Of a stretch of DNA of 54,140 bases, positions 1-54,140 are shown in pieces. The DNA is from Chloroflexota bacterium (GTDB lineage: Bacteria; Chloroflexota; Limnocylindria; Limnocylindrales; CSP1-4), in assembly GCA_031373765.1 (NCBI GenBank), contig JANMNF010000071.1, forward strand, positions 1-54,140, given 5' to 3'. Below the pieces are notes generated by a model. The model searched no databases. It was not told the DNA's origin and saw only the letters and a list, made by a program, of their open reading frames with translations. How positions within the stretch are numbered: the stretch's first letter is position 1; each line of letters opens with the position of its first letter. The position numbers were made by a program, and so were the translations under genes.

Positions 1-44
1 GGTCTACCTGTGGTACTGATCTGGTCCATGGCGGCTGGTGTCGG

Positions 45-80
45 AAATGTAAAAGGGGTCGGACCTTTTGGTCCGACCGC
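45..80 (-). terminator. Intrinsic terminator downstream of the GlsB-like gene
   Basis: Perfect 9-bp inverted repeat GGTCGGACC/GGTCCGACC (57-78) with a TTTT loop. On the minus strand the stem is followed by CCTTTTACATTT. Confidence 0.6.
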
Positions 81-114
81 CTGATCTGAGGCCTTTCAGG
101 CGTCGACGATCACG

Positions 115-381
115 TCACCGCGACCGGCGCATGCCTCCGCCCTTGGCCATGTTCACGACGAAGATCACGAGGATGGCGCCCAACGTCGCGATGAAGATGC
201 TCTCGATATTGATGCCGTCAACCGTTCCCATCTTGAAAACAGTGGCTGCGAGATAGCCGCCGACGAGCCCGCCGACGATACCCAGGACCACCATCATCAG
301 GAGCCCCTCACGGGAGCCCATGACCTGATTGGCGAGGAAGCCGGCGATGGCGCCGACGACGATCCATGCAATGAAACCCAT
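115..381 (-). CDS. GlsB/YeaQ/YmgE-family small membrane protein (transglycosylase-associated)
   Basis: MGFIAWIVVGAIAGFLANQVMG...GIVGGLVGGYL glycine-zipper TM pattern typical of the family. ATG at 381 is preceded by GGAAAGGAA. The upstream part of track ORF 115..609 is Ser/Arg-rich non-coding. Confidence 0.75.
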   Translation of the reverse strand: MGFIAWIVVGAIAGFLANQVMGSREGLLMMVVLGIVGGLVGGYLAATVFKMGTVDGINIESIFIATLGAILVIFVVNMAKGGGMRRSR

Positions 382-403
382 GTTGTGTTGTTCCTTTCCG
401 CGG

Positions 404-820
404 TCAGGCGGTCTGTGGGCGTCGGAAGATCCCGACGGCCCAGAGGACAATGAGCTCGATGATCGTCCAGCCCACGAGGGCCACGATGGCCGTAACGTCG
501 AGGGTCGAACCTGCTGAGTGGAGGGCATCGGTTCGCAGGATCCCCTCGAACGGAGCCACGAAGATCTGGCTCGCGTTGAGGATCCCGGATACGAGGCCGT
601 TCGCTTCACGGGCGTCCAGCAGAAGCAGGACGAACCGCAGCCCGATGACGACTTGAATGAGCCCGAAGACGAACACGACGATCCGTCGGATTGACTCGGA
701 CTTCTCGGGCGTCGCCGTTGTGGTCCGGCTCTCGACGCGCGAGGTCTGTTGGGCCGTACCCGACGAAGCGTCGGCGGGCGTGCTCGTGGTGACCGTCTTG
801 TCGACAGAGTCGATGGTCAT
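404..820 (-). CDS. YggT-like integral membrane protein (probable)
   Basis: Internal ATG at 820 is preceded by GGAGGA. Ser/Thr-rich N-terminus, then two hydrophobic segments with IGLRFVLLLLDA...IFVAPFEGIL resembling the YGGT repeat. Confidence 0.5.
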   Translation of the reverse strand: MTIDSVDKTVTTSTPADASSGTAQQTSRVESRTTTATPEKSESIRRIVVFVFGLIQVVIGLRFVLLLLDAREANGLVSGILNASQIFVAPFEGILRTDALHSAGSTLDVTAIVALVGWTIIELIVLWAVGIFRRPQTA

Positions 821-929
821 GGCTTCCTCCGTTGTGCTGTAGGGCATCCGGGGAAGCGATGGAGTTGGACCACCGCCGGGAGTTGCACCGGCCACTGCTG
901 CTCTTGCAGTAGACCATGGTCATGGTGTA

Positions 930-963
930 TTGTCAACTGTAGTTATCGCGCACTACTGTAGTG
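930..963 (+). promoter_or_regulatory. Putative promoter/operator of the XRE regulator: direct repeat ACTGTAGT x2
   Basis: ACTGTAGT at 936-943 and 955-962. TTGTCA (930-935), then 18 nt, then TACTGT (954-959), lying just upstream of AAGGAG and the GTG start. Confidence 0.3.
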
Positions 964-974
964 AAGGAGTGGCA

Positions 975-1373
975 GTGGCACCATCACTCGGCGCCGTCCT
1001 TCGTCAGGCGCGGCAGGTCCGTCGACTTTCGGCGGTCGATGCTGCGCGGTCTGCGGGCATCTCGGGGGCCTACCTCAGCAAGCTCGAGAATGACGCCGTC
1101 AAGAAGCCGTCGCCGCCTGTCCTCCTCCAGCTCAGCGAGGCCCTCGCCATTCCATATGCCGATCTCATGCGCTTGTGTGGCTATCGGGTCCCCGGCGCCG
1201 AATCGGTGAGTCCAGTGGTGACCGTCAGCGCTGCGCTCTTTGCGGACGTGACCGACGAGGAGCGTGAAGAACTCGTCAAATACCTCGCCTGGTATCGCGC
1301 CCGCAATCGATTGGGCCAGCGAACGGCCGGCGTCGGTGACCCAGGCTCTCGAGACCCCGTCGCTTCGGTCTGA
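975..1373 (+). CDS. XRE-family helix-turn-helix transcriptional regulator
   Basis: LRQARQVRRLSAVDAARSAGISGAYLSKLEND is a Cro/C1-type HTH. GTG at 975 lies 5 nt after AAGGAG (964-969). The track ORF starts at 930, which is an alternative start. Confidence 0.7.
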   Translation: MAPSLGAVLRQARQVRRLSAVDAARSAGISGAYLSKLENDAVKKPSPPVLLQLSEALAIPYADLMRLCGYRVPGAESVSPVVTVSAALFADVTDEEREELVKYLAWYRARNRLGQRTAGVGDPGSRDPVASV

Positions 1374-1666
1374 ACTTGGGGCGGCCGCCTGGCTCGTCGT
1401 TCCCAAGGACGTTGTAGACACGGACCTGCCGGGTGACTGATCGACCTGATTCATCAAACCGGAGTCGTCCACGCTCGGCCGGACAGCCAAATCGACGGAT
1501 ATCGGGTACCGCCACGCTCGACCACAGCGCTCGTGATGAACCAGATCGATCACGGCGGCCGAGGCCCAATCCGCTCAATCCGCACGCGGCGCGGCGCGCG
1601 GCCAGGGCATCGGTCACCAACGTGGGTGAGAATCACCGCTAGACATGCTCGAGCAGGAACCGCCCG

Positions 1667-2131
1667 ATGTATCGTCGACCAATGAGAGCGTCGTCTCGAG
1701 CCAGAACGAGCAAGCGCTGGACGACGCTCGTCGTCGGCTTGGCGATTGCCCTGGGTGTCGTCGGTTGTTGGGGCCACTCTGGGATCAACGAGTTCGCGCT
1801 GTCACTCCGAAACGTGAGCGACGTACCCGTGCGCCTCCGGCTCTACACGACGAGCGCCGGCGATGAGCCGGAGTTTGACATCATGCTTCCCGCCGGGACC
1901 GTTCTCCTCAATACCCCACGCGACGTCATGGGCAGTCGCGTGGATGGGTCGGCCGAGCCTCTGGTGATCGCGATGTTCTCGGACACCTGTGAGCTCCTCA
2001 CGAAATTTGCCGTTGGCCAGGGTCGAACGCTGATCGAGGTCAGGCACGATCTGACCGTCCTAACGACTCCGGATCAGCCCGACGACCCGCAGATCCCTGG
2101 TCCGGACCTCGCCATCGCGTGCAAGCCTTAG
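1667..2131 (+). CDS. Hypothetical lipoprotein
   Basis: Basic N-terminus, hydrophobic stretch and lipobox LGVVGC. No recognisable catalytic motif. Confidence 0.5.
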   Translation: MYRRPMRASSRARTSKRWTTLVVGLAIALGVVGCWGHSGINEFALSLRNVSDVPVRLRLYTTSAGDEPEFDIMLPAGTVLLNTPRDVMGSRVDGSAEPLVIAMFSDTCELLTKFAVGQGRTLIEVRHDLTVLTTPDQPDDPQIPGPDLAIACKP

Positions 2132-2177
2132 CGGTGGCGCCTTGGTGGGCGCGTTGCCGCGCTTGCCTGACGTCGAG

Positions 2178-3560
2178 TCATCCGAGCGGCTCGAACCGGG
2201 CCGTGAAGTGGCGAAGCGCGGCGGGTTGCTGTGAGATCCGGAAGCCGCGCAGGGATGAGGCGCCGTCGGCCACGTACTGGACGACCTCGATCGCGTAGTC
2301 GATGTGGCTCTGCGTGTAGGTCCGGCGCGGGATCGCCAACCGCACGAGGTCCATCGCGGCGGCCGTCTCCGTGCCGTCGGGGTGCTGGCCGAACATGACC
2401 GTGCCGATCTCGCAGCCGCGGATGCCGCCCTCGCGATAGAGCGCGACGGCCAGCGCCTGGCCTGGATACTCGAGCGGCGCGATATGGGGCAGCAGCGCCC
2501 GGGCATCGAGGTAGATGGCGTGGCCGCCGAACGGCTGAACCAGCGGCACGCCGGCCGCGGCCAGCGCCTCACCGAAGTAGGCCGTGGACTGGATCCGGTA
2601 ACGGAGGTAGTCCTCGTCGACGACCTCGCGGAGGCCTTGGGCGATCGCCTCGAGGTCGCGGCCTGCGAGGCCGCCGTAGGTCACGAAGCCCTCGGTCAGG
2701 ATGAGCAGGTTTCGGCTCTGCTCGGCGAGGGCATCGTCATTCATGGCCAGCCAACCGCCGATGTTCGCGAGCCCGTCTTTCTTCGCGCTCATCGTCATGC
2801 CGTCGGCGAGCGAGGCGATCTCGCGAACGATGTCCGGGATCGAGCGCTCACCCTGCCCCGGCTCGCGGAGCTTGATGAACCAGGCGTTCTCGGCGAACCG
2901 GCAGCCGTCGAGGAAGAGCGGAACCCCGTGGCGATCGCAGGTTTCGCGGACCGCGTGCAGGTTCGCCAGCGAGACTGGCTGGCCGCCACCCGAGTTGTTG
3001 GTGATCGTCACGAAGACCACCGGCACGTCGCCGGTCCTTGCCTCCAGGAACGCGTCGAGCGCCGCGATGTCCATGTTGCCTTTGAACGGGTGGATCGCCG
3101 TGGGATCCCGACCCTCGGCGATCACCAGGTCCACGGCCTCGGCGCCGGTGGCCTCGACATTGGCCCGAGTCGTGTCGAAGTGGGTATTGTTGGGAATCGC
3201 CTTGCCCGGCCCACCGATGACCGAGAACAGGATCTTCTCGGCGGCCCGGCCCTGGTGGGTCGGGATGACGTGCTTGAACGGGAACAGCTCCTGGACGCTC
3301 TCGAGGAACCGGAACCAGCTCGGGGATCCGGCGTAGCTCTCGTCGCCGTGCTGAATGGCGGCCCACTGGTCACGCGACATCGCGCCGGTCCCGCTGTCGG
3401 TCAGGAGATCGATGAGGACGTCGTCGGCGTGAAGGTTGAACAGGTTGTAGCCGGCGGTTTCGAGCGCGGCGCTCCGCTCCTCGACCGTCGTCATCCGGAC
3501 GGGCTCGACGGAGTGGATGCGGAACGGTTCGACGATGGTCTTCCAGCGGTCCACGAACAC
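2178..3560 (-). CDS. PLP-dependent beta-eliminating lyase (tryptophanase / tyrosine phenol-lyase family)
   Basis: EPFRIHSVEPV...LIDLLTDSGTGAMS...IPTHQGRAAE...NNSGGGQPVS...MSAKKDGLANIGG...RLAIPRRTYTQSHIDY...LRHFTARF aligns along the full length with TnaA/TPL. The start is set at GTG 3560 (or 3554) so the conserved EPFRI N-terminus is included. The upstream part of the track ORF is Arg/Pro-rich. Confidence 0.85.
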   Translation of the reverse strand: MFVDRWKTIVEPFRIHSVEPVRMTTVEERSAALETAGYNLFNLHADDVLIDLLTDSGTGAMSRDQWAAIQHGDESYAGSPSWFRFLESVQELFPFKHVIPTHQGRAAEKILFSVIGGPGKAIPNNTHFDTTRANVEATGAEAVDLVIAEGRDPTAIHPFKGNMDIAALDAFLEARTGDVPVVFVTITNNSGGGQPVSLANLHAVRETCDRHGVPLFLDGCRFAENAWFIKLREPGQGERSIPDIVREIASLADGMTMSAKKDGLANIGGWLAMNDDALAEQSRNLLILTEGFVTYGGLAGRDLEAIAQGLREVVDEDYLRYRIQSTAYFGEALAAAGVPLVQPFGGHAIYLDARALLPHIAPLEYPGQALAVALYREGGIRGCEIGTVMFGQHPDGTETAAAMDLVRLAIPRRTYTQSHIDYAIEVVQYVADGASSLRGFRISQQPAALRHFTARFEPLG

Positions 3561-3618
3561 GATGGTACGCCGCCCCGAGGGACCCGCACCGCTCGCGCCG
3601 GCCGCGCCGTGGCCGGGA

Positions 3619-4713
3619 TCAGGCCTGCGGCGCGGTATTGAGCAGGCGGCTCGGCAGGGTTCCGCGCTCGGTGGCGCCGTTCCAGCGGGCCAGTGGCGCA
3701 TCGACGAGTCGCGAGAGCGCGAGGAGCGGCCGGTCGTAATTGACGCGCCACCCGTTGAAGTCGCCGTACGCGGCGTCGCGGTCCTCGCGGAGTTGGAGTC
3801 CGGCTGTGGCCAGCTCGTCCGCGGCAGCCTCGAACATCTCGCGGGTCACCGCGGTCGGGTCGGTCGCCTCGGGATGGGCGTCGTACGGGATCCGGAAGTA
3901 GTCCGAGATCCGGCGCAGCGCCACGTACCCGGCCCGGATCGCCAGATCGGCCTGCGGGTCCCGAGGGACATCCACGAGCGAGCGTAGCAGCGAGGCGGCA
4001 TCGAGCACGGTCCCGGCGGCAACGATCCACGAATGATCCGGCTGGGGCGATCGATAGAAGGCGAGCGCCGCGATCGAGGTATGGGTCTCCTCGAGATCGG
4101 CGAACCAGCGCTCCCAGGTCCGCCATTCCTCGTGGAGCTGGTCCCAGACGCCGATCCGGTGGAACCGCGACAGCATCGCGACGGCCGAGGGCGGTGAGTC
4201 GGCGCGGACCTCGAGGAGGTTGACCGCCAGTTCGCGGCGGGAGAACGCGCCGTACAGGGTCGGCAGGTAACCGATGAGAAGGGCGACGAGCCCGAGGCCG
4301 ATCGTCGCCTCGGTGAACACGAGGATCGATTGGAGGCCCGATGACGGGGCCACGAACCCGAGGGTCAGCAGCGATGAGCCGCTCTCGCGAAGCCCGCCGA
4401 GGAGGTCCGGACTCCCGGTCGCCCAGAACATGAGGCCGTAGGAGGCCCACACGCTGACGATCCAGAACCCGGTGGTGACGACCAGGCCGACCGGCGCGTA
4501 GTAGGCAAGGACGCGGTCGCGTCGCTCGAAGGACGCCGAGTCCGGTGCCATCACGCGGAGCAGTCGCCGGAATTGGAGAAAGACGAACGTGACGATGCCA
4601 TCGCGGGCACCTCGCGGGAGGATGAAGGTCCGGATCGCCGAACGAACGGTTGCCACGGTGACCACGAGGCCGATCACGACGGCTACGAGTCGCAGGATCA
4701 GGACGTCGGGCAT
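3619..4713 (-). CDS. Uncharacterised multi-pass membrane protein with a soluble C-terminal domain
   Basis: ATG at 4713 (MPDVLILRLVAVVIGLVV...). Four to five hydrophobic helices followed by a roughly 190-aa hydrophilic domain. Co-directional with the lyase gene. Confidence 0.6.
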   Translation of the reverse strand: MPDVLILRLVAVVIGLVVTVATVRSAIRTFILPRGARDGIVTFVFLQFRRLLRVMAPDSASFERRDRVLAYYAPVGLVVTTGFWIVSVWASYGLMFWATGSPDLLGGLRESGSSLLTLGFVAPSSGLQSILVFTEATIGLGLVALLIGYLPTLYGAFSRRELAVNLLEVRADSPPSAVAMLSRFHRIGVWDQLHEEWRTWERWFADLEETHTSIAALAFYRSPQPDHSWIVAAGTVLDAASLLRSLVDVPRDPQADLAIRAGYVALRRISDYFRIPYDAHPEATDPTAVTREMFEAAADELATAGLQLREDRDAAYGDFNGWRVNYDRPLLALSRLVDAPLARWNGATERGTLPSRLLNTAPQA

Positions 4714-4766
4714 TCGGCTGTCGGAACCTCGAGCAAGCTGGCTGGCGCGAACAGGCGCGGAGCGTA

Positions 4767-4812
4767 CCGCGATCCGGAGGGTCTCCGCGAACCGGAGGGT
4801 TTCCGCGCACCG
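4767..4812. repeat. Tandem 18-nt direct repeat (2.5 units) in a divergent intergenic region
   Basis: CCGCGATCCGGAGGGTCT / CCGCGAACCGGAGGGTTT / CCGCGCACCG. The first two units are 16/18 identical. It lies between the membrane-protein start (4713) and the DUF2277 start (4838). Confidence 0.7.
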
Positions 4813-4837
4813 TCGGCCGAGGCGGTACCCTCCCGTC

Positions 4838-5113
4838 ATGTGCCGCAGCATCAAGACCCTCCGTCGGTCCGAGACGGCGACGACAACCGGTGAGATCGAA
4901 GCAGCCGCGCGCCAGTTCGTGCGGAAGGTGAGCGGGTATCGGGTCCCGTCGGCGCGCAACGCCGAGGTCTTCGACGCCGCCATCCTCGAGGTCGCCGAGG
5001 CCTCGCGACGACTCCTCGAATCGCTGTCCGTCTCCGTGGAGGAGGGACCCGATCGCTGGACGCCCCACGGCGCCGCGCACACCCACCCGGCCGGCGAACC
5101 GGCCCATGGATGA
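4838..5113 (+). CDS. DUF2277-family small protein
   Basis: MCRSIKTLRRSE..TTGEIEAAARQFVRKVSGYRVPSARNAEVFDAAI matches the conserved MCRNI..L N-terminus of DUF2277. ATG at 4838. Confidence 0.7.
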   Translation: MCRSIKTLRRSETATTTGEIEAAARQFVRKVSGYRVPSARNAEVFDAAILEVAEASRRLLESLSVSVEEGPDRWTPHGAAHTHPAGEPAHG

Positions 5114-5573
5114 CGCCGTGGGCGCGGGCTCGGCTCCAGCCCCCATACCAAGCGGCATTGCTTCCGGCGAACCCGCCGCCGTCTCCAGTGCCGGCCTTGA
5201 GGCGACAACGCCATGGGTTCGCCGTTGGCTTCGTGCCGAGGGCATCGCGGCCCTCATCGGTGGCCTGTGGGCCTGGATCGCCCTTGGTGCGGCATGGCCG
5301 CTTTTCCTGGCCCTGTTGCTCGTCCCGGATGTCTCGATGGTCGGCTACCTGAAGGGCGCGCATGCCGGCGCGATCAGCTACAACATCGCTCACAACTGGG
5401 CGACAGGCGGGCTCGTCCTTGGTCTCGGAGCGGCGCTCGCCATTCCGGTGCTCGTGTTCGCGGGCATCATCCTGATCGCCCACGTCGGCATGGATCGGCT
5501 GTTCGGCTACGGTCTGAAGTACCCGACGTCGTTCCAGGACACGCACCTCGGGCGGATCGGCAAGCGACGCTGA
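5106..5573 (+). CDS. DUF4260-like membrane protein
   Basis: VPDVSMVGYL...ISYNIAHNW...AHVGMDRLFGYGLKYPTSFQDTHLG. The ATGGATGA overlap with the preceding gene suggests translational coupling. Confidence 0.6.
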   Translation: MDDAVGAGSAPAPIPSGIASGEPAAVSSAGLEATTPWVRRWLRAEGIAALIGGLWAWIALGAAWPLFLALLLVPDVSMVGYLKGAHAGAISYNIAHNWATGGLVLGLGAALAIPVLVFAGIILIAHVGMDRLFGYGLKYPTSFQDTHLGRIGKRR

Positions 5574-5618
5574 AGTCCGTGTGCGGGTGAGCGTTTCGCG
5601 CCGACGGCGGGTATTCCC

Positions 5619-5822
5619 ATGCATGCGTTTCCGGTCCCGTCCCGGCTCGCCCTTGCCTTGGCCGCGGCGGTGCTCGCGGTCGCAGCCGGTTGCGGTAACG
5701 GGGACGCGACGACGGCGCCCACGGACCTTCCTCCGGGCCCAACTTCGGGACCGTTGACCCCGTCGACAGCCCCCACCGATGACCCGGACTCGGTGCCGCC
5801 GGCAGGAAACTCGAGCCCGTAG
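5619..5822 (+). CDS. Small Pro/Thr-rich lipoprotein
   Basis: Signal peptide with lipobox LAVAAGC, followed by a low-complexity Pro/Thr tail. Confidence 0.45.
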   Translation: MHAFPVPSRLALALAAAVLAVAAGCGNGDATTAPTDLPPGPTSGPLTPSTAPTDDPDSVPPAGNSSP

Positions 5823-5828
5823 GTTCGG

Positions 5829-6755
5829 ATGGACCGCGAGGGCCGGCGGCACCGCTCGACCCCGCGCGGCTACACTCGAATCGTGACGACTCCCCTCGAT
5901 CCGGACCTGCCTACGCGCCACCTGACGAGCACGAAAGTGGTGGCCGTACGCGGTGTTCAACTCGAGGTCCGCGACGACATCGTCGTCGGTGAAGAGCCAC
6001 TCGAGATTCGGGCCGGCGGTCCGCGCCAGGCACCGGTCAACGTCGCGATCACAATGCGCACTCCAGGATTCGAGCAAGAGCTGGCCGTTGGTTTCCTGAC
6101 GAGCGAGGGGCTCATCGCCGGCAACGCGGTGACCGGATTCGAGACCGGCGATCCGGGATTCATGGCGGAGCCTGATGACGCAATCGTTGTCCGTCTCGTG
6201 AAGAAGCTCGATCCGGCCATCGCAAAGCAACGCAATTTTGTGGCGACCGCGTCGTGCGGGATCTGCGGCAAGGCCTCGATCGACGATGTCGCGGTCCGCT
6301 GCGAGCCGCTCCCCAAGGGCCTCCCGATCATTTCCAGGGCGGTGATCCTGTCGCTCCCCGGCGGGCTTCGCGCGGCGCAGGCGGCATTTGAGCGGACCGG
6401 CGGGCTTCATGCCGCGGGCCTGTTCGAGACCGATGGGCGCCTCGTGGTCATCCGGGAGGACGTCGGCCGCCACAACGCTCTCGACAAGGTGATCGGATCA
6501 CGGGTCATGGCAAACGAACTGCCCCTTTGGGATCGGATCCTCATGGTCAGTGGCCGCGTCAGCTTCGAGATCGTGCAGAAGGCCGCCGTCGCCGGAATCC
6601 CGATCATCTGCGCCGTGTCAGCGCCGTCGGATCTCGCCGTTCGACTCGCGGATCGACTCGGCGTGACGCTCGTCGGGTTCCTGCGGGGAGATGGATTCAA
6701 CGTGTACACGCACGATGGCCGAATCGACCTCCGCGAACTCATGGGCGTCGGCTGA
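5829..6755 (+). CDS. fdhD: Formate dehydrogenase accessory sulfurtransferase FdhD
   Basis: SCGICGKASIDD, GGLHAAGLF, REDVGRHNALDKVIG and SGRVSFEIVQKAAVAGIPII are FdhD hallmarks. The start could also be GTG 5883. Confidence 0.85.
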   Translation: MDREGRRHRSTPRGYTRIVTTPLDPDLPTRHLTSTKVVAVRGVQLEVRDDIVVGEEPLEIRAGGPRQAPVNVAITMRTPGFEQELAVGFLTSEGLIAGNAVTGFETGDPGFMAEPDDAIVVRLVKKLDPAIAKQRNFVATASCGICGKASIDDVAVRCEPLPKGLPIISRAVILSLPGGLRAAQAAFERTGGLHAAGLFETDGRLVVIREDVGRHNALDKVIGSRVMANELPLWDRILMVSGRVSFEIVQKAAVAGIPIICAVSAPSDLAVRLADRLGVTLVGFLRGDGFNVYTHDGRIDLRELMGVG

Positions 6756-6772
6756 AGGCCGGAGTCGCGAGC

Positions 6773-7351
6773 ATGTCCGCCCTCGACGACGCGCCGCTGG
6801 TCAACGCCAACGATCGCGCAACCTGGCGCGCGTGGCTCGAGGCGAATCACGCTGGTACGAATGGCGCGTGGCTCGTGACGTGGCGGCAGCGTTCGGGGCG
6901 CGCAGGGCTCGATTACGAGGCGGCCGTTGAGGAAGCGCTGTGTTTCGGCTGGGTCGACAGCACCGCTGGTCGCATCGACGACGATCGAGGCAAGCTCTAC
7001 TTCGCGCCGCGGAAGCCGCGCAGTGGCTGGGCCGCGACGAACAAGGCGCGGATCGAGCGACTCCTCGCGGATGGGCGGATGGCTCCGCCCGGGCTTGCGG
7101 CCATCGAGCGGGCCAAGGCGAATGGTTCGTGGGAAGTCCTCGACAGCGCCGAGCGCCTCGAAGTCCCCTCGGATCTCGCCACGGCCCTGGCCGCGCTGCC
7201 GCCTGCCGCGCTCAACTTCGGCGCGTTTCCACCGAGCGCTCGGAAGCAGCTGCTGACGTGGGTGGCCCTCGCCGTCCGGCCCGAGACTCGCGCCGAGCGG
7301 ATCGGCCGGATTGCCGTTGCTGCCGCCAGGAACGAGCGCGCCCTCGGCTAA
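6773..7351 (+). CDS. YdeI/OmpD-associated family protein
   Basis: ATG at 6773. WRAWLEANH...GAWLV...EEALCFGWVDS...YFAPRKPRSGWAATNKARIERL...RAERIGRIA resembles the YdeI (DUF1801-like) family. Confidence 0.65.
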   Translation: MSALDDAPLVNANDRATWRAWLEANHAGTNGAWLVTWRQRSGRAGLDYEAAVEEALCFGWVDSTAGRIDDDRGKLYFAPRKPRSGWAATNKARIERLLADGRMAPPGLAAIERAKANGSWEVLDSAERLEVPSDLATALAALPPAALNFGAFPPSARKQLLTWVALAVRPETRAERIGRIAVAAARNERALG

Positions 7352-7644
7352 AGGCGCCGCTCACAGAGGTCTTCGAGCTCGGCGAGTAACGCGGGTCGGC
7401 CTGCGGACGATCCTGTGGCCGGAGACGCCAATCGGTCGGTCCATGAATCGCGAAATCTGGCCAGATGGATCGGTGGAAGCGGGTCGTCCGAGGAACCCTG
7501 AGGGTTTGACCTGCGCACGAGGCCTGGGACGATCGACCACGGTGCGGCTCCTCCTGCCGACCAGACCGCGAGAAGCGCAAAGATGACCGACGTCGCGATG
7601 ATCGTCACGACCGTGAACAGCCATATCCACGCCAGATCCGTCAT
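7348..7644 (-). CDS. Hypothetical single-pass membrane protein
   Basis: N-terminal TM helix WIWLFTVVTIIATSVIFALLAVW. No homology recognised. Lies downstream of the terminator that follows the FDH Fe-S gene. Confidence 0.35.
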   Translation of the reverse strand: MTDLAWIWLFTVVTIIATSVIFALLAVWSAGGAAPWSIVPGLVRRSNPQGSSDDPLPPIHLARFRDSWTDRLASPATGSSAGRPALLAELEDLCERRL

Positions 7645-7676
7645 GCGGCCACGCTAGCAGCGTCCGGGCGGATTCG

Positions 7677-7718
7677 AAAAGGTCCCGCGGCCCAAGACCG
7701 TGGGCCCTCGCCCGGGAC
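7677..7718 (-). terminator. Intrinsic terminator immediately after the FDH Fe-S-module gene
   Basis: Outer stem GTCCCG/CGGGAC (7682-7687 with 7713-7718) and inner stem GGCCCA/TGGGCC (7689-7694 with 7701-7706). On the minus strand the structure runs into a TTTT tract (7680-7677). It begins 1 nt after the TAG stop (7720-7722). Confidence 0.55.
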
Positions 7719-7719
7719 G

Positions 7720-8790
7720 CTAGCCGCGCCGGCGCTCGTTGGTGAATTCGAAGCCGAAGCGGCCCTTGATGCAGAGATGGCCCTCGGTCACGGACGAGTC
7801 CATCGGGGAGGACACCTTCACGATCGTGTTGTCCTGGACGTGGAGATCGAGGACGCAGCCCACACCGCAGTACGGGCAGATGGTCTCGGTCACCGTCTGC
7901 GCCGATTCGTCCCACGTGCCCTCTGCCCGCATGTCGTGCTCGGACTTGAACATGAGCGCGCCGGTTGGGCAGACGCCGATGCAGTTGCCGCAGTAGACAC
8001 AGGCGGAATCGGGGAGCGGGGTGGCCCATTCCGTCGAAATGCGGGCGTCGAAACCGCGACCGGCCACGGCGATCGCGAACGTGTTCTGGGCGTCCTCGCC
8101 GCAGGCCTCGACGCACTTGTAGCAGAGGATGCACTTCGAGTAGTCGCGGACGTAGAGTTCGTTGTCGACCTTGACGGGCTGCGCGACGGTCGCGGCGTGC
8201 ATGGCCTCGGTGCCGGTGGGCTCGTGATGGTGCCCCGGTTGGTGATCGTCCCGGACGCCGGCCGACGACGCGGCAGCCGCCGGCCCGAACCGCGATGCGT
8301 CGGCCCCGTAGCGCTCCGCCCAGCGAGCCATCTCGCCATCGGGCTGGCGGGAGCCCGCGAGTGACGTGTCAACCGACGAGCCGAGGAACTCCAGGACGAG
8401 CTTGCGCGAGTGCTGAACCCGCTCTGATTCGGTCTGGATGTCCATGCCCGGCTCGACCTTGCGAGAGCACGCCGGCACCAGGACCCGCGAACCGGTCACT
8501 TCCACCACGCAGACGCGGCAGACGTTGACGGGAGCGAGGTTCTCGAGGTAGCAGAGGGTCGGCAGGTCGAGGCCCTGGGCCCTGGCCGCTTCAAGGATCG
8601 TGACGCCCGCGGGCACTGAGACCTCGACGCCGTCGATCGTGATGGTGACGGCGGCCGGCGCTTCGACCGGTGGCACCATGGGCGTTCGCGACGCACGCGC
8701 CGGTGGAGTCGTGTAGATCGTTTCGATGGCCGGAGACATCGGCGGAGCGGGCGAGCGCACCGGGCCGCCGGCGTGGTGGTCAGCGGTCAT
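7720..8790 (-). CDS. NAD-linked formate dehydrogenase alpha subunit, N-terminal Fe-S module only
   Basis: NuoG-type 2Fe-2S motif (LCYLENLAPVNVCRVCVVEV...PACS). Two ferredoxin-type 4Fe-4S motifs (CILCYKCVEAC and CVYCGNCIGVCP). Molybdopterin-oxidoreductase 4Fe-4S domain (CPYCGVGCVLDL...LCIKGRFGFEF). The ORF stops 7 codons later, with no molybdopterin domain. ATGA overlap with the upstream gene. Confidence 0.85.
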   Translation of the reverse strand: MTADHHAGGPVRSPAPPMSPAIETIYTTPPARASRTPMVPPVEAPAAVTITIDGVEVSVPAGVTILEAARAQGLDLPTLCYLENLAPVNVCRVCVVEVTGSRVLVPACSRKVEPGMDIQTESERVQHSRKLVLEFLGSSVDTSLAGSRQPDGEMARWAERYGADASRFGPAAAASSAGVRDDHQPGHHHEPTGTEAMHAATVAQPVKVDNELYVRDYSKCILCYKCVEACGEDAQNTFAIAVAGRGFDARISTEWATPLPDSACVYCGNCIGVCPTGALMFKSEHDMRAEGTWDESAQTVTETICPYCGVGCVLDLHVQDNTIVKVSSPMDSSVTEGHLCIKGRFGFEFTNERRRG

Positions 8791-10694
8791 AGCCCCACCA
8801 GTTCTGGTTGCCGGAACGCCGATTCGATCGCGGAACTTGCCGTCTGACCGAGGCCGCAGATGCTGGCATCGCGCATGGCTCGACCCACCTCAGCGAGAAG
8901 CACAAGTTCCTCGTCCCGCGATCGTCCGCCCGTGCGGTCCGCAAGCCGCGCCAGCAGTTCCTCCTGGCGAACCGTGCCGACTCGGCAAGGCACGCATTGG
9001 CCACACGATTCGTCGCGGAAGAAGGCCGCGATCCGGCGGAGCGTGCCGACCATATCCGCGGTCTCGTCGAAGATCATCACGACCCCGGATCCGAGCGTGG
9101 CGCCTATGGCCCGCGTGCCCTCGAACGTGAGGGGCACATCCAGCGTCTCCGGACCGACGAACACGCCTGCGGCGCCGCCGAGCAGGATCGCGCGAATGGC
9201 CTTGCCGCCAGGCACACCGCCGCCGAGATCGAGCAGCTCCCGCAGCGTCGTCCCGAACGGGACCTCGTAGACGCCGGGCCAGGCGACGTTGCCGGACAGG
9301 CAGAACAGCTTCGGGCCGGTCGATCCTTCAGTCCCGGTGGCCGCGTACCGGGCGCCACCGCCGATACCGTCGCCCTCGCCCAGGATCAGGAGGACGTTGA
9401 CCAGCGTTTCGACGTTGTTGACCGCTGTCGGCTTGCCGAACAGGCCGACCTCGACCGGGAATGGCGGCTTGTTGCGCGGCTCGCCGCGCTTGCCCTCGAT
9501 GGATTCGAACAGGGCGGTCTCCTCGCCACAGATGTAGGCACCGGCGCCGCGGCGCAGCTCGATGTCGAAGGCCCAGCCGGAACCGGCGACGTCGTCGCCG
9601 AGCAGCCCATCGGCGCGTGCTGCGTCGATCGCGCCGAGCAGGCGCGCTTCCGCGAGCGGGTACTCACCGCGGAGGTAGATGTAGCCGCGCGATGCGCCCG
9701 TCGCGAAGCCCTCGATCGTCATAGCCTCGATGACCGCGAACGGATCGGCTTCGAGCAACACGCGGTCCTTGAACGTGCCGGGTTCCGACTCATCGGCATT
9801 GCACACGACGTAATGCGGCTGGACAGGCTGACTCGCGACGGCGGCCCACTTGCGGCCGGTCGGGAATGCCGCGCCGCCGCGACCAACGAGTTTCGCGTCC
9901 GTGACCTCGCGAGTAGACGCTTCGGCGCCCATTGCCATGGCGTTGGCCAGGCCTCGATAGCCGCCGTGGGTTCGGTAGTCGGCAAGGGATGTCGGATCGA
10001 CCGAACCGATGCGGGCAAGCAGTTGGAGCTCCGGACTCCCTGCCTGGGGAACGGAGGCTCGCGCGGCGGCGAGGTCCGTGGCAGAACCGGTCGAAGGATT
10101 GGCCGCCCCGGATCCGGCCAGTGCCGCTTCGAGCGCGCCGACGATCCCGACCGCATCGATCGGCGCGAGCTCTGTTCGGATGGGCGTCTCGCCGGCCACC
10201 GTCAGGAGCGCCGCGGGAGCGAGCTCGCATCGACCGAGGCACGGGCTCCGTAGCCAGGTCATGGTCCCATCCCGAGCCGGTGCGCCAGCCGGACCCAGCG
10301 ACCGGGTGAGGTCGGCGCAGATGTCCTCGGCCCCGGCCAGGCGGCAAGCGATGTCGTCGCACACGTGGGCGGCCGCCGAGGCACGAGGCTGCGTGGTGAA
10401 CAGTGCGTAGAACGTGGCAACGCCGTAGGCCTCGGCCGGAGGCACGGAAAGGCGCTTGCAGACGTAGTTCAGTCCCGGCTGGGTGATCTGACCCACGCGA
10501 TCCTGAAGCGCGTGCAGGGCGGGGAGCAGGAGGTCCCGCCGGCTTCGTGAGGCGTGGCCGCCGCGGGCCACGTGCCCGTCGAGGGCGGAGTCCCGGGCGC
10601 CCCCGGACCAGCCGGACTCCGCGGGACCGATCACCGCATCCACGGCGGCTCGCTCGGCCGGCAGGGCGAGGGGTCCGATGACGTGAAGATCCAT
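8787..10694 (-). CDS. Fused NuoE-like (2Fe-2S) / NuoF-like (FMN, NAD, 4Fe-4S) diaphorase subunit of formate dehydrogenase (FdsG-FdsB type)
   Basis: N-terminal HVCDDIACRL...SPCLGRCELAP (NuoE fold). Then GGAAFPTGRKW...VVCNADESEPGTFKDR...GAGAYICGEETAL...ESCGQCVPCRVG (NuoF motifs). Confidence 0.9.
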   Translation of the reverse strand: MDLHVIGPLALPAERAAVDAVIGPAESGWSGGARDSALDGHVARGGHASRSRRDLLLPALHALQDRVGQITQPGLNYVCKRLSVPPAEAYGVATFYALFTTQPRASAAAHVCDDIACRLAGAEDICADLTRSLGPAGAPARDGTMTWLRSPCLGRCELAPAALLTVAGETPIRTELAPIDAVGIVGALEAALAGSGAANPSTGSATDLAAARASVPQAGSPELQLLARIGSVDPTSLADYRTHGGYRGLANAMAMGAEASTREVTDAKLVGRGGAAFPTGRKWAAVASQPVQPHYVVCNADESEPGTFKDRVLLEADPFAVIEAMTIEGFATGASRGYIYLRGEYPLAEARLLGAIDAARADGLLGDDVAGSGWAFDIELRRGAGAYICGEETALFESIEGKRGEPRNKPPFPVEVGLFGKPTAVNNVETLVNVLLILGEGDGIGGGARYAATGTEGSTGPKLFCLSGNVAWPGVYEVPFGTTLRELLDLGGGVPGGKAIRAILLGGAAGVFVGPETLDVPLTFEGTRAIGATLGSGVVMIFDETADMVGTLRRIAAFFRDESCGQCVPCRVGTVRQEELLARLADRTGGRSRDEELVLLAEVGRAMRDASICGLGQTASSAIESAFRQPELVGL

Positions 10695-10751
10695 TGCGAT
10701 CGAGTGTAGCCTCGGGTGCGATCGCGCGCGGCGTTTGCCCCGGGAATCGAA

Positions 10752-10776
10752 CGACCCCCGGACGGGCCGGGGGTCG
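10752..10776 (-). terminator. GC-rich hairpin between the cold-shock gene and the diaphorase gene (possible terminator)
   Basis: 10-bp perfect stem CGACCCCCGG/CCGGGGGTCG with a 5-nt loop. The minus-strand tail TTCGATT is only weakly U-rich. Confidence 0.35.
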
Positions 10777-10806
10777 ACGGGCTGAAAGCCTGGCAGTTAT
10801 GCCGGA

Positions 10807-11010
10807 CTAGCCAGCCTGGACGTTCGTAGCACGCGGGCCCTTGGGGCTCGCCTGGACTTCGAAAGTGACAGCCTCGCCGCCGTTGAGGCGGTCGAAGTTG
10901 AGCGGTGCCTGAAGGGCATCGCGGTGGAAGAAGTATTCCTTGCCATCCTCGGCGGCGATGAAGCCAAATCCTCGGTCGGCAATGACCTTCTTGACTGTTC
11001 CTGCGGTCAC
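10807..11010 (-). CDS. Cold-shock protein (CspA family)
   Basis: GTVKKVIADRGFGFIAAEDGKEYFFH carries the RNP1/RNP2 motifs. 67 aa. Confidence 0.9.
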   Translation of the reverse strand: MTAGTVKKVIADRGFGFIAAEDGKEYFFHRDALQAPLNFDRLNGGEAVTFEVQASPKGPRATNVQAG

Positions 11011-11302
11011 ATTGACCCCTTTGTCTTCCCGAACTGATCTAGAGGCGCACGGCCTGTTCGAGAAGCAGGTCGACCACGCGGAGCATCATCGCGCATCGCA
11101 ATGACCAGCGAAGAGTACGCGGGATCCGGGATTCGTGGGCTGGACGGCTGGCACCGAGAGGACCACGCGCTTCACCGCCGGGCCACTTCGGCAGTCAGAT
11201 GACTCGGCTGAGGCCCTGTTGGATCAGGAACAGAATGATCGGAAGGAGAACAGCCGACAGGAATCCGGTCAGGGCGACCCGATCCGGCGTGTTCAACCTG
11301 GC

Positions 11303-11323
11303 TAATGTGCTACCTTGTGCTAC
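11303..11323 (+). promoter_or_regulatory. Putative antitoxin operator: direct repeat TGTGCTAC x2 abutting the start codon
   Basis: TGTGCTAC at 11306-11313 and 11316-11323 (10-bp register). TAATGT (11303-11308) could be a -10 box. The ATG follows directly at 11324. Confidence 0.4.
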
Positions 11324-11626
11324 ATGACGGAATCGAACACGGGACCGGCGAGGGTTGGTGTCCGGGACCTGCGCCAGAACCTCAGTGTGTACCTCGACCG
11401 CGTGAAGGCCGGCGAAACGCTCGAGGTGACCGAGCACGGTCATCCTGTCGCTCGGCTTGCGCCGAGCCCACCGAAGGCGCTCTCGATCCTTGATCAGATG
11501 ATCGCCGACGGTCTTGTGACGCCGGCGAAATTCGACCATCGCCTGATCCCGCCGCCGCCGAGTATCCCAGGCTCCCGGCCGCTGTCCGAGATCATCATCG
11601 AGATGCGAGATGAGGACGAGCGGTGA
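11324..11626 (+). CDS. Type II antitoxin, Phd/YefM family
   Basis: VGVRDLRQNLSVYLDRVKAGETLEVTEHGHPVARL is a typical Phd/YefM N-terminus. The stop overlaps the toxin start (GTGA). Confidence 0.8.
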   Translation: MTESNTGPARVGVRDLRQNLSVYLDRVKAGETLEVTEHGHPVARLAPSPPKALSILDQMIADGLVTPAKFDHRLIPPPPSIPGSRPLSEIIIEMRDEDER

Positions 11627-12015
11627 CAGCGCTCGCCTACGTGGACGCGTCCGCACTCGCCAAACTCGTGCTCGACGAGCCGGGTGCCGTCGAGATGCGC
11701 CGCTGGTATGTCGAAAGCGAACGGGTGGTGACGAGCAGGATCGGCATTATCGAGACGCGACGTGCCTGCTCCAGACAGGAGTTCGATGCTCGTCACCTCG
11801 AAGTCATCCTGGAGTCGGTCGAGACCGCAGAGCTCACCACTCGCATCGCCGACGCCGCGGCCATCCTCGGAGCGCCGACCCTCCGCACCATCGATGCGAT
11901 CCACGTCGCGACGGCGCTCCAGCTCGTGCCGGACCTCGACGCATTCGTGACCTACGACGACCGTCTCGCCGACGCGGCGCGGGCGCTCGGGCTTCCGGTG
12001 GTTCGCCCAGCCTGA
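11623..12015 (+). CDS. vapC: PIN-domain ribonuclease toxin (VapC)
   Basis: YVDASALAKLV...E...RTIDAIHVATA...FVTYDDRL carries the conserved acidic PIN residues. 130 aa. Confidence 0.8.
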   Translation: MTALAYVDASALAKLVLDEPGAVEMRRWYVESERVVTSRIGIIETRRACSRQEFDARHLEVILESVETAELTTRIADAAAILGAPTLRTIDAIHVATALQLVPDLDAFVTYDDRLADAARALGLPVVRPA

Positions 12016-12025
12016 GGGCGCAGGC

Positions 12026-14023
12026 TCAAACCGCCGGGACGGGCTCCCCGAGTTTCTCGATCCGGATGGCCGTGGCCTTGAATTCGGCCGTGCCGGATTT
12101 GGGGTCAACGGCGTCGATGGTGAGCAGGTTGACCGCGACATCGTCCTGGAAATGGAGGGTCATGAACGTGAGACCGGGTCGAAGACCCTCGTCAACCCGC
12201 ACCGGCACCTCGATCTGGCCGCGCCGGGACGTAACTCGCACCCGCTCACCCTCCACGAGATCGAAGCGGACGAGATCCTCGGGCGACATGTCGAGCGTCT
12301 CGCCGCGCCGCAGCGGCGACTTCAGGCTGCCGCTCTGGACACCCGTGTTGTAGCTGTCGAGCCGGCGCCCGGTCGTGAGGCGGATAGGGAAGTCGGCATC
12401 GAGCTTGTCGACCGGCGGGTCATGGTCCACGGGAACGAACGGCACGCGACTCCCCGGAACCGGGTCTTCCCACAGGCGTGAGTGCAGGAACTGCTCGCCC
12501 GGGTGCGTTTCGTCCCAGCACGGCCACATGATCCCACCCAGCTCCTCGAGCCTGGCGTAGGTCATGCCCTTGTGCACCGGCGAGAGCGACCGAACTTCGT
12601 CCCAGACCAGTTCTGCCGAGGGCTCGCCCCAGTCGTGGCCCATGCGTCGCGCGAGCTCGAACAGGATCCACAGATCGTCCCGTGCATCGCCAGGGGGGTT
12701 GAGCGCCTTCCGCACGCGCTGCACGCGCCGTTCGGAATTCGTGACCGTGCCTTCGGATTCAGCCCACGCGGCGGAGGCGGGAAAGACCACATCGGCCATC
12801 TCTGCCGTCGCCGTCAGGAACAGGTCCTGTACGACCATGAACTCGAGGCCGCCGATGAGCTCCTTCGTTCGCTTCTGGTCCGCTTCGGACTGGACCGGGT
12901 TCTCTCCGATGACGTACGCGGCCTTGAGCTCGCCGCGCTCCATGGCATCGAACATCTGGGACAGGTGCAGGCCCTTCAACGGCGGGACGGGCACGCCCCA
13001 CGCTGCATCGAACTTGGCGCGCAGTTCGTCCCGCTCGACGAACTGGAATCCCGGCAGGCGATCCGGCAAGGCGCCCATGTCGCCACCGCCCTGAACGTTG
13101 TTCTGGCCGCGCAGCGGGCTGAGGCCGCTGCCGTATCGCCCGACGTGGCCGGTCAGCAGGGAGAGCGAGATGAGGGCGAGGACGTTGTCGACGGCGTTGT
13201 GGTGCTCCGTGATCCCGAGCGTCCAGCACAGCATCGCGCGCGGCGCCTTCGCGTAGGCGTGGGCCAGCTCGCGGATGGCCGAGGCAGGAACGCCGGTCTC
13301 GCGCTCCGCATATTCGAGGGTGTACGACTCGACCTTGTCGCGATAGGCGTCGAAATCGAACGTCGCGCGCTCGATGAATTCGGTGTTGGCAAGGCCGGCA
13401 TGAATGATCTCGCGTCCCACGGCGTTGGCGAGAGCGATGTCGCTGCCGACGTCGAGGCCGAGCCACGTGTCGGACCACTCCGCCGAGCTCGTCCGGCGCG
13501 GGTCTACGGTAAAGAGACGGGCTCCGTTGCGGACCCCGCGCAGCAGGTGATGGAAGAAGATCGGATGCGTCTCCCGGGCATTGCTGCCCCAGAGGATGAT
13601 CAGATCGGTTTCCTCGACCTCACGATATGAGCTGGTTCCACCACCAGCGCCGAAGACGGTCGCCAGACCGGCGACAGACGGGGCGTGTCAGGTGCGGTTG
13701 CAGCTGTCGATGTTGTTGCTGCCCAGGACCACCCGAGAGAACTTCTGCGCGGCGTAGTTGACCTCGTTGGTCGCCTTGCTGCAACTGAAGACTCCGAACG
13801 GCGCGTGCGTATCGGGGGCCCTGCGGGCACCGATGGCGCGAAACGCCGTGACGGTCCGATCGAGCGCCTCATCCCAGGTTGCGGGACGGAGCTCGCCGCC
13901 CTTCGTCTCGCGGACGAGGGGCTGGGTCAGGCGAACATACGACTTCGGCAAGGGTTCCGTGCCTCCGTGCTCTGGCTCGCCGGGGACGGCGAACTGGTTC
14001 GTCACCGCCAAGGCTGACGGCAT
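12026..14023 (-). CDS. Selenocysteine-containing formate dehydrogenase catalytic (molybdopterin) subunit lacking its own Fe-S domain; UGA at 13688-13690 read as Sec
   Basis: Track ORFs 13688..14023 and 12026..13420 share one frame, which is open from 13687 to 12026. Translation across the UGA gives GSNNIDSCNRT-U-HAPSVAGLATVFGAGGGTSSY, matching the FdhF active site (CARVUHGPSVAGL). Downstream motifs (ILWGSNARETHPI, CWTLGITEHHNAVDNV, LRGQNNVQGGGDMG) are typical of the formate dehydrogenase family. Confidence 0.85.
13655..13687 (-). other. Bacterial SECIS hairpin directly 3' of the Sec UGA
   Basis: mRNA reads UGA CAC GCC CCG UCU GUCGCC-GGUCU-GGCGAC. The 6-bp stem (13675-13670 with 13664-13659) has a GGUCU apical loop, as in the E. 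coli fdhF SECIS. A possible lower stem is CCG/CGG. Confidence 0.7.
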
Positions 14024-14128
14024 GGCGAGTGTACTTGCCGGGACGCGGGATCGGCTTCCGCGGATGCGCGCGATCGTGAGGTGCGACGGCCTCCGGCAGA
14101 CGGCGGCCGTGTGCGTTGCCGAACGACG

Positions 14129-15058
14129 TCAGACCCCGAAACGCCTCAGATATTCACGGTTCGCGCGCTGAACCGCGACGACAGATTCGGGCGTGTCGGC
14201 CGCGCGAAGATACTGATCCTGCTCGATGACGAGCCATCCAGCGTAGTCATGGCTCCGAAGGGCATCGATGACCGAATCGATCCCAGAGTCTCCGGTGCCC
14301 AACTGGCAGAAGACCCCGCGACGGAGGGCTTCCTCGAGACCTTTGCCTTCTGCCTTCACGTCGTCCATGACCTTCGTGGTGCAATCCTTGATATGGACGT
14401 GGCGAATCACTTCGTGGTAGTCGTGTACCGCCTGGGTCGGGTCGGCGCCGCCAAACCGGAAATGGCCCGTGTCGAGGCACAGCCCGAGCAACGAGGGATC
14501 GATCCGATCCATCACTCGAGCGATCTCGTCAGCCGATTCGACGTAGGTTCCAGCGTGTGGATGAAGGACCACATCGAAGCCCATCGACTGGCAGAGTTCT
14601 GCAGCTCGATGGAGATTGTTGATGAGAGCTTCGAACCGAGCTGGCGAGAGCCACGTTTCCGGATGTGCCGGGATCCGACCCGAGAATGCCCGGCGGTCGG
14701 GCTCATCGAACTGGTCGGAGAGAATTGCCAAGGGTCGCGACCCGTCTGGAGAACCTTCACGCACCAACTTCAGGCTGTCGGCTAGCCAGGTTCGATCGTC
14801 TTCCGCCAGCTCATTCCGACTGAAGTGCTGCGGAAGGAAGGAGCCAACGAGTTCCAATCCTCGGGACGACAGGCGCTGACGTAGCTGCTCAGCATCCCCG
14901 AGGTAGCCAGGCGGGCCGAGCTCCGTGCCCTCGACGCCGATGTCGACGAGCCAATCAAGCACGTCCTCCGGTCCGGGCATCCAGGCGTCGTCGACCATGA
15001 TCTCGTCCACCCCGAACGACACCGGGGCCCCGGCGACACGCATCCGAGCGTTTGACAT
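14129..15058 (-). CDS. IolE-like sugar phosphate isomerase/epimerase (xylose-isomerase-like TIM barrel; probable inosose dehydratase)
   Basis: GTELGPPGY...HPHAGTYVE...LCLDTGHFRFGG...HVHIKD...GWLVIEQD is the metal-binding pattern of the AP-endonuclease-2/IolE fold. Confidence 0.75.
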   Translation of the reverse strand: MSNARMRVAGAPVSFGVDEIMVDDAWMPGPEDVLDWLVDIGVEGTELGPPGYLGDAEQLRQRLSSRGLELVGSFLPQHFSRNELAEDDRTWLADSLKLVREGSPDGSRPLAILSDQFDEPDRRAFSGRIPAHPETWLSPARFEALINNLHRAAELCQSMGFDVVLHPHAGTYVESADEIARVMDRIDPSLLGLCLDTGHFRFGGADPTQAVHDYHEVIRHVHIKDCTTKVMDDVKAEGKGLEEALRRGVFCQLGTGDSGIDSVIDALRSHDYAGWLVIEQDQYLRAADTPESVVAVQRANREYLRRFGV

Positions 15059-15115
15059 CGAGTCCTCCGTTCACGTGGCCATCGAGCGGTCACGTTCCAC
15101 GTGACCGTGTCCTCG

Positions 15116-15170
15116 TTGACGCGACAACTGGGCACGTGCTAGGTTACTGCAATCGGTTGCGCACGGTCAA
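15116..15170. promoter_or_regulatory. Bidirectional promoter with LacI-type operator (site D)
   Basis: Plus strand: TTGACG (15116-15121), 18 nt, TAGGTT (15140-15145), then operator CTGCAATCGGTTGCGCA (15147-15163). Minus strand: TTGACC (15170-15165), 18 nt that are the operator itself, then TAACCT (15146-15141). Confidence 0.65.
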
Positions 15171-15214
15171 TCACGCACGACCGAGTCCCAGGTTGGGTAC
15201 GCGGAGACGACACA

Positions 15215-16636
15215 TTGCGGATGCTCATCGCGGGTGAGTGGACAGACGGTGCTATCCGTGAAGACGTCACGAATCCGTTCAACGGCGACGTGATCGACAC
15301 GGTGCCGGTTGCGTCGCGGGCGGACGTTGATCGCGCGCTCGCAGCCGCGGTAGGGGCGGCCGACCGCCAGCGCCATACCGCAGCCTACGACCGTCAGGCG
15401 ATCCTGCTCCGCGCGGCCGACCTCGCGGACGAGCGGGTTGAGGATCTGGCTCGAACGATCTCGCTCGAGTCGGGAAAGCTCCTGACCGAGGCGACCGGCG
15501 AAGCCTCCCGGGCCGGCGACATGCTTCGTCTGGCTGCGTTCGAGGGCGCTCAGCTCTACGGCGACAGCCTCCCGCTCGACGCACACCGCGGCGCCGGGCA
15601 GGGTCGACTTGGTTTCACGCTCAGGCAGCCGTGTGGGGTGGTCGTCGCGATCACGCCATTCAACTACCCCTCGTTACTCGTCTTGCACAAGATCGCGCCT
15701 GCACTGGCCGCGGGTAACGCGGTCATCCTCAAGCCCGCGCGCAAGACGCCTCTGACGGCGCTCAAGCTTGCCGAGATTCTTCTCGACGCCGGCCTCGATC
15801 CCGAGGCGATCTCCTGTGTAACGGGCTCAGGAGCCGAACTCGGTGCGCAACTGTGTAGCGATCCGCGCGTGCGGAAGATCAGTTTCACCGGCAACTCGGC
15901 AACCGGCCAGGCGATCACCCGGGTTGCCGGAGTGAAGCGCCTGTCCCTGGAGCTCGGGGCCAGTTGTCCCGTCATCGTCCTGCCGGATGCCGACCTCGAA
16001 CTTGCCGCCAGGGCGGTCTCCATTGGCGGCTACGTGAACGCCGGTCAGGTCTGCATTTCGGTCCAGCGAGTCCTCGTCGACCGGACGGTCATGAGTGACT
16101 TCCTTGATGCGCTGACGCCGCTCGTCAAGGCGATCCGTACCGGTGATCCCCTCGATCCCCAGACGACGGTCGGCGTCCTGGTCAGCGATGTCGAGGCGCG
16201 GCGGGTGGAGCAGGCGATCAACGCGAGTGCCGCGGCCGGGTCGCGCGTGTTGGTTGGTGGCGAGCGCGAAGGAACGATGCTCCGGCCAGCCGTCGTGGCA
16301 GACGTCGATCCGGCGAGCCCATTCAGCCGCGACGAGCTATTCGGACCGGCCGTGGCCGTCTCACCGGCATCGGGAATGGACGACGCCATCCGACTTGCCA
16401 ACGACAGCCCGTACGGCCTCGGTGCCGGCGTCTTCACTCGAGACGTGACAAGCGCGCTGCGCTTCGCGCGGGAAGTGGACGCAGGTATGGTGCACATCAA
16501 CTGGACTCCGCTTTGGCGGGCCGATCTGATGCCGTACGGCGGCCTCAAGAACAGCGGAATCGGCAAGGAAGGCGCGCGCTCGGCGGTCGAGGAGATGACG
16601 GAGTCAAAGACGATCATCCTTCATGGAGCGAGCTGA
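15215..16636 (+). CDS. NAD(P)-dependent aldehyde dehydrogenase
   Basis: ALDH family: FNYPSLLVLHKIAPALAAGNAV, SFTGNSATG, catalytic LELGASCP and NAGQVCISVQR. The true start may be ATG 15221. Confidence 0.85.
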   Translation: MRMLIAGEWTDGAIREDVTNPFNGDVIDTVPVASRADVDRALAAAVGAADRQRHTAAYDRQAILLRAADLADERVEDLARTISLESGKLLTEATGEASRAGDMLRLAAFEGAQLYGDSLPLDAHRGAGQGRLGFTLRQPCGVVVAITPFNYPSLLVLHKIAPALAAGNAVILKPARKTPLTALKLAEILLDAGLDPEAISCVTGSGAELGAQLCSDPRVRKISFTGNSATGQAITRVAGVKRLSLELGASCPVIVLPDADLELAARAVSIGGYVNAGQVCISVQRVLVDRTVMSDFLDALTPLVKAIRTGDPLDPQTTVGVLVSDVEARRVEQAINASAAAGSRVLVGGEREGTMLRPAVVADVDPASPFSRDELFGPAVAVSPASGMDDAIRLANDSPYGLGAGVFTRDVTSALRFAREVDAGMVHINWTPLWRADLMPYGGLKNSGIGKEGARSAVEEMTESKTIILHGAS

Positions 16637-16654
16637 CAGGAGGGTCCCCAACCC

Positions 16655-18553
16655 ATGCCCTCGACGGTCCGATTGACGACCGCGCAGGCGATCATTCGAT
16701 ACCTCGGCCGGCAGCACACCGTCGCGGACGGCGAGCGGGCGCGCTCCGTGCCGGCAATGCTCGGCATCTTCGGCCACGGCAACGTCGCCGGGCTCGGCCA
16801 GGCCCTCGATGAGTTCCGGGCAGAGATGCCATATGTTCAGGGCCGCAACGAGCAGTCTCTGGTCCACGTTGCGACCGCGTTTGCCAAGGCATCGCGCCGG
16901 CGGGCCGTGCTCGCCGTCACCGCGTCCGTCGGGCCGGGCGCCACGAACATGGTCACGGGTGCGGCGCTTGCCACGATCAACCGCCTGCCGGTGCTCCTGC
17001 TGCCCGGCGACACTTACGCCACTCGCCGCCAGGGTCCGGTACTCCAGCAGCTGGAGCACCCGTCCGCAGGCGACATCTCCGTGAACGACTGCTTCCGACC
17101 GGTGGCTCGCTACTTCGACCGGATCACGCGCCCGGAGCAGGTCCTTACGGCTCTGCCCGAAGCGATGCGAGTCTTGACAAACCCGTCCGAAATGGGTGCC
17201 GTGGTCATCGCCCTGCCGCAGGATATCCAATCAGAGGCGTACGACTATCCCGCAGCGTTCTTCGCGCCTGCCGACTGGGTCATCGCGCGCCCAGCTCCGG
17301 ATCTCGAGGCCGTGGCCGCGGTGGCTCACCTACTCGCCGAGGCCCATCGCCCGCTGATCGTGGCCGGAGGGGGCGTCCACTACTCCGAGGCTGGGGAGGC
17401 GCTGGCAGGGCTTGCGGGGGAGTTCGGGATCCCTGTTACCGAGACGTTTGCCGGCAAGGGCGCTGTGGAGACCGATGCCTGGTGGGGCATGGGTGGCATT
17501 GGCGTGGAGGGAAATCCGGCGGCAAACAAGCTCGCCGCCGAGGCCGATCTCGTCCTTCACGTGGGCACGCGCCTGACGGACTTCACGACTGCCTCCCAGT
17601 CCATCTTCGCGGATCCTGCGGTCCGATTCGCCTCCATCAACGTGACCGACCATGACGCGCGCAAGCAAGGTGCCCTGCCAATCGTCGCCGACGCTCGTCG
17701 GGCGCTGCTGGCGCTCGTTACCGCGGCACGGGATGCGGGTGTCCGGCCACGGCCCACGTGGGAGGCACGCGCTCGGGAAGTCAAGTCTGCCTGGCTGCCG
17801 ACGCGAGCTGTGGCCCTCGCCGCCCCGGGGCCGGACCGGTTCGGCGGGGAAAGCCTAATGACGCAGGGCCAGCTGATTGGGATCCTCCAGGATGCGGCCC
17901 GGCCGGGTGACACGATCGTCGCTGCCGCTGGCGGACCCCCCGGCGACTTGCTCAAGGTCTGGGACGCGACCGGCGGCAGGTCGTGCCACCTCGAGTTCGG
18001 GTATTCGTGCATGGGCTATGAGCTTCCGGCGACCCTCGGGGTACGCCTTGCCCAGCCCGACGGCGCGGTGATGGCGCTGATTGGCGACGGGACGTTCCTC
18101 ATGCAGCCGACCGAACTGGTCACTGCCCTGCAGGAAGGTCTGAACGTGACGGTGGTGGTCTCGGAGAACCACGGCTTCCAGGTCATCCGGCGTCTTCAGT
18201 TGATGCGCAATGGCGCGGGATTCGGGAACGAGTTCCGCGGACGAACCGGGCCGCTCGCGACTGGCGCGCTGGATGGCCCATACCTCGATCTCGACCTCGT
18301 TGCCCTGGCTGCCGGGCTTGGGGCACGGGCCACCAGGGCCGGAACGCCGGACGCTATCCGTACCGCTCTGGAAGAGGCCCGGTCCCACCCCGGTCCGAGC
18401 GTCATCGTCGTCGCGACGGATCCCGACGTGAACTTGCCGTCCTCGGGCGTGTGGTGGGATGTCGCTTCGGCCGAAGTGTCGGACGTGACGGCCGTGGCGG
18501 AGCGACGACGCGAATACGAGGCAGGGCTCGCCAGTCAGCGATGGCATGGCTGA
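16655..18553 (+). CDS. iolD: IolD paralog 1: ThDP-dependent 3D-(3,5/4)-trihydroxycyclohexane-1,2-dione acylhydrolase
   Basis: VRLTTAQAIIRYL...IFGHGNVAGLGQAL...GPGATNMVTGAA...IGDGTFLM. The length (632 aa) and N-terminus are typical of IolD. Confidence 0.85.
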   Translation: MPSTVRLTTAQAIIRYLGRQHTVADGERARSVPAMLGIFGHGNVAGLGQALDEFRAEMPYVQGRNEQSLVHVATAFAKASRRRAVLAVTASVGPGATNMVTGAALATINRLPVLLLPGDTYATRRQGPVLQQLEHPSAGDISVNDCFRPVARYFDRITRPEQVLTALPEAMRVLTNPSEMGAVVIALPQDIQSEAYDYPAAFFAPADWVIARPAPDLEAVAAVAHLLAEAHRPLIVAGGGVHYSEAGEALAGLAGEFGIPVTETFAGKGAVETDAWWGMGGIGVEGNPAANKLAAEADLVLHVGTRLTDFTTASQSIFADPAVRFASINVTDHDARKQGALPIVADARRALLALVTAARDAGVRPRPTWEARAREVKSAWLPTRAVALAAPGPDRFGGESLMTQGQLIGILQDAARPGDTIVAAAGGPPGDLLKVWDATGGRSCHLEFGYSCMGYELPATLGVRLAQPDGAVMALIGDGTFLMQPTELVTALQEGLNVTVVVSENHGFQVIRRLQLMRNGAGFGNEFRGRTGPLATGALDGPYLDLDLVALAAGLGARATRAGTPDAIRTALEEARSHPGPSVIVVATDPDVNLPSSGVWWDVASAEVSDVTAVAERRREYEAGLASQRWHG

Positions 18554-19524
18554 TGACTGAGCGTGGGCCCATCCTGGCGCTCGGTCCGATCGATGACGTC
18601 GTGGTGGACCATCTCCGCCCCTTCGGTGATGTCATCGAAGTGGGCGCAGGCGACGTGTCAATAGCCGACCTCCTGCCGATGGCCATCGGCCTGATCGCAC
18701 GCGGTAGCAGCGTTGTCGACCGTCAGGTCATCACCGCCGCAGGAAACCTGCGCGTTATTGGAAGGAGCGGGATCGGGGTCGATCTCGTCGATCTCGCAAG
18801 CGCGAGCGAGCGGCGTATCCCCGTGGTCGTGACGCCGAACGCCGGCACGAACGCCGTGGCGGAGGGGGCGCTGGCGCTCATCCTGCACCTCGTCAAGAGG
18901 CTCGGGCCGCTCACCGAGCTGGTTCGCGAGGGTCGCTGGGCCGAGCGTGAATCGGTCGACGTAGGCGATCTTGAGGGTGCGACGCTCGGGATCGTCGGCT
19001 TTGGCCGGATCGGGCGGCGGCTCGCTGAGCTGGGCGGTGCTCTCAACATGAGCGTCGTGGCATTTGACCCGTATGCGGATCCGCTCACGGCATCTGGGTT
19101 GGGCGTCGATCTGGTCGACCTCGATCGACTTGCCGAGACCGCCGACGTAATCAGCCTCCACGCCCCTCTTACCGCCGAGACGACGCACCTCATCGATGCC
19201 GCCGTCCTGGATCGGGTTCGTAGTGGCACCGTTCTCGTCAACTGTGGGCGCGGTGGCTTGCTGGATCTGGACGCAGTCCATGCGGCGCTGCTTGATGGGC
19301 GCCTGGCCGGGGTGGGTCTCGATGTCTTCGAACCGGAGCCTCCGCCGCCCGGCGGGCATCCGATCTTCCAGCACCCAGCCGTGGTCCTCACGCCCCACGT
19401 ACTCGGCCTGTCCCGACGGGCCAAACGCCGGATATTCCAGGAAATGACCGACGGAATGGCGTCCGTCCTCGCCGGCGGACGCGCCATGAACATCGCCAAT
19501 CCGGAGATCTACGACGAGGCCTGA
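18541..19524 (+). CDS. D-isomer-specific 2-hydroxyacid dehydrogenase
   Basis: GIVGFGRIGRRLA Rossmann motif, RIPVVVTPNAGTNAVAE, NCGRGGLLD, TPHVLG. The start is ATG 18541 or ATG 18553 (the latter overlaps the iolD stop). Confidence 0.8.
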   Translation: MAWLMTERGPILALGPIDDVVVDHLRPFGDVIEVGAGDVSIADLLPMAIGLIARGSSVVDRQVITAAGNLRVIGRSGIGVDLVDLASASERRIPVVVTPNAGTNAVAEGALALILHLVKRLGPLTELVREGRWAERESVDVGDLEGATLGIVGFGRIGRRLAELGGALNMSVVAFDPYADPLTASGLGVDLVDLDRLAETADVISLHAPLTAETTHLIDAAVLDRVRSGTVLVNCGRGGLLDLDAVHAALLDGRLAGVGLDVFEPEPPPPGGHPIFQHPAVVLTPHVLGLSRRAKRRIFQEMTDGMASVLAGGRAMNIANPEIYDEA

Positions 19525-19553
19525 CCGCCAGCCGCCTGGCGATCGCGCTCAGG

Positions 19554-20558
19554 TCAGGGCGTGATGATGATCTTGGTGGCCTGACCTGATCGTAGCTGTG
19601 CGACCCCATCGAGGACCTCGCTCAGGGGCAACACGGCCGACACGATTGGTGCGAGGTTGAGGGTGCCGCTCTCCACGAGGCGAATGGCGGCCGGAAACGT
19701 GAAGTTCGAGATGTAAGAGCCGAGAATTGACAGCCCCTTCTCGGTGATCTCGACCTGATGGATCGGCGGACGCGCCGCTCCGTTCATCCCGAACACGATA
19801 ATCCGCCCGCCCATCCCGGCGGCCTCGATAGCGGGACCGAGGACGCTCCCAACGGCATCGACCACAATGTCGGCGCCACCGGGCAGGATTTCATGGCGCC
19901 GGGCGGCGAATTCGTCCGGCGTGAAGGTGAAGTCCGCCGCGACGGCTTTCGCAACGGCGGCCCTGACAGCGTTCGGCTCGATCACGATGACCGGCCCGGC
20001 GCCCGAGGCTTTGAACACCGCCGCGAACAGACACCCGATCGTGCCGGCACCGATGACGACCACGGATTCTCCTGGTCTGGCGGCCGCTCGATTTGTCCCG
20101 TTCACTACACACGCAAGCGGCTCCACGAGAGCCGCCATCTCGAGTGGTACGTCCTCTGATATCGGGTAGACGGCCGCCGCGGGCGCAATCACGAATTCGG
20201 CAAATGCACCATCCCTGTAGACTCCGAGCGCGCGGATGTTTTCGCAGTTGGCAGGCCGGCCGGCGCGACAGGATGTGCAGGCATTGCACTTCGGATCCGG
20301 GTCGACGACGACGCGCTGACCGACACCGACGCTCGTCGCCGCCTCGCCGACAGCGGTGACGCGGCCCACGAACTCGTGCCCGAGGATTGTGCCTGGCGTC
20401 GCCGGATGACCCGGAGGGACATTGAGGATCTGGAGGTCACTCCCGCACATCCCGCACGCCTCGATGGCGATGAGGACATCATCCGCCTGCTCGACTTGCG
20501 GGCTCGGGCGGTCCTCGAGGCGCAGTTCGCCGTTACCGTGAAAGACGGCGGCACGCAT
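19554..20558 (-). CDS. Zinc-dependent medium-chain alcohol/polyol dehydrogenase
   Basis: ATG at 20558. CGMCGSDL, GHEFVGRV and the structural-Zn cysteines CNACTSCRAG, plus VIGAGTIG Rossmann motif. 334 aa. Confidence 0.85.
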   Translation of the reverse strand: MRAAVFHGNGELRLEDRPSPQVEQADDVLIAIEACGMCGSDLQILNVPPGHPATPGTILGHEFVGRVTAVGEAATSVGVGQRVVVDPDPKCNACTSCRAGRPANCENIRALGVYRDGAFAEFVIAPAAAVYPISEDVPLEMAALVEPLACVVNGTNRAAARPGESVVVIGAGTIGCLFAAVFKASGAGPVIVIEPNAVRAAVAKAVAADFTFTPDEFAARRHEILPGGADIVVDAVGSVLGPAIEAAGMGGRIIVFGMNGAARPPIHQVEITEKGLSILGSYISNFTFPAAIRLVESGTLNLAPIVSAVLPLSEVLDGVAQLRSGQATKIIITP

Positions 20559-21418
20559 CACGTTCCCCTTCGTTTCATCAGACGTCGACCGACTCGCAGG
20601 ACGAGACCGGAGCCAAAGAGCAGGGCGACTGTCGAGAGGAGCAGCACCGTCGCGACGGCGTTCACCTCGGGTGTGACCCCAAACTTGATCTGCGTATAGA
20701 TATACAACGGGAGCGTGACCTGTGGTCCAACGGTAAAGAACGTAATGATGAACTCGTCGATCGAGAGCGTCACGCTGATGAGAGCGCCGGCCACGATCGC
20801 GGGCGAGATGAGCGGCAGGATCACGTGGCGCAACGCCTGGCGCGGGCTGGCTCCGAGGTCGGCCGCCGCCCACTCGAGGCGGTGATCGAAGCCCTGGAGC
20901 CGCGCGGCGACGATCAGGACCACGAACGGCGTCGTGAATACGAGGTGGCCGGCAATCACCGTCAGGAGCGACAGCTCGAGGTCCAGAACCCGACGGAAGA
21001 AGATGAGCATCGCGATGCCCAGGAGGATCCCGGGCAGCATGATCGGCATCGTCGCCAGGATACGGACAGCGTCGGGGTGGCGGATTCCGCCACGGACCAG
21101 AGGGAACGCGGCCATCGTTCCGATCAGGGTCGCCAGGAATGCGACGGCTGCAGCGACGATGATCGAGTTCTTGACCGCCTCGAGCAGCAAGCTGTTGCCT
21201 GCCGCTACTTCGTACCAATGCAAGGTGAGATTGACGATCGGGAGACCTGGGGTGCGCGGCTCGTTGAATGAGAACAGGACGAGGAAGGCGATCGGCACGT
21301 AAAGGAAGACGAGCACGGCGACCGCCCAGAGCCAGAGGACCCAGCGCGTGGGCCGGGCATACGGGCTGACGGGCATCGTCTCCAGCGGATCGATCTGCTT
21401 ACCCACGAGCCACGACAT
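20558..21418 (-). CDS. ABC transporter permease (PotC-like)
   Basis: Six TM segments. EAA-type loop WAAADLGASPRQALRHVILP. Alternative start at 21376. Confidence 0.8.
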   Translation of the reverse strand: MSWLVGKQIDPLETMPVSPYARPTRWVLWLWAVAVLVFLYVPIAFLVLFSFNEPRTPGLPIVNLTLHWYEVAAGNSLLLEAVKNSIIVAAAVAFLATLIGTMAAFPLVRGGIRHPDAVRILATMPIMLPGILLGIAMLIFFRRVLDLELSLLTVIAGHLVFTTPFVVLIVAARLQGFDHRLEWAAADLGASPRQALRHVILPLISPAIVAGALISVTLSIDEFIITFFTVGPQVTLPLYIYTQIKFGVTPEVNAVATVLLLSTVALLFGSGLVLRVGRRLMKRRGT

Positions 21419-22319
21419 CCTCTAGCCGGAGGTACTTGCGGAAGACGACCAGGAGAGCCGTGACGAACACGGCGATGATGATCGCGAACGCCGCACCTTG
21501 AGCGATCTGCGCGCCCCGGAAGAAGTTCACCACCAGATTCGCGATGAGGGAGCCCTGTACGCCGCCTACAAGCGTTGGCGTCAGGAACTCACCCAGAATC
21601 GGGATGAACATGAAAATGCAGGCGGTGATGATCCCGGAGCGAATCTGCGGCACGAGGATGTGCCTAAATGCCTGATCAGGCCGCGCGCCGAGGTCCTGGG
21701 CGGCGTGCAACTGGCTGAAGTCGAACTTCTCGAGCGCTGCGTAGAGTGCCAGCGCGGCGAATGGGAAGTAGACGTAGACAAGAACGATGAACACCCCGAC
21801 GTCGTTGTAGACGAACAGGCGCGACGGTTCGTCGAGGATGCCGACTGCCTGGAGGGCCTGGTTGAGCGCGCCCCGCTCTCCAAGAATCGCCTGCCACGCA
21901 TAGACACGCAGGAGATAGCTCGTCCAGAAGGGCACGATGACCGCGAGCAGGACCAATCGCTGCCGCCGGCGGCTGACGTACCGGACGAGGAAGTAGGTGA
22001 ACGGCACCGCCGCGCCCAGGCCGGCGGCCGTCACCGCCGTTGCCATGAGCATCGTCTTGATGAACGTTCGAATGTAGGTCGGGACGGTGAAGAACTTCAG
22101 GTAGTTATTGAGGTTCCATTCCGGAACCAGATTGAAATCGACGTCGGTTCGCCAGAAGCTGAAGACGACCATGAACGCCATCGGCGCGATGAACAGGAGG
22201 AACAGCGCGATCGCGCCCGGGATGGCGGGTGCGATCCGTCCAAAAGAGCGCGATGGTGCCGCCGATCCGGGCTGGACCAGCGGCACCTCGTTCAGGCTGA
22301 CGCCTGAGGTCTGGTTCAT
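21399..22319 (-). CDS. ABC transporter permease (PotB-like)
   Basis: EAA-type loop HAAQDLGARPDQAFRHILVPQ. Six TM segments. Confidence 0.8.
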   Translation of the reverse strand: MNQTSGVSLNEVPLVQPGSAAPSRSFGRIAPAIPGAIALFLLFIAPMAFMVVFSFWRTDVDFNLVPEWNLNNYLKFFTVPTYIRTFIKTMLMATAVTAAGLGAAVPFTYFLVRYVSRRRQRLVLLAVIVPFWTSYLLRVYAWQAILGERGALNQALQAVGILDEPSRLFVYNDVGVFIVLVYVYFPFAALALYAALEKFDFSQLHAAQDLGARPDQAFRHILVPQIRSGIITACIFMFIPILGEFLTPTLVGGVQGSLIANLVVNFFRGAQIAQGAAFAIIIAVFVTALLVVFRKYLRLEDVVARG

Positions 22320-22345
22320 GGGTGAGGCCGGTTCCCTGACTTCGG

Positions 22346-23464
22346 TCAGGCTCCGAACACCTCGTTGAACGCGTCGATGGCGCCCTGCGTCGATGACCCA
22401 GGGCCCTTGAGGGTCATGGTGTTGACCGTCTCGGGCTTGTTGTAGAGGAACCGGTCAGCGCGGTCCTTCTGGCCCTTGTCCACGAGCAGCTTGTAAGCGG
22501 CCTCGTTGAACAGCGGCCGGCCATACCGGATGAAGTTCTCGGCAATGTGCTCGGCCTGCTCGGCAACTTCCAGGAACGGCTTGAGCAAACTGTTGTTCTT
22601 GCCGCCCTTGACCAGCATCTCCGCGTCCATCCAGCCGACGGTCCCCTCCTTCGGGGTGAAGCCGATGATCTCGGGTCCGCCACCCTCCTTGACCCTTTCC
22701 TCGGCTCCCAGGTTACCGGTCGCGATCCACGCCTCTTCGTTGATCAACGACGTGATGGTCTCCGTGTTCTGTTGGGTCAGTTTGAGGAGGTTCGGCTTGA
22801 GGAGCGTGAGCATCTCCTTTGCCTGCGCAAGCTCCTCATCGGTCATGTTGTAGGGATCCTTGGCGCCGGCGAACTTGGCCATGTAGGCGACAATCTCGAC
22901 CGGCTGGTTCTCGACAACGATATGACCCTTGTACTTGGGGTCGAGCAGCACCTCCCACGAGTCGGGCGGCGTCGTGACGTACTTCGGGTTGTAGTAGAGC
23001 TGGACCGGGGACCAGCCGAACGGATAGCCCAGGTAGCCCTCGGGCTTCTTCCAGATCGAGAAATCGCGCGCGATCGAGTAGAGCTGCTTCGCGACCTGGA
23101 GCTCGTTGATGTCCCAGGCTTCGATGAGACCGTCCTCGAAGTACTTCGGCACCCACAGCGCATCGCCGGAGATCATGTCGAGCTGTCCGCCGACTTCCTT
23201 GACTTTCGTGTAGCCCTCGGAGTTGTCGGCAAGCTCGGTGATGCTCGTCTTGAGCTCCTGGTCCTTGGCGATCGCGGCGAGCTGTTCGTCGTAGTAGTGA
23301 TCGCTCCAGGTCATCCAGTTGAACGTGCCCTTGGTGCTCCCGCCACCGCCGCCGGTAGTACAGGCAGCGGCCAGGCCCCCAAAGGCCACTACGCCACCCA
23401 TGGCTGCCGACGCCTGCAAGAAGCGACGCCGGGATAGATTGTTGTACCTCGCCATTTGATCCAT
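22346..23464 (-). CDS. Periplasmic/lipoprotein substrate-binding protein of a Pot-type (polyamine-like) ABC importer
   Basis: ATG at 23464. Twin-arginine-like LSRRRFLQ followed by lipobox LAAC. The body resembles PotD/PotF-family binding proteins. Confidence 0.75.
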   Translation of the reverse strand: MDQMARYNNLSRRRFLQASAAMGGVVAFGGLAAACTTGGGGGSTKGTFNWMTWSDHYYDEQLAAIAKDQELKTSITELADNSEGYTKVKEVGGQLDMISGDALWVPKYFEDGLIEAWDINELQVAKQLYSIARDFSIWKKPEGYLGYPFGWSPVQLYYNPKYVTTPPDSWEVLLDPKYKGHIVVENQPVEIVAYMAKFAGAKDPYNMTDEELAQAKEMLTLLKPNLLKLTQQNTETITSLINEEAWIATGNLGAEERVKEGGGPEIIGFTPKEGTVGWMDAEMLVKGGKNNSLLKPFLEVAEQAEHIAENFIRYGRPLFNEAAYKLLVDKGQKDRADRFLYNKPETVNTMTLKGPGSSTQGAIDAFNEVFGA

Positions 23465-23466
23465 CG

Positions 23467-24564
23467 CTATGTCCTCGCTTCCGATCCTGCCATGACGATC
23501 GCCGCTGTTGTTGACCACCAGACGCCTACCTCCTCGTCGACATGCCCCTCCGGATCCTGAGACTCAACGTCACCTCCATGAAGTCGATGCACGACGAGGG
23601 CACCTGCCGCCGTGCCGACCGTAACTCGAGTGTGATTCCCCAAGAACGCCATGCCCAGGACTCGTCCCCGAATCGCCGTCGCAGGCGCGCGTTCAATCGG
23701 CGCGATGACGAGCGATTCCGGCCGCAACATCAGCGTCGCGGGTCCATCGATTGCCGTGTCAGGAGCGGGTATCCGCTCCCTGCCTGCGACGAGGAACCAC
23801 GTCTGCAGATCCTCGTGCCGGATCACTCCCTCGATGAAGTTGGATTCGCCGATGAAATCCGCCACGAACCGATCCACGGGCTGGTAATAGACGTCACGCG
23901 GCGTTCCGATCTGGCTTACACGCCCGCCCGACATGACGGCGATGCGCGTTGACATCGAGAGTGCTTCTTCCTGATCGTGCGTGACGAACACGAACGTCGT
24001 GCCAACCTGGCGATGAATCCGCGCGAGTTCAAGCTGCATCTGGTGACGCAACTTGAGGTCAAGTGCGCCCAGGGGCTCGTCGAGAAGGAGTACCGCCGGC
24101 CGTCGTGCCAGCGCCCGAGCCAGCGCGACACGCTGCTGTTGGCCACCCGACAGCTGGGACGGAGCCCGCTGTGCGTGGTCGAGGAGGCCAACGAGATCCA
24201 GGTACTCATCGACCCTCTGACCGACTTCGGCCTTGTTGAGGCCGGCCATGCGCAACCCGAACTCAACGTTCTGGGCCACCGTCATGTGCGGAAATAGGGC
24301 GTAACTCTGGAACACGGTGTTCACGTTCCGCTTGTGGGGCGGCAGGTCATTGACTCGGCGCCCCTCGATCCGCAGCTCTCCGGAACTGAGCGGGATGAAG
24401 CCGCCGATAAGGTTGAGGGTCGTGGTCTTGCCACAGCCGGACGGCCCGAGGAGACAGAAGAACTCGCCGGGTTCGATCTGGAGCGAGACGCCATCGAGCG
24501 CCACGACGTCACCGTAGCGCTTTGTCGCGTCGATCAGCTCGATGGCCGGCTGGGGCTCAGTCAT
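23467..24564 (-). CDS. ABC transporter ATP-binding protein (PotA-like)
   Basis: ATG at 24564. Walker [10 protein letters not shown], signature [15 protein letters not shown], Walker [12 protein letters not shown], and a C-terminal TOBE-like domain. Its start overlaps the lacI-family stop. Confidence 0.9.
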
Positions 24565-25624
24565 GGGCGGCCCCCCCGGCAGCCTGAGAAGCGCGGGAGC
24601 GCGTGCTCTCACGGATGGCCAGCTCAACGGGCAGCACAACGGCCTCCGGCAATTGTCCCGACCGGATCGCATCGACGAGTGAGGAAGCGGCCAGACGTCC
24701 AAGTTCAGTGAGCGGGGTGACCACGGTCGTGAGGCGAGGATTGGACATCTCCGCGAAAGGGATGCCGTCGAAGCCCACCACCGCGACGTCGTCGGGGACA
24801 CGCACGCCGAGCACCCGGAGGGCATCCATCAGGGCGAGGGCCAGCATGTCGTCGTAGCAGATCAGGGCCTCCGGAAGGTCGGCGGCAATCAGTGCGGCGG
24901 TAGGTGCCGGTGTGAGCCAGCCGTCATCCGGGCTCGGGTAGCGATCTGTCCGATGAGCGATTCCGTGCTTCTTCAGCGCCCGCTCGACCGCTTCTCGACG
25001 GACCGTGCTCGATACCAGGCCGCCGCTGCCGACGTACGCGATGTCGCGGCGCCCAGTCTCAACGAGATGATCAACGATCGCCTCAACACCGCTGGCGTCA
25101 TCGGTCAGAATCAACGACGGCTTCGCGAGCCCGGTATCTGGTCCCATCAAACGCTGATCAGGCAGCACGAAGATCATCCGGTCCGGCCGCGCATGCGACC
25201 GGGCTTCGTCGATGGTCATCACGCCGGAGACCACGGCGATCCCGTCAACCGCCTGCTCCGTGAAGACGCGAAGAACGTCCCGCTCCAACGTTGCATCCTG
25301 CATGCCGGTACCAACGATGACTCGATAGCCGCCGGCCAACGCCTCCTGCTCAAATGAGGCCGCAATCTGTCCGTGGAACGGGTCGCTGAGGTCCGGAATG
25401 AGCAGTCCCAGGATCCGGGTCCGTCTTGCGCGGAGGCCGCGCGCTGCGGCGTTCGGGACATACCGCAACTCGACCGCAGCAGCCTTGACGGCGTCGCGCG
25501 TCGGCTCGCTGATCCGTGGGTCGTCCACCAATGCGCGAGACGCGGTCGACCGAGAGACGCCGGCCATTCGGGCGACGTCCTCGAGGCCGACGCGGCGATG
25601 CGGAGTCGGGTCATCGAGAGCCAT
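24557..25624 (-). CDS. LacI-family transcriptional repressor
   Basis: N-terminal HTH VGLEDVARMAGVSRSTASRALV...YVPNAAARGLR plus a periplasmic-binding-protein-like sugar-binding core. Confidence 0.9.
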   Translation of the reverse strand: MALDDPTPHRRVGLEDVARMAGVSRSTASRALVDDPRISEPTRDAVKAAAVELRYVPNAAARGLRARRTRILGLLIPDLSDPFHGQIAASFEQEALAGGYRVIVGTGMQDATLERDVLRVFTEQAVDGIAVVSGVMTIDEARSHARPDRMIFVLPDQRLMGPDTGLAKPSLILTDDASGVEAIVDHLVETGRRDIAYVGSGGLVSSTVRREAVERALKKHGIAHRTDRYPSPDDGWLTPAPTAALIAADLPEALICYDDMLALALMDALRVLGVRVPDDVAVVGFDGIPFAEMSNPRLTTVVTPLTELGRLAASSLVDAIRSGQLPEAVVLPVELAIRESTRSRASQAAGGAAHD

Positions 25625-25641
25625 GGGTTCGCTTCATCCGC

Positions 25642-26874
25642 TCACGACAGGTATCTCGAGGCCACGGTTCGGAACGTTTCTGCCCGTTCATGCGCGGTGG
25701 CCTCACCGTCACGCATCCGTAGCCCAAACGGAGCCAGATTCGGATCCTGGACGCCGATCGAGAAGCTCATGGATCGCTCGAGGAGCCGGTCTGTGACAGG
25801 GAGCATGCCAGCCCTGTAGGCGGCCGGCCGGTCATCACTGCATGAGCAATCGAACGGACATCCTCGACCGGTGATGGTGCGTCCCGTGAGGACGTGCTCC
25901 ATGTGGTGGTACACGTGCCAGCCGGATGCCGCCAGCGTGATCGAACCCAGTTCGGCGGTTACAGCGGTAGCGGTCGCGGCGTCGGGAAAGACGACAACGA
26001 GATGCGTGGCGAGGTCGCCGTCCGGGTCTGGCAGCGTTCGGAAACTGATCCCCGGGATCCCTTCGATAACGCTCCGCACGATGTCCCGGTTGGCACGCAG
26101 GTGGTCACGTATTCGATCAAGCCTGCGGACCTGGGCGAGCAGGACGGCCCCTTGAAGTTCGGTCATCCGGAAGTTCAAGCCGAGAAATGGCCGATTGCCG
26201 ACCTCGATGCCACGCCGGTTTGGACTGTGTCCCTGATCGTGCATCGCGAACGCGCGCCGGTAGAAGGCCTCGTCGTCGGTGATGAGCATGCCGCCGTCGC
26301 CACAGGTGATCGTCTTGAACTCGTTGAAGCTGAAAACCCCGGCATCCGCGTGGCCTCCGACCCAACGGCCCCGATAGGTGGCCCCGAACGCCTGCGCAGC
26401 ATCCTCGATGAGCGGCAGCGAGTGGCGCGCCGCGACCGCTTTGAGTTCATCGAGTCGAGCCGGATTGCCCAGCATGTGGACGACGACGATTGCCCTGGTG
26501 CGCGATGTGATCCGCGCCTCGACGTCGGCCGGGTCGAGGTCGAATGACTCGTCGATTTCGGCCAGGACCGGCCGGGCGCGCGCATAGATCACCGAGCTGA
26601 TCGTGGCGACGAAGGTAAAGCCGGGGACGATGACCTCGTCGCCCGGTCCGATTCCGAGTCCGACCAGTGCCAAATACAGGCCGCTCGTGCCTGAATTGAG
26701 GGCCAGCGCGTACTTCGTCTGGGAGAGATCCGCGACGAGTTCCTCGAACCGGCGCACCTTGGCTGGAAACGTGTCGTCGTCGGGTCCGTAGCGCGCGAGG
26801 TGCCCGCTGGCGAGGACTTCGGCCACCTCGGCCAACTCCTCTGGCCCGAGGAGATCGAGTCCTGGACCCGGCAT
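25642..26874 (-). CDS. DegT/DnrJ/EryC1/StrS-family PLP aminotransferase (scyllo-inosose-type aminotransferase candidate)
   Basis: GDEVIVPGFTFVATI, and FSFNEFKTITCGDGGML holding the PLP lysine. ATG at 26874 is preceded by GGGAAGGGG. The track ORF starts at TTG 26883. Confidence 0.8.
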   Translation of the reverse strand: MPGPGLDLLGPEELAEVAEVLASGHLARYGPDDDTFPAKVRRFEELVADLSQTKYALALNSGTSGLYLALVGLGIGPGDEVIVPGFTFVATISSVIYARARPVLAEIDESFDLDPADVEARITSRTRAIVVVHMLGNPARLDELKAVAARHSLPLIEDAAQAFGATYRGRWVGGHADAGVFSFNEFKTITCGDGGMLITDDEAFYRRAFAMHDQGHSPNRRGIEVGNRPFLGLNFRMTELQGAVLLAQVRRLDRIRDHLRANRDIVRSVIEGIPGISFRTLPDPDGDLATHLVVVFPDAATATAVTAELGSITLAASGWHVYHHMEHVLTGRTITGRGCPFDCSCSDDRPAAYRAGMLPVTDRLLERSMSFSIGVQDPNLAPFGLRMRDGEATAHERAETFRTVASRYLS

Positions 26875-26895
26875 TTCGTGCAAGCCCCTTCCCAG

Positions 26896-26944
26896 TGCGC
26901 AACCGATTGCAGGGACGGTAGCATCCGGACCAGACGGGCGTCAA
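26896..26944 (-). promoter_or_regulatory. Internal promoter with LacI-type operator (site A) upstream of the aminotransferase gene
   Basis: Minus strand: TTGACG (26944-26939), 18 nt, TACCGT (26920-26915), 2 nt, then operator CTGCAATCGGTTGCGCA (26912-26896). The ATG follows at 26874. Confidence 0.6.
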
Positions 26945-27012
26945 GAAGCGCTTCGCGATGTGTCCCAGCGCGGGGCCGTCGCAGGTGGGTCCTGCAGCGC
27001 GAGGGTGCCCCG

Positions 27013-27855
27013 TTATTCGGCGGGAGGCTCTCCTCCGACTGGGATCGCGACAGGCTTGCCAGCCCAGTCTTCGGCCACCCAGATGTAGGCCGGATCAAAT
27101 TTCTGGGTCACTGGTCGCACGTCCCCGCCGAGGAAGTTGAGGTAATAGGCGTTGGTCCCGGGAGCAGTCGCGACCGTGTGATAGCCCTCGTGGACGAGGA
27201 TCAGATCCCCATCCCGTGCGCAGAAGGAGAGATCGAGGTCACCCTCGGGCGAGTAGATCCGCTGGTAAGCGAAGCCGTCACGAGGCTGGAGACGAAAGTA
27301 GTAGGTCTCCTCGTGATACGAGGTCCCATCCTTGCCGTCATGACGGTGAGGCGGAAAGCTCGACCAGTTGCCGCTCGGGGTGATGATCTCGTACGCGATC
27401 AGTCGCTCCGCCGGAAGGCTCAGATCCAGGGTGCCGGTCACGCCTCGGCTGACGTTCGCACCTCCACGGACAGCAGTCGCGAGCTCCGCCGGAGTGATCA
27501 GCCGCGCCGGGTAGCGCCCTTCCGCAGGCACCCCGCCGGTCGCGAATTCGAACGGTGTGATCGCCGTGATCGCATATGCCGTCCGCGGCGGTAGGTAGGC
27601 CACATGCGGCAGGTCGGTGAAGACGTCGCGTCGCGAGACCGTGTGGTCCTGGCCGGCAAACTCGAAGCGCGCAGTCCCCGCGAGCGGGACCAAGGCAACC
27701 TCATTCGGCCCGCTTTCGGCCCGCAGTCGTTCGCCCGCCGCGAGGGCCACGACGCTGGACGAGACGTATTTCCAGTCGACGGTCTCAGGCGTGATCTCGA
27801 GCAGCGTGCCTGGGCCGGCGGCCGAGACCAGATGCCGGAGCGGTTTCGTGGTCAT
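27013..27855 (-). CDS. iolB: 5-deoxy-glucuronate isomerase IolB
   Basis: GNWSSFPPHRHD...EETYYFRLQP..GFAYQRIY...VHEGYHTV.APG..AYYLNFL is the cupin signature of IolB. Confidence 0.85.
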   Translation of the reverse strand: MTTKPLRHLVSAAGPGTLLEITPETVDWKYVSSSVVALAAGERLRAESGPNEVALVPLAGTARFEFAGQDHTVSRRDVFTDLPHVAYLPPRTAYAITAITPFEFATGGVPAEGRYPARLITPAELATAVRGGANVSRGVTGTLDLSLPAERLIAYEIITPSGNWSSFPPHRHDGKDGTSYHEETYYFRLQPRDGFAYQRIYSPEGDLDLSFCARDGDLILVHEGYHTVATAPGTNAYYLNFLGGDVRPVTQKFDPAYIWVAEDWAGKPVAIPVGGEPPAE

Positions 27856-28799
27856 GCCGACCTCCTCGTCGTCGTGTCCTGGAGCTCGAGTCTGGCTCTG
27901 TCCGCGATTCGGGCCGCCGTGAGCCCGTGCTTCTCGAGCAGGAATTCATTGGGAGCCGATTCGCCCCAGCAATCCTCAAGTCCGATCCGGACGAGGCGCC
28001 TGGGCAGATGGGCTGTCAGGATTTCGGCGATCAGACCACCAAGGCCGCCGATGACCGAGTGTTCCTCCACGCTCACCACGAGGCTCGAAGGGTCGATGGC
28101 CGCGACGATCGTCTCGACATCGACGGGCTTGATCGAGGGGACATGGAGGACGCCGGCAGACACGCCGGAGGACTCCAGGATGACGGCAGCCTCCAGGCAA
28201 CGCGACGTCTGTGGGCCGGTCGATATCAGCAATACGTCCGTCCCTTCCCGGAGTTGATAAACACGGCCCGGTTCAAACCGATACGTGCTGTCGAACAACT
28301 CGGGCGCCGGGTCCCGCGTCAATCGAAGGTAGACGGGACCATCGAAGTCGGTTGCCCAGCGGGTCATCGCCGCGCACTCGACCTCATCGGCCGGTGCGAG
28401 GACCGTGAGCCCGGGCATCGCCCGCATGATCGCCAGGTCCTGAATGTCCTGATGCGTCTTCCCGGTGAGCCCGGTCAACAACCCTCCATAGCCGGCACCG
28501 ACCTTGACGTTGGCATGCGGCTGCGCCACGAGCAGACGGATCTGGTCGAGCGCGCGATGGGTCAGGAAGACCGCGAACGACGACAGCCAGGGGACATAGC
28601 CCATCGACGCCAGCCCGGCCGCTACTCCGACCATGTTCTGCTCGGCTATCCCCATCTGGAGGAAGCGCTCGGGATGCCGTCGGGCGAAGATGTCCGCCTT
28701 GGTCGACGTGGCAAGGTCTCCGTCGAGCACGAGGATGTCCGAATTCGTATCGCCGAGCTCAGTGAGCGTCTCGCCCCAGACCTCGCGCTGCGATCTCAC
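27852..28799 (-). CDS. Transketolase, C-terminal (pyrimidine-binding) subunit
   Basis: GTG 28799 overlaps the upstream stop (GTGA). FLQMGIAEQNMVGVAAGLA...GKTHQDIQDLAIMRAMPG. 315 aa. Confidence 0.85.
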   Translation of the reverse strand: MRSQREVWGETLTELGDTNSDILVLDGDLATSTKADIFARRHPERFLQMGIAEQNMVGVAAGLASMGYVPWLSSFAVFLTHRALDQIRLLVAQPHANVKVGAGYGGLLTGLTGKTHQDIQDLAIMRAMPGLTVLAPADEVECAAMTRWATDFDGPVYLRLTRDPAPELFDSTYRFEPGRVYQLREGTDVLLISTGPQTSRCLEAAVILESSGVSAGVLHVPSIKPVDVETIVAAIDPSSLVVSVEEHSVIGGLGGLIAEILTAHLPRRLVRIGLEDCWGESAPNEFLLEKHGLTAARIADRARLELQDTTTRRSA

Positions 28800-29689
28800 T
28801 CGGGGCCGCCTGGGGCATCGATGTCCAGCTCGAGGCGGGCAGCCTCCAACTCGTCGGAGGTCGGGACGCGAGCGTGCCAACCATGCTGACCCTCGGTGAA
28901 GGACAGGCCTCGCCCCTTGATCGTCCGTGCCAAAATCGCCGTCGGCCGACTGTCCGGGGTCGCCTCGGCCGCCGCTGCGCACGCGCCGATGATGGCGCCG
29001 AAATCGTGGCCGTCGATTTCGATCACCCGCCAGCCGGATCCCTCGAACATGGCGCGCAGCATGCCTCCAGGGAATGGCTCACTGCGGTCACCGCGAGCAC
29101 CGGGCTCGTCCTGGAGCGACCAGCCGAATTGTTGGAGGCCGTTGTCATCGACGATCACAATCAGGTGGCCCAGTCGATAGCGAGCAGCCACAAGCGCTGA
29201 CTCCCAGACCATTCCCTCCTGACACTCGCCGTCACCAAGCATCACGTAGGTGTGGAAGTCACGACCTCGGAGCCGTGCCCCGAGTGCGATCCCGACCCCC
29301 ACCGCAAGGCCCTGCCCGAGCGATCCGGTGGACGCGTCGAGTCCCGGCAGGCGGGTCATGTCCGGATGGCCCTGCAGCCGCGAGTCACCTTTGTCGAACG
29401 TGGCTAGCTCCTCAATCGGGAAATAGCCGCGTTGAGCCATCACCGCGTACAGACCCACGGCCGAGTGGCCTTTCGACAGGATGAACCGGTCGCGGTCGGC
29501 CCAATCGGGATCCTCGGCGCGGATTTCCAGCACCCGGAAGTACAGAGCGACCAGCAACTCCATCGCCGACATCGGCCCGCCGACATGGCCGGCCCCACTT
29601 CCGGTCACCGTACGCATCACGAGCCAGCGACCCAGTCGCGCCCGAGCCTCGAGGTCGGCGTGCGGAGAGGGCTCGCTCGCCTTCGTCAC
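28796..29689 (-). CDS. Transketolase, N-terminal (ThDP-binding) subunit
   Basis: GTG 29689 overlaps the iolD stop (GTGA). GHVGGPMSAMEL...SKGHSAVGLYA...GSLGQGL...LGDGECQEGMVWE. 297 aa. Confidence 0.85.
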   Translation of the reverse strand: MTKASEPSPHADLEARARLGRWLVMRTVTGSGAGHVGGPMSAMELLVALYFRVLEIRAEDPDWADRDRFILSKGHSAVGLYAVMAQRGYFPIEELATFDKGDSRLQGHPDMTRLPGLDASTGSLGQGLAVGVGIALGARLRGRDFHTYVMLGDGECQEGMVWESALVAARYRLGHLIVIVDDNGLQQFGWSLQDEPGARGDRSEPFPGGMLRAMFEGSGWRVIEIDGHDFGAIIGACAAAAEATPDSRPTAILARTIKGRGLSFTEGQHGWHARVPTSDELEAARLELDIDAPGGPE

Positions 29690-31566
29690 CCGAGTCGCTG
29701 CCGGGAACGTGCCTGGTCGTACCCGTCGCGCGCCGCCCGGATCCCCGGCTGGGCGCTCACCTCGGCTGCGGGAACGTCCCACCATCCCTCGAAGCCGGGA
29801 ACGCGCTGCTCCGGATCGACAGGCACGACGATGACCGTGACTCGATCGGCCCGTTCGGCCTCGGCGAGCGCGGCATGCAATTCGGCAGCCGTGCGGGCGA
29901 AGATGGCCAGGGCGCCCATCGCCTCCGCGTGCTGCCGAAAGTCCACTGGCACGTACGGCCCTGTGAGGCGGTTGCGGGCCTTGTCGCGGAAGCGAAGGTC
30001 GTTCCCGAAGTCGGGCACGCCGACCGAGCGCGCGAGGCCCGTGATGCACCCGAATCCGTGGTTGTCGAGGAGGACGATGGTGAATTTCAGGCCCTCCGCG
30101 ACCGCTGTCACGATTTCCGAGTTCATCATCAGGTACGACCCGTCACCGACGATCACGGCCACCCGTCGCTCGGGTTCCGCAAACGCCACGCCGAGCCCTG
30201 CGGCGACCTCGTAACCCATGCATGAGTAGCCGTACTCCACGTGGTACGACTTCGGGTCCTCAGCGCGCCACAGTTTGAGTAGGTCACCGGGGAGGCTCCC
30301 GGCGGCGCAGATCACCGTGGCCTTGCCTCCGAGGGCGTCGTTGACGATGCCGATCACCTCGGCCTGACCGAGATCCGCGTCCTTCGGGCCTTCCGCCCGG
30401 AGGGCCGTCACGATGCCGTCCCACTCCACCTTGAGCTGCCCGATCCGCGCGCGGAATGCCTCGTTTGTGCCTCGATAGCCCGCGGCATCGAGTGCGGTCG
30501 AGAGTGCGGCGAGGGCCTCGCGCGCATCGGCGACAAGCGGGATCGCCCGCAGCTTGTGGGCGTCCATGGGCGTGACGTTGACCCCGACGAACTTGACGTC
30601 GGCGTGCTGGAACGTGGTTCTCGACGACGTGACAAAGTCGCCCATTCGGGTACCAACACACAGGACCAGATCTGCTTCGCGGGCAAGGTGATTCGCGGCC
30701 AGGCCCCCATTCGCGCCGATCGGACCCACCATCATCGGATGGTTCCAGGGCAGGGCGCCCTTCCCCGCCTGCGTCTCGGCAACCGGGATGTTGAACCGCG
30801 ACGCAAGGGCGTCGAGTTCATGGGTCGCCTCCGAGTAGATGGTGCCGCCACCGGTGATGATCACCGGCGTCTTCGCTCGCATCAGAAGCTGAACCACCTC
30901 GGCGACGACCGAAGGTTCCGGAACCGGCCTGCGAACCCTCCAGATCCGACGCTCGAAGAACGATTCGGGCCAGTCGAACGCCTCGCTCTGGACGTCCTCC
31001 GGCAGCGACACGGTCACGGCGCCGGTCTCTGCCGGGTCGGTCAGCACGCGGAATGCCTCGGGTAGGCTGGCGATCAGTTGGTCGGGACGTGAAATCCGGT
31101 CGAAGAACCGGGACACTGGCCGGAATGCGTCACTCGCGCTGACATCGTGCTCGCTTGGATGCTCGACCTGTTGCAGGACGGGATCCGAGGACCGGTTGGC
31201 GAAGTAGTCGCTCGGAAGGAGCAGGACGGGGACGCGGTTGACGGTCGCTGCAGCGGCGCCCGTGATCATGTTTGTGGCGCCGGGACCAATCGACGACGTG
31301 CAGGCGAAGGTCTGGAGACGGTTCCGATGGCGCGCGTACGCCGCAGCAATGTGGACCTGCCCCTGCTCGTTCTGGGGTCGGTAGTACGGCATCTCCTCCG
31401 CGTCGCCGAGCTCCTCGAGGGCCTGCCCGAGGCCGGCGACATTGCCGTGTCCGAAAATCCCCCAGACGCCGGCAATGAAGCGCTGTTGCCGGTCGTCACG
31501 CTCCACGTACTGCTTGGCCAGGAACCGGACGACGGCCTGGCCGGTGGTCAGTCGAACAGTCGTCAT
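29686..31566 (-). CDS. iolD: IolD paralog 2: ThDP-dependent trihydroxycyclohexane-1,2-dione acylhydrolase
   Basis: VRLTTGQAVVRFL...IFGHGNVAGLGQALEE...GPGATNMITGAA...VGDGSYLM. 626 aa. Confidence 0.85.
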   Translation of the reverse strand: MTTVRLTTGQAVVRFLAKQYVERDDRQQRFIAGVWGIFGHGNVAGLGQALEELGDAEEMPYYRPQNEQGQVHIAAAYARHRNRLQTFACTSSIGPGATNMITGAAAATVNRVPVLLLPSDYFANRSSDPVLQQVEHPSEHDVSASDAFRPVSRFFDRISRPDQLIASLPEAFRVLTDPAETGAVTVSLPEDVQSEAFDWPESFFERRIWRVRRPVPEPSVVAEVVQLLMRAKTPVIITGGGTIYSEATHELDALASRFNIPVAETQAGKGALPWNHPMMVGPIGANGGLAANHLAREADLVLCVGTRMGDFVTSSRTTFQHADVKFVGVNVTPMDAHKLRAIPLVADAREALAALSTALDAAGYRGTNEAFRARIGQLKVEWDGIVTALRAEGPKDADLGQAEVIGIVNDALGGKATVICAAGSLPGDLLKLWRAEDPKSYHVEYGYSCMGYEVAAGLGVAFAEPERRVAVIVGDGSYLMMNSEIVTAVAEGLKFTIVLLDNHGFGCITGLARSVGVPDFGNDLRFRDKARNRLTGPYVPVDFRQHAEAMGALAIFARTAAELHAALAEAERADRVTVIVVPVDPEQRVPGFEGWWDVPAAEVSAQPGIRAARDGYDQARSRQRLG

Positions 31567-32663
31567 CGAGTTCCTCCCCGCAACGTGTCTGGATTCGGAA
31601 GCATCACATCGTCCACCGTTCTGACCAGATCCCAGTACGAGGCGATGAACCCGCGAAGCGTACGGACCGTCGCGCCATACGAATCGAACTCATTCGGGGC
31701 GAGCCCGTCCTCGTCATAGGCGCGCCGGAAGTCGGGAAGCCGGTCAAGAAGTTCATCGACGAGTCGAAGGTCGACAGGTTCGTCAAAGCGCGGCCGGACC
31801 TCGACACGCGACCCATTGAAGCGACGCTGCCAAACCGGCGGAATCGTCAGGATGATGTCGCCTCCGATCACCTCGGACCAGTGAAGATGGTGGCGATACG
31901 CCGCGGCCAGGAGGCGGGTCCGATACCCGCGCGCTCGATAGATCGGCGCCGCCTTCTTGAGAACAGCGATGCCAGCACGGTCGAGGGCGCCGGGGTCGAC
32001 GATGATGTTGTCCCGCTCGGCAACGACCTTCATCCAGTCGTCGAGCCTGCCAACCATCAGCGTGCAAACAGGGCTCATCGTGCTGACGTCGTGGCCGGCT
32101 GCGACACGTCGACGGAGCCCCGCTTCAACGGCTTCGCCGACGGCGAGGGCTTGACTGAGGGTGAAGCTGACGGTCGCGTTGATCGAGACGCCCGCGGCCG
32201 TGGCTTCCTCGATCGCCGTGATCCCCGCTAGCGTCGCCGGGAACTTGACCTGCATGTTCGGAGCCAATTTCTGGAACCGAAGGCCCTGCTCCAGCATGCG
32301 CTCAGCAGACCCGTGGAAGGTCGGATTGGTCTGAATCGATAGGCGGCCTTTGAGGCCGCGCTCACGATCGAAAATCGGCTCCAGCAGTGCCGCGGCACCC
32401 GCTGCCATCGTTTCGATCAACCACCAGGCGATCTCGACGTCGGTCGCGGACCGTTTGGCCGCCTGGAGGGCCAGGATCCTCGGATGCCAGACGTCCCACT
32501 CGCTACGTAGGACTTCGCCCACGATGGTCGGATTGGACGTCGCGCCGACGCCACCATGGTCGATCGCGTACTTCAGATCCGCCAGAGAACACGAGTCGTT
32601 CCAGAAGTCGGTCGGTGTCGTGCGCACCATTCGGGCAAGCGGGCTTTCCGTGCTCACATCCAT
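31563..32663 (-). CDS. Transaldolase-family protein
   Basis: ATG 32663 is preceded by GGAGGGG. GATSNPTI, RLSIQTNP, and VKFPAT with the Schiff-base lysine. 366 aa, the long actinobacterial type. Confidence 0.8.
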   Translation of the reverse strand: MDVSTESPLARMVRTTPTDFWNDSCSLADLKYAIDHGGVGATSNPTIVGEVLRSEWDVWHPRILALQAAKRSATDVEIAWWLIETMAAGAAALLEPIFDRERGLKGRLSIQTNPTFHGSAERMLEQGLRFQKLAPNMQVKFPATLAGITAIEEATAAGVSINATVSFTLSQALAVGEAVEAGLRRRVAAGHDVSTMSPVCTLMVGRLDDWMKVVAERDNIIVDPGALDRAGIAVLKKAAPIYRARGYRTRLLAAAYRHHLHWSEVIGGDIILTIPPVWQRRFNGSRVEVRPRFDEPVDLRLVDELLDRLPDFRRAYDEDGLAPNEFDSYGATVRTLRGFIASYWDLVRTVDDVMLPNPDTLRGGTR

Positions 32664-32706
32664 GCAGCCCCTCCGAACCAGGTGCCCCGGCCGTCGCTGA
32701 GTCGAC

Positions 32707-32755
32707 TTGCGCAACCGATTGCAGAACGGTAGCATCGGCCAAAGGCGCACGTCAA
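32707..32755. promoter_or_regulatory. Bidirectional promoter with LacI-type operator (site B)
   Basis: Plus strand: TTGCGC (32707-32712), 17 nt, TAGCAT (32730-32735). Minus strand: TTGACG (32755-32750), 18 nt, TACCGT (32731-32726). The operator TGCGCAACCGATTGCAG lies at 32708-32724. The two -10 boxes overlap by 2 bp (ACGGTAGCAT). Confidence 0.65.
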
Positions 32756-32798
32756 CAGATCCTCTCGGCGCCGACTTGCCCAGAGTCATGGAGGTCAG

Positions 32799-34004
32799 AT
32801 GGAGACCCGCGGTCGCCTCCCGGATCTCCGGATCGCGATGATTGGCGCCGGGACGATGGCTCGAGCTCACAGCGCGGCCCTGTCCAATATCGGATCGCTC
32901 TATCCGGCGCTCAGGGCCAGGGTGCGGCTCGTGGTTGTCGCGGACGTCAACGCATCACTGGCCGCCGACCTGGGTGCCCGCTACGGCTATGAGCGGGTGG
33001 AGCCGAACTGGCAAGTCGCCGTGTCGGCGGCCGACGTGGATCTGGTCGTCGCCTGCTTGCCGCCGATCCTGAACCGTCCGGTCATCTTGGCGGCGGCCGC
33101 CGCCGGCAAGCACATCGTGTCCGAGAAGCCGCTGGCCGAGACGGCCGAGATTGCGGCGGAACTCCTTGCCGCCTGCCAGGCCGCGGGCGTGTTCCACGGC
33201 CTCGGACTTGGTTATCGCTGGTCGCCGGCGGTCCGCGCGATCCGAGAATTGATCGCCCGTGGCGATCTCGGCGAGATCCGCAGCATGCGCGGGTCGTTCA
33301 TGCTCGACTACGGTTCGGACCCTGACGTGCCTCTCGTCTGGCGATTCCGGCGGGAACTGTCCGGCGGCGGCCTGGCCATCGACACGGGCTACCACCTCGT
33401 TGACTGCGGCCGGTTCCTGGTCGGGGAGATCGAGTCGGTCCAGGCTCTGACGTCAACGTTCATCGCCGAGCGACCGCTGCCCGGATCCGATGCGATCGGA
33501 AACACCGGGGGCCCCGGCAAGGACTCAGCCGAGCGGACGATGGGGACCGTTGACGTCGAGGATGCCGCAGCCGCGATCGTCAGCTACGCAGGTGGGGCCT
33601 ACGGCGTGCTCGAAACCAGCCGCGTCGCCATCGGCAAGCGCGTCTCGCTCCAATTGGAGGTCTTCGGGTCACTTGGATCCGCTGATTGGGATCTCGAGCG
33701 GCCCGATGAATTCCGGGTCTGTTTGCCTGGGGACCCGGGGACCTTTGGTTATCGGCGAGTCCTGGTCAACCCGGGTCATCCTGGGGCGGCCGCGCTGCTG
33801 ATTGGCGGCGCGGACGGCACGTCGATCGGGTGGCTCGGACAGGAGTGCGCCATGTGGGCTGAGTATGTCGCCGCGATCTGTGAGGGCCGCCGTGGGCGTG
33901 CCGACTTCGACGACGGTGTCCGAGTCAACGCGGTGATCGATGCGCTCTATGCGTCGGCAGCGAGTGGCGTTCGTACGCCGGTGGTTCTGCCGTCCGGGTT
34001 CTGA
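32799..34004 (+). CDS. Gfo/Idh/MocA-family oxidoreductase
   Basis: IAMIGAGTMARAH Rossmann motif and HIVSEKPLA. 401 aa. Confidence 0.8.
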   Translation: METRGRLPDLRIAMIGAGTMARAHSAALSNIGSLYPALRARVRLVVVADVNASLAADLGARYGYERVEPNWQVAVSAADVDLVVACLPPILNRPVILAAAAAGKHIVSEKPLAETAEIAAELLAACQAAGVFHGLGLGYRWSPAVRAIRELIARGDLGEIRSMRGSFMLDYGSDPDVPLVWRFRRELSGGGLAIDTGYHLVDCGRFLVGEIESVQALTSTFIAERPLPGSDAIGNTGGPGKDSAERTMGTVDVEDAAAAIVSYAGGAYGVLETSRVAIGKRVSLQLEVFGSLGSADWDLERPDEFRVCLPGDPGTFGYRRVLVNPGHPGAAALLIGGADGTSIGWLGQECAMWAEYVAAICEGRRGRADFDDGVRVNAVIDALYASAASGVRTPVVLPSGF

Positions 34005-34030
34005 TCCACTTTGTGCGGCCGGGCCGGACG

Positions 34031-34972
34031 TCAGGCGCGGAGAAGAGGCCTCATGAATGCGGCGCCGAGCTCCACACCCTCCTGCGGAGTGACGCTGGCA
34101 TCCTCGTTCTCGATCGCCAACGCATCGTCGTAGCCGACCTCGCGCAGGGTTGCAACAAAGGCCGCCCAGAAGGCACGACCGTGGACGCTGCCGACCGTCC
34201 GGAAGACCCAGGCTCGATGGGCCGCATCCTCGAACGGGCGCTGGTCCAGGACACCGGCCAGGGCGATTTGGTCGGCAATCACCTCGGTGTCCTTCAGATG
34301 GACGTGATGGACGGCCGGGCCCAGGGCGCGGATGACCGCGAGTGGGTCCATCTGCTGCCAGAACAGATGCGACGGATCCACGTTGGCGCCGATGATGGGC
34401 CCGATCGCGTCTCGCATGCGGAGCAGCGTCGGGACGTTGTAGACGAGGTGCAAGGGGTGCAGCTCGAATGCGATCTGCTCGACGCCATGGGCCTTGGCAT
34501 CGAGCGCAAGGTCCCGCCACAGTTCCAGGGCCTGGTCCCACTGCCGGTCCAGCAACGCCACGGCGTCGGACGGCCACGGGTACCACGCGAAGTTGACGGT
34601 CGTCGCGGCCGGGCCGTCGCCGGGGCTTCCGGACATGGACACGATCTTCGTCACTCCGAGTTCGCCGGCCAGCCTGAATGTGGCCCGGATGAGGGCCACG
34701 TGATCCGGTCCGTACACCGGATGCATGGGCCAAGCTGAGCAATTCAGGGCTGCGGTCCGTAGTCCGCGATCCGCGAACGCTCGGGCGAACGCTGCTCGCC
34801 TGTTTGGATCCCCGAGTAACTCGTCGATCCGAAGATGTGGTGCGGACGACTGCCCGCCGGTGGCAATCTCAATACCGGTTGCGCCGACCCGCTCGGCCAG
34901 ATCAAGGGCTGCCTCGAACGTTTCGTCCTTGACTGAATCCGTGTACAGCCCAAGTTCCACCGAGCACCTCAC
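34031..34972 (-). CDS. Sugar phosphate isomerase/epimerase (xylose-isomerase-like TIM barrel)
   Basis: GIEIATGG...FELHPLHLVYN...ANVDPSHLFWQ...HVHLKD...LAIENED metal-ligand pattern. Confidence 0.75.
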   Translation of the reverse strand: MRCSVELGLYTDSVKDETFEAALDLAERVGATGIEIATGGQSSAPHLRIDELLGDPNRRAAFARAFADRGLRTAALNCSAWPMHPVYGPDHVALIRATFRLAGELGVTKIVSMSGSPGDGPAATTVNFAWYPWPSDAVALLDRQWDQALELWRDLALDAKAHGVEQIAFELHPLHLVYNVPTLLRMRDAIGPIIGANVDPSHLFWQQMDPLAVIRALGPAVHHVHLKDTEVIADQIALAGVLDQRPFEDAAHRAWVFRTVGSVHGRAFWAAFVATLREVGYDDALAIENEDASVTPQEGVELGAAFMRPLLRA

Positions 34973-34999
34973 GGCCGTATGCGAGCTGCCTCTGGTGGC

Positions 35000-35048
35000 T
35001 GTGCATTCGGTTGCATGGACGCTAGCATTGTCCCAGGAACGACGTCAA
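35000..35048. promoter_or_regulatory. Bidirectional promoter with a degenerate LacI-type operator (site E)
   Basis: Operator variant TGTGCATTCGGTTGCAT (35000-35016). Minus strand: TTGACG (35048-35043), 18 nt, TAGCGT (35024-35019). Plus strand: TAGCAT (35023-35028). The overlapping -10 layout is the same as at site B (ACGCTAGCAT). Confidence 0.5.
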
Positions 35049-35073
35049 CGCAGGCTGTCGGAGGGGCAGGACC

Positions 35074-36132
35074 GTGGGTGGAGCGACTCCGATTGGTGTC
35101 GGCTTGGTTGGTTATGGCCTCGCCGGGCGGTTCTTTCATGGCCCATTCATTGATGCCTGCGACGGGCTGGAGTTGCGCGCCATAGTCACGTCCGATCCGG
35201 ATCGAGCCGGGCACGCTGCGCGCGAGCATCCGGCGGCTCGGGTCGTTGGAAATCTTGACGAAGTCCTGGCCCGCAGCGACGTGGATCTCATCGTTGTCGC
35301 AGCGCCAAACCGGTTCCATGCGCCTATGGCCATGCGTGCGCTTGGGGCGGGAAGGCACGTGGTCGTCGATAAGCCCATGGCGATGGATGTCGCGGAGGCC
35401 GAGTCGTTGATAGCCGCGGCCGCCGCAGCCGGCCGGCTCCTGTCCGTATTCCAGAACCGGCGCTGGGACGGCGACTTCCTGACCATTCGCGGCCTCATTG
35501 ACGATGGCGCACTCGGCCCAATCGACAGCTTCGAATCTCGATTCGAACGGTGGAGCCCGGTCGCGGACGAATGGCGCGAAACAGCTGCTGAGGCAGCGGG
35601 GCCGCTGCGTGACCTGGGCGCCCATCTCGTTGATCAGAGCCGCGTCCTGTTCGGGCCGGTCCGCCGGGTCTGGGCCCAGACGGATTGCCGTCGCCCCGGG
35701 ACGCAGGTGGAGGACTCGATCTTCGTCGCTCTCGACCACACGAATGGCGTCAGATCACGCCTGTGGATGTCCATGATTGCGGCCGGGACCGGACCGCGAA
35801 TGCGCCTCCGGGGTCTCAACGGTGAATACATCAAGCACGGTCTGGATGTCCAGGAGCCGCAACTGGTGGGAGGGATGCTCCCGACGGCTGCTCATTTCGG
35901 CGAGGAGCCACGTGATGGGTGGGGGACGCTGTTCCAGGGCGGCGGATCGCCGAGGGTAGTCCCCTCCCGGCCGGGTCAGTACGGCCGGTTCTACGAGTTG
36001 CTCAGGGATGCCATTCGGGACGATGGCGAGCCACCCGTCGAACCCTTGGACTCGATGCGCGTGCTGGGCATCCTCGATGCAGCGTCGCGCGCGGCCGCGA
36101 CCGGTGTGGCCGAGGTCCTCGCGGACGGGTAG
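35074..36132 (+). CDS. Gfo/Idh/MocA-family oxidoreductase
   Basis: GVGLVGYGLAGRFFH Rossmann motif and HVVVDKPMA. 352 aa. Confidence 0.8.
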   Translation: MGGATPIGVGLVGYGLAGRFFHGPFIDACDGLELRAIVTSDPDRAGHAAREHPAARVVGNLDEVLARSDVDLIVVAAPNRFHAPMAMRALGAGRHVVVDKPMAMDVAEAESLIAAAAAAGRLLSVFQNRRWDGDFLTIRGLIDDGALGPIDSFESRFERWSPVADEWRETAAEAAGPLRDLGAHLVDQSRVLFGPVRRVWAQTDCRRPGTQVEDSIFVALDHTNGVRSRLWMSMIAAGTGPRMRLRGLNGEYIKHGLDVQEPQLVGGMLPTAAHFGEEPRDGWGTLFQGGGSPRVVPSRPGQYGRFYELLRDAIRDDGEPPVEPLDSMRVLGILDAASRAAATGVAEVLADG

Positions 36133-36155
36133 CAACAGGCGCCGTTTCCCTCCAC

Positions 36156-36184
36156 TTGCGCAACCGATTGCAGGGCGGTAGGAT
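36156..36184 (+). promoter_or_regulatory. Promoter with LacI-type operator (site C)
   Basis: TTGCGC (36156-36161), 17 nt, TAGGAT (36179-36184). Operator TGCGCAACCGATTGCAG at 36157-36173. GGAG (36208-36211) lies 8 nt before GTG 36220. Confidence 0.6.
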
Positions 36185-36219
36185 CGGCCGACTGGACGAA
36201 GTAGATCGGAGCCCGGATC

Positions 36220-38826
36220 GTGAACGTTTCAGGCGGCCCGGCGACTGCTCTGGCCCGCCCGATCCTGCTTTCCAACGCCTGGAATGCCTCCGATTCGGAC
36301 CTGGCCGTCCGTCTCGACCCGCTCTATCGGCAGGCGCTCGAGCGCGTGCCGGAGGGCGATCAGGTCTTCCGCGGAATTCCGTTCCACCTCGGTTCACGTC
36401 AGCTCGGACGGCGCTGGCTCCTGGTCGATCGCGAACACATCATCGATCTTCGGGGCCTTGGGCCAGCCAGCCATCTGGTCATCGCGCACTTCTCCGATAG
36501 CTGGCGTGATTCTGCCGGCACGCGACCGGCTGGCATGCCGGTTGGCTGGGTAATGCCGGCCGGCGAGACGCTCGCACGGTATGAACTTATCGGCAGGGAC
36601 GGCCGAAGCCAGAGTTTCGATATCAGACGAAGGTTCGAGATCAATGACGGGATCATCGGCTGGGGCTTTCTCCCGTTCGCTGCCGTCGGGCACCTGCCGG
36701 ACGAGGTCGTAGATTGGCGCGGACCGCATCCCCGCCAGGGACCAGGCCGCTACGCTTCCGCCGGGCAGGCAGGGCCGCTGACCATGCTGCCCGGAGCTTG
36801 GGGCCCGGCCCAGACCGGCGTCGGCGATCATGTGCCCGCGGCGGATGACGACATTACGTACTGGTTGCACGCGATCCCTATCGACGTCACAACCGAGCTT
36901 GCCGAGCTTCGCGTCGCCCCGCTCGGCGATGGGAGGCCGGGGATGGCCGTCGTCGTTGCCGGGCTGACGCTGTTTGCCGGCTCGGCGAGCCCACTCAACA
37001 TCGGACCGCGCCGCCAGATCCTGGTCCAGGGGTTTGGTGAGGGCCTCCCGAGCGTGGACCTCGGCATCACGATTGCTTCACGCTCGCCCGAGCGACCCTT
37101 GGTGGAGCCGCAGTCCGAAACTCCGATTGGATGGGGTCGCGCAGGCCGACGGGGCGGCGATCAGGCCGCCGCGGACCGACCCGGCCGCGTCGTCGACATC
37201 GCAGTTGCACCGGATGCCGTGGTGCGGTTGGGAACCTGGGATCTGCCGGTCGCGCTCCTTGATGAGCGAGCAGTCAGCCCGGACGGCCGGATCGTGATCG
37301 AGCCACTGCCACCGCGCGACATTCGGGTCGAGGTGACCGTCACGGACGGGTCGACCGGCGAGCCAACTCCGGCGAGGGTTCGATTCGTCGCCGCGGACGG
37401 ACGCTATCTCCCGCCACTCGGCCATCGCGAGGAAATCAACCCGGGGATCTTCGAGGATTCCGGGGCGGATCTCATCCTCGGCGGGGACGCCTATGCCTAT
37501 GTTTCTGGCGTGTTCGAGATCGACCTACCGCCCGGGGCGGTCGAGATCGAGGTCGTCAAAGGCTTCGATCATCGGCCCGCCCGCACCGCCCTGATCGTGG
37601 ACGCTGCGATACGGCGCCTGAACATTCCGCTTGAGCGCCCGATCGACCTTCGCCCGGCGGGCTGGCAGACGGCCGATCCTCATGTCCACTTCATCTCGCC
37701 GTCCACCGCCTTGCTCCAGGCCGCCGCTGAGGACGTGGCGTTCGTCCACCTCCTCGCCACCCAATGGGGCGACCAGTACACGACGGTCAACGATCTCCCA
37801 TGGGGCTCCTCCACAGATCCCGCCGGTCGACATACGGTCATCGTGGGAACCGAAAATCGATCGAACATGCTCGGCCATCTCGGTCTGCTTGGAGCCCGTC
37901 GCCCGGTGCTCTCCATGTCAGCCGGCGGTGCGCCGGAGGGGCGGATCGGCGGCGAACTGACGGAGCTCCTCGCGGACTGGGCAGACCGCTGTCATGCCGA
38001 GGGCGGATTGGTCGTGGCTGCCCATTTCCCGCTGCCTTATGCGGAGATCGCGACCGACATCGTCACCGGTCGAATCGATGGGGTCGAGATGCAATGCTTT
38101 GCGCCCGGTCTCGACAACCCGTCCATTCTCGAGTGGTACCGGTTCCTCAACTGCGGCTACCGGTTGCCGGTCCTGGGCGGGACGGACAAGATGTCGGCCG
38201 AAGTACCGGTGGGCGCTATACGGACCTATGCGCACCTCGATCCCAATGCGCCGCCGACGTTCGATTCTTGGTCAGCGGCGGTGCGGGCGGGCCGTACATT
38301 CGCAACATCAGGTCCGATCATTGAGATGACCGTTGATGGGCACAGCCCCGGCGACGTGCTGTCACTCCCAGCGACCGGTGGACATCTCGAGGTCCTCGTT
38401 CGTGCTCGGTCGGCACAGCCACTGATCAGCGCCGTCGAAGTCGTGGTCAACGGGCGGGTCGTAGCGGTCGAGGAATCGGCGAGTTCGAGCGACGACCTCA
38501 CTGTCACGACACTGGTCGACATCCGGGACGGCGCGTGGATCGCGGGCCGGTCCCGGAGCAAGCACGAGATCCACTCCGCGTTCAACTCGAGCATGGCTTC
38601 CCACACCTCGCCGGTCTACGTTGAGGTTCAGGATCGCCCCCTCCTCAACGAAGGTGACGCCGGGATCATCCTCGACATCATCGACGGGACGCTGGGATGG
38701 GTCCGGGACATGGCTGCCGTCGGCCGGCCGCATGACCGGGCACGGATGGTGAGCCTCATCGAAGACAGTGCCGCACTGCTCAAGGGTCGTCTCAAGCATC
38801 ACCGCCGGGAGGGTCGTCCGACATGA
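36220..38826 (+). CDS. Large (868 aa) uncharacterised protein with a metal-dependent-hydrolase-like C-terminal half
   Basis: Long ORF with non-repetitive composition. The N-terminal ~430 aa have no motif I recognise. The C-terminal half contains ADPHVHF (HxH-type metal site), VVAAHFP and LGGTDKMS, reminiscent of the PHP / CehA-McbA / amidohydrolase folds. Confidence 0.6.
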   Translation: MNVSGGPATALARPILLSNAWNASDSDLAVRLDPLYRQALERVPEGDQVFRGIPFHLGSRQLGRRWLLVDREHIIDLRGLGPASHLVIAHFSDSWRDSAGTRPAGMPVGWVMPAGETLARYELIGRDGRSQSFDIRRRFEINDGIIGWGFLPFAAVGHLPDEVVDWRGPHPRQGPGRYASAGQAGPLTMLPGAWGPAQTGVGDHVPAADDDITYWLHAIPIDVTTELAELRVAPLGDGRPGMAVVVAGLTLFAGSASPLNIGPRRQILVQGFGEGLPSVDLGITIASRSPERPLVEPQSETPIGWGRAGRRGGDQAAADRPGRVVDIAVAPDAVVRLGTWDLPVALLDERAVSPDGRIVIEPLPPRDIRVEVTVTDGSTGEPTPARVRFVAADGRYLPPLGHREEINPGIFEDSGADLILGGDAYAYVSGVFEIDLPPGAVEIEVVKGFDHRPARTALIVDAAIRRLNIPLERPIDLRPAGWQTADPHVHFISPSTALLQAAAEDVAFVHLLATQWGDQYTTVNDLPWGSSTDPAGRHTVIVGTENRSNMLGHLGLLGARRPVLSMSAGGAPEGRIGGELTELLADWADRCHAEGGLVVAAHFPLPYAEIATDIVTGRIDGVEMQCFAPGLDNPSILEWYRFLNCGYRLPVLGGTDKMSAEVPVGAIRTYAHLDPNAPPTFDSWSAAVRAGRTFATSGPIIEMTVDGHSPGDVLSLPATGGHLEVLVRARSAQPLISAVEVVVNGRVVAVEESASSSDDLTVTTLVDIRDGAWIAGRSRSKHEIHSAFNSSMASHTSPVYVEVQDRPLLNEGDAGIILDIIDGTLGWVRDMAAVGRPHDRARMVSLIEDSAALLKGRLKHHRREGRPT

Positions 38827-39701
38827 AGATCGCACTTGATCCATACATGCTTCGCGGTCTGCCGTTCGGAGATGTCTGCAGGATCGCGGCGGATATCGGG
38901 TACGACGCGATCGAGCTGTCACCACGCTCGGACTTCATCCCATTCTTCACCCACCCGCGCGCCGACCGCAGCCGAGTCGCGGAGTTTCGCACGGCCGTCC
39001 GCGAAACAGGCATCGAGATCTCGTCGGTCCTGCCGCTCTATCGCTGGTCCAGCCCGGACGAGGACGAGCGTCTGGCAGCGGTCCGTTACTGGAAGCGGGC
39101 CATCCACCTGACGGTCGAGCTCGGTGTCACGGTGATGAACTCGGAGTTCAACGGCCGGCCCGAGGCGGCAGCGGCCAGCGAGGGGCAGTTCTGGAAGTCG
39201 CTCGAGGAACTCCTTCCGATGTTCAATCGAGAGGGGATACAACTCAATCTCGAAGCGCACCCGGACGATTTCGTGGAGCGCAACGACGAAGCCGTCGACC
39301 TGGTCCGCGCCATCGACTCACCGGACGTCGGCTATCTCTTCTGTGCGCCCCATACCTACCACCTGGGCGATGACATCGGGACGATGATCGAATACGCCGC
39401 TCCGGTCCTTCGGCAGGTGCACATCGCCGACGTCTTCAACCATCGCGCCTCATCCGGCCTGCGCTACATCGTCAACCCGCCCGGGTCTATGGCGCGAGTG
39501 CATCAGCATCTCGACATCGGTCAGGGCGAAGTGGACTGGGACTCCTGTTTCGCGGCACTTCGGAGGGTCCGTTTCGACGGCATCCTGACCAGCTGTGTCT
39601 TCGCCTGGGAGGAACGGGCTGTCGAATCGTCCCGCTTCATGCTCGAGAAGATCCGGCACTACCTCGACGCGCATCCGAACACTGAGGGCAATGAAACGTG
39701 A
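38823..39701 (+). CDS. Sugar phosphate isomerase/epimerase (xylose-isomerase-like TIM barrel)
   Basis: YDAIELSP...NLEAHPDDF...HTYHLGDD...QVHIAD pattern. ATGA overlap with the upstream gene. Confidence 0.75.
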   Translation: MKIALDPYMLRGLPFGDVCRIAADIGYDAIELSPRSDFIPFFTHPRADRSRVAEFRTAVRETGIEISSVLPLYRWSSPDEDERLAAVRYWKRAIHLTVELGVTVMNSEFNGRPEAAAASEGQFWKSLEELLPMFNREGIQLNLEAHPDDFVERNDEAVDLVRAIDSPDVGYLFCAPHTYHLGDDIGTMIEYAAPVLRQVHIADVFNHRASSGLRYIVNPPGSMARVHQHLDIGQGEVDWDSCFAALRRVRFDGILTSCVFAWEERAVESSRFMLEKIRHYLDAHPNTEGNET

Positions 39702-40729
39702 AAACCAAGCGTGTAGGGATCGGCCTCGTGGGTGCCGGGCGCATGGGCTCCATCCACGGGAGGCTCGTGAATTCGAGCGTGCCCCAGGCAACGCTCGTCG
39801 GCATCGCGGACCTGAATGTGGATGCGGGCAATCGTCTCGCGGCGCAGGTCGGCGATCCGCCGGTGTTCGCCTCGCTTGAAGAACTGCTCGAGACGCCGGG
39901 TCTCGATGCCGTCCTGATTGCCACGTCGTCAAGCCAGCACCTGGCGGCGATCGGGCTTGCCGCGAGTGCCGGCAAGGACATCCTGTGCGAGAAGCCCATC
40001 GCGCTGACGCTTGCGGATACGGACGCTGCGATTGCCGCCGCGGCCGAGGCCGGCGTGCGCCTGCAGGTGGGGTTCATGCGCCGCTGGGAGCCCGACTACG
40101 TCCGCGCCAAGGCTCGTCTGGCGTCAGGCTCGCTTGGGCGGCCGATGCTGTTCAAGTCACTCCAGTTCGACCCCGAGCCGCCGCCACTCACGTTCGCCGA
40201 TCCGTCGGTCAGCGGCGGGATCATGACGGACATGGGAATCCACGAATTCGACCTGGCTCGATGGCTCATGGACGACGAGGTTGTCGAAGTCCACGCCTAC
40301 GGCTCGACGTACGCTCATCCAACTCTCGCTTCGGTAGGTGACGTGGACAGCGCAGTCGTCAATCTTCGCTTCCGTAGCGGCGCGACCGGATCGGTTGAGC
40401 TGGCTCGGAACACGACGTACGGGGAGGATGTCCGTACCGAGGTGCTGGCGATGAATGGCTCAATCTGGGTTGGGCTTCTGTCCATGACTCAGGGTGCATC
40501 GAGCGGAGGCAACGTGACCGACGCGATCGCGGTCGACGCCCTCGATACCGCCATTCCTCGCTTCGAGCGTGGATTGGCAGCACAAGCGCGCGGATTCGTG
40601 TCGGCGATCCTGGCCGATCGCCCGGTGGCGGTGACGGGCGGAGACGGCAGGGCTGCTCTCGAGATCGCCGTAGCGGCCACTCGATCGCTCCACGAGGGCC
40701 GTCCAGTCGAGGTGCAACGGGAAGCATGA
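39698..40729 (+). CDS. Gfo/Idh/MocA oxidoreductase, inositol 2-dehydrogenase-like (IolG-like)
   Basis: GIGLVGAGRMGSIH, ILCEKPIAL, VGFMRRWEPDY. GTGA overlap with the upstream gene. Confidence 0.8.
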   Translation: MKTKRVGIGLVGAGRMGSIHGRLVNSSVPQATLVGIADLNVDAGNRLAAQVGDPPVFASLEELLETPGLDAVLIATSSSQHLAAIGLAASAGKDILCEKPIALTLADTDAAIAAAAEAGVRLQVGFMRRWEPDYVRAKARLASGSLGRPMLFKSLQFDPEPPPLTFADPSVSGGIMTDMGIHEFDLARWLMDDEVVEVHAYGSTYAHPTLASVGDVDSAVVNLRFRSGATGSVELARNTTYGEDVRTEVLAMNGSIWVGLLSMTQGASSGGNVTDAIAVDALDTAIPRFERGLAAQARGFVSAILADRPVAVTGGDGRAALEIAVAATRSLHEGRPVEVQREA

Positions 40730-41742
40730 CGACCGGGACCGCTCGAGGTCTTCTCGGACCGCGGCCCGGTCCCGGGGAGCCAATCCGCATCGGGTTCCAG
40801 GTGTGGGGGCAGTCAATCAGCTGGGCGGATCTGATGGCGACGGGCCCGCGGATCGAAGGTTTAGGCTTTGCGAGCCTCTTTGCGAATGACCACTTCATGC
40901 CCATCCTCGGGGATGGCGATGGCCCAGTGGTCGGCCCTCCTGGTCCAGTGTTCGAGGGCTGGATGACGCTCGTCGGCTGGGCCGGCCTTACAAACCGGAT
41001 CCCTCTCGGCGTCCTCGTATCGGGTGCGGGCTATCGAAACCTTGGGCTGACGGTGAAGATGGCGACCTCGCTCGATCACGCGAGCAACGGCCGCGGGATG
41101 CTCGGTCTTGGCGCGGGTTGGCACGAACCAGAACATCGGGCATTCGGCTACGAAGTCGTGCCAATCGGCGAGAGGATCAGTCGGCTGAATGAAGCGTCCC
41201 AGGTCGCCCGCGGTCTGCTCCACGGGAAGGCGGTCACCTTCGAGGGGTCGTGGGTGACGGCCCGCGACCTGCGCAACCTGCCGCCACCGCTCCAACCTCG
41301 TCTTCCGCTCCTCATTGGCGGAAGCGGGGAGCGCCGCACGTTGCGGATCGTTGCCCGAGATGCCGACATCTGGAACGGCGAGGGCGACCCGGCGGTCTAT
41401 GCCCGCAAGAACGCAATCCTGGACGGTCACTGTGCCGAGATCGGGCGGGACCCGGCGGAAATTCGCAGGACCGTCGGAGTGCCGCCGATCTGCATTCGCG
41501 ACACAAGGCTTGGCGCAGTTGAGGCCCTGACGAAGATCCTTGCCGCTCAAGGCGGGACGACCGACGATGCCGGCGGCTGGGCGGCGAGTTCGCCCCTTGC
41601 CGACACCGAGGAGGTCGTGGCGGGTCTCCTTCGCGCCTGGCACCTTGCTGGTGCCGAGGAAGCGATCGCCGACCTGCCGTGGCCTCACGATGACGAGACA
41701 CTCGAGCGCCTGGCCGGCCCTATGCAGGCCCGCCTGGCCTGA
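40726..41742 (+). CDS. LLM-class (luciferase-like) F420-dependent oxidoreductase
   Basis: FASLFANDHF...RIPLGVLVSGAGYRN...LDHASNGRGMLGLGAGW...LLIGGSGERRTLRIVA is typical of the LLM/F420-dependent family. ATGA overlap with the upstream gene. Confidence 0.75.
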   Translation: MTTGTARGLLGPRPGPGEPIRIGFQVWGQSISWADLMATGPRIEGLGFASLFANDHFMPILGDGDGPVVGPPGPVFEGWMTLVGWAGLTNRIPLGVLVSGAGYRNLGLTVKMATSLDHASNGRGMLGLGAGWHEPEHRAFGYEVVPIGERISRLNEASQVARGLLHGKAVTFEGSWVTARDLRNLPPPLQPRLPLLIGGSGERRTLRIVARDADIWNGEGDPAVYARKNAILDGHCAEIGRDPAEIRRTVGVPPICIRDTRLGAVEALTKILAAQGGTTDDAGGWAASSPLADTEEVVAGLLRAWHLAGAEEAIADLPWPHDDETLERLAGPMQARLA

Positions 41743-41924
41743 GGCTCTCGGCCCGCACGCGCGACGTTGCCAGCATCCGTCCGACGGTTCCGGGTGGTCC
41801 GGTGCAGTCGCCTTACACCCAGCTGACAAATGCACTGCGTTCGACGGTTGTGATCACCCGGCGTCTCGAACAGTCTCGACCAGCGACATCCGATATGGGT
41901 GTCTGAAAGGGACTCGACAGACCA

Positions 41925-42293
41925 ATGCGAACCGTCAATAGCCACCGAACCCACCTCGTGATCAGCGCAGCCCTCGTCGTCCTGGTGGTCGCCGGATGTG
42001 GTCGCCATGCCGAAGTTCCCAACGCCGGATCGCCGACATCGCCGTCAACCGTCGATGCGACATCCGCGCCACAACTCCCGGCGGGCGCTCTCGTCGGCGC
42101 AACCGGAGAGCCGGTCGCAACCGACGAACCAGCTACGACGGCCGAACCGTCCGAGCCGGCCGCGACCGCCCAGCCCGGAACCACCCCCGTACCCACGCCG
42201 GACTTCGCCTCCATCGAGGCGCTGCTGTCCGGGATCGATGGCGATCTTGGCGATGACGCCAGCGCCGCCTCATATGAAGGGAGCCCTCAGTGA
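41925..42293 (+). CDS. Pro/Thr/Ala-rich lipoprotein
   Basis: Signal peptide with lipobox VVAGC and a low-complexity mature part. Confidence 0.5.
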   Translation: MRTVNSHRTHLVISAALVVLVVAGCGRHAEVPNAGSPTSPSTVDATSAPQLPAGALVGATGEPVATDEPATTAEPSEPAATAQPGTTPVPTPDFASIEALLSGIDGDLGDDASAASYEGSPQ

Positions 42294-43081
42294 ACAAGCA
42301 CATCACTCGTTTGGCCGGCACGTTTGCCGTCCTCGCCCTGACCGTCTCGGTGGCCATGCCGGCGCTCGCGTCCGCCGCGTCGTCGGGTCGGGTCAGCGAC
42401 CGCTCGGCAGCGCCCCTCAGCGCGGAGACCGACGCCGCGCGTTGCCGGCCCGATTGGCAGGCTGCCAAAGACGACCGAACCCTGGCGAAGGTGCAGGCGG
42501 TCGGATTCTGCGAGATCGACCGACGCCTCGTGACCATCAACCGGCTTCAGGCGCTGGTCCGCGCCTCGGATGGCCTGACCGATGCCCACGCAACGGCCCT
42601 CACCCGGATCCTCGACCATTCGGAGATCGGCCTCAAGGCGCTGCGTCGCGAGATCGCGGCCGATACCACTGTCGCTTCGGCAACGGAGGATGTCCGCCGG
42701 ATCTTCACCGACTTCCGGATCTACGCCCTCGTGACGCGACAGGTCGCGCTTGTTCGGGCCGACGATCGCGTGGACACGGCAGTTAATCGGCTCACCCATG
42801 CCTCCGATCAACTCGCCGCGGCAATCGCCCGGGCTGCCGGCAACGGCAAGGACGTCACGGTGGCGCAGGGTCACCTCGACGCGATGATCGCGGCAATCGG
42901 TGAGGCTCGGGCCGAGGTGGCCGGTGACGCCGGCGCCGTGCTGGAACAGACCCCCGCAACCTGGAACGCCGGCACGGCCAAGCCGATCCTCGACGCCGCA
43001 CGCGCCTCGATCGCCGCCGCGCGATCCGATCTTCGGACTGCCATGACCGAGGCCCGGGCCGTCCTCGCGGCCCTGCGCTGA
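42290..43081 (+). CDS. Secreted alpha-helical protein of unknown function
   Basis: Signal peptide ...AMPALASA. Ala/Arg/Asp-rich helical body. GTGA overlap with the lipoprotein gene. Confidence 0.5.
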   Translation: MNKHITRLAGTFAVLALTVSVAMPALASAASSGRVSDRSAAPLSAETDAARCRPDWQAAKDDRTLAKVQAVGFCEIDRRLVTINRLQALVRASDGLTDAHATALTRILDHSEIGLKALRREIAADTTVASATEDVRRIFTDFRIYALVTRQVALVRADDRVDTAVNRLTHASDQLAAAIARAAGNGKDVTVAQGHLDAMIAAIGEARAEVAGDAGAVLEQTPATWNAGTAKPILDAARASIAAARSDLRTAMTEARAVLAALR

Positions 43082-43166
43082 TCCGCAGCTCAATTCGTCT
43101 CGCTCCAGCCCCGTGCCCGTTGACCGAGTGTCGGCGGGCACGTCGTCGCGCGTAGACTCCCGTTCG

Positions 43167-43812
<646 letters not shown>

Positions 43813-43841
<29 letters not shown>

Positions 43842-45231
43842 TCGGGTCCCCTCGCGGATTGCCGCGGCGTTCATTGCCGTCGGGCTGGTGGCGGTACTGG
43901 CGGTCGGAGCCGGACTCTTTGTCAGCCTCCGGTCGCTCCACCAGGACGCCACGGCTTCCAGCCTCGGTGACATCGCCCAGCCGATCGTGACGCGGGCCCG
44001 TGCCCTTGGCGCGGCGGACCTCCGGGCCGCGATTACCAACCTGCGATCCGACCTGCGGCCGGAACTCGGGCTCTATGCCGTCGTCGGCGAGCGCCTCGTC
44101 ACGGCCGATGGAGCGGTGCCGATCCTGACCGCCCGGTCGCTTTCGGTGCCCGTGGATCTCGCCGTGGGGGCGTCGGCCGGGGGCACCGTGGTCGCCACGG
44201 ACGGCACTCGCCTCATCTACTCGGCGACAGTCCTGCGCCGGGAGGGCGCCGCGGTCGGGCGCGTCCTCGTCGTCCTCACCGCGCCCGACAACTCGGGCGC
44301 TCTCGCGGTCCGGGACCTCCTGCGCGTACTGCCTGCCGTGGCCATCGTCATCGTGATCATCGTTGCGCCGATCGCCTGGTTCCTCTCCCGCTCGATCACG
44401 CGACCCCTTCGTCGCCTGGCCGATGCGACGACGGCCCTTCCGGTGGCCGGCGCATCCGCGGAGACCGTTGAAGCCGAAGGGCCGCGGGAAGTCCGAGATC
44501 TGACGGAACGGTTCAACGAGATGACCGCCGCCCTCGATTCGGTCCGACGCGAAGAGCGCGAACTGCTGGCGAACATCCGTCATGACCTCAAGACGCCACT
44601 CACCGTGGTGTCCGGGTTCGCCGAGGCGCTTCGGGACGGCACCGCGACGGGGCCTGGCGTCCCCCGTGCGGCCGCAGCGATTGCCCAGGAAGCGTCCCGG
44701 ATGGAAGCCCTGATCGAGGATCTGCGATCCGTTGACGAGGCCGGGACCGCCGGCCTAACGCTGCGGCCGGGATCGATCGATCCGGCCGTGCTCGTCATGG
44801 ATGCGGTCGCGCGATTCGGTCCACGCGCCTCAGGTGCCGCCATCGATCTCCGGGCCGACGCGGATCCGGGCATGGCGCTCGTCGCGGATCGGGCAGCGAT
44901 CGAGCGGGTCCTCGGCAATCTCATCGAGAATGCCCTGTCCGTCGTGCCTTCCGGCGGCCACATCCTCGTCGAGGCGCGCCGTGCCGCCGATGGATCGGTG
45001 GCATTCCGGGCGAGCGACGATGGACCTGGGTTCCCGCCAGGCTCGCTCGAGCGTGTCTTCGATCGGTTCTATCGGGCGGATCCTGCGAGGACAGGTCCCG
45101 GGACTGGCCTTGGGCTCTCGATCGTCCGCGCCCTTGCTCGCGCCCACGGGGGTGAGGCCGTCGCGGAGAACCTGGCCCCGTCCGGCGCCCGCGTGACGGT
45201 CACACTGCCGGGAGTCCCAACGCCCGTCTGA
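43813..45231 (+). CDS. Sensor histidine kinase (two TM helices, HAMP, HisKA, HATPase_c)
   Basis: H-box NIRHDLKTPLT, N-box LIENAL, G-boxes DDGPGF and GTGLGLSIV. The start is TTG 43813 or GTG 43834 (the latter overlaps the regulator stop). Confidence 0.85.
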
Positions 45232-45241
45232 GCGGCGCTGA

Positions 45242-46315
45242 TCAGCCGAGGACCACGCCAGGACCGGCCACGCCGGCCGTTTCGACCTGACCGACGAGCC
45301 AGCTCGGGACCCCGCGCGCCTCCAGGGCGGCGACGACGCCATCGAGTTTGTCGGGCGAGATCGCGGCCAATAGGCCGCCCGAGGTCTGCGGGTCATGTGC
45401 CAGGGTGACGAGGTCCTCGCCAACACCCATCGCGATCGTCAGTACTGGCGCGACGAACCGCCGATTGTGTGCCGCCCCGCCCGTTTCCATGCCGGCACGA
45501 GCCAGGTCGAGCGCGCCGTCGAGGGCCGGGAGGGAGGCGGAATCGAATACGAATCGCGTTCCGGAGCCACAAGCCATCTCGAGTCCGTGGCCCAGCAATC
45601 CAAAGCCGGTCACGTCGGTCGCGGCTCGCACGCCGTGCTCCGTGAGCACTTCGGCAGCATCTCGATTGAGGACGGTCATCTGATCCGTGGCCGCGACCAG
45701 GTGCGCGTCCGAGGTCCGTCCGTGGCGCCGTCCCGAGACCAGCAATCCCGTGCCGAGCCGCTTCGTGAGGAGCAGCTGGTCGCCCGGCTCCGCGGCGCCC
45801 TTGCGCAGGAGACGGTCCGGGTGTGCGGCACCGATCACGGCGAGTCCATATTTCGGCTCGGGATCCTTGATCGTGTGGCCGCCCGCGAGCGTGCCCCCGG
45901 CCTCGCGGACCTTGGCCGAGGCGCCCTCGAAGATCGCTGCGAGCGTGTCCCGAGGCAGATCCTCGGGGAATGCGGCAATCGACAGCGCGAACAACACCCG
46001 CCCGCCCATCGCGAAGATATCGGACAAGGCATTTGCCGCCGCGATCTCGCCGTACAGGCGCGGATCGTCCACCAGCGGTGGAAAGAAGTCGAGCGTGCCG
46101 ATGATCGCGAGATCCGGCGAAACGAGATACGCGGCGGCGTCGTCGGGCGGGTTCAGGCCGGCGATCAACTCGTCTGGCGCTACCTGCGCGCCGAGCCCGG
46201 AGAGCGCGTCGGCGAGCAGGTCGGCACCGAGCTTCGCGGCACACCCGCCGCAGTCGGTCATCTCGGTCAGGCGCCTTGCACGGGGGAGCTTCAGCGACGG
46301 GACGTCAGCGGTCAT
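45242..46315 (-). CDS. selD: Selenide, water dikinase SelD (Cys form)
   Basis: LTEMTDCGGCAAKLG aligns with the SelD N-terminal Cys/Sec-Lys loop. DAAAY, ALSDIFAMGG, LAGGHTI, TDVTGFGLLGH and DPQTSGGLL follow. The start is uncertain (ATG 46315 or 46342). The longer track ORF is Arg-rich upstream. Confidence 0.85.
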   Translation of the reverse strand: MTADVPSLKLPRARRLTEMTDCGGCAAKLGADLLADALSGLGAQVAPDELIAGLNPPDDAAAYLVSPDLAIIGTLDFFPPLVDDPRLYGEIAAANALSDIFAMGGRVLFALSIAAFPEDLPRDTLAAIFEGASAKVREAGGTLAGGHTIKDPEPKYGLAVIGAAHPDRLLRKGAAEPGDQLLLTKRLGTGLLVSGRRHGRTSDAHLVAATDQMTVLNRDAAEVLTEHGVRAATDVTGFGLLGHGLEMACGSGTRFVFDSASLPALDGALDLARAGMETGGAAHNRRFVAPVLTIAMGVGEDLVTLAHDPQTSGGLLAAISPDKLDGVVAALEARGVPSWLVGQVETAGVAGPGVVLG

Positions 46316-46445
46316 GCCCGGATGATAGGCCGGGGTACCCATATGGCCCGCGAACGGCACACGGCCCCCGACTTCGATGGGGCGTCGCGTTGACGGTCTC
46401 CCGCCGTGATGGTTGACTGGGTTCCCTAGTTGAGTTGCCGAACCC

Positions 46446-48671
46446 GTGTCCGACCGTCTCCTCGTCGTATCCAATCGCCTGCCCCTGACCACACGCCGCG
46501 CCGGAACCGAATGGCATGCCGACCTGAGCAGTGGCGGCCTCGTAGCCGCCCTCACGCCGGTCATGGAACGCGCCAAGGGTCTGTGGATCGGCTGGCCCGG
46601 TGATGCGCCATCCGGCGATACCGCTGGTCGCGACGCGCTGCTCCGGTCCTGGGAGAAGCAGCATCGGTTCGTCTCCGTCGATCTCCCGCCCAAGATCACC
46701 CGCGCCTTCTACGAGGGCTACAGCAACAACACGATCTGGCCGCTCCTCCACGGCTTTCCGACCCTCGTCAGCTTCGATCGAGAAACCTGGCATGCCTATC
46801 GCGATGCGAACGAGCGCTTCGCGGCAGCCGTCCTCGAGCGCACGAAGCCCGGCGACCTCGTATGGATCCACGACTACCAGCTGATGCTCGTCCCGAGCCT
46901 GCTCCGGGCGGCTCGCCCCGACATCCGGATCGGCTTCTTCCTGCACGTGCCGTTCCCGCCCGCCGAGGTCTTCCGGATCCTTCCGCAGCGTGAGGAGGTC
47001 CTCAATGGCCTGCTCGGGTCTGACCTGATCGGATTCCAGACTCATGAGCACCTCGGCGCGTTCCGGCGAACGCTCCTCCAGGTACTCGGCACCGACAGCC
47101 GGATGGATCGGGTCGAGGTGGACGGGCGGGTGGTATCGCTGGAGGCGCACCCCATCGGGATCGTGACCGACGAGTGGGAGCGACTCGTCACCTCGGACAA
47201 GTCGGTGGGCAAGCGCGTCGCCGACCTCAGGGCGCGGCACGCCGGCCGAAAGCTGGTTCTCGCGGTCGATCGGCTCGATTACACGAAGGGCATCCCGGAG
47301 CGACTCCGAGCGTTCCGGCAATTCCTCATCACGCGCCACGAGTGGCGCGGAAGGGTGACCATGATCCAGGTCGCGGTCCCATCGAGGGAACGCATTCCGC
47401 GCTACGTCGAACTGCGGCGCGAGGTCAGCGAGCTCGTCGGCGAGCTCAACGGGGAGCTTGGTACGGCGACCTGGAACCCGGTCATCTACCTCCGACGGTC
47501 CATTTCCCGGTCCGAGCTCGCTGCTCTCTACGCGGCCGCTGACATCGCCTGGATCGCATCGCTCCGGGACGGGATGAACCTGGTGGCCAAGGAGTTCGTG
47601 GCCTGCCAGCAGGAACGGGCAGGCGTGCTCCTGCTCAGCGAGTTCGCCGGCGCCGCGGGCGAAATGGGCGAGGCGATCCGGGTCAATCCATACGACGAGC
47701 AGGGCTCGGCCGAAGCTCTCGAACGGGCGCTGATGATGCCCGAGGATGAGCGACACGAACGGCAGCGCGCGCTGCTGGCGCGCGTTCGGCGGAGCAATGC
47801 GATCACCTGGGCGGAGGGCTTCGTTGCGGAACTGAAGGCCGCCGCAGCCGACCGCAACATCGCCAGCGGGCCGGTGGGCGAGCCGAAGTTGGTGGCGCTC
47901 CGACGCGCCTTCCGGTCGGCAAAGCGGCGGGTCTGCTATCTCGACTACGACGGAACCCTGGTTCCGCTTGCCGCCCGACCGGCCGATGCGGTGCCCAGCC
48001 ACGCCGTCAGCGAGATCGTCGGATCCCTAGCCAAGAAGCGCGGGACCACCGTGGTGATCGTCTCGGGACGGCCTGCGGTGGACCTCGAGCGCTGGTTCGG
48101 GCATCTGCCGAGCGTGTGGTTGGCCGCGGAACACGGCGCGCTCCTGCGCGAGCCCGGCAGCACCGAGTGGCAGTCGCTCCGTCCCGGTGCGGGCACGGAC
48201 TGGAAGGATCGCGTTCGGCCCGTCCTCGAGCACTTCGCAGCCCGCGCGCCCGGGAGCACGGTCGAGGAGAAGGACTACGCGCTGGCGTGGCACTACCGCC
48301 TGGTCGAGCCGGAATTCGGAACGTGGCTATCGAACGAACTCGGCGTCACGCTGGATCAACAACTGGCCGGCACCGAGCTTGCGGTCCTGCGCGGCAGCAA
48401 GGTCATCGAGATCCGCTACGCCTGGGCAAACAAGGGCGAGGTCGTATCCCACGTCCGATCGATCGGCGATGCCCCGGAGTTCGAACTGGCCATCGGCGAT
48501 GACCGAACCGACGAGGACATGTTCGATCGCCTGCCGCCCGAGGCATGGACCATCCACGTCGGGACCGGACAGACGCGCGCTCGATACGCGGTCCCGGGTC
48601 CGGCGGCCGCCCTCTCCCTCATCGCAGCACTCGCCGGCGCATCATCCGCGGCCGAGCGCGCCGCCGACTGA
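46446..48671 (+). CDS. Bifunctional trehalose-6-phosphate synthase / phosphatase (OtsA-OtsB fusion)
   Basis: GT20 motifs (VVSNRLP, GGLVAAL, GFFLHVPFP, DGMNLVAKEF) followed by a HAD phosphatase (YLDYDGTL, IVSGR, GDDRTDEDMF). Confidence 0.9.
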   Translation: MSDRLLVVSNRLPLTTRRAGTEWHADLSSGGLVAALTPVMERAKGLWIGWPGDAPSGDTAGRDALLRSWEKQHRFVSVDLPPKITRAFYEGYSNNTIWPLLHGFPTLVSFDRETWHAYRDANERFAAAVLERTKPGDLVWIHDYQLMLVPSLLRAARPDIRIGFFLHVPFPPAEVFRILPQREEVLNGLLGSDLIGFQTHEHLGAFRRTLLQVLGTDSRMDRVEVDGRVVSLEAHPIGIVTDEWERLVTSDKSVGKRVADLRARHAGRKLVLAVDRLDYTKGIPERLRAFRQFLITRHEWRGRVTMIQVAVPSRERIPRYVELRREVSELVGELNGELGTATWNPVIYLRRSISRSELAALYAAADIAWIASLRDGMNLVAKEFVACQQERAGVLLLSEFAGAAGEMGEAIRVNPYDEQGSAEALERALMMPEDERHERQRALLARVRRSNAITWAEGFVAELKAAAADRNIASGPVGEPKLVALRRAFRSAKRRVCYLDYDGTLVPLAARPADAVPSHAVSEIVGSLAKKRGTTVVIVSGRPAVDLERWFGHLPSVWLAAEHGALLREPGSTEWQSLRPGAGTDWKDRVRPVLEHFAARAPGSTVEEKDYALAWHYRLVEPEFGTWLSNELGVTLDQQLAGTELAVLRGSKVIEIRYAWANKGEVVSHVRSIGDAPEFELAIGDDRTDEDMFDRLPPEAWTIHVGTGQTRARYAVPGPAAALSLIAALAGASSAAERAAD

Positions 48672-48749
48672 GCGGGGAGTCGGGCCGCGGGACCGCGGGC
48701 ACGCCGGGAACCGCTGGGAGCGGGAATTCACGAGCCGCTACGATGAAGC

Positions 48750-48846
48750 GGGAGTGGGTTCGGGCCGGTGCCCGGTCCGGTCTTCAAAACCGGTGGCGCG
48801 GCGCTTGGCGTCGCGCGGTGGGTTCGACTCCCATGCGCTCCCGCCA
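48750..48846 (+). tRNA. selC: tRNA-Sec (anticodon UCA)
   Basis: 97 nt. Acceptor GGGAGTGG/GCGCTCCC (8 positions, one terminal mismatch). 6-bp D stem TCGGGC/GCCCGG with 4-nt loop. Anticodon arm CCGGT-CTTCAAA-ACCGG. 24-nt variable arm. 5-bp T arm GTGGG-TTCGACT-CCCAT. Discriminator G and encoded CCA. Confidence 0.9.
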
Positions 48847-48864
48847 CGATCCACAGGAGGCTCC

Positions 48865-50286
48865 TTGGCTGCGAAGTCCGTGACCGCCGAGTCGGGCCAG
48901 CACGGCAACCCGCCGAGCGTCGAGCGCGTGCTCGCGGCTGCTCGGCCGCGCGCCGGTTCGCGTGGACCCGACGCAATCCTGGCGGTGGCGCGGGCCGTGG
49001 TTGACGCCGAGCGCACCCGGATTCAGGGTGGGACGCCCGCACGGACGGTCGATGCGCTCGGCGCCCAGGTCGTGGCCGCGCTCGAGGCTTTCGATGGGCC
49101 ACCGCGCACGAATCCTCGCGAGCCAGAGGCGACCCCGGTGATCAACGCAACCGGCGTCATCGTCCACACGAACCTCGGCCGGGCGGGCTGGCCGGAGGCT
49201 GCGATCGAGGCCGCTCGCCTGGCGGCGAAGGGGCCGACGCTTCTCGAGATGGATCGCGCGACCGGGCGCCGCGGACGGCGCGATCGAACTGGCGAGGAGC
49301 ACCTGATCGCCCTCACCGGCGCCGAGGACGCGCTGATCGTCACGAACAACGCGGCGGCGATTGCCCTGGCCGTCGGGCTGGCGGGCCGCGGTGGTGGCGT
49401 GGCCGTCTCACGCGGCGAGTTGATCGAGATCGGCGGGGGCGTGCGGATTCCCGAGATCCTGCGGCGGGCCGGGGTTCGCCTCGTTGAGGTCGGAACCACA
49501 AACCGGACGCGCGTCGCTGATTTCGAGGGTGTCCTCGATGAGCCGAAGGCCAGGATTCGCGCCATCCTGCGGGTGCATCCCTCGAATTTCACCCAGTCGG
49601 GATTCGTCGAGGCACCTGATCCGGCGGCTCTGGCTGACCTCGCGCGTCGTCACGGTGTCATCGTCATCGACGACCTCGGGAGCGGCGCGCTCCTGCCGAC
49701 AGAACGGGTCGGTCTGGCCCACGAGCCGATGCCGGGCGAGCGGCTGGCCGCCGGTGCCGACATCGTGACGTTCTCGGGTGACAAGCTCGTCGGAGGGCCC
49801 CAGGCCGGTCTCATCGTGGGTCGTGCCGACCTTGTCGGGAAGCTGCGCCGGGACCCTTTGGCCCGCGCGATGCGGCCGGACAAGACGATCCTTGCGGGCG
49901 TCGCGGCGACCCTGGCCCTGTACCGCGGCGGTCGGGCCCTGGCGGACATCCCGGTCTGGCGGATGCTCGGGACGCCTGTCGCCGATCTCCGGCTCCGTGC
50001 CGAGGCGCTCCTCGCGATGCTCCCGCGGGCCGCCGCCGCGCCCGTCGAACTCGAAGCGACCGTCGGAGGCGGCTCGGTACCCGGTCAATCGATCCCATCC
50101 CTCGGCCTCGCGTTTTCGCCCGTCACCGGTCGATCGGCGACGAACCTCCTCGCGGCACTGCGCGCAGGCGAGCCGTGCGTGATAGCCCGGATCGAGCATG
50201 ACCGTGTCGTTCTGGACTTGCGGACGGTCGATCCGAACGCAGATGGTGCCCTCGCTGCTGCGATCGTGCGCGCCCTCGAGGGCTGA
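48865..50286 (+). CDS. selA: L-seryl-tRNA(Sec) selenium transferase SelA
   Basis: PSVERVL, VINATGVIVHTNLGRA, TGAEDALIVTNNAAA, SRGELIEIGG, and FSGDKLVGGPQAGLIVG with the PLP lysine. TTG 48865 lies 4 nt after AGGAGG (48855-48860). GTG 48880 is an alternative start. Confidence 0.85.
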   Translation: MAAKSVTAESGQHGNPPSVERVLAAARPRAGSRGPDAILAVARAVVDAERTRIQGGTPARTVDALGAQVVAALEAFDGPPRTNPREPEATPVINATGVIVHTNLGRAGWPEAAIEAARLAAKGPTLLEMDRATGRRGRRDRTGEEHLIALTGAEDALIVTNNAAAIALAVGLAGRGGGVAVSRGELIEIGGGVRIPEILRRAGVRLVEVGTTNRTRVADFEGVLDEPKARIRAILRVHPSNFTQSGFVEAPDPAALADLARRHGVIVIDDLGSGALLPTERVGLAHEPMPGERLAAGADIVTFSGDKLVGGPQAGLIVGRADLVGKLRRDPLARAMRPDKTILAGVAATLALYRGGRALADIPVWRMLGTPVADLRLRAEALLAMLPRAAAAPVELEATVGGGSVPGQSIPSLGLAFSPVTGRSATNLLAALRAGEPCVIARIEHDRVVLDLRTVDPNADGALAAAIVRALEG

Positions 50287-50291
50287 CCGCC

Positions 50292-52256
50292 ATGACTGTC
50301 GTCATCGGCACGGCCGGACATATCGATCACGGCAAGACGACGCTCCTGCGCGCACTGACCGGGATCGACGCCGACCGACTGCCCGAAGAGCAGCGCCGGG
50401 GCATGACGATCGATATCGGCTATGCCCACCTGGACGTGGGTGACGGGACGTCGATCGACTTCGTGGACGTGCCCGGCCATGACGCGCTGATCGGCAACAT
50501 GCTCGTGGGCGCGGGCGAAGTCGACGCGGTGATGGTCGTGATCGCCGCGGACGACGGACCGCGGGCGCAGACGATCGAGCACCTCGAGCTCATCGACGCG
50601 CTCGGGCTGCGGGCCGGGATCGCGGTCGTGACCAAGTCCGATGTCGTCGACCCGAAGCGAACGACCGCGGTGATCGCCGAGACGAGGGACCTGCTGGCCC
50701 GAACGAGCCTTGCCGGCGCTCCGGTCCTTGCTGTTTCGGCTGCCACGGGTGCCGGCCTCGACGACCTCCGCGCCGGGATCCTGACGCTCCGTGACCGCGT
50801 GGCCGCGGACCAGGCGATAGCTGCCCTCGGCCCGCGCCGGCTGGCCGTGGATCGTGCGTTCGTGGTCCGTGGCCGGGGCCTGGTCATGACCGGTTCGCTG
50901 CGCGGCGGCGAGCTGCGCGTCGGCGATGGACTCCGGCTGGAGCCGGGCGGCGCGAAGGTTCGGATTCGGGGCCTCCACGTCCATCACGGAGCCGTTGAAT
51001 CGGCGCAGTCCGGCCGCGTCGCGATCAACCTCGCCGGGGCGGAGCTCGAAGACTGCCGGCGTGGGATGGTCGCGACGTGGGGCACCGGGATCGAGGCGAC
51101 CTCCCGGCTCCTGGTCGCGCTGCGACCGCCGGCGCGCCTCGATCGGCACGGATCGAGGGGTAACCGCCCGAAGTGGCCGCCGGTCGATGGGACCAGGGTC
51201 CGCATCCATCTCGGGACGGCCCAGGTCGATGGCGTCCTTGGCCGGCGCAGCCGTGATGCCGTTGATCTGCCCGACGATCGCGTGACGGCGATCGTCCGTC
51301 TCGCCGAGCCGGTCGCGACCTTCGTCGGTGATAGGGGCATCGCGCGGAGGCCTTCGCCGGGCGACGTTGTGGCTGGTTTCGAGATCCTCGATGCAGATGC
51401 AGCCCGGGGTGCCTCTCGCCGGCGCGCGACGCCGGAACGTCTCGCCGCCCTCGCCGCTGCCGTGGGCGACGCCGACGCGGATGCCACCGCCGATGCCTTG
51501 GTCGGCGTGCACGGGATGATCAGCGTCGATCGGGTCGGGCAGGTCGCCGCCGCCCTGTCGCGGGCGGGATCCACCGATTCCGTGCCGGGCGGGCGTGGGC
51601 TGATCCTCGCGCCCGATGTCGAGGCGGAGCTGGTGGGGGCGGCTCTCGCCTCCGTGGCCGCATTCCACGCCACACAATCGATAGAGTCGGGAGTGCCGAC
51701 CGGGCCGCTCCGACAGCACCTGCGAACGACGCTCCGCCGCCTCGTCACCGTGGGTCGCGATCAGTCCGCGGCCGTGGATCGAGCCATCGATGGGGTCCTG
51801 GATGATCTCGTCCAGCGCGGGAAACTCGCAAGGGACGGGGACCGGCTCCGTGACCCGAGTCGAGCCGGGGCGACGCCACCAGCGCTGGCCCTCGCCATGG
51901 ATCGCCTCGAGGTCGCGCTCGACGTGCCCGCGCCTCCCGATCTCGCGGCAGCTGCGGTGTCCGCGGGTTGCCCGCCGGAGGGCGTTCGAGCCCTCGAGGC
52001 CGCCGGGCGCATCATTCGGGTCGACGCGGACCTGGCCTGGGCAACGCCCACCTTCCACCGGCTCTCGGCGGTTGCCCTTGACATCGCCCGGCGTGATGCG
52101 CTTTCGCCGGCCGCCCTTCGCGATGCGACCGGCACGAGCCGGCGTTACGTCATGCCGCTCATCGAGGATCTCAATCGGCGCGGGATCCTGACGCGAACGC
52201 CGGCCGGCCATGTGCCCGGCCCGCGAGCGCCACGCGAACCGGACAGCGCGAAATGA
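50292..52256 (+). CDS. selB: Selenocysteine-specific translation elongation factor SelB
   Basis: GTAGHIDHGKTTL, DVPGH, and the TKSD G-domain motifs, followed by a long C-terminal winged-helix extension. 654 aa. Confidence 0.9.
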   Translation: MTVVIGTAGHIDHGKTTLLRALTGIDADRLPEEQRRGMTIDIGYAHLDVGDGTSIDFVDVPGHDALIGNMLVGAGEVDAVMVVIAADDGPRAQTIEHLELIDALGLRAGIAVVTKSDVVDPKRTTAVIAETRDLLARTSLAGAPVLAVSAATGAGLDDLRAGILTLRDRVAADQAIAALGPRRLAVDRAFVVRGRGLVMTGSLRGGELRVGDGLRLEPGGAKVRIRGLHVHHGAVESAQSGRVAINLAGAELEDCRRGMVATWGTGIEATSRLLVALRPPARLDRHGSRGNRPKWPPVDGTRVRIHLGTAQVDGVLGRRSRDAVDLPDDRVTAIVRLAEPVATFVGDRGIARRPSPGDVVAGFEILDADAARGASRRRATPERLAALAAAVGDADADATADALVGVHGMISVDRVGQVAAALSRAGSTDSVPGGRGLILAPDVEAELVGAALASVAAFHATQSIESGVPTGPLRQHLRTTLRRLVTVGRDQSAAVDRAIDGVLDDLVQRGKLARDGDRLRDPSRAGATPPALALAMDRLEVALDVPAPPDLAAAAVSAGCPPEGVRALEAAGRIIRVDADLAWATPTFHRLSAVALDIARRDALSPAALRDATGTSRRYVMPLIEDLNRRGILTRTPAGHVPGPRAPREPDSAK

Positions 52257-52861
52257 TGCAGGCTGTACCGATGTTCGACGATGTCACCGCGGTCGTCCTG
52301 GCCGGCGGTCGGTCCTCACGATTCGGGTCCGACAAGCTGGCCTTCGAGATCGATGGCCGAACGATGCTGGACCATGCCGTCGCCGCAGTCGGGGCGGTGA
52401 CCTCGCACGTCATCCTCGTCCTGGCGCCCGGCACCGAGATGCCGCTGGCACTCGCTCCGGCAGTCGCGGGACACGTGCATGACGCAACGGCATTCGAGGG
52501 GCCGCTCGCCGGCCTCGCCGCTGCGCTTGCCGTGATCGAGACGCCGGTCGCACTGGTGGTCGCCGGGGACATGCCCAGGATGGTCCCGGCAGTCCTTCAG
52601 CGCCTTGCCTCGACGGTGGGAGCAGACCGACCGGCAGTCAACCTCGAGGTCCCGCGTCGCATGCAGCCGTTGCCCATGGCGATCTCGGTCGAGGCGGCCC
52701 GGCCTGCGGTGGCGGCTCTTCTTGAGCGTGGCGAGCGCTCGCTTCGGGCGCTGCTCACGGAACTCGGTACCTCCTCGATCCCGGCTCCGGTCTGGCTCAG
52801 CCTGGACCCGGCCGGGATCACGATCCTGGACGTGAACCGACCCGGCGACCTGCGCGGATAG
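52253..52861 (+). CDS. mobA: Molybdenum cofactor guanylyltransferase MobA
   Basis: VVLAGGRSSRFGSDK, GPLAGL, VVAGDMPRM. ATGA-type overlap with the selB stop. Confidence 0.8.
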   Translation: MMQAVPMFDDVTAVVLAGGRSSRFGSDKLAFEIDGRTMLDHAVAAVGAVTSHVILVLAPGTEMPLALAPAVAGHVHDATAFEGPLAGLAAALAVIETPVALVVAGDMPRMVPAVLQRLASTVGADRPAVNLEVPRRMQPLPMAISVEAARPAVAALLERGERSLRALLTELGTSSIPAPVWLSLDPAGITILDVNRPGDLRG

Positions 52862-52874
52862 CGATCCGGCGGAC

Positions 52875-54140
52875 TCAGCCGGCCTCGAGCGCGGGTGCCT
52901 CGAAGACGAACGCCCCGCCAACGACCGTACCGACAACTGACGTGTCACCGATGGGGCCCGGATCGGGTGCGTCGATGTCCCGGTCGAGGATTGCGAGGTC
53001 GGCAAGCCGGCCGACGCCCAGCCAGCCCGCGTCATCCTGGCGGTTGACGAAGGCAGAGCCGACTGTCGCTGCGGCGAGGGCCTCATCGAGGGTGATCCGT
53101 TCGGCTGGCAGGAACGGCGCGGCGTCGCGATGCTCGGGCCAGACCCGCCTGACCGCCACTTCGATCTGCGGAAACGGATCGGCCGTGCTGACCGTCCAGT
53201 CGGAGCCGAAGGCCAGCCGCGCGCCGGCGCGCACCAGCGACCCGAACGGGTATTGCCACTTCGTCCGCTCGGGGCCGAGGAACGGGATCGTGAGCTGATC
53301 CATCTGTGCTTCGTGGACGGCCCACAGCGGCTGCGCGTTGGCGACCGCCCCGAGTGCAGCGAACCGTGGCAGATCATCCGGGTGGATCAGCTGGATATGG
53401 GCGATGTGATGGCGTGCATCTCGCACCCCGTTGGCGGCGCTGGTGGCCTCGATGGCATCGAGCGCCTCGCGGACCGCCCGATCTCCGATCGCGTGATAGT
53501 GGAGCTGGAATCCCTGCGCATCGAGGGCAATCGAGAGCCGATTGAGCTCCTCTGGTACGAGCGTTGTCATGCCGATGCCGCCGTTCGGCTCGCCGTGCGC
53601 ATCGAGGTAGGGGTCGAGCAGCGCCCCGGTCCGATTCTCGAGGATGCCATCGACGAAGAACTTGATCGCCGTGGCGCGCAGTCGGGCCGGGCCGGGAGAC
53701 CCCAGCTCGGACGCACGTCCGTCCGCAGCCACGGCATCACGAACGGCAACGAGCCCGTCGATGCCGCCAAAGTCGTCGAGTTCACTGGCGCCCATGGACA
53801 GGACGACTCGGGCCGTGAGCGCACCGGATGCTGCGACCGCCCGATACGCGTCGACCTCTTCCGGATCGACCTTGGCGTCGCCCCATCCGACGATCCCGAG
53901 CGCGTGGAGCTCAGCCTGAGCATCGCGGATGGCCTTCTCGAGGGTGGCCGAACTGTGGCGCGGAATGAACTTCCGGACCAGGTCGATGGCCGCTTCCTGG
54001 AGCGTGCCTACCGGCGAACCATCGGGGTCGCGTTCGATTCGGCCCGTCGGCGGGTCAGGCGTCTCCGCGGTGATTCCCGCCATCTCGAGCGCTCGCGAGT
54101 TGGCCCATGCGCCATGCCCGTCCCGGTTGGTCAGGAAGAC
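52875..54140 (-). CDS. Amidohydrolase-family (YtcJ-like) metal-dependent hydrolase, 5'-truncated by the window edge
   Basis: The reading frame stays open to position 54140 (...DGHGAWANSRALEMAGI). HYHAIGD, HIAHIQL and FGSDWTV are metal-ligand motifs of the amidohydrolase_3 type. Confidence 0.75.
   Translation of the reverse strand, partial: VFLTNRDGHGAWANSRALEMAGITAETPDPPTGRIERDPDGSPVGTLQEAAIDLVRKFIPRHSSATLEKAIRDAQAELHALGIVGWGDAKVDPEEVDAYRAVAASGALTARVVLSMGASELDDFGGIDGLVAVRDAVAADGRASELGSPGPARLRATAIKFFVDGILENRTGALLDPYLDAHGEPNGGIGMTTLVPEELNRLSIALDAQGFQLHYHAIGDRAVREALDAIEATSAANGVRDARHHIAHIQLIHPDDLPRFAALGAVANAQPLWAVHEAQMDQLTIPFLGPERTKWQYPFGSLVRAGARLAFGSDWTVSTADPFPQIEVAVRRVWPEHRDAAPFLPAERITLDEALAAATVGSAFVNRQDDAGWLGVGRLADLAILDRDIDAPDPGPIGDTSVVGTVVGGAFVFEAPALEAG

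Follow-up and report, generated by a model that had tools for sequence, protein, structure and literature searches.

The NAD+-dependent Mo-formate dehydrogenases FdsABG(D) from Rhodobacter capsulatus and Cupriavidus necator (6TG9, 6VW7) combine a NuoG/HoxU-like Fe-S part, the [4Fe-4S] domain FS0, an FdhF-like Mo-pterin part and NuoF- and NuoE-like diaphorase parts. FdsA is a single chain of 958 aa, FdsB and FdsG are separate proteins, the active site contains Cys, and a His-ligated cluster (A4) lies at the dimer interface. In the tungsten formate dehydrogenase Fdh1AB (FDH1) from Methylobacterium extorquens AM1 (7VW6, 7E5Z), alpha is likewise a single chain (989 aa, with Cys and a NuoG-like N-terminus) and beta is a NuoE/NuoF fusion; the FDH1 operon runs alpha then beta. 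E. coli FdhH, Thermoanaerobacter HDCR FdhF and FdhF2-HylABC contain Sec, and place the catalytic subunit and the long relay of Fe-S clusters on different polypeptides, the catalytic chain retaining FS0 at its N-terminus. Complex I subunit NuoG/Nqo3 shares its N-terminal Fe-S fold with the Fe-S half described below, has the FS0-equivalent cluster N7 after it, and retains in-chain a degenerate pterin domain without cofactor or catalytic Sec/Cys. A Mo/W-bisPGD catalytic fold in two subunits does occur in formylmethanofuran dehydrogenase (FwdB/FwdD, FmdB/D), where in Methanothermobacter the C-terminal part is a separate subunit (PMC7171172).

The locus studied here lies in a 54,140-nt stretch of DNA from a Chloroflexota bacterium (contig JANMNF010000071.1, assembly GCA_031373765.1), the whole of which we call the window. 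The large subunit of a Sec-containing, probably NAD-linked formate dehydrogenase is divided there between two genes whose order is swapped. On the minus strand, the catalytic half (alpha-C; 12026..13951, 641 codons including the Sec codon, then a stop), which has no FS0 domain, is followed by cspA (10807-11010), by a NuoE/NuoF fusion (beta; 8787..10694, 635 aa) and by the Fe-S half (alpha-N; 7720..8790, 356 aa). Genes for VapB and VapC (11315-12015) occupy the opposite strand, and the catalytic gene lies 1.3 kb from the nuoEF/Fe-S genes, of which the nuoEF stop and the Fe-S half start overlap by 4 nt (ATGA). ORFs and domains agree on this order, as an earlier note made from the sequence alone had described it.

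The locus resembles FdsABG in its parts and is predicted to share its main cofactor chain; R. capsulatus FdsA (6tg9_A) is the top PDB match for the Fe-S half (E 4e-47) and C. necator FdsB the second-best match for beta. It differs in that FdsA is broken into two genes at residue 305/308, NuoE is joined to NuoF in one protein, Sec takes the place of Cys in the active site, and the A4 ligands are absent; additionally, no FdsD was seen here and the gene order is different. Both subunits of Fdh1AB also match the window proteins, although for each half other proteins are closer than Fdh1AB by bit score. For the catalytic half, the top PDB matches are of the FdhF type (7qv7_S, 475 bits; 1aa6_A, 458 bits), but here FS0 belongs to the relay subunit instead. 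The formylmethanofuran dehydrogenase model TIGR03129 matches the catalytic half weakly, and FwdB/FwdD break at the opposite end, the C-terminal cap domain being separate while FS0 stays in FwdB.

The break is exact: the two halves are complementary, without loss or overlap, and four independent references agree on this. The TIGR01591 profile is covered from 1 to 53 by the Fe-S half and from 53 to 672 by the catalytic half, FdsA (6tg9_A) from 15 to 305 versus 308 to 933, and the fused relative P0262 from 8 to 281 and from 281 to 905. In Pfam, Molybdop_Fe4S4 is complete on the Fe-S half (aa 299-351, profile 2-54 of 55), and PF00384 matches the catalytic half from profile position 1. The alignment of the catalytic half with E. 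coli FdhH (1aa6_A) begins at residue 61 of the latter. The FS0 domain (CxxCxxxC...C, PF04879) is not found on the pterin chain and is found complete on the Fe-S half. The proposal of the earlier note that alpha is split at a domain boundary, with its halves permuted, is borne out by these mappings. As it had also proposed, the Fe-S half ends at 7720 with FS0 included (the stop lies 10 residues past GRFGFEF), and the catalytic half joins the family at RLTQPLVR, whose R is PF00384 profile position 1. Both halves score below the curated NCBIfam cut-off for Fdh-alpha (TIGR01591, 666.25 bits), with 631.8 bits for the catalytic half and 54.4 bits for the Fe-S half; the shortfall of the catalytic half corresponds to its 52 missing profile positions.

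The Fe-S half, annotated only as '2Fe-2S cluster-binding protein', contains Fer2_4 (aa 47-122), two [4Fe-4S] ferredoxin motifs (aa 216-279) and FS0. The ligands are C80, C91, C94 and C108 for the [2Fe-2S] cluster, C220/223/226/230 and C264/267/270/274 for two [4Fe-4S] clusters, and C305/308/312/340 for FS0, which is accompanied by a conserved Lys342; neither the 16 cluster Cys nor Lys342 vary among relatives. The AlphaFold2 model of this protein is poor (pLDDT 52.3). No PF10588 match, corresponding to the His-ligated [4Fe-4S] (A4 of RcFDH, N5 of complex I), was found in the Fe-S half, and every family member compared has SSVDxS-LAG and an insert of ca. 45 aa in place of the ligand motif HxxxCxxCx5C. 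Since the solved RcFDH structure has A4 outside the main electron route (PMC7171172), the predicted electron chain would still be complete. Directly after the Fe-S half stop there is a hairpin followed by UUUU (7677..7718, minus strand), which the earlier note took for a dedicated terminator. The hairpin itself was confirmed and folds stably (-39.5 kcal/mol, z -3.4), but it has only four U, was not called by a consensus terminator scan and is not conserved, the sequence of relatives being different at this site; it is a plausible terminator local to this genome and carries little weight.

The beta subunit contains a thioredoxin-like [2Fe-2S] domain, an FMN/NAD(H) domain (Complex1_51K), SLBB and an N3-type [4Fe-4S] domain (NADH_4Fe-4S). 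The NuoE-like PF01257 match spans aa 51-164, and its Cx4C...Cx3C motif (VCDDIAC...SPCLGRC) can be read in the translation. With TIGR01959, beta scores 428.8 bits, below the 558.65 cut-off for true NuoF, and matches to HydB and NfnB cover the NuoF core only. A C-terminal 2x[4Fe-4S] ferredoxin, a Bfu-type trait, is absent, as NADH_4Fe-4S occupies aa 552-628 and beta ends at 635. No Shine-Dalgarno sequence precedes ATG 10694, and a TACACT box 8 nt upstream (10703..10708, minus strand) is a candidate promoter for a leaderless transcript of nuoEF and the Fe-S half. TACACT, TAGACT or TAAACT occurs 6-8 nt upstream of the nuoEF start in all Limnocylindria-type loci (the window and L001-L066); the compact operons of other phyla lack such a box.

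The catalytic half carries Molybdopterin PF00384 (E 2.4e-65) followed by Molydop_binding PF01568 (E 2.1e-25). The ORF from 14023 to 12026 (minus strand) has a single in-frame TGA, after DSCNRT, which corresponds to the active-site Sec (13688..13690) and is followed by His. TGA occupies the aligned site in 53/53 loci, being the only in-frame stop in each of these 53 distinct catalytic halves, in which 220 of 641 residues are invariant, including U88, H89 and R281 (PLRGQNNVQG). Sixteen nt past the UGA begins a SECIS-like hairpin, GUCGCC-GGUCU-GGCGAC (13659..13675, minus strand), with an invariant GGUCU loop; in 16 sequences none of its six pairs is broken and two show compensatory double changes, which are synonymous. 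The earlier note was right that Sec and SECIS are intact, but its start at ATG 14023, with about 27 unrelated residues, does not stand. Alignment of the 53 loci places the start codon at TTG 13951: 50 of them have TTG, GTG or ATG at this codon with a GGAGG-like Shine-Dalgarno sequence no more than ca. 12 nt upstream (GGAGG in most, GAGG or AGGAG in some), and the ca. 24 residues between ATG 14023 and TTG 13951 are unconserved. The lack of a Shine-Dalgarno sequence at ATG 14023 is superseded, as GGAGG (13962..13966) lies 10 nt upstream of TTG 13951. Sequence conservation points to TACACT (14028..14033, minus strand) as a candidate -10 box of this gene, which would leave a leader of ca. 76 nt (13952-14027) containing two conserved hairpins.

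All elements expected for a bacterial selenoprotein, that is, the in-frame UGA, the SECIS hairpin, selA, selB, tRNA-Sec and selD, lie within the window. A selD-like gene (AIRS + AIRS_C; ORF 45242..46699, minus strand, the true start being probably further in) precedes a plus-strand group formed by tRNA-Sec with anticodon UCA (48750..48846), selA (49138..50286, the SelA domain portion of ORF 48187-50286), selB, coding for an EF-Tu-like GTPase with the SelB winged-helix domain (50292..52256), and a gene for a MobA-like NTP transferase, for the guanylyltransferase step of the bis-MGD cofactor (52253..52861). The gene for the sulfurtransferase and maturation factor FdhD (5829..6755, plus strand) is convergent with the Fe-S half, and lies beside the operon in most related loci. 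No second fdhA was found within the 54-kb window.

We compared the Fe-S half with two homologue sets, the best 120 for the window protein (76-96 % identity) and the best 120 for a Bryobacterales member, and examined 83 related loci from several bacterial phyla, 80 of them from GTDB species genomes. All 240 homologues listed are 304-422 aa long and end with PF04879, none containing PF00384. The same break in alpha is present in 83/83 loci, where the Fe-S half, wherever its stop is on the contig, ends a few residues past GRFGFEF plus a low-complexity tail of 0-68 aa. The earlier note had counted an intact fused gene in close relatives, combined with further disabling mutations in this genome, against function; the outcome is the opposite, since no fused alpha subunit appears among the 240 homologues listed or the 83 loci. 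Every locus with enough upstream DNA has the catalytic half, NuoEF and the Fe-S half in this order on one strand. The three genes abut in most loci from Actinomycetota, Acidobacteriota and Planctomycetota, with 11-183 nt between the catalytic half and NuoEF, and in Limnocylindria the catalytic gene lies 0.4-6 kb from the nuoEF/Fe-S pair. In some relatives from metagenomes, NuoF and the Fe-S half seem to form a single protein. Values of dN/dS (0.06-0.19) are similar across the three genes, all of which are under purifying selection. In these comparisons the split is confined neither to this genome nor to this locus, and is an old architecture common to several phyla; cspA and VapBC are later, lineage-specific insertions outside the core design. 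We found no description of the split layout in the literature or NCBIfam, nor any cultured organism or characterised enzyme possessing it, so that it is apparently undescribed so far.

The same layout is under selection in all related genomes examined, which argues for a working enzyme design and not for a broken gene. A fused fdsA-type gene recently broken in this genome by rearrangement, with its pieces decaying, could be read from the unrelated genes between them, including a toxin-antitoxin pair, and from the bare ATG 14023; yet the identical break in all 83 loci, with the same gene order wherever the flank suffices, the low dN/dS, the 53 catalytic halves free of further stops and frameshifts, the conserved start with its Shine-Dalgarno sequence at 13951 and the intact Sec machinery make this reading scarcely credible, and we share the preference of the earlier note for a functional fission. 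A contig mis-join, or a Sec UGA taken for a gene end, deserves just as little weight. Gene callers do end the catalytic gene at the UGA, leaving fragments of 87-107 aa and 495-542 aa, but the break lies 88 codons upstream of the UGA, a true stop codon ends the Fe-S half, and 80 independent assemblies share the break, among them contigs of 1-3.6 Mb; with identities of 63-94 %, the related loci are not copies of one mis-assembled template.

The two remaining alternatives are less easily dismissed, though both are unlikely. If the single-chain FdsA/FdhA arose by fusion, the three-gene layout would be a primitive, never-fused state, in agreement with the age and phylum range of the family and with the distance to the closest fused proteins detected, which share 37-45 % identity with the Fe-S half and 44 % with the catalytic half. 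However, FS0 is N-terminal on the catalytic chain in all other Mo/W-bisPGD branches encountered here, namely in FdhH, HDCR FdhF, F420-FDH, Nap, Nas and TIGR01591 (1-53), the split family also has derived losses such as that of the A4 cluster ligands, and the evolutionary seam of FdsA, between its HoxU-like and FdhF-like parts, precedes FS0 and does not follow it (PMC7171172). Slightly more doubtful is that the halves belong to independent modules, NuoEF and the Fe-S half forming a diaphorase/ferredoxin-like unit with a vestigial FS0, comparable to N7 in complex I, and the catalytic half acting alone or with another redox partner. The Mo-bisPGD enzymes DorA, TorA and BisC function without FS0, the catalytic gene is apparently transcribed separately in Limnocylindria, and the seeming NuoF/Fe-S half fusions would also fit. 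Nevertheless, both units co-occur wherever the flank suffices and abut in other phyla, their boundaries are exactly complementary, and the three genes evolve at similar rates; moreover, the four FS0 Cys and the FS0-pterin Lys (an FdhH-type link) are invariant, which would be unexpected for a vestigial cluster.

We consider that the locus encodes, with a probability of roughly 0.85, a cytoplasmic Sec Mo/W-bis-pyranopterin formate dehydrogenase of the NuoEFG-related (FdsABG / Fdh1AB) kind with alpha as two polypeptides. Alpha-N would dock its FS0 on alpha-C, rebuilding the usual domain I of the fold, and the split enzyme would oxidise formate or reduce CO2. Electrons from formate would pass from the Mo/W-pterin to FS0 via the conserved Lys of LCIKG, cross the two [4Fe-4S] clusters and then the [2Fe-2S] cluster, and reach the NuoF [4Fe-4S], FMN and finally NAD(P)+, with reverse flow possible; beta would hold FMN, the N3-type [4Fe-4S] and an N1a-type [2Fe-2S], and from its homology to NuoF we assume NAD+ or NADP+ as acceptor. 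The simplest form of this ancient architecture is an operon of three abutting genes, for the catalytic half, nuoEF and the Fe-S half. In the lineage of the window (Chloroflexota, Candidatus Limnocylindria), insertions, here VapBC and the cold-shock gene, have pushed the catalytic gene away. It now appears to be served by a promoter of its own, as does the nuoEF/Fe-S pair, whose transcript would be leaderless.

On balance, we favour the view that these loci represent a distinct, uncharacterised class of soluble formate dehydrogenases that occurs widely among uncultured bacteria of soil and groundwater (Limnocylindria, Actinomycetota, Acidobacteriota, Planctomycetota, Dormibacterota). FS0 would be supplied by another polypeptide and the first electron step would cross a subunit interface; a conserved His-rich insert would replace the dimer-bridging His-ligated cluster; and the FS0 relay would now reside in the diaphorase module, in some relatives maybe fused to NuoF. 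Such a natural split between FS0 and the pterin domains would be a first among Mo/W-bisPGD enzymes.

FS0 and the metal-pterin site share a chain in all characterised formate dehydrogenases among the solved structures found, and likewise in the nitrate reductases there. The N-terminal FS0 segment is regarded as part of the catalytic fold, and the split family suggests that the junction can open with function kept. It would lend itself as a natural system for testing how electrons cross the FS0/pterin interface and how a split fold assembles and matures (FdhD, cofactor insertion, Sec), and a detachable 'plug-in' catalytic subunit, if true, would be useful for engineering CO2-reducing enzymes. 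The soluble, Sec-dependent formate-oxidising or CO2-reducing enzyme predicted here is under-called by current family models. Because the halves score below the Fdh-alpha cut-off and the Fe-S half has a generic name, the formate metabolism of abundant uncultured soil lineages may be under-counted in metagenomes.

The gene content and order claimed for positions 7720–14023 in the earlier note, with the alpha subunit of formate dehydrogenase split in two halves, proved correct on ORF and Pfam reading of the window, whose G+C content is about 67 %. On the minus strand, the ORF for the catalytic half (14023 to 12026) contains a single in-frame TGA (13690–13688) and the domains Molybdopterin (PF00384) and Molydop_binding (PF01568). 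It is followed on the same strand by a cold-shock-domain gene (cspA, 11010–10807) with its own Shine-Dalgarno sequence (AAAGGGG), a gene for a 635-aa fusion of NuoE- and NuoF-like proteins (nuoEF, 10694–8787), and the gene for a 356-aa Fe-S protein (8790–7720), with a 4-nt overlap with the nuoEF stop. This Fe-S half contains a [2Fe-2S] domain, a 2x[4Fe-4S] ferredoxin domain and a complete Molybdop_Fe4S4 domain (PF04879; hereafter FS0), and ends 10 residues past the motif GRFGFEF. Two elements lie on the plus strand: fdhD (5829–6755) and a VapB (Phd/YefM)–VapC (PIN) toxin-antitoxin pair (11315–12015), which separates cspA from the catalytic gene and lies 11 nt from the latter's stop codon. No second formate dehydrogenase-like gene was found in the window, and no signal or Tat motif was visible at the N-terminus of either half.

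Four independent references put the break at a single point. With Pfam, the Fe-S half covers positions 2–54 of the 55 of the FS0 profile, and PF00384 starts in the catalytic half from profile position 1; with the NCBIfam model TIGR01591 (Fdh-alpha, 672 positions), the halves match positions 1–53 and 53–672. Likewise, the Fe-S and catalytic halves align to residues 15–305 and 308–933 of FdsA from R. capsulatus and to residues 8–281 and 281–905 of P0262, a fused metagenomic relative; the alignment of the catalytic half to E. coli FdhH starts only at residue 61 of the latter. The halves are thus complementary, with no part missing and no duplication past about five linker residues. None of the three proteins reached the cut-off of any NCBIfam model, and the database names of homologs of the Fe-S half were only "2Fe-2S iron-sulfur cluster-binding protein", "YjgC" or "HndD".

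The split is a family trait, and not an accident of the genome containing the window. The best 120 database homologs of the Fe-S half (76–96 % identity) are 324–422 aa long, with PF04879 as the last domain in all and PF00384 in none; the best 120 homologs of a Bryobacterales member (304–392 aa) likewise end with PF04879 and lack PF00384. When one genome per GTDB species was scanned, 319 species proved to contain a relative, and we examined the best 80 of these (63–94 % identity). They were mostly Chloroflexota MAGs of class Candidatus Limnocylindria, evidently the lineage of the window itself and including the top match (94 %), the rest belonging to Actinomycetota, Acidobacteriota, Planctomycetota, Dormibacterota and others. 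Wherever the contig includes its stop, the Fe-S gene closes within a few residues of GRFGFEF, in some loci with a variable tail of low complexity; in all loci with enough upstream DNA, the order on one strand is catalytic half, NuoEF, Fe-S half. The two-gene architecture that the earlier note proposed to look for in relatives is therefore present, with its permuted order, in all loci with enough flanking DNA. A cluster look-up retrieved no cultured carrier, only MAGs with generic names.

The simplest form is a compact three-gene operon: the three genes adjoin in most loci from Actinomycetota, Acidobacteriota and Planctomycetota, where 11–183 nt separate the catalytic half from NuoEF; in Actinomycetota, fdhD is directly upstream of the operon. 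In Limnocylindria, 0.4–6 kb of variable DNA separate the catalytic gene from nuoEF, and this interval behaves as an insertion hotspot. At their respective positions, the cold-shock gene is confined to about 22 loci, the closest ones, and VapBC to the window and a single further genome (locus L002, same as L013), indicating that both are later insertions outside the design of the enzyme.

A search of 50 %-identity cluster representatives returned mostly metagenomic fragments, together with full-length fused proteins at 37–45 % identity. Five of the metagenomic representatives (P0130, P0132, P0165, P0192 and P0268) are single predicted proteins with the C-terminal domains of NuoF followed by the Fe-S half, that of P0132 ending 5 aa past FS0; they could be genuine NuoEF::Fe-S-half fusions, or else result from frameshift errors at the ATGA overlap. 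Another metagenomic protein, P0137 (1405 aa), contains in one chain a complete fused FdhA, then a second Fe-S module and the start of a second pterin domain, so that in this tandem a catalytic part stands ahead of an Fe-S part. P0137 is outside the split family because it keeps PF10588.

Alignment of the upstream regions showed that conservation starts at the codon at 13951, which is TTG, GTG or ATG in 50 of the 53 loci, with an ATG one codon off in the other three. Most loci have a GGAGG-like Shine-Dalgarno sequence at most ca. 12 nt upstream of the aligned start (GGAGG at 13966–13962 in the window), and many have no in-frame start farther upstream. On this comparison, the catalytic gene almost certainly starts at TTG 13951, instead of at ATG 14023 as previously proposed. 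This disposes of both the ca. 27 unrelated residues assigned to the N-terminus of the catalytic half and the reported lack of a strong Shine-Dalgarno sequence: the protein begins M-PKSYV-RLTQPLVR, only six residues ahead of the conserved motif. A xylose-isomerase-like TIM-barrel gene (AP_endonuc_2, 14129–15058, minus), also found in L002, ends 178 nt upstream of this TTG; beyond this gene lie two long plus-strand ORFs (15215–16636 and 16655–18553).

A consensus promoter scan did not find sigma-70-type promoters, and −10-like TACACT boxes were identified by comparing loci. In essentially all Limnocylindria-type loci (L001–L066), the box TACACT (or TAGACT/TAAACT) is situated 6–8 nt upstream of the ATG of nuoEF (10708–10703, minus, in the window), without a Shine-Dalgarno sequence. 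This suggests a leaderless nuoEF transcript, which might have arisen when the ancestral operon was interrupted; in compact operons from other phyla, intergenic Shine-Dalgarno sequences occur and internal boxes of this kind do not. Directly upstream of nuoEF, cspA has a terminator-like hairpin (GACCCCCGG...CCGGGGGTC) followed by TTCGATT. A similar box occurs 36–86 nt upstream of the catalytic gene (14033–14028, minus). Between this box and the Shine-Dalgarno sequence, the closer relatives (L002, L006, L007, L011, L015, L036 and L060) contain a leader with two conserved hairpins and a few compensatory changes (13952–14027, minus, in the window), which may be a lineage-specific regulatory leader. 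A permissive Rfam scan gave no credible match to it, and a scan of the window at the gathering threshold identified only tRNA-Sec. Regarding the 3′ end of the Fe-S gene, the hairpin after 7720 is indeed stable (z −3.4), and plausibly a local terminator. However, it is followed by only four U, was not called in a consensus terminator scan and is not conserved in relatives, so that it provides no argument about the fission, for which it had been invoked as a dedicated terminator.

A broken locus could also result from rearrangement and decay, and the earlier note kept a rearrangement pseudogene as an open option, while favouring a functional fission. Compared pairwise with nine relatives, the window gave dN/dS values of 0.06–0.19, similar for the three genes. 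Each of 53 distinct sequences of the catalytic half has the Sec codon as its sole in-frame stop, and 220 of the 641 residues do not vary, U88, H89 and R281 of PLRGQNNVQG among them. In the Fe-S half, none of the 16 Cys that ligate the four clusters varies, and neither does Lys342 of LCIKG, the residue that connects FS0 with the pterin in enzymes of the FdhH type. The Sec UGA is present in 53/53 loci and is followed, 16 nt downstream, by a 6-bp SECIS-like hairpin with an invariant GGUCU loop; the hairpin showed no broken pairs in 16 sequences and compensatory synonymous double changes in two pairs, bearing out the intact Sec/SECIS described previously. The window also encodes selD, tRNA-Sec, selA, selB and a MobA-like guanylyltransferase. 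On this evidence, both a pseudogene and an assembly or gene-calling artefact are refuted. Functional fission is supported over random decay and extends to the whole family. The selenium and cofactor genes form a compact cluster (45242–52861) comprising selD (minus), a trehalose-6-phosphate synthase/phosphatase fusion (46446–48671, plus), tRNA-Sec, selA, selB and the MobA-like gene, its start overlapping the stop of selB.

All members of the split family lack the residues that ligate the His-coordinated [4Fe-4S] cluster (PF10588; A4 of the R. capsulatus enzyme). At the His-ligand site, fused relatives carry DHPNDCQTCQADGDC, whereas the split family carries SSVDxS-LAG, followed by an insert of ca. 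45 residues with a GERD...PGHHH motif conserved across phyla (region 8176–8376, minus; residues 139–205 of the Fe-S half). The insert may bind a metal, or it may merely occupy the space of the lost dimer interface. The account of the R. capsulatus structure in PMC7171172 places bis-MGD, A1 (FS0), A2, A3, A5 ([2Fe-2S]), B6 and FMN in the direct chain, and A4 away from it, at the interface of the dimer. Since A4 is off this chain, the predicted electron path of the split enzyme would be complete, but a dimer contact that also links the protomers, as in the R. capsulatus enzyme, is probably absent.

From its sequence, the enzyme is most likely a cytoplasmic protein of three subunits: the catalytic half, the Fe-S half and the NuoEF-fused beta subunit. 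FS0 of the Fe-S half would dock on the catalytic half, and electrons would pass from the Sec-ligated Mo/W centre to FS0, the relay, FMN and NAD(P)+, or in reverse. An AlphaFold2 model of the Fe-S half, from a 34-sequence alignment, had a mean pLDDT of 52.3 and a pTM of 0.49, values too low to support a fold search. A bifurcating Bfu-type enzyme was rejected for lack of an additional ferredoxin domain on the NuoF part. Protein trans-splicing was also rejected: the tail of the Fe-S half is short, variable and of low complexity, and the catalytic half starts 6 residues before RLTxPLVR. As for its origin, the two halves could descend from an ancestor that was never fused. However, the evolutionary seam described for FdsA (PMC7171172) separates a HoxU-like part of 250 residues from an FdhF-like part of 700 residues that includes FS0, and the break in the split family is one domain further in, which argues for a secondary fission. 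The permuted order might speculatively derive from a tandem duplication of the alpha-beta operon and subsequent loss of both ends.

Among characterised systems, FdsABG(D) of R. capsulatus and C. necator and Fdh1AB of M. extorquens come closest, and Fdh1AB also contains a NuoEF fusion. By sequence, the catalytic half is slightly nearer to FdhF-type subunits (HDCR FdhF, FdhH). FdhH, HDCR and FdhF2-HylABC have a separate catalytic subunit, but FS0 is kept on the catalytic chain in all three. In FwdB/FwdD this fold is naturally split as well, but there the division falls at the C-terminal cap. A full-text literature search, where absence is not proof, retrieved no published description of the split and permuted layout. 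This split formate dehydrogenase is real, conserved and widespread, apparently undescribed, and built from familiar modules; it is relevant for the enzymology of Mo/W enzymes and for the annotation of metagenomes.

Follow-up and report, generated by a model that had tools for sequence, protein, structure and literature searches.

A 17-nucleotide sequence, TGCGCAACCGATTGCAG, which occurs in four exact copies and one variant, is most likely recognised as operator by the LacI-family repressor whose gene lies at 24557-25624 on the reverse strand, and through these five sites the repressor would govern eight transcription units. By the window we mean the whole analysed stretch of 54,140 nucleotides; its host is an uncultured soil and sediment bacterium. 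The window sequence was met in DNA runs from freshwater-sediment metagenomes, and a search for RNA-seq runs containing it found none.

Results

A search of the window located four exact copies of the 17-mer. The first (15147-15163, reverse strand) lies between a divergent IolE-like gene, of the xylose-isomerase-like TIM barrel kind and under the NCBIfam cut-off (unit 1; 14129-15058, reverse strand), and an operon of aldehyde dehydrogenase (ALDH), IolD1 and D-2-hydroxyacid dehydrogenase (unit 2; 15215-19524, forward strand). The second (26896-26912, forward strand) occupies the 138-nt gap from the iolB stop to the aminotransferase start (ATG 26874), ahead of unit 3 (19554-26874, reverse strand), which encodes a DegT-type aminotransferase, the LacI protein, an ABC ATPase, a solute-binding protein, two permeases and an IolM-like Zn-ADH. 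The third (32708-32724, forward strand) separates the divergent transaldolase operon, with transaldolase, IolD2, a split transketolase and IolB (unit 4; 27013-32663, reverse strand), from a Gfo/Idh/MocA oxidoreductase gene (unit 5; 32799-34004, forward strand). The fourth (36157-36173, forward strand) stands ahead of an operon of an 868-aa CehA/McbA-family metallohydrolase, a TIM barrel protein, an IolG-like dehydrogenase and an F420-type LLM oxidoreductase (unit 8; 36220-41742, forward strand). The variant, TGTGCATTCGGTTGCAT (35000-35016, forward strand), is placed between a divergent xylose-isomerase-like TIM barrel gene (unit 6; 34031-34972, reverse strand) and a second Gfo/Idh/MocA oxidoreductase gene (unit 7; 35074-36132, forward strand); it has five mismatches to the 17-mer, one of them within the GCAA-N-CG-N-TTGC core. 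In shuffled windows (n = 100) the 17-mer gave a mean of 0.23 matches and none of the 100 shuffles reached four, while the core GCAANCGNTTGC is found exactly four times in the window against 0.06 expected. The coordinates of all five sites agree with those of the preliminary description, and its statement that there were no further copies also held, as a 17-mer search of the whole window with up to three mismatches returned none besides the four exact ones. Beyond the cluster there are two weaker resemblances to the site, one at about 1301 (four mismatches) and the other at about 5679, upstream of fdhD (five mismatches). They were set aside as additional operators, being devoid of the promoter cassette described below and within the number given by chance, which amounts to 1.8 core matches per window at up to one mismatch.

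All five sites are intergenic, and they account for all five gaps of at least 85 nt within 14129-41742 (156, 138, 135, 101 and 87 nt), a region with an intergenic share of only about 2.5%. The distance from operator to flanking start codon is 21-100 nt; LacI-family operators normally belong to promoter regions and in most cases precede the start codon by 30-140 bp. Every copy had been described earlier as intergenic and preceding iol-like genes. The first part is correct for five of five sites, and the second holds for the true iol catabolic genes which the sites precede, namely those of IolD1 and IolD2 (786 and 888 bits, NCBIfam equivalog cut-off 715) and IolB (238.8 bits, cut-off 205), whereas the term fits more loosely the IolE-, IolG- and IolM-like genes, all under the NCBIfam cut-off.

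The regulator gene comes second in the operon that follows operator copy 2, and Pfam scans of all sizeable ORFs agree with the earlier view that it is the single LacI-family gene in the window. Its product has an N-terminal helix-turn-helix (PF00356, 54.9 bits with a cut-off of 27, residues 14-58) and a C-terminal effector domain of the periplasmic-binding-protein type (PF13377, 118 bits; PF00532, 43.5 bits), and it aligns over the full length with the structures of CcpA, RbsR and PurR, CcpA being the closest (E 4e-34; 3oqm, 7e5w and 1rzr). No NCBIfam equivalog cut-off was reached by the regulator, the best score being that of RbsR (165.8 bits versus 382), and the 146.8 bits obtained with the ccpA model, at a cut-off of 442, indicate similarity at family level only. 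The hinge YVPNAAARGLRARRT aligns with YRPNAVARGLASKKT of CcpA, including the hinge leucine, which is also kept in six LacI orthologues; in the LacI family this hinge-helix leucine inserts into the central CpG of the operator (discussed in PMC3899939). With overall identity down to 50-80%, the orthologues retain the recognition helix ('VSRSTASRAL') as well as the hinge segment 'YVPNAAAR(G/S)L'. In every locus seen the lacI gene is downstream of an operator, either after the aminotransferase gene or with its own site directly upstream (loci L103, L118, L119 and L121), so that autoregulation, already suggested in the preliminary description, appears as a conserved feature.

Related loci were gathered by scanning a genome-contig collection with the exact 17-mer, which was met in at least 117 stretches; about 90 among the matches listed are isolated occurrences in unrelated phyla, attributable to chance. 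At least 25 exact copies, all with the promoter cassette, belong to at least 23 loci of Chloroflexota metagenome-assembled genomes (Limnocylindrales-type). The possibility that the motif is a dispersed repeat had been considered from the start; among the matches listed, 25 of 25 cassette-bearing copies flank orthologues of the window genes in iol-like clusters and are confined to them. Invariance of the 17-mer in these loci is partly a selection effect, since most of them were found through the exact 17-mer itself, and 16 sites are free of this bias. As a counter-sample we used four loci picked by LacI protein similarity alone (57-58% identity). They contain ten sites, each in an intergenic promoter gap; the core is exact in eight of them, where about 0.1 would be expected in 84 kb, and three are directly upstream of lacI. 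The association of site and genes is thereby conserved over at least 23 motif-selected and four protein-selected loci, and the footprinting of orthologous loci proposed earlier did reveal the same sites in promoter gaps of related clusters. A literature search combining the Limnocylindrales-type Chloroflexota lineage with inositol found nothing relevant.

The 16 sites chosen without the motif give the symmetric consensus tGyGCAAnCGnTTGCrCa, centred on CG. Invariant in them are G4, C5 and A6, T12, T13 and G14, and the central C9 and G10; positions 8 and 11 vary freely, and the pyrimidine at position 3 is mirrored at position 16, mostly by a purine. LacI-family operators are as a rule even palindromes, 16-22 bp long and centred on CG (PMC4052901), and the operator has this form. 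Of the 17-nt LacI/GalR palindrome reported previously, the symmetry about CG is borne out, but the unit measures 16-18 bp rather than 17. Two operator classes were also seen: type B (TGTGCAAmCGkTTGyAC) is met again in L103 and L118-L121, and the class of the window variant at L017:6755, the orthologous place, and at L016:6889.

It might be argued that another LacI-family protein from elsewhere in the genome, for example a global CcpA-like regulator reading cre-like sites, binds here, and that the LacI of the cluster acts on a different target or on some of these sites only; two paralogues could, for instance, divide the exact type (TGCGCAA...) and the variant type (TGTGCA...) between them. The site indeed fits the cre consensus TGNAANCGNWNNCA save for position 3 in the exact copies, CcpA is the closest solved structure, and type B and the class of the window variant are each conserved as a class. 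Such a regulator is nevertheless hard to reconcile with the confinement, among the matches listed, of the cassette-bearing copies to this cluster and with a LacI orthologue which in every locus seen belongs to the cluster and follows an operator; moreover, the likeness to CcpA does not go beyond the family level, and a second LacI gene is absent from the window as well as from the 21-kb loci. We regard this explanation as improbable.

Judged from the alignments, the conserved unit is larger than the operator and is a promoter-plus-operator cassette, TTGACG-N14-TGnTAnnnT-N1-3-operator, in which three blocks, CTTGCGCAACCGATTGCA, GGTAkCATC and CGTCAA, are invariant and the sequence between them varies. 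On the side of the TTGACG box a putative promoter P1 can be drawn for four units. That of the ALDH operon (15116-15145, forward strand) reads TTGACG-N18-TAGGTT, with the operator beginning 1 nt past the -10 box, and its cassette is conserved across genomes; that of the aminotransferase-LacI-ABC transporter-ADH operon (26915-26944, reverse strand) reads TTGACG-N18-TACCGT, its -10 box being preceded by TG, and orthologous cassettes exist in L039, L047, L053, L063, L069 and L071. For the transaldolase-IolD2-transketolase-IolB operon it would be TTGACG-N18-TACCGT (32726-32755, reverse strand), and for the TIM-barrel gene 34031-34972 TTGACG-N18-TAGCGT (35019-35048, reverse strand). A second promoter, P2, would in three cases run in the opposite direction or stand alone: for the IolE-like gene TTGACC-N18-TAACCT, its spacer filled by the operator (15141-15170, reverse strand), for the Gfo/Idh/MocA gene 32799-34004 TTGCGC-N17-TAGCAT, in which the operator provides the -35 box and the spacer (32707-32735, forward strand), and for the hydrolase-TIM-IolG-like-LLM operon TTGCGC-N17-TAGGAT (36156-36184, forward strand). 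At operator copy 4, which has an orthologue at L017:6594, the opposite strand has neither TTGACG nor a gene to drive. The T preceding the 17-mer never changes at sites which have a divergent gene and varies at those which have none. A scanner based on the E. coli consensus called no promoter at any operator site because TACCGT matches TATAAT at only three of six positions, the threshold being at least 4/6 and the conserved box here being TAnnnT; the promoter assignment is therefore based on conservation, and the promoters and their transcription starts are predictions from sequence.

The constant orientation of the 17-mer and its constant distance to the -10 box, together with repetition of the entire 39-50 nt cassette beyond the palindrome, would also suit a promoter feature, either an initial transcribed/discriminator region or a sigma-factor element, spread by cassette duplication. 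This is very unlikely in our opinion: the two-fold symmetry about CG, in which positions 8 and 11 may vary, is appropriate for a dimeric reader and not for a one-way element, copy 4 and its L017 orthologue retain the palindrome though the -35 box of that strand is gone, and the spacers between the boxes differ among copies, which are therefore not recent duplicates. That the palindrome acts in RNA, as a 5'-UTR hairpin (5-bp stem, UCGG loop) affecting translation or stability, is hardly credible, for although the sequence is able to form a short stem-loop and at many loci lies just upstream of the ribosome-binding site, the predicted transcription start falls inside the left arm, the site would be untranscribed from the divergent promoter, and the would-be loop positions vary (AACCGATT, AATCGGTT, AAACGGTT, ATTCGGTT) as LacI spacer bases would. 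A known RNA element was likewise rejected, with no Rfam family matching in the cluster.

Discussion

The placement, symmetry and conservation of the sites, and their co-occurrence with the LacI orthologue, support the earlier proposal that they join these operons into one regulated unit, and from them we infer binding, repression rather than activation, and the existence of an inducer. In the mechanism we favour, a repressor dimer would sit on each of the five sites, its two helix-turn-helix heads reading the GCAA/TTGC arms and its hinge-helix leucines entering the central CpG. On one strand the order would be TTGACG as the -35 box, 18 nt including the extended -10 TG, TAnnnT as the -10 box and, after 1-3 nt, the operator, so the bound dimer would span from about -5 to +13 and mask the transcription start. 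Where a divergent gene is present, the operator would serve also as the -35 box (TTGCGC) and spacer of the second promoter, the -10 box of which (TAKCAT) would overlap the first one back to back. With the dimer lying over the start region and the operator being shared, a single dimer would in consequence shut both directions. In this manner five sites may silence eight transcription units, which extend over about 27.6 kb (14129-41742), for as long as the repressor is not freed by the inducer, probably a cyclitol or a catabolic intermediate, and the repressor, with its gene inside one of the controlled operons, would be subject to the same control.

The cluster is probably a local regulon of the LacI-family IolR type, a kind already known, to which it is likened here through the features of its sites and genes. 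Such regulons were predicted by comparative genomics for seven orthologous groups (Ravcheev et al. 2014, PMC4052901), which occur in Micrococcineae, Streptomycetaceae, Rhizobiales, Rhodobacterales, Oceanospirillales and others (PMC4052901). Common to them and, on the present reading, to the cluster are a local LacI-family repressor, a CG-centred even palindrome before inositol-utilisation operons, several controlled operons and autoregulation (PMC4052901). They differ in lineage, which here is uncultured Limnocylindrales-type Chloroflexota, while the Chloroflexota of that study were five genomes of Chloroflexus, Roseiflexus and Herpetosiphon (PMC4052901), and in gene content, to which the DegT aminotransferase, CehA/McbA-type hydrolase, split transketolase, transaldolase and F420-type oxidoreductase are added here. 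IpsA (Cg2910) of Corynebacterium glutamicum is similarly a LacI-type regulator reading a palindrome with critical central bases, and it is freed from DNA by myo-inositol in vitro (PMC3899939). Unlike the repressor proposed here, IpsA is an activator, which acts on inositol synthesis (ino1) and on cell-wall genes and does not repress catabolism, and its targets are scattered over the genome (PMC3899939). With CcpA the regulator shares fold, hinge leucine and the cre operator pattern, but CcpA is a global regulator which needs HPr-Ser-P as co-repressor, and the similarity is that of a family.

The same task is performed in other bacteria by IolR repressors of the DeoR type (Bacillus subtilis), GntR type (C. 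glutamicum) and RpiR type (Salmonella, Sinorhizobium), which keep several iol operons, divergent promoter pairs among them, switched off as long as no inositol-derived inducer is present; their DNA-binding families and operator architectures are unrelated to the present ones. The use of one operator on a short shared DNA segment is known from the E. coli bio operator, where a single BirA site covers two divergent overlapping promoters, although there the repressor is of another family and the promoters are face to face, in contrast to the back-to-back arrangement with shared -10 sequence proposed here.

A more far-reaching proposal, which we put forward tentatively and consider rather doubtful as a whole, is that of a so far undescribed, conserved regulon with which Limnocylindrales-type Chloroflexota would break down a substituted cyclitol, probably one bearing an amino group, and whose repressor would sense this compound or an intermediate and not myo-inositol. 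The near-invariance of the site across species would then come from its triple duty as repressor site, -35 box of one promoter and start region of the opposite promoter, with one dimer gating back-to-back promoters with overlapping -10 boxes.

As regulation, this is a conventional gene switch, and the interest lies mainly in grouping uncharacterised enzymes into one unit. The operator provides a regulon definition at sequence level in a bacterial class which is not known to have a member that is both cultured and genetically tractable. The co-regulated unit would take in both IolD paralogues, the split transketolase and the transaldolase, together with the sugar-type aminotransferase, the large CehA/McbA-type metallohydrolase and the F420-type oxidoreductase, and co-regulation is the strongest available hint that they share one pathway. 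The repressor with its 50-bp bidirectional promoter cassette would make a compact and readily testable part, and its inducer would name the substrate of the pathway.

Gene organization of the cluster

Scans of the window (G+C content 67%) with Pfam and NCBIfam models led to a gene map with eight inferred transcription units in 14129-41742. Unit 1 (14129-15058, minus strand) holds an IolE-like TIM-barrel gene and unit 2 (15215-19524, plus strand) encodes ALDH, IolD1 and a 2-hydroxyacid dehydrogenase, while unit 3 (26874-19554, minus) comprises a DegT aminotransferase, LacI, an ABC importer and a Zn-ADH, and unit 4 (32663-27013, minus) a transaldolase, IolD2, a split transketolase and IolB. These are followed by a Gfo/Idh/MocA gene (unit 5, 32799-34004, plus), a TIM-barrel gene (unit 6, 34972-34031, minus), another Gfo/Idh/MocA gene (unit 7, 35074-36132, plus) and unit 8 (36220-41742, plus), with an 868-aa CehA/McbA-type hydrolase, a TIM barrel, an IolG-like gene and an F420-type LLM gene. 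Scores of IolD1, IolD2 and IolB lie above their NCBIfam equivalog cut-offs, those of the IolE-, IolG- and IolM-like genes below. The 868-aa protein (36220-38826) has no Pfam match, and its residues 481-802 form a CehA/McbA-family metallohydrolase domain (NCBIfam score 140 bits, cut-off 80).

Outside the cluster, a tRNA-Sec gene (48750-48842, Rfam 72.8 bits) adjoins selA, selB and a selD-like gene (45242-52256). The reading frame of a molybdopterin oxidoreductase of the formate dehydrogenase type (12026-14128) is broken at 13687/13688, which is consistent with an in-frame selenocysteine codon.

Probable operator copies and their symmetry

The 17-mer TGCGCAACCGATTGCAG is present in four exact copies, at 15147-15163 (minus strand), 26896-26912, 32708-32724 and 36157-36173, and the diverged copy TGTGCATTCGGTTGCAT lies at 35000-35016. 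A search of all 54,140 bases recovered the four exact copies, and it gave no further match with up to three mismatches, in line with the preliminary description. Among 100 dinucleotide shuffles, which averaged 0.23 matches, not one reached four; the palindromic core GCAANCGNTTGC occurs four times exactly, versus 0.06 expected in the window. Only about 2.5% of 14129-41742 is intergenic, and the five sites occupy the five gaps of at least 85 nt, one in each, so that the intergenic location claimed for every copy is borne out. A weak look-alike, GTCGCAGCCGGTTGCGG (5679-5695), is found some 135 nt ahead of fdhD; with five mismatches and lacking a promoter cassette, it is probably due to chance.

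Sixteen sites selected independently of the motif gave the consensus tGyGCAAnCGnTTGCrCa, in which G4 C5 A6, T12 T13 G14 and the central C9 G10 are invariant, positions 8 and 11 are free, and the pyrimidine at position 3 mirrors the mostly purine position 16. An RNA hairpin, or a promoter element with a single reading direction, could be proposed instead of a protein-binding site; the two-fold symmetry about CG argues against both. Such symmetry is the hallmark of recognition by a LacI-family dimer (PMC4052901), as expected for the LacI/GalR-type palindrome initially proposed. Two site classes recur, the exact type and a TGTGCA... type, the latter located before a TIM-barrel gene in the window and in the related locus L017, and before a transporter operon and a second hydrolase paralogue in relatives. 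The 868-aa hydrolase is invariably part of the regulon, with two paralogues in three relatives (L118, L119, L121), the second behind an operator of the TGTGCA... type (type B).

Putative promoter cassette around the operator

Alignment of the five window sites with those of relatives revealed a cassette composed of TTGACG, 18 nt ending in (ga)TGm, TACCkT, 1-3 nt and then CTGCAATCGGTTGCGCA; judged from this alignment, conservation extends beyond the operator itself. The cassette is immediately followed by AGGAGG and a start codon in many genomes. Phylogenetic footprinting, suggested in the preliminary description, was carried out on 17 orthologous intergenic regions, which share three invariant blocks, CTTGCGCAACCGATTGCA, GGTAkCATC and CGTCAA, separated by variable sequence.

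The cassette reads as a putative promoter, P1, whose -35 box is followed by an extended -10 TG and a -10 box of the form TAnnnT; the operator would then span the start site. On the opposite strand, TTGCGC-N17-TAKCAT is a candidate second promoter, P2, whose -35 box and spacer would be formed by the operator. At every site with a divergent gene on that side, the T completing TTGCGC is invariant; at sites behind the iolB stop, where there is no divergent gene, it varies. At copy 1 (15147) the operator would instead be the spacer of a predicted divergent promoter, TTGACC-N18-TAACCT. At copy 4 (36157) TTGACG is absent and there is a plus-strand gene only, and both points apply also to the orthologous site in L017. 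A promoter scanner built on the E. coli consensus called no promoter at any site.

The start codon of the IolE-like gene is separated from the presumed promoter by a perfect inverted repeat, GGTCACGT-TCC-ACGTGACC (15088-15106), the sole exact copy in the window, which could be a site of a second regulator or a 5'-UTR hairpin.

Related loci in other genomes

The exact 17-mer was scanned against a collection of species-representative genomes (596 Gb), giving at least 117 stretches, near the number expected by chance. Among the matches listed, about 90 are lone occurrences in unrelated phyla and have no flanking sequence in common, and the other 25 copies fall into 23 loci of Chloroflexota MAGs (records titled Candidatus Limnocylindrales, uncultured Chloroflexia or Chloroflexota; G+C 0.66-0.73). 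All 25 listed copies have the full cassette and, by tblastn, orthologues of the window's genes beside them. The gene orders include a divergent pair of IolD2 and the 868-aa hydrolase, IolB followed by the aminotransferase-LacI-ABC operon, and also transaldolase, LLM and TIM genes. None of the 25 listed copies lies outside the cluster, an outcome that would already be unlikely with an outside-cluster share of 11%. In L002 two adjacent operator-like sites, TGCGCAACCGATTGCGC and TGTGCCAACGGTTGCAT (3683-3747), precede a class-III aminotransferase gene, a regulon member absent from the window.

Because the 23 loci had been found through the motif, a separate search was started from the LacI protein. 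It yielded over 120 clusters sharing at least 55% identity, all without a name, from which four long contigs with LacI identity of 57-58% were taken without consulting their DNA. All four carry the same type of cluster, and their ten operator-like sites, every one in an intergenic promoter gap, have the exact core in eight cases, versus about 0.1 expected. One of the sites is directly upstream of lacI in each of L118, L119 and L121; in these, in L103 and in the loci with lacI after the aminotransferase gene, lacI always stands behind an operator, and autoregulation, as originally suggested, is therefore predicted to be a conserved trait. Autoregulation is found in 72% of LacI-family regulators (PMC4052901), with which the prediction agrees.

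A PfkB (IolC-type) kinase belongs to the regulon in six loci (L023, L068, L097, L118, L119, L121), the last three of which additionally have DeoC (IolJ-type aldolase). Neither is present in the window, which has a transaldolase and the split transketolase in their place; genomes sharing this operator therefore differ in the lower half of the pathway. At the cluster edge of L120 (20452-21143) a GntR/FCD regulator gene diverges from a Gfo/Idh/MocA gene and may, in some genomes, add a further level of control of its own.

The regulator and its proposed action

Pfam scans detect a single LacI-family gene in the window (24557-25624, minus strand), as had been stated. Its product has a LacI helix-turn-helix and a sugar-binding domain (Pfam), aligns over its full length with the CcpA, RbsR and PurR structures, with the hinge leucine kept, and falls short of every NCBIfam equivalog cut-off. 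Six orthologues of 50-80% identity show almost no change in the recognition helix VSRSTASRAL and the hinge YVPNAAAR(G/S)L.

We consider it very probable, from sequence comparison, that this protein binds the five sites. A LacI dimer on the operator would cover the P1 start site and, where P2 is present, also its -35 box and spacer; five sites would thus silence eight units until an inducer binds the sugar-binding domain. Comparison with relatives supports the earlier interpretation of the 17-mer as a LacI-type operator probably uniting these units into one regulon. As a speculation, the aminotransferase, the polyamine-type importer and the hydrolase hint at a substituted cyclitol as substrate or inducer.

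Predictions of LacI-family IolR regulons exist for seven orthologous groups (PMC4052901), and IpsA is a LacI-type regulator responding to myo-inositol (PMC3899939). The system described here is of the same kind, in a new lineage and with an unusual gene set; a literature search found no papers tying this lineage to inositol regulation. The regulation itself is conventional, and the boundary of the regulon is a useful handle on uncharacterised enzymes.

Follow-up and report, generated by a model that had tools for sequence, protein, structure and literature searches.

A seven-gene operon of an uncultured soil bacterium (Chloroflexota, Limnocylindria) most likely, as judged from sequence and genomic context, allows an inositol-like compound with an amino group to be consumed along an undescribed route; no paper on such an operon or route was found in the literature. 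The operon lies in a window of 54,140 nt (contig JANMNF010000071.1, assembly GCA_031373765.1), the window being the whole stretch of DNA that was analysed. Our preferred reading, held with moderate confidence, is that an amine-bearing cyclitol (of the inosamine type or a conjugate) would be taken up and transaminated, the product feeding IolE and IolD.

Organization of the operon and its regulon

The operon (19554-26874, minus strand) encodes an aminotransferase, a LacI-family repressor, a PotA-like ATPase, a substrate-binding protein, two permeases and a Zn-dependent dehydrogenase (Table 1). Since all junctions overlap or are at most 26 bp apart, the genes form a single operon: the ends of the LacI and PotC genes overlap the beginnings of the ATPase and dehydrogenase genes by 8 nt and 1 nt, respectively. 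The start of the PotC-like permease is uncertain (21418, 21406 or 21376).

The 14-bp palindrome TGCAAYCGRTTGCA was matched five times in the window with at most two mismatches, against 0.38 matches expected by chance, and none of 100 shuffles reached five. All five sites lie in promoter gaps of iol-type genes. A search of the whole 2.6-Mb assembly with the 12-bp core yielded only two further matches, both within coding ORFs, and none in an intergenic position. In the gap preceding the aminotransferase gene a TTGACG-18 nt-TACCGT element and a ribosome-binding site, GGAAGGGG, were recognised by visual inspection of the minus strand; a strict sigma-70 consensus scan calls no promoter there. In most related loci the operator is found 30-50 bp upstream of the aminotransferase gene. 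The repressor is the sole LacI-type regulator seen within the window, and the Pot-like importer is the regulon's only transporter. An earlier note on this DNA had listed the same seven genes, all of which were recovered, and had placed them under one operator with inositol genes. This is borne out, as the operon has its operator in common with IolD, IolB, IolE-like and IolG-like genes, and the five sites precede iol-type genes only. The catabolic character proposed in that note likewise agrees with the joint encoding of importer and repressor.

Table 1. Features of the window with their position, strand and supporting matches
Feature	Position	Strand	Remarks
IolE1-like gene	14129-15058	-	block 14129..19524; operator 15148-15161 beside it
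Aldehyde dehydrogenase	15215-16636		block 14129..19524
IolD1	16655-18553		block 14129..19524; passes NCBIfam equivalog cut-off
D-2-hydroxyacid dehydrogenase	about 18550-19524		block 14129..19524
Zn-dependent medium-chain (MDR) dehydrogenase	19554..20558	-	ADH_N + ADH_zinc_N
PotC-like ABC permease	20558..21418	-	BPD_transp_1; best NCBIfam match PotC, 204 bits (below equivalog cut-off 326)
PotB-like ABC permease	21399..22319	-	BPD_transp_1; best NCBIfam match PotB, 166 bits (below equivalog cut-off 348)
Tat-exported lipoprotein binding protein, PotD/PotF fold	22346..23464	-	SBP_bac_6
PotA-type ABC ATPase with TOBE domain	23467..24564	-	TIGR01187 potA subfamily, 358.1 bits (cut-off 355.6)
LacI-family repressor	24557..25624	-	HTH PF00356 + Peripla_BP_3 PF13377
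KdnA-like DegT-family PLP aminotransferase, 410 aa	25642..26874	-	PF01041, 278 bits
Promoter/operator gap, iolB to aminotransferase gene	26875..27012	-	operator 26898-26911
Co-directional upstream operon	27013..32663	-	operator 32710-32723; transaldolase-like gene, IolD2, split transketolase, IolB
IolB	27013-27855	-	passes NCBIfam equivalog cut-off
IolD2	29686-31566	-	passes NCBIfam equivalog cut-off
IolG1, levoglucosan-dehydrogenase-like	32799-34004	+	block 32799..36132
TIM-barrel IolE2	34031-34972	-	paired with IolG1; operator 35002-35015 next to it
IolG2	35074-36132	+	block 32799..36132
CehA/McbA-type metallohydrolase, 868 aa	36220-38826	+	operator 36159-36172 ahead; NF038032
TIM-barrel IolE3	38823-39701	+	block 36159..41742
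IolG3	39698-40729	+	305 bits (inositol 2-dehydrogenase cut-off 355)
F420-type LLM oxidoreductase	40726-41742	+	block 36159..41742

All IolE- and IolG-like genes score below the equivalog cut-offs, which counts against a cyclitol amine as the substrate. For IolG1 the closest similarity is to levoglucosan (3-keto-forming) dehydrogenase (285 bits). The metallohydrolase matches NF038032 over residues 481-802 (140 bits, cut-off 80); its structure model is poor (pLDDT 64) and a fold search with that model was uninformative. The translation of the Zn dehydrogenase contains the motifs of both zinc sites, and it appears to resemble IolM, threonine dehydrogenase and polyol dehydrogenases: its best NCBIfam matches, both sub-cut-off, are IolM (207 bits, cut-off 450) and Tdh (187 bits), and its PDB matches are 4ej6 and Tdh.

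Genomic context and distribution

Among 73 related loci, the aminotransferase gene is accompanied by genes for the metallohydrolase (40 loci), IolD (37), an IolG-like protein (33), LacI (31, in each of which it follows the aminotransferase gene), an IolE1-like protein (29), the binding protein with the ATPase (22) and IolB (18). In 29 loci an IolE1-type gene is the closest neighbour, at a median distance of 100 bp. In one locus type the aminotransferase gene is located between iolD and iolC-iolB-iolJ, and the large type-B loci contain IolD and an IolE-like gene with no IolB within 10 kb. The Zn dehydrogenase gene either comes after PotC or flanks the aminotransferase gene. The aminotransferase gene keeps its synteny with the genes for IolD, the metallohydrolase and the IolE-like protein across locus types and in three phyla.

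A similar picture emerged from 151 Limnocylindria genomes that are at least 80% complete. The aminotransferase is encoded in 11 of these, all of which belong to the 59 genomes that carry IolD. The link to inositol genes claimed in the earlier note is thus upheld both by the neighbouring genes and by the restriction to IolD-bearing genomes. The binding protein was found in 10 genomes and the metallohydrolase in nine, and the same eight genomes hold either of them together with the aminotransferase; there, all three are encoded with IolD within about 25 kb. The genomes counted are related, five of the eight stemming from one genus, which counts against the preferred reading. The IolD loci that lack the aminotransferase contain canonical IolG-E-C-D-B sets and other transporters, and no match to the binding protein or its permeases was found in them.

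The 868-aa metallohydrolase, the strongest partner of the aminotransferase, had been left out of the earlier note. Its link with the aminotransferase points away from a plain inosamine and towards an amine that is conjugated or modified.

The aminotransferase

More than 120 homologue clusters, at 72-92% identity, were found for the aminotransferase and every one is 410 aa long; K187, D158 and Q161 do not vary among 10 orthologues. The best PDB match is KdnA (5k8b; E 5.6e-80, 272 bits, residues 4-373 of 410), all others scoring at most 191 bits. The earlier note had pointed to the scyllo-inosose and 2-deoxy-scyllo-inosose aminotransferases of this family. In a comparison that covered BtrR/RbmB/StsC-type enzymes (PDB 2c7t, 5w70), these aminotransferases scored 134-165 bits, not above the NDP-sugar enzymes (160-190 bits), which counts against a cyclitol amine as the substrate. 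With KdnA far ahead of both, an StsC/BtrS-like identity was rejected.

An NDP-sugar context is not indicated either, because nucleotidyltransferase or glycosyltransferase families are not recurrent in the related loci, KdnA uses a free sugar, and the genome holds three other, more typical DegT genes.

The binding protein

The binding protein carries an SRRRFLQ Tat motif and a LAAAC lipobox. In its AF2 model (pLDDT 81) the fold is predicted to be closest to the polyamine receptors, PotD, PotF and SpuD/E being among the top 30 Foldseek matches (TM 0.7-0.88); superposition on PotD/PotF gave TM 0.75-0.88. By an alignment at 19-21% identity, on which the pocket mapping rests, all 22 members compared retain W37, D39, E185 and D278 of PotF and an aromatic residue at position 276, with either S or G at position 38. 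Relative to PotF the changes are Y40H, S85D, W244N and Y314R, and D247 is lost. The protein thus appears to keep the amine clamp of PotF and PotD, with polar residues in place of those that pack against the aliphatic chain. The invariant Arg at the position of PotF Y314 could point to a carboxylate on the ligand, which counts against our preferred reading. The earlier note had expected an amine ligand from family membership. The retained acidic and aromatic residues speak for the amine, but membership in itself is a weak argument, as SBP_bac_6 also includes the binding protein encoded in an iol locus that has no aminotransferase gene, a protein that lacks every clamp residue.

A proposed route and its alternatives

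In the cyclitol-amine reading, the Tat-lipoprotein would grip the protonated amine by its acidic and aromatic clamp, the polar pocket residues would contact the ligand hydroxyls, and the PotABC-like transporter would import the compound. The metallohydrolase probably strips a substituent first. The cytoplasmic aminotransferase would then use a 2-oxo acid as acceptor of the amino group, leaving a keto-cyclitol (inosose), and ring opening and processing would fall to the IolE-like dehydratase, IolD and IolB. The Zn dehydrogenase may adjust oxidation state or stereochemistry at a neighbouring carbon and, for a diamine, could prepare a second transamination. The LacI protein would keep the operon and four other promoters repressed through TGCAAYCGRTTGCA as long as neither the compound nor an early intermediate is present. 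Scyllo-inosamine, a rhizopine or an aminoglycoside core may be suggested as specific substrates; a simple scyllo-inosamine would leave the Zn dehydrogenase and the metallohydrolase without an explained role, which counts against the reading.

The imported compound might instead be a linear molecule with a terminal amine (an amino-deoxy sugar, a sugar acid or an amino-polyol), converted from CH2-NH2 to CHO by KdnA-type chemistry. The aldehyde would join at or after the IolB step (e.g. as a 5-deoxyglucuronate-like uronate) or go to the Zn and aldehyde dehydrogenases, IolD being merely a neighbour in the regulon. The end-to-end alignment with KdnA, the position of the operon directly downstream of iolB, the pocket Arg and the polyol-type Zn dehydrogenase all fit such a substrate. 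We nevertheless regard it as unlikely, for the aminotransferase is linked to IolD and the adjacent IolE-like gene more often than to IolB, and the type-B loci combine the former two with no nearby IolB. Less probable again is a conjugate of inositol with an amine, for instance with an unacetylated amino sugar as in GlcN-inositol from mycothiol or GPI/GIPC head groups. The metallohydrolase and IolG1/IolE2 would split it, the aminotransferase would deaminate the non-cyclitol part, and the freed inositol would pass through IolG3, IolE, IolD and IolB. This agrees with the co-occurrence of aminotransferase, binding protein and cytoplasmic hydrolase in the same eight genomes, with the 3-keto-forming relative of IolG1 and its pairing with a TIM-barrel gene, and with the nearness of IolG3 to true inositol 2-dehydrogenase; yet the loci showed no recognisable gene for a glycoside hydrolase or for amino-sugar catabolism.

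Automatic annotations of the homologues (spermidine/putrescine-binding protein, dTDP-4-amino-4,6-dideoxygalactose transaminase) and an ATPase that barely clears the potA cut-off would suit mere neighbours of the inositol genes, namely a polyamine importer and an aminotransferase that acts on NDP-sugars for the cell envelope. The conserved operator in common with the iol genes, the synteny across phyla, the strict nesting in IolD genomes, the five altered pocket positions, the low PotD/PotF scores of the binding protein, the loci free of NDP-sugar genes and the other, typical DegT genes of the genome make this very improbable. We attach the smallest probability of all to the biosynthetic direction, from inosose to inosamine for a solute or natural product. 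Transamination of the MosB type (scyllo-inosose:glutamate) is reversible (PMC6668481), and in sponge symbionts of the Acidimicrobiia the orthologue adjoins an EamA-type transporter, not an importer. However, in the window and about 20 other loci the aminotransferase gene shares its transcript with genes for a repressor and a binding-protein-dependent importer, it is regulated together with the ring-cleaving IolD, and no tailoring or export genes are present.

Comparison with known systems

The importer shares architecture and fold with PotABCD and PotFGHI of E. coli, including the potA-type ATPase and the clamp residues, but its binding protein is a Tat lipoprotein that scores only 32-41 bits where the PotD/PotF cut-offs are 582-636, and the operon shares its regulation with iol rather than polyamine genes. 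KdnA of Shewanella oneidensis, an 8-amino-3,8-dideoxy-D-manno-octulosonate transaminase according to its PDB entry title, is the nearest solved relative of the aminotransferase, has the KTITCG(D/E)GG lysine motif in common with it and acts on a substrate that is free, not nucleotide-linked. KdnA is, however, biosynthetic (LPS Kdo8N, with partner dehydrogenase KdnB) and works on the terminal aldehyde of a linear sugar acid instead of a ring ketone, which speaks against our preferred reading; the present enzyme belongs to a catabolic operon under a repressor, beside an importer and a Zn-MDR dehydrogenase, and carries a CPFDC motif and an additional conserved segment at the C-terminus, both absent from KdnA in the alignment. 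MosB (rhizopine; PMC6668481) and the BtrR/RbmB/StsC-type enzymes belong to the same Pfam family and would catalyse the proposed reaction in reverse, but are biosynthetic, and the latter also score below perosamine synthetase (190 bits).

Canonical myo-inositol catabolism (IolG-E-D-B-C-J-A, as in Bacillus subtilis and Corynebacterium), whose set is carried by relatives without the aminotransferase, is matched here by two IolD and an IolB above the cut-offs, IolE- and IolG-like genes and repressor control. To this set the present system adds the aminotransferase, the amine-type importer, the Zn dehydrogenase and the metallohydrolase, and a transaldolase and a split transketolase occupy the usual place of IolC/IolJ.

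The rhizopine catabolism locus mocCABRDEF of Sinorhizobium meliloti (cited in PMC6668481) is the known bacterial locus for consuming scyllo-inosamine-type compounds. It resembles the present system in that it includes an IolE-like protein (MocC) along with a GFO/IDH/MocA dehydrogenase and relies on inositol catabolism. It employs a ribose-binding-type binding protein (MocB), a regulator of the GntR-aminotransferase fold (MocR) and the oxygenase MocDEF, and is not known to include a DegT transaminase. The present system is not moc-like, as the earlier note had stated, and comprises a PotD/F-fold binding protein, a LacI repressor, a DegT transaminase, a Zn dehydrogenase and a CehA/McbA-type hydrolase.

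Operon and regulon

The earlier note had grouped a DegT aminotransferase, a LacI repressor, a PotABCD-like importer and a Zn-dependent dehydrogenase into one operon, under the same operator as the surrounding inositol genes, and both parts of this reading were recovered. The junctions between the seven genes overlap or are at most 26 bp wide, so that they constitute a single operon, within a metagenome-assembled genome of 2.6 Mb that is 92% complete. Among public sequences its nearest kin are Chloroflexota of the Limnocylindria/Limnocylindrales group. The feature is real. The palindrome TGCAAYCGRTTGCA, with at most two mismatches allowed, has five matches in the window, all in promoter gaps of iol-type transcription units, against 0.38 expected by chance; 100 shuffles never gave as many as five. 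The promoter read by eye upstream of the aminotransferase gene has no match in a scan for consensus promoters. Across the whole assembly the 12-bp core of the operator has just two further matches, both within long coding ORFs. Being intragenic they were rejected as chance occurrences, and the regulon seems confined to the island around the operon. Its sole transporter, among the window genes scanned, is the Pot-like system.

Features of the window and of one related locus
Feature	Position	Strand	Remark
Operon	26874 to 19554	minus	order: DegT aminotransferase, LacI, ATPase, SBP_bac_6, PotB-like, PotC-like, Zn dehydrogenase
Aminotransferase motif G-x-G-C-P-F-D-C and segment I-G-V-x-D-P-N-L-A-P	25750-25860	minus	residues about 336-343 and 373-389
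Promoter gap iolB / aminotransferase	26875-27012		138 bp; operator at 26898-26911
Operator palindrome matches	15148, 26898, 32710, 35002, 36159
IolD2, IolB, split transketolase, transaldolase-like gene	27852-32663	minus	co-transcribed
CehA/McbA-type metallohydrolase	36220-38826	plus	868 aa
Trehalose-6-phosphate synthase/phosphatase	46446-48671	plus	fused
SelA and SelB	48187-52256	plus	selenocysteine genes
Canonical iol locus without the aminotransferase	1869-5761		related locus L092

The aminotransferase

The 410-residue aminotransferase scores 278 bits against profile PF01041 (cut-off 19.8). The match spans profile positions 4-289 of 360, which marks the C-terminal part as atypical. The Schiff-base lysine is K187, in FNEFKTITCGDGG, which lines up with the lysine motif in KdnA and in perosamine synthetase; it is invariant across 10 orthologues, as are D158 and Q161. 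On the profile and these conserved PLP-contact residues the protein can be assigned to the DegT/DnrJ/EryC1/StrS family. Three additional DegT genes in the genome are more typical of the family.

Among solved structures KdnA of Shewanella (5k8b) matches by far the best (272 bits, E 5.6e-80, with residues 4-373 of 410 aligned), compared with 190 bits for perosamine synthetase, 163 for ArnB, and 165 (5w70) and 134 (2c7t) for the 2-deoxy-scyllo-inosose aminotransferases. The last two scores do not bear out a kinship with StsC/BtrS-like enzymes; in this comparison with all solved structures the protein sides neither with that group nor with the sugar-nucleotide enzymes. By the evidence available here it appears KdnA-like rather than MosB/StsC-like, in a comparison with solved structures in which 5w70 and 2c7t stand for the inosose-type aminotransferases. 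KdnA is a transaminase for a free sugar acid and works in Kdo/LPS biosynthesis beside a KdnB-type dehydrogenase, whereas the neighbours here are LacI, an ABC importer, a Zn-dependent medium-chain (MDR) dehydrogenase and iol genes. Kdo or LPS genes are present neither in the window nor in the 73 related loci described below, so that the protein is to be seen as a relative of KdnA and not as its orthologue.

Metagenomes contain many orthologues at 60-92% identity, almost all of them exactly 410 aa long; their automatic annotation reads dTDP-4-amino-4,6-dideoxygalactose transaminase. The family is tight in a quick maximum-likelihood tree, with internal branches of 0.1-0.3 changes per site, branches of more than 2 changes per site to outgroups at 40-48% identity, and sub-clades that follow locus type. 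A tblastn search against plasmids returned nothing closer than relatives of 35-48% identity, whose contexts are unrelated, biosynthetic or unannotated (Embleya, Roseibium, Sinorhizobium). Two segments lack a counterpart in the alignment with KdnA: the invariant motif listed in the table and a conserved C-terminal I-G-V-x-D-P-N-L-A-P segment at residues about 373-389. They could form a metal site, a disulfide site or a lid over the active site that is particular to this clade.

Importer and binding protein

The ATPase just passes the TIGR01187 subfamily cut-off (358.1 versus 355.6) and scores 368 against the PotA equivalog, whose cut-off is 482. The best NCBIfam matches of the permeases are PotB (166, cut-off 348) and PotC (204, cut-off 326), and the binding protein reaches 41 for PotD (cut-off 582) and 32 for PotF (cut-off 636). 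This binding protein, of the SBP_bac_6 family, carries a Tat motif as well as a lipobox. By sequence it is a distant relative of PotD and PotF (about 40 bits, 19-21% identity), its homologues carrying the automatic label spermidine/putrescine-binding protein. Its AF2 model (pLDDT 81) superposes best on the polyamine receptors PotD, PotF and SpuD/E (TM 0.75-0.88), with YdcS, AfuA and MotA ranking lower.

The pocket was compared by aligning 22 members of the family, from 21 loci and the window, with PotF and PotD of E. coli taken from the K-12 record. Of the polyamine-contact positions six are kept and five changed. The PotF positions W37, D39, E185 and D278 and an aromatic residue at 276 are invariant in all 22, and S38 is S or G; the altered positions are Y40 (H), S85 (D), W244 (N) and Y314 (R), with D247 in a gap. 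None of the kept clamp residues is found in an SBP_bac_6 protein from an iol locus without the aminotransferase. Such a pocket agrees with an amine as ligand but not with a polyamine site left unaltered. A compound that carries one or more protonated amines on a polar, hydroxylated body, in place of an aliphatic chain, would fit; on an alignment of low identity this describes a kind of ligand, not a named one.

Dehydrogenase, inositol genes and metallohydrolase

The Zn-dependent medium-chain dehydrogenase has the motifs for both zinc sites, and among families it matches IolM best (207 bits, cut-off 450). Among the NCBIfam equivalogs, IolD2 (888) and IolD1 (786) exceed the cut-off of 715, as does IolB its own (238.8 versus 205). 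The IolE- and IolG-like genes of the window stay below theirs, for example IolG3 with 305 (cut-off 355) and IolE1 with 152 (cut-off 290). No PfkB or DeoC/LacD genes (IolC/IolJ-type) were found among the window genes scanned. The split transketolase and the transaldolase-like gene occupy the usual place of the IolC kinase and the IolJ aldolase, both of which are retained in related loci of another type.

The 868-aa protein is cytoplasmic. A metallohydrolase domain of the CehA/McbA family makes up its C-terminal half (residues 481-802; NF038032, 140 bits, cut-off 80), and the N-terminal half is beta-rich. The AF2 model of the protein is mediocre (pLDDT 64, with a poor catalytic domain), and Foldseek matched it only to beta-sandwich domains, at a TM of about 0.1. 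In the surveyed genome G109 two ORFs take the place of this gene, with the break near residues 461/477.

Related loci

Scanning one genome per species yielded 80 loci, 73 of them with the aminotransferase. Genes were called by codon log-odds trained on the window and then clustered, and recurrent families were annotated. The metallohydrolase is the commonest neighbour (40 of the 73 loci), followed by IolD (37), IolG-like dehydrogenases (33), LacI (31), an IolE1-like TIM barrel (29, at a median distance of 100 bp), an F420-type LLM oxidoreductase (25), the binding protein and the ATPase (22), the permeases (18-19) and IolB (18). Most of the related loci have the operator 30-50 bp before the start of the aminotransferase gene, and it also precedes the hydrolase and IolD.

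The window type is one of several recurring architectures. A second has the aminotransferase between iolD and iolC-iolB-iolJ. In a third, an IolE-like gene is divergent from aminotransferase-IolG2-LLM, flanked by IolD, an HpcH aldolase, an SMP30 lactonase and the hydrolase, and in a fourth the Zn dehydrogenase is divergent from the aminotransferase, beside a 2-oxoacid-dehydrogenase complex and a Pot-like importer. Five further loci (L019, L040, L041, L044, L049) have the aminotransferase flanked by DUF4432 (aldose-epimerase-like) and a Peripla_BP_4 binding protein (ribose- or inositol-type), with a proline-racemase-family gene upstream.

Some Limnocylindria contain a ~45-kb super-island. It holds two aminotransferase paralogues, orthologous to that of the window at about 78% and 66% identity, and a third, very divergent DegT gene (37-40%) directly after iolB. 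Neighbours are an E1/E2 set of 2-oxoacid dehydrogenase and a gene for a putative cyclase/formamidase. The cases are the locus pairs L029 and L045 (on one contig, about 1.5 kb apart) and likewise L011 with L048 and L014 with L055. Orthologues at 64-71% identity also occur in Acidimicrobiia sponge symbionts (Spongiisociaceae; L023, L024, L034, L037, L039, L077, L078), with a UPF0182 or PEP-utilising enzyme upstream and an EamA-type transporter downstream, an LLM oxidoreductase in between in some and a class-III aminotransferase beyond in others; no iol genes lie within 10 kb of these orthologues.

Distribution

Within the class Limnocylindria, 151 evenly sampled genomes with a completeness of 80% or more were searched: the aminotransferase turned up in 11, IolD in 59, the binding protein in 10 and the metallohydrolase in nine, eight of which share it with the aminotransferase. 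Three of the genomes counted for IolD are marked as unpublished (G102, G122 and G167; IolD-positive, aminotransferase-negative); leaving them out gives 56 of 148 and alters nothing. All 11 aminotransferase genomes have IolD. The aminotransferase, IolD, hydrolase and binding protein occur together in eight genomes from four genera, within about 25 kb in each, counts that are descriptive and not a statistical test since the surveyed genomes are kin.

Ten IolD loci of aminotransferase-negative genomes are mostly canonical IolG-IolE-IolC-IolD-IolB sets and have no matches to the binding protein or the permeases. Where examined, their transporters are of the CUT1 type or consist of another SBP_bac_6 protein and a fused permease. 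Ring-cleaving inositol catabolism is therefore supplemented here by an accessory set, namely aminotransferase, importer, Zn dehydrogenase and hydrolase. One canonical locus (L092) encodes an SBP_bac_6 protein without the polyamine clamp and a fused double permease, in an AfuA/FbpB-like layout, and in another locus (L089) a CUT1 transporter adjoins a gene for inositol monophosphatase.

Candidate substrates

Judged from sequence and gene context, an aminocyclitol is, by a slight balance of probability, the class of substrate. An amine-bearing cyclitol would be imported and transaminated to a keto-cyclitol, which the IolE-like enzyme would dehydrate; IolD would then open the ring, IolB and downstream enzymes would process the product, and the operon-encoded LacI would control all five promoters. 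The transamination between inosamine and inosose is proposed from the genomic linkage of the aminotransferase to an IolE-like gene and IolD. Scyllo-inosamine itself is a rather unlikely substrate, since it would not call for the Zn dehydrogenase or the hydrolase, both of them conserved, which also tempers our confidence in the class. An amino-sugar-inositol conjugate, which the hydrolase would help to split, is very unlikely.

A linear sugar acid with a terminal amine, handled by KdnA-type chemistry, would agree with the closest solved structure and is distinctly unlikely. That the aminotransferase runs in the biosynthetic direction is extremely improbable. It is hardly more probable that the operon genes are unrelated neighbours of the iol genes, given the shared operator, the recurrence of the association and the finding that no nucleotidyltransferase or glycosyltransferase family recurs across the 73 loci. 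There is, finally, a small chance that the regulon degrades an aminoglycoside-type core such as 2-deoxystreptamine or streptamine, or a substituted form, for instance one with a carbamoyl or guanidino group that the CehA/McbA-type hydrolase would open. Aminotransferase and Zn dehydrogenase would then reverse the biosynthetic sequence of aminotransferase, Zn-dehydrogenase and aminotransferase, and the resulting deoxy-inosose would be oxidised to trihydroxycyclohexane-1,2-dione, to be cleaved by IolD. Such a multi-amine substrate would fit the presence, in related genomes, of islands that hold two or three paralogues of the aminotransferase. If true, abundant soil Limnocylindria would be consumers of antibiotic cores.

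Comparison with known systems

Inositol catabolism is a textbook pathway, and to our knowledge the use of rhizopine (inosamine) is known solely via the moc genes of a few rhizobia. Our literature search turned up no account of a DegT aminotransferase in inositol catabolism and nothing relevant on scyllo-inosamine catabolism, 2-deoxystreptamine degradation or iolD/iolB with transketolase. That enzymes of the DegT family interconvert inosose and inosamine is established for MosB (PMC6668481).

An aminocyclitol route, if true, would be a second and unrelated one for the use of amino-cyclitols, placed within the iol regulon of a globally common uncultured soil class, and the first catabolic role for this aminotransferase clade. 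The labels spermidine/putrescine-binding protein and dTDP-4-amino-4,6-dideoxygalactose transaminase are automatic annotations open to correction. The binding protein, aminotransferase, repressor and operator are clonable targets, which could be used to learn which amine-bearing cyclitols circulate in soil and as biosensors for such compounds.

The difference from moc that had been claimed stands. The moc system has a MocR-type regulator, MocB as a ribose-binding-type binding protein and the MocDEF oxygenase, whereas the system in the window has none of these parts: its regulator is of the LacI family and its binding protein an SBP_bac_6 member. Rieske or ferredoxin genes did not appear among the window genes scanned, and a Peripla_BP_4 protein follows the aminotransferase only in another locus type. 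By analogy, the window system would work like a front end to the iol pathway, as a functional counterpart of rhizopine catabolism by moc.

What the first reader, a model, noticed from the sequence alone, without database searches (positions are those of the whole stretch)
27013..32663. IolD and IolB are coupled to a split transketolase and a transaldolase instead of the canonical IolC kinase and IolJ aldolase
In the established myo-inositol pathway, IolE, IolD and IolB produce 2-deoxy-5-keto-gluconate. IolC then phosphorylates it and IolJ cleaves it. No PfkB-type kinase or class II aldolase is present anywhere in this 54-kb window. Instead iolD2 and iolB are translationally coupled (ATGA/GTGA overlaps) to a transaldolase-family gene and to both halves of a split transketolase, under the same operator. 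This suggests the C6 keto-acid, or a related intermediate, is handled by C2/C3 transferase chemistry or enters the pentose-phosphate network. That would be a non-canonical lower pathway.
Basis: inference. Interest (0 to 1): 0.6.

Follow-up and report, generated by a model that had tools for sequence, protein, structure and literature searches.

The report
Kinase-free end of inositol breakdown
A soil Chloroflexota genome joins the ring-opening enzymes of inositol breakdown to an unusual transaldolase and an unusual two-part transketolase instead of the textbook kinase and aldolase, and the same swap recurs in at least five bacterial groups, pointing to an apparently undescribed way of finishing this common pathway.

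Summary
On the minus strand, TAL-like (32663-31563), IolD2, TK-N, TK-C and IolB (27855-27013) overlap by ATGA/GTGA. They lie behind a 16-nt operator found four times in this window and nowhere else in the assembly. The 92%-complete MAG has no IolC over cut-off, no DUF2090 and no IolJ. It does have a housekeeping TK, a short Tal and a true IolA elsewhere.

Both operon enzymes belong to specialised clades. In the TAL-like family the catalytic Glu is Gln and Phe178 is Met. In the TK clade the phosphate-orienting His is Tyr and Asp469 is Thr/Ser/Ala.

Among 301 genomes of the phylum, 29 carry IolD and IolB. Seventeen of these have IolC and none of those has the TAL-like or this TK. Eleven of the other 12 have one or both. 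Of the 80 best TAL-like loci, from five bacterial groups, 37 hold IolB, 36 IolD, 25 IolA and 2 IolC.

Best reading: unphosphorylated 2-deoxy-5-keto-gluconate is cleaved by C3 and/or C2 transfer, like the sulfoquinovose TAL/TK routes. This is inferred, with no biochemistry.

Earlier notes of this scan report the same theme on other genomes. I found no paper describing it.

The parts
32708..32723 (-). LacI-type operator TGCAATCGGTTGCGCA, just downstream of a TAnnnT -10-like box, in front of the TAL-like gene
   Evidence: Exact 16-mer found four times in the window against 0.56 expected. No site with 1 mismatch or fewer elsewhere in the genome. Sequence context shown.
31563..32663 (-). TAL-like protein, 366 aa. 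It is a divergent transaldolase-family enzyme with Gln in place of the catalytic Glu96 (TalB numbering) and Met in place of Phe178. Proposed to cleave 2-deoxy-5-keto-gluconate into malonate semialdehyde plus a transferred C3 unit.
   Evidence: PF00923, 118 bits. Only 101.6 bits to NCBIfam tal, cut-off 367. Residue mapping. Model pLDDT 93.6; best PDB match 3r5e, TM 0.80. Neighbourhoods.
29686..31566 (-). IolD2, the ThDP-dependent ring-opening hydrolase (3D-(3,5/4)-trihydroxycyclohexane-1,2-dione acylhydrolase)
   Evidence: TIGR04377, 888 bits against cut-off 715.
28796..29689 (-). Split transketolase, N-terminal (PP-domain) subunit, 297 aa
   Evidence: PF00456, 160.6 bits. His26/66/100/261 and metal ligands Asp155/Asn185 (E. 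coli numbering) are conserved.
27852..28799 (-). Split transketolase, C-terminal (Pyr plus C domain) subunit, 315 aa. Clade signature: His461 to Tyr, Glu468 to Leu, Asp469 to Thr.
   Evidence: PF02779 and PF02780. 291 bits to the C. hydrogenoformans split TK 6yaj. Signature shown.
27013..27855 (-). IolB, 5-deoxy-glucuronate isomerase. It is the only KduI/IolB-family gene in the genome.
   Evidence: TIGR04378, 238.8 bits against cut-off 205. Single PF04962 hit in the genome.
26896..26911 (-). Second copy of the operator, in front of the aminotransferase-LacI-ABC-ZnADH gene string
25642..26874 (-). DegT/DnrJ/EryC1-family aminotransferase in the same regulon. It suggests an amino-cyclitol may be the true substrate.
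   Evidence: PF01041, 278 bits.
24557..25624 (-). LacI-family repressor, the presumed binder of the operator
   Evidence: PF00356 and PF13377.
19554..24561 (-). ABC importer (TOBE ATPase, SBP_bac_6 binding protein, two permeases) and a Zn-dependent alcohol dehydrogenase. The same block precedes the TAL-like gene in relatives.
   Evidence: Pfam and NCBIfam. Synteny Hyd868-ABC-LLM-ZnADH-IolE-like-TAL in L009 and L075-L079.
14129..18553 (.). Third operator unit. IolE-like gene (14129-15070, minus strand) diverges from an aldehyde dehydrogenase (about 15218-16636, plus strand) and IolD1 (16655-18553, plus strand). The operator lies at 15148-15163.
   Evidence: IolD1 TIGR04377, 785.9 bits. IolE model 152 bits, below the 290 cut-off. 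ALDH is generic. Operator.

Best explanation
The operon encodes a kinase-independent lower branch of inositol (or amino-cyclitol) catabolism.

IolD2 opens the ring to 5-deoxy-glucuronate. IolB isomerises that to 2-deoxy-5-keto-D-gluconate (DKG). DKG is a D-threo 2-ketose whose terminal carboxylate can stand in for the phosphate of fructose-6-P or xylulose-5-P.

DKG is then cleaved without prior phosphorylation.
- The TAL-like enzyme forms a Schiff base on Lys140. It releases malonate semialdehyde and passes the C3 (dihydroxyacetone) unit to an aldehyde acceptor, most simply glyceraldehyde-3-P, giving fructose-6-P.
- In parallel or as an alternative, the specialised split transketolase removes the C2 unit (to glyceraldehyde-3-P, giving xylulose-5-P). 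This leaves the C4 acid-aldehyde 3-hydroxy-4-oxobutanoate, which an aldehyde dehydrogenase could oxidise to malate.
- Malonate semialdehyde goes to acetyl-CoA through the IolA encoded on contig C106.

Shown: gene identities, translational coupling, the shared operator, absence of IolC/IolJ from the assembly, clade-specific active-site changes, and the comparative distribution.

Inferred: the substrates, the acceptors, and whether the two enzymes act in parallel.
For: The operon, its overlaps and the operator are confirmed.

Canonical lower-pathway genes were not found in the own genome.
- The best IolC-model hit is 140 bits against a cut-off of 300.
- There is no DUF2090.
- The only PF01116 hit scores 44 bits and matches no NCBIfam family.
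- Both DeoC-family hits are true deoC.

The genome has a housekeeping full-length TK (488 bits) and a short Tal (201.6 bits) elsewhere.

A true IolA/MMSDH lies on C106 (719 bits). It is 84.6% identical to the IolA that sits next to TAL-IolB in a genome of the same family.

All five aldehyde dehydrogenases found adjacent to the TAL-like gene in other genomes are CoA-acylating MMSDH/IolA (571-618 bits, cut-off 448.5). This points to malonate semialdehyde as the TAL product.

Phylum sample of 301 genomes: 29 have both IolD and IolB.
- 17 have IolC, and none of these has the TAL-like or the TK clade.
- 12 lack IolC, and 11 of these have the TAL-like and/or the TK clade.

The 80 best TAL-like loci come from Chloroflexota, Actinomycetota, Acidobacteriota, Spirochaetales and Myxococcales.
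- IolB is present in 37 and directly adjacent in 26.
- IolD is present in 36, IolA in 25 and IolC in 2.

Five genomes from other groups that carry IolB-TAL-IolD clusters have no IolC over cut-off.

Genome G287 (99% complete) has the operon TK-N, TK-C, IolG, IolB, IolD, IolG, IolE, flanked by rpsB and tsf. It has no TAL-like and no IolC-model hit at E<=1e-50.

The TK clade keeps its catalytic residues. It changes the phosphate-orienting His to Tyr and Asp469 to Thr/Ser/Ala in 25 of 25 members.

The TAL-like family keeps Lys, Asn35, Asn154, Thr156, Arg181 and Arg228. It has Gln for Glu96 and Met for Phe178 in 41 of 41 sequences.

Precedent: the sulfo-TAL, sulfo-TK and bifurcated sulfoquinovose pathways cleave an unphosphorylated anionic ketose in the same two ways. 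Their transketolase also changes the same His (RSFHR to RAFDR; PMC11659671).
Against: There are no enzyme data for any member of either clade.

The MAG is 92% complete, so iolC and iolJ could lie in the missing part.

Two of about 41 iol-linked TAL-like loci also carry IolC. L086 additionally has a DeoC/DUF2090 aldolase. L095 has no other aldolase. The TAL-like enzyme is therefore not strictly an IolC substitute.

The TAL-like gene and the TK clade also occur in genomes with no IolB or IolD. Examples are G253, G058, G088 and G221, the last being in the same genus as the window. The module is therefore not specific to inositol.

Gln in place of the catalytic Glu96 departs from known transaldolases. 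It resembles fructose-6-P aldolase, so the enzyme may release free dihydroxyacetone instead of transferring it.

The aminotransferase and the amine-type importer in the regulon suggest the true substrate may be an amino- or deoxy-cyclitol. In that case the intermediates would differ from 5-deoxy-glucuronate and DKG.

Asp469 normally contacts the C4-OH of the donor, and DKG has that OH. The Thr substitution is therefore only loosely explained.
Confidence: 0.6

Rival explanations
1. The TAL-like enzyme is a class I aldolase that replaces only IolJ. DKG would still be phosphorylated, by IolC where it is present or by an unrecognised kinase. The TAL-like protein would then split DKG-6-phosphate into DHAP and malonate semialdehyde.
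For: IolC lies in the same cluster as the TAL-like gene in L086 and L095, and L095 has no other aldolase. Gln at the Glu96 position is the fructose-6-P-aldolase state. The adjacency to IolA fits this reading equally well.
Against: 39 of about 41 iol-linked TAL-like loci have no IolC.

No IolC over cut-off was found in any of the 8 TAL+IolD+IolB+ genomes of the phylum sample, or in 5 genomes of other groups.

No kinase belongs to this window's regulon.

L086 has its own DeoC/DUF2090 aldolase.

Known TAL/FSA enzymes use donors with a free C1 hydroxyl (my own knowledge).
Confidence: 0.15
2. The route is kinase-free, but the TAL-like enzyme is a true aldolase of the FSA type and not a transferase. 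It would split DKG into free dihydroxyacetone and malonate semialdehyde.
For: Gln replaces the catalytic Glu in 41 of 41 family members, as in fructose-6-P aldolase. TalB E96Q and E96Q/F178Y variants exist as solved structures of engineered enzymes. In 16 of 80 loci a protein with a PEP-utilising mobile domain lies next to the TAL-like gene, and it could serve a phosphotransfer step.
Against: The position that carries the FSA acid-base Tyr is Met, not Tyr. No Dak1-type dihydroxyacetone kinase was found in this genome. No PEP-utiliser gene of the kind found next to the TAL-like gene in other genomes lies next to this operon.
Confidence: 0.15
3. The transketolase and transaldolase are ordinary pentose-phosphate enzymes, co-expressed to absorb carbon from the pathway. 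The canonical iolC and iolJ would lie in the unassembled 8% of the genome.
For: The MAG is 92% complete in 360 contigs. The Pfam families are those of the standard enzymes.
Against: Separate housekeeping TK and Tal genes exist.

Both operon proteins carry clade-wide active-site substitutions.

More complete relatives with the same genes also lack IolC. These include G079 at 97%, G024 at 100% and G287 at 99% in 2 contigs.

The distribution is complementary with IolC.
Confidence: 0.05
4. The operon works on a modified cyclitol, amino- or deoxy-substituted. The IolD2 and IolB products would then be analogues of 5-deoxy-glucuronate and DKG, and the changed TK and TAL pockets would be fitted to those analogues. 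This overlaps with the best explanation and is not exclusive of it.
For: The same regulon holds a DegT-family aminotransferase, an SBP_bac_6 (polyamine-type) importer, an 868-aa hydrolase, two IolD paralogues and several IolE/IolG-like genes. The aminotransferase recurs next to IolD-TK in L036 and L037. Asp469 to Thr in the TK is the kind of change that, in engineered E. coli TK, favours aldehydes lacking the 2-hydroxyl (my own knowledge).
Against: Most TAL-like iol clusters in other groups look like plain IolG-E-D-B-A sets with no aminotransferase. IolD2 and IolB both score above the equivalog cut-offs.
Confidence: 0.2

Closest known systems
Canonical myo-inositol catabolism (Bacillus subtilis / Corynebacterium type: IolG, IolE, IolD, IolB, IolC, IolJ, IolA)
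   Same: IolD and IolB score above the equivalog cut-offs. IolE- and IolG-like genes are in the regulon. IolA is present in the genome. A LacI-type repressor controls the genes.
   Different: No IolC kinase, and no IolJ or DUF2090 aldolase, was found in the genome. A TAL-family enzyme and a split transketolase occupy their place in the operon.
Sulfoquinovose sulfo-TAL, sulfo-TK and bifurcated TK/TAL pathways (Bacillus/Priestia, Clostridium sp. MSTE9, Faecalicatena sp. DSM22707; PMC11659671)
   Same: An unphosphorylated ketose carrying a terminal anionic group is cleaved by a transaldolase (C3 transfer) and/or a split transketolase (C2 transfer). The transketolase alters the phosphate-orienting His. 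The Faecalicatena candidate F2 is described with D23, K140, Q111, N162 and T201. These are the same residue numbers as the invariant positions of the TAL-like family here.
   Different: The substrate would be a carboxylate (DKG), not a sulfonate. The TK motif here is RSFYR, not RAFDR, and Asp469 is also changed. The characterised SF-transaldolase (BmSF-TAL) is a short-type enzyme with the normal Glu. No sulfoquinovose-pathway partner gene was recognised in the window (not searched for specifically). Membership in those systems is not claimed.
Split transketolase of Carboxydothermus hydrogenoformans (PDB 6yaj/6yak)
   Same: It has the same two-subunit architecture. TK-C scores 291 bits and aligns over residues 4-299. 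The catalytic residues are kept.
   Different: The C. hydrogenoformans enzyme has the canonical THAG...GEDG segment. The window's clade has GY.G...G(L/Q/M/K)(T/S/A)G.
Transaldolase B and fructose-6-phosphate aldolase of E. coli (TAL/FSA family)
   Same: TIM-barrel fold. The Schiff-base Lys, Asn35, Asn154, Thr156, Ser176, Arg181 and Arg228 equivalents are all present.
   Different: Glu96 is Gln, as in FSA. Phe178 (Tyr in FSA) is Met, which matches neither enzyme. Ser226 is Ala. The protein is a long form with its own C-terminal helices. The best PDB sequence match is only 74.6 bits.

Membership tests
Transaldolase/FSA family (PF00923) | Pfam TAL_FSA match above the gathering score, and a TIM-barrel transaldolase fold | tested here: met
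   118.4 bits against cut-off 27. Model pLDDT 93.6. Foldseek top hits are long-type transaldolases, TM 0.76-0.80.
Transaldolase/FSA family (PF00923) | Schiff-base lysine (TalB Lys132) | tested here: met
   Lys140 in NMQVKFPAT aligns with the catalytic Lys. It is invariant in 41 of 41 and 24 of 24 family members.
Canonical transaldolase (TalB-type catalysis) | Catalytic Glu96 and Phe178 (TalB numbering) | tested here: not met
   Gln111 and Met203, invariant in the family.
Fructose-6-phosphate aldolase (FSA-type catalysis) | Gln at the Glu96 position together with a catalytic Tyr at the Phe178 position | tested here: not met
   Gln is present, but the Tyr position holds Met.
Transketolase, split type | Transketolase_N on one subunit and Pyr plus C domains on the other. 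ThDP/metal ligands and catalytic His residues present. | tested here: met
   Pfam domains. 291 bits to 6yaj. His26/66/100/261/473, Asp155, Asn185 and Glu411 conserved.
Sugar-phosphate transketolase (canonical substrate pocket) | Phosphate-orienting Arg-Ser-(Phe)-His-Arg set, and Asp469 contacting the sugar hydroxyl | tested here: not met
   Arg358, Ser385 and Arg520 are kept. His461 is Tyr and Asp469 is Thr/Ser/Ala in 25 of 25 clade members. The housekeeping TK and a canonical split TK (L044) keep His and Asp.
Canonical iol pathway | IolD and IolB equivalogs | tested here: met
   888 bits (cut-off 715) and 238.8 bits (cut-off 205).
Canonical iol pathway | IolC 5-dehydro-2-deoxygluconokinase | tested here: not met
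   Best hit 140 bits against cut-off 300. The other PfkB genes are a KDG-kinase-like gene, a ribokinase and generic kinases, none under the operator. The genome is 92% complete.
Canonical iol pathway | IolJ class II aldolase, or a DUF2090/DeoC-type DKGP aldolase | tested here: not met
   PF01116 gives one 44-bit hit that matches no NCBIfam family. PF09863 gives nothing. Both PF01791 hits are deoC equivalogs.
Canonical iol pathway | IolA (CoA-acylating malonate-semialdehyde dehydrogenase) | tested here: met
   TIGR01722, 719 bits on C106, outside the window and without the operator.
Sulfoglycolytic sulfo-TAL / sulfo-TK pathways | Sulfoquinovosidase, SQ isomerase, sulfonate reductase/dehydrogenase and exporter genes; activity on 6-deoxy-6-sulfofructose | not tested
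   No such genes were recognised in the window during annotation, but they were not searched for specifically. The resemblance is one of mechanism only.

The most novel reading that the evidence does not exclude
A widespread, undescribed end of inositol catabolism in which 2-deoxy-5-keto-gluconate is never phosphorylated. A Gln-type transaldolase-family enzyme would give malonate semialdehyde plus a transferred C3 unit. A Tyr/Thr-type split transketolase would give a C4 acid-aldehyde plus a transferred C2 unit. Either or both would replace IolC and IolJ in Chloroflexota, Actinomycetota, Acidobacteriota, Spirochaetales and Myxococcales. This would be a carboxylate counterpart of the sulfo-TAL/sulfo-TK routes.
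Probability: 0.55. Interest if true: 0.8.

Novelty: new variant of a known kind. Interest (0 to 1): 0.7.

Why it matters
Inositols are abundant plant and soil carbon sources. The IolC/IolJ route is the lower pathway that genome annotation and metabolic models usually assume.

About half of the best 80 loci sit in iol clusters that lack IolC.

If these enzymes do finish the pathway, many soil and sediment bacteria now scored as having an incomplete inositol pathway can in fact use inositol.

It would also give two new enzyme specificities for unphosphorylated acidic ketoses: a natural Gln-type transaldolase-family enzyme and a natural His-to-Tyr / Asp-to-Thr transketolase. Both are of interest for biocatalysis, because transketolase position 469 is a classic engineering target.

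The claim can be tested directly with four or five purified proteins.

Tried and rejected
(1) I first suspected that IolD2 might be an Xsc-type sulfoacetaldehyde acetyltransferase and the locus a sulfoquinovose cluster. I rejected this. The IolD model scores 888 bits and the Xsc model 151 bits.

(2) I considered the Thermotoga-type inositol route through IolM/IolN/IolO. The Zn-dependent dehydrogenase reaches only 208 bits against a cut-off of 450 for IolM, and I did not pursue it.

(3) I first used TIGR04378 hits alone to define genomes with the inositol pathway. That failed. Many borderline 'IolB' genes (about 205-240 bits) stand alone with no IolD or IolE nearby. I therefore redefined the set as IolD+IolB+ genomes.

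(4) I looked for the operator near IolA, near the PfkB kinases and elsewhere in the genome. No site with 1 mismatch or fewer turned up.

(5) Seven full-text literature searches combined iolB, iolD, inositol, 5-deoxyglucuronate and malonate semialdehyde with transaldolase or transketolase. None found a paper describing the linkage. Subscription-only papers are not covered.

(6) My gene calls for 18658-19548(-) and 40861-41853(-) gave no Pfam hit, probably because I chose the wrong strand or frame. These two genes are not used in the argument.

(7) Annotation of the IolB-less TAL/TK loci showed a GntR regulator, a Mo-hydroxylase and a PEP-utiliser protein. It did not reveal their substrate.

(8) The Fisher test is not quoted as evidence, because related genomes are not independent.


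Full report
**What is there.**

- TAL-family gene: 32663-31563, 366 aa.
- IolD2: 31566-29686.
- Transketolase N-terminal subunit: 29689-28796, 297 aa.
- Transketolase C-terminal subunit: 28799-27852, 315 aa.
- IolB: 27855-27013.

IolD2 and IolB exceed NCBIfam's equivalog cut-offs, at 888 against 715 bits and 238.8 against 205 bits. The transaldolase-family protein is divergent. It scores 118 bits to Pfam TAL_FSA but only 101.6 bits to the best NCBIfam transaldolase model, whose cut-off is 367.

The four junctions read ATGA, GTGA, GTGA and ATGA. The starts are fixed by where the domain matches begin.

The 16-mer TGCAATCGGTTGCGCA sits just downstream of a TAnnnT box in front of the TAL-like gene. 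It occurs exactly at three more promoters in the window. Four matches are found against 0.56 expected. It occurs nowhere else in the 2.6-Mb assembly at 1 mismatch or fewer.

The regulon also holds a DegT-family aminotransferase, the LacI repressor, an SBP_bac_6-type ABC importer and a Zn-dependent dehydrogenase. It further holds a second IolD with an aldehyde dehydrogenase, several IolE- and IolG-like genes, and an 868-aa protein with no Pfam match.

**Are the canonical genes elsewhere?**

The window is contig C109 of a MAG that is 92% complete in 360 contigs.
- The IolC model finds nothing above 140 bits (cut-off 300).
- The PfkB genes that exist are a KDG-kinase-like fragment, a ribokinase and two generic kinases.
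- DUF2090 gives no hit.
- The class II aldolase family gives one 44-bit hit that matches no NCBIfam family.
- Both DeoC-family hits are true deoxyribose-phosphate aldolases.

A true CoA-acylating malonate-semialdehyde dehydrogenase (IolA, 719 bits) lies on contig C106.

The genome also has a full-length housekeeping transketolase (488 bits) and a short Tal/Fsa (201.6 bits) on other contigs. The operon copies are therefore extra paralogues.

**The two enzymes are specialised.**

I aligned them to E. coli TktA and TalB, taken from NC_000913.3. The roles I give to individual residues come from my own knowledge of those enzymes.

The split transketolase keeps its ThDP/metal ligands and its catalytic histidines. 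It keeps Arg358, Ser385, Arg520, His473 and Glu411. It has Tyr for His461, and the GEDG segment has become G(L/Q/M/F/K)(T/S/A)G, so Asp469 is Thr, Ser or Ala. This holds in all 25 clade members I examined. The housekeeping TK and a canonical split TK in locus L044 keep His and Asp.

TK-C is otherwise close to the characterised split TK of C. hydrogenoformans (291 bits), which has the canonical residues.

The TAL-like family keeps the Schiff-base Lys, Asn35, Asn154, Thr156, Ser176, Arg181 and Arg228. It has Gln for the catalytic Glu96, Met for Phe178 and Ala for Ser226, in 41 of 41 sequences. It is therefore neither a canonical transaldolase (Glu/Phe) nor an FSA-type aldolase (Gln/Tyr).

The predicted structure is confident (pLDDT 93.6). 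It matches long-type transaldolases best (3r5e, TM 0.80).

**Distribution within the phylum.**

I ran five searches over the same 301 genomes and cross-tabulated them.

| Group among the 29 genomes with IolD (at cut-off) and an IolB hit | Genomes | With TAL-like or the TK clade |
|---|---|---|
| IolC present (16 over cut-off, plus one at 294.7 bits next to IolB) | 17 | 0 |
| IolC absent | 12 | 11 |

Of the 11, three genomes have both (this one included), five have only the TAL-like and three have only the TK clade. The one exception is a fragmented assembly.

The IolC group and the TAL/TK group each span several families. Related genomes are not independent, so I give counts and no probability.

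Genome G287 is 99% complete in two contigs. Its operon reads TK-N, TK-C, IolG, IolB, IolD, IolG, IolE and is flanked by rpsB and tsf. It has no TAL-like and no IolC-model hit at E<=1e-50. The transketolase alone may therefore be sufficient.

G065 and G200 have TAL-IolD-IolB with no transketolase of this clade, G200 also with IolA. The TAL-like enzyme alone may therefore also be sufficient.

**Distribution beyond the phylum.**

The 80 best loci come from Chloroflexota, Actinomycetota (Gaiellaceae, Solirubrobacterales, Acidimicrobiia), Acidobacteriota (Terriglobia, Bryobacterales, Vicinamibacterales), Spirochaetales and Myxococcales.

Within 10 kb of the TAL-like gene:

| Gene | Loci out of 80 |
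|---|---|
| IolB | 37 (directly adjacent in 26) |
| IolD | 36 |
| IolE-like | 36 |
| IolA | 25 |
| This TK clade | 7 |
| IolC | 2 |

Typical operons read LacI-IolB-TAL-IolD-IolA-IolE-IolG, for example L096 from Terriglobia.

All five TAL-adjacent aldehyde dehydrogenases that I scored are MMSDH/IolA, at 571-618 bits against a cut-off of 448.5. The window genome's own IolA is 84.6% identical to one of them. This is the strongest pointer to malonate semialdehyde as the TAL product.

Five genomes from other groups that carry such clusters have no IolC above 177 bits.

**Other contexts of the module.**

In 16 of 80 loci the TAL-like gene diverges from a 590-640-aa protein whose only recognised domain is a PEP-utilising mobile domain. 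Often IolA, a 122-aa cupin and the TK pair follow the TAL-like gene, and neither IolB nor IolD is present. A genome of the same genus as the window (G221) is of this kind.

In five loci the order is 868-aa hydrolase, ABC importer, LLM oxidoreductase, Zn-dependent dehydrogenase, IolE-like, TAL.

The TK clade often follows a small cupin. In the window it is coupled to IolB, which is itself a cupin-fold isomerase. The recurring logic of isomerase followed by transketolase fits a transketolase that acts on the isomerase product. This is inference.

**Mechanism.**

The following is inference from established chemistry. IolJ, a homologue of class II FBP aldolase, cleaves phosphorylated DKG to DHAP and malonate semialdehyde. 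DKG therefore has the D-threo 2-ketose configuration that both transaldolase and transketolase need in a donor. Its carboxylate lies roughly where the phosphate of xylulose-5-P or fructose-6-P would be.

C3 transfer would give malonate semialdehyde, with fructose-6-P if glyceraldehyde-3-P is the acceptor. C2 transfer would give 3-hydroxy-4-oxobutanoate, with xylulose-5-P, and an aldehyde dehydrogenase could take that product to malate.

The retained arginines in both enzymes could bind the carboxylate. In the TK, loss of the two acidic residues at 468 and 469 and the longer Tyr at 461 would suit an anionic group that sits closer to the reaction centre.

I make no claim that ATP is saved. F6P still costs one ATP to reach trioses.

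**Comparison with what is known.**

The closest precedent is sulfoglycolysis. 6-Deoxy-6-sulfofructose is an unphosphorylated anionic ketose. It is cleaved by a transaldolase, by a split transketolase, or by both in the bifurcated pathway of Faecalicatena (PMC11659671).

That paper reports that SF-transketolases change the phosphate-orienting RSFHR motif to RAFDR, which is the same His that is Tyr here. It also reports that a second, SQ-induced transaldolase candidate (F2) has D23, K140, Q111, N162 and T201. Those are exactly the numbers of the invariant or near-invariant residues in my alignment of the TAL-like family. F2 is therefore very probably a member of this family. I could not check its sequence.

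Seven full-text searches found no paper that links iolB or iolD with a transaldolase or transketolase.

Earlier notes of this scan describe the same theme on other genomes. They cover a spirochaete with TAL plus a CoA-acylating dehydrogenase, an Anaerolineae transketolase route to malate, a 33-kb cyclitol locus, and an operon with TAL and IolC. I treat these as leads. Their existence does not enter my score.

**Caveats and rivals.**

Two iol-linked loci also carry IolC. L086 has a complete IolC plus DeoC/DUF2090 aldolase set as well. L095 has no other aldolase. The TAL-like enzyme could therefore be an IolJ substitute that acts on phosphorylated DKG (rival, 0.15).

The Gln at the catalytic position allows an FSA-like aldolase that releases dihydroxyacetone (rival, 0.15). 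Against that, the Tyr position holds Met and the genome has no Dak1.

The aminotransferase and the amine-type importer suggest that the real substrate here may be an amino- or deoxy-cyclitol (0.2, not exclusive).

Ordinary pentose-phosphate enzymes together with unassembled iolC and iolJ seem unlikely (0.05).

**Verdict.**

This is a new variant of a known kind of pathway. It is widespread, testable, and undescribed as far as I could find.

Noticed in passing
L030-L033, L094, L097, L101, L108, L110, L113-L116, L119, L121, L122, L124, L126, L144, L146: In genomes with no IolB or IolD nearby, the TAL-like gene diverges from a 590-640-aa protein whose only recognised domain is a C-terminal PEP-utilising mobile domain. 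It is often followed by IolA, a 122-aa cupin and the Tyr/Thr-type split transketolase. The substrate is unknown. The cupin may play the part of IolB.
   Followed up: partly
L086:303-13314: In an Ardenticatenaceae MAG, an iol cluster (IolE, IolA, DeoC/DUF2090 aldolase, IolB, IolC, IolD, TAL-like) is flanked by URO-D/MtaA-like, B12-binding and pterin-binding genes. These look like a corrinoid-dependent O-demethylase set and may serve methylated inositols such as pinitol.
   Followed up: no
phylum sample: 27 of 56 IolD-positive Chloroflexota genomes have no IolB hit at all. They include nine genomes of one genus and four complete genomes with two IolD copies. Most of the 27 also lack IolC, the TAL-like gene and this TK clade. 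These IolD enzymes probably feed a different, unknown downstream route.
   Followed up: no
window 31563-32663; alignment A1: The TAL-like family's invariant residues D23, Q111, K140, N162 and T201 carry the same numbers as those reported for the second, sulfoquinovose-induced transaldolase candidate (F2) of Faecalicatena sp. DSM22707 (PMC11659671). Its function was left open there.
   Followed up: partly
L054-L068 (for example G143:C1, G151:C6, G178:C3): Many genes that score 205-240 bits on the IolB equivalog model stand alone, with no IolD or IolE nearby. The cut-off seems to admit KduI/IolB-family proteins from other pathways.
   Followed up: partly
window 36157-36172 and 36220-40729: The fourth operator copy precedes the 868-aa gene that has no Pfam match, followed by a TIM-barrel gene and a GFO-family oxidoreductase gene. 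In L009 and L075-L079, orthologues of the 868-aa gene diverge from an ABC-LLM-ZnADH-IolE-like-TAL string. The hydrolase and the TAL-like gene are therefore linked even where IolB and IolD are missing.
   Followed up: partly
G000:C118:9607-10428: An uncharacterised PfkB kinase whose best model is IolC, but at only 138-140 bits (cut-off 300). It is not near any iol gene or operator. It is the only conceivable stand-in kinase in the assembly.
   Followed up: partly
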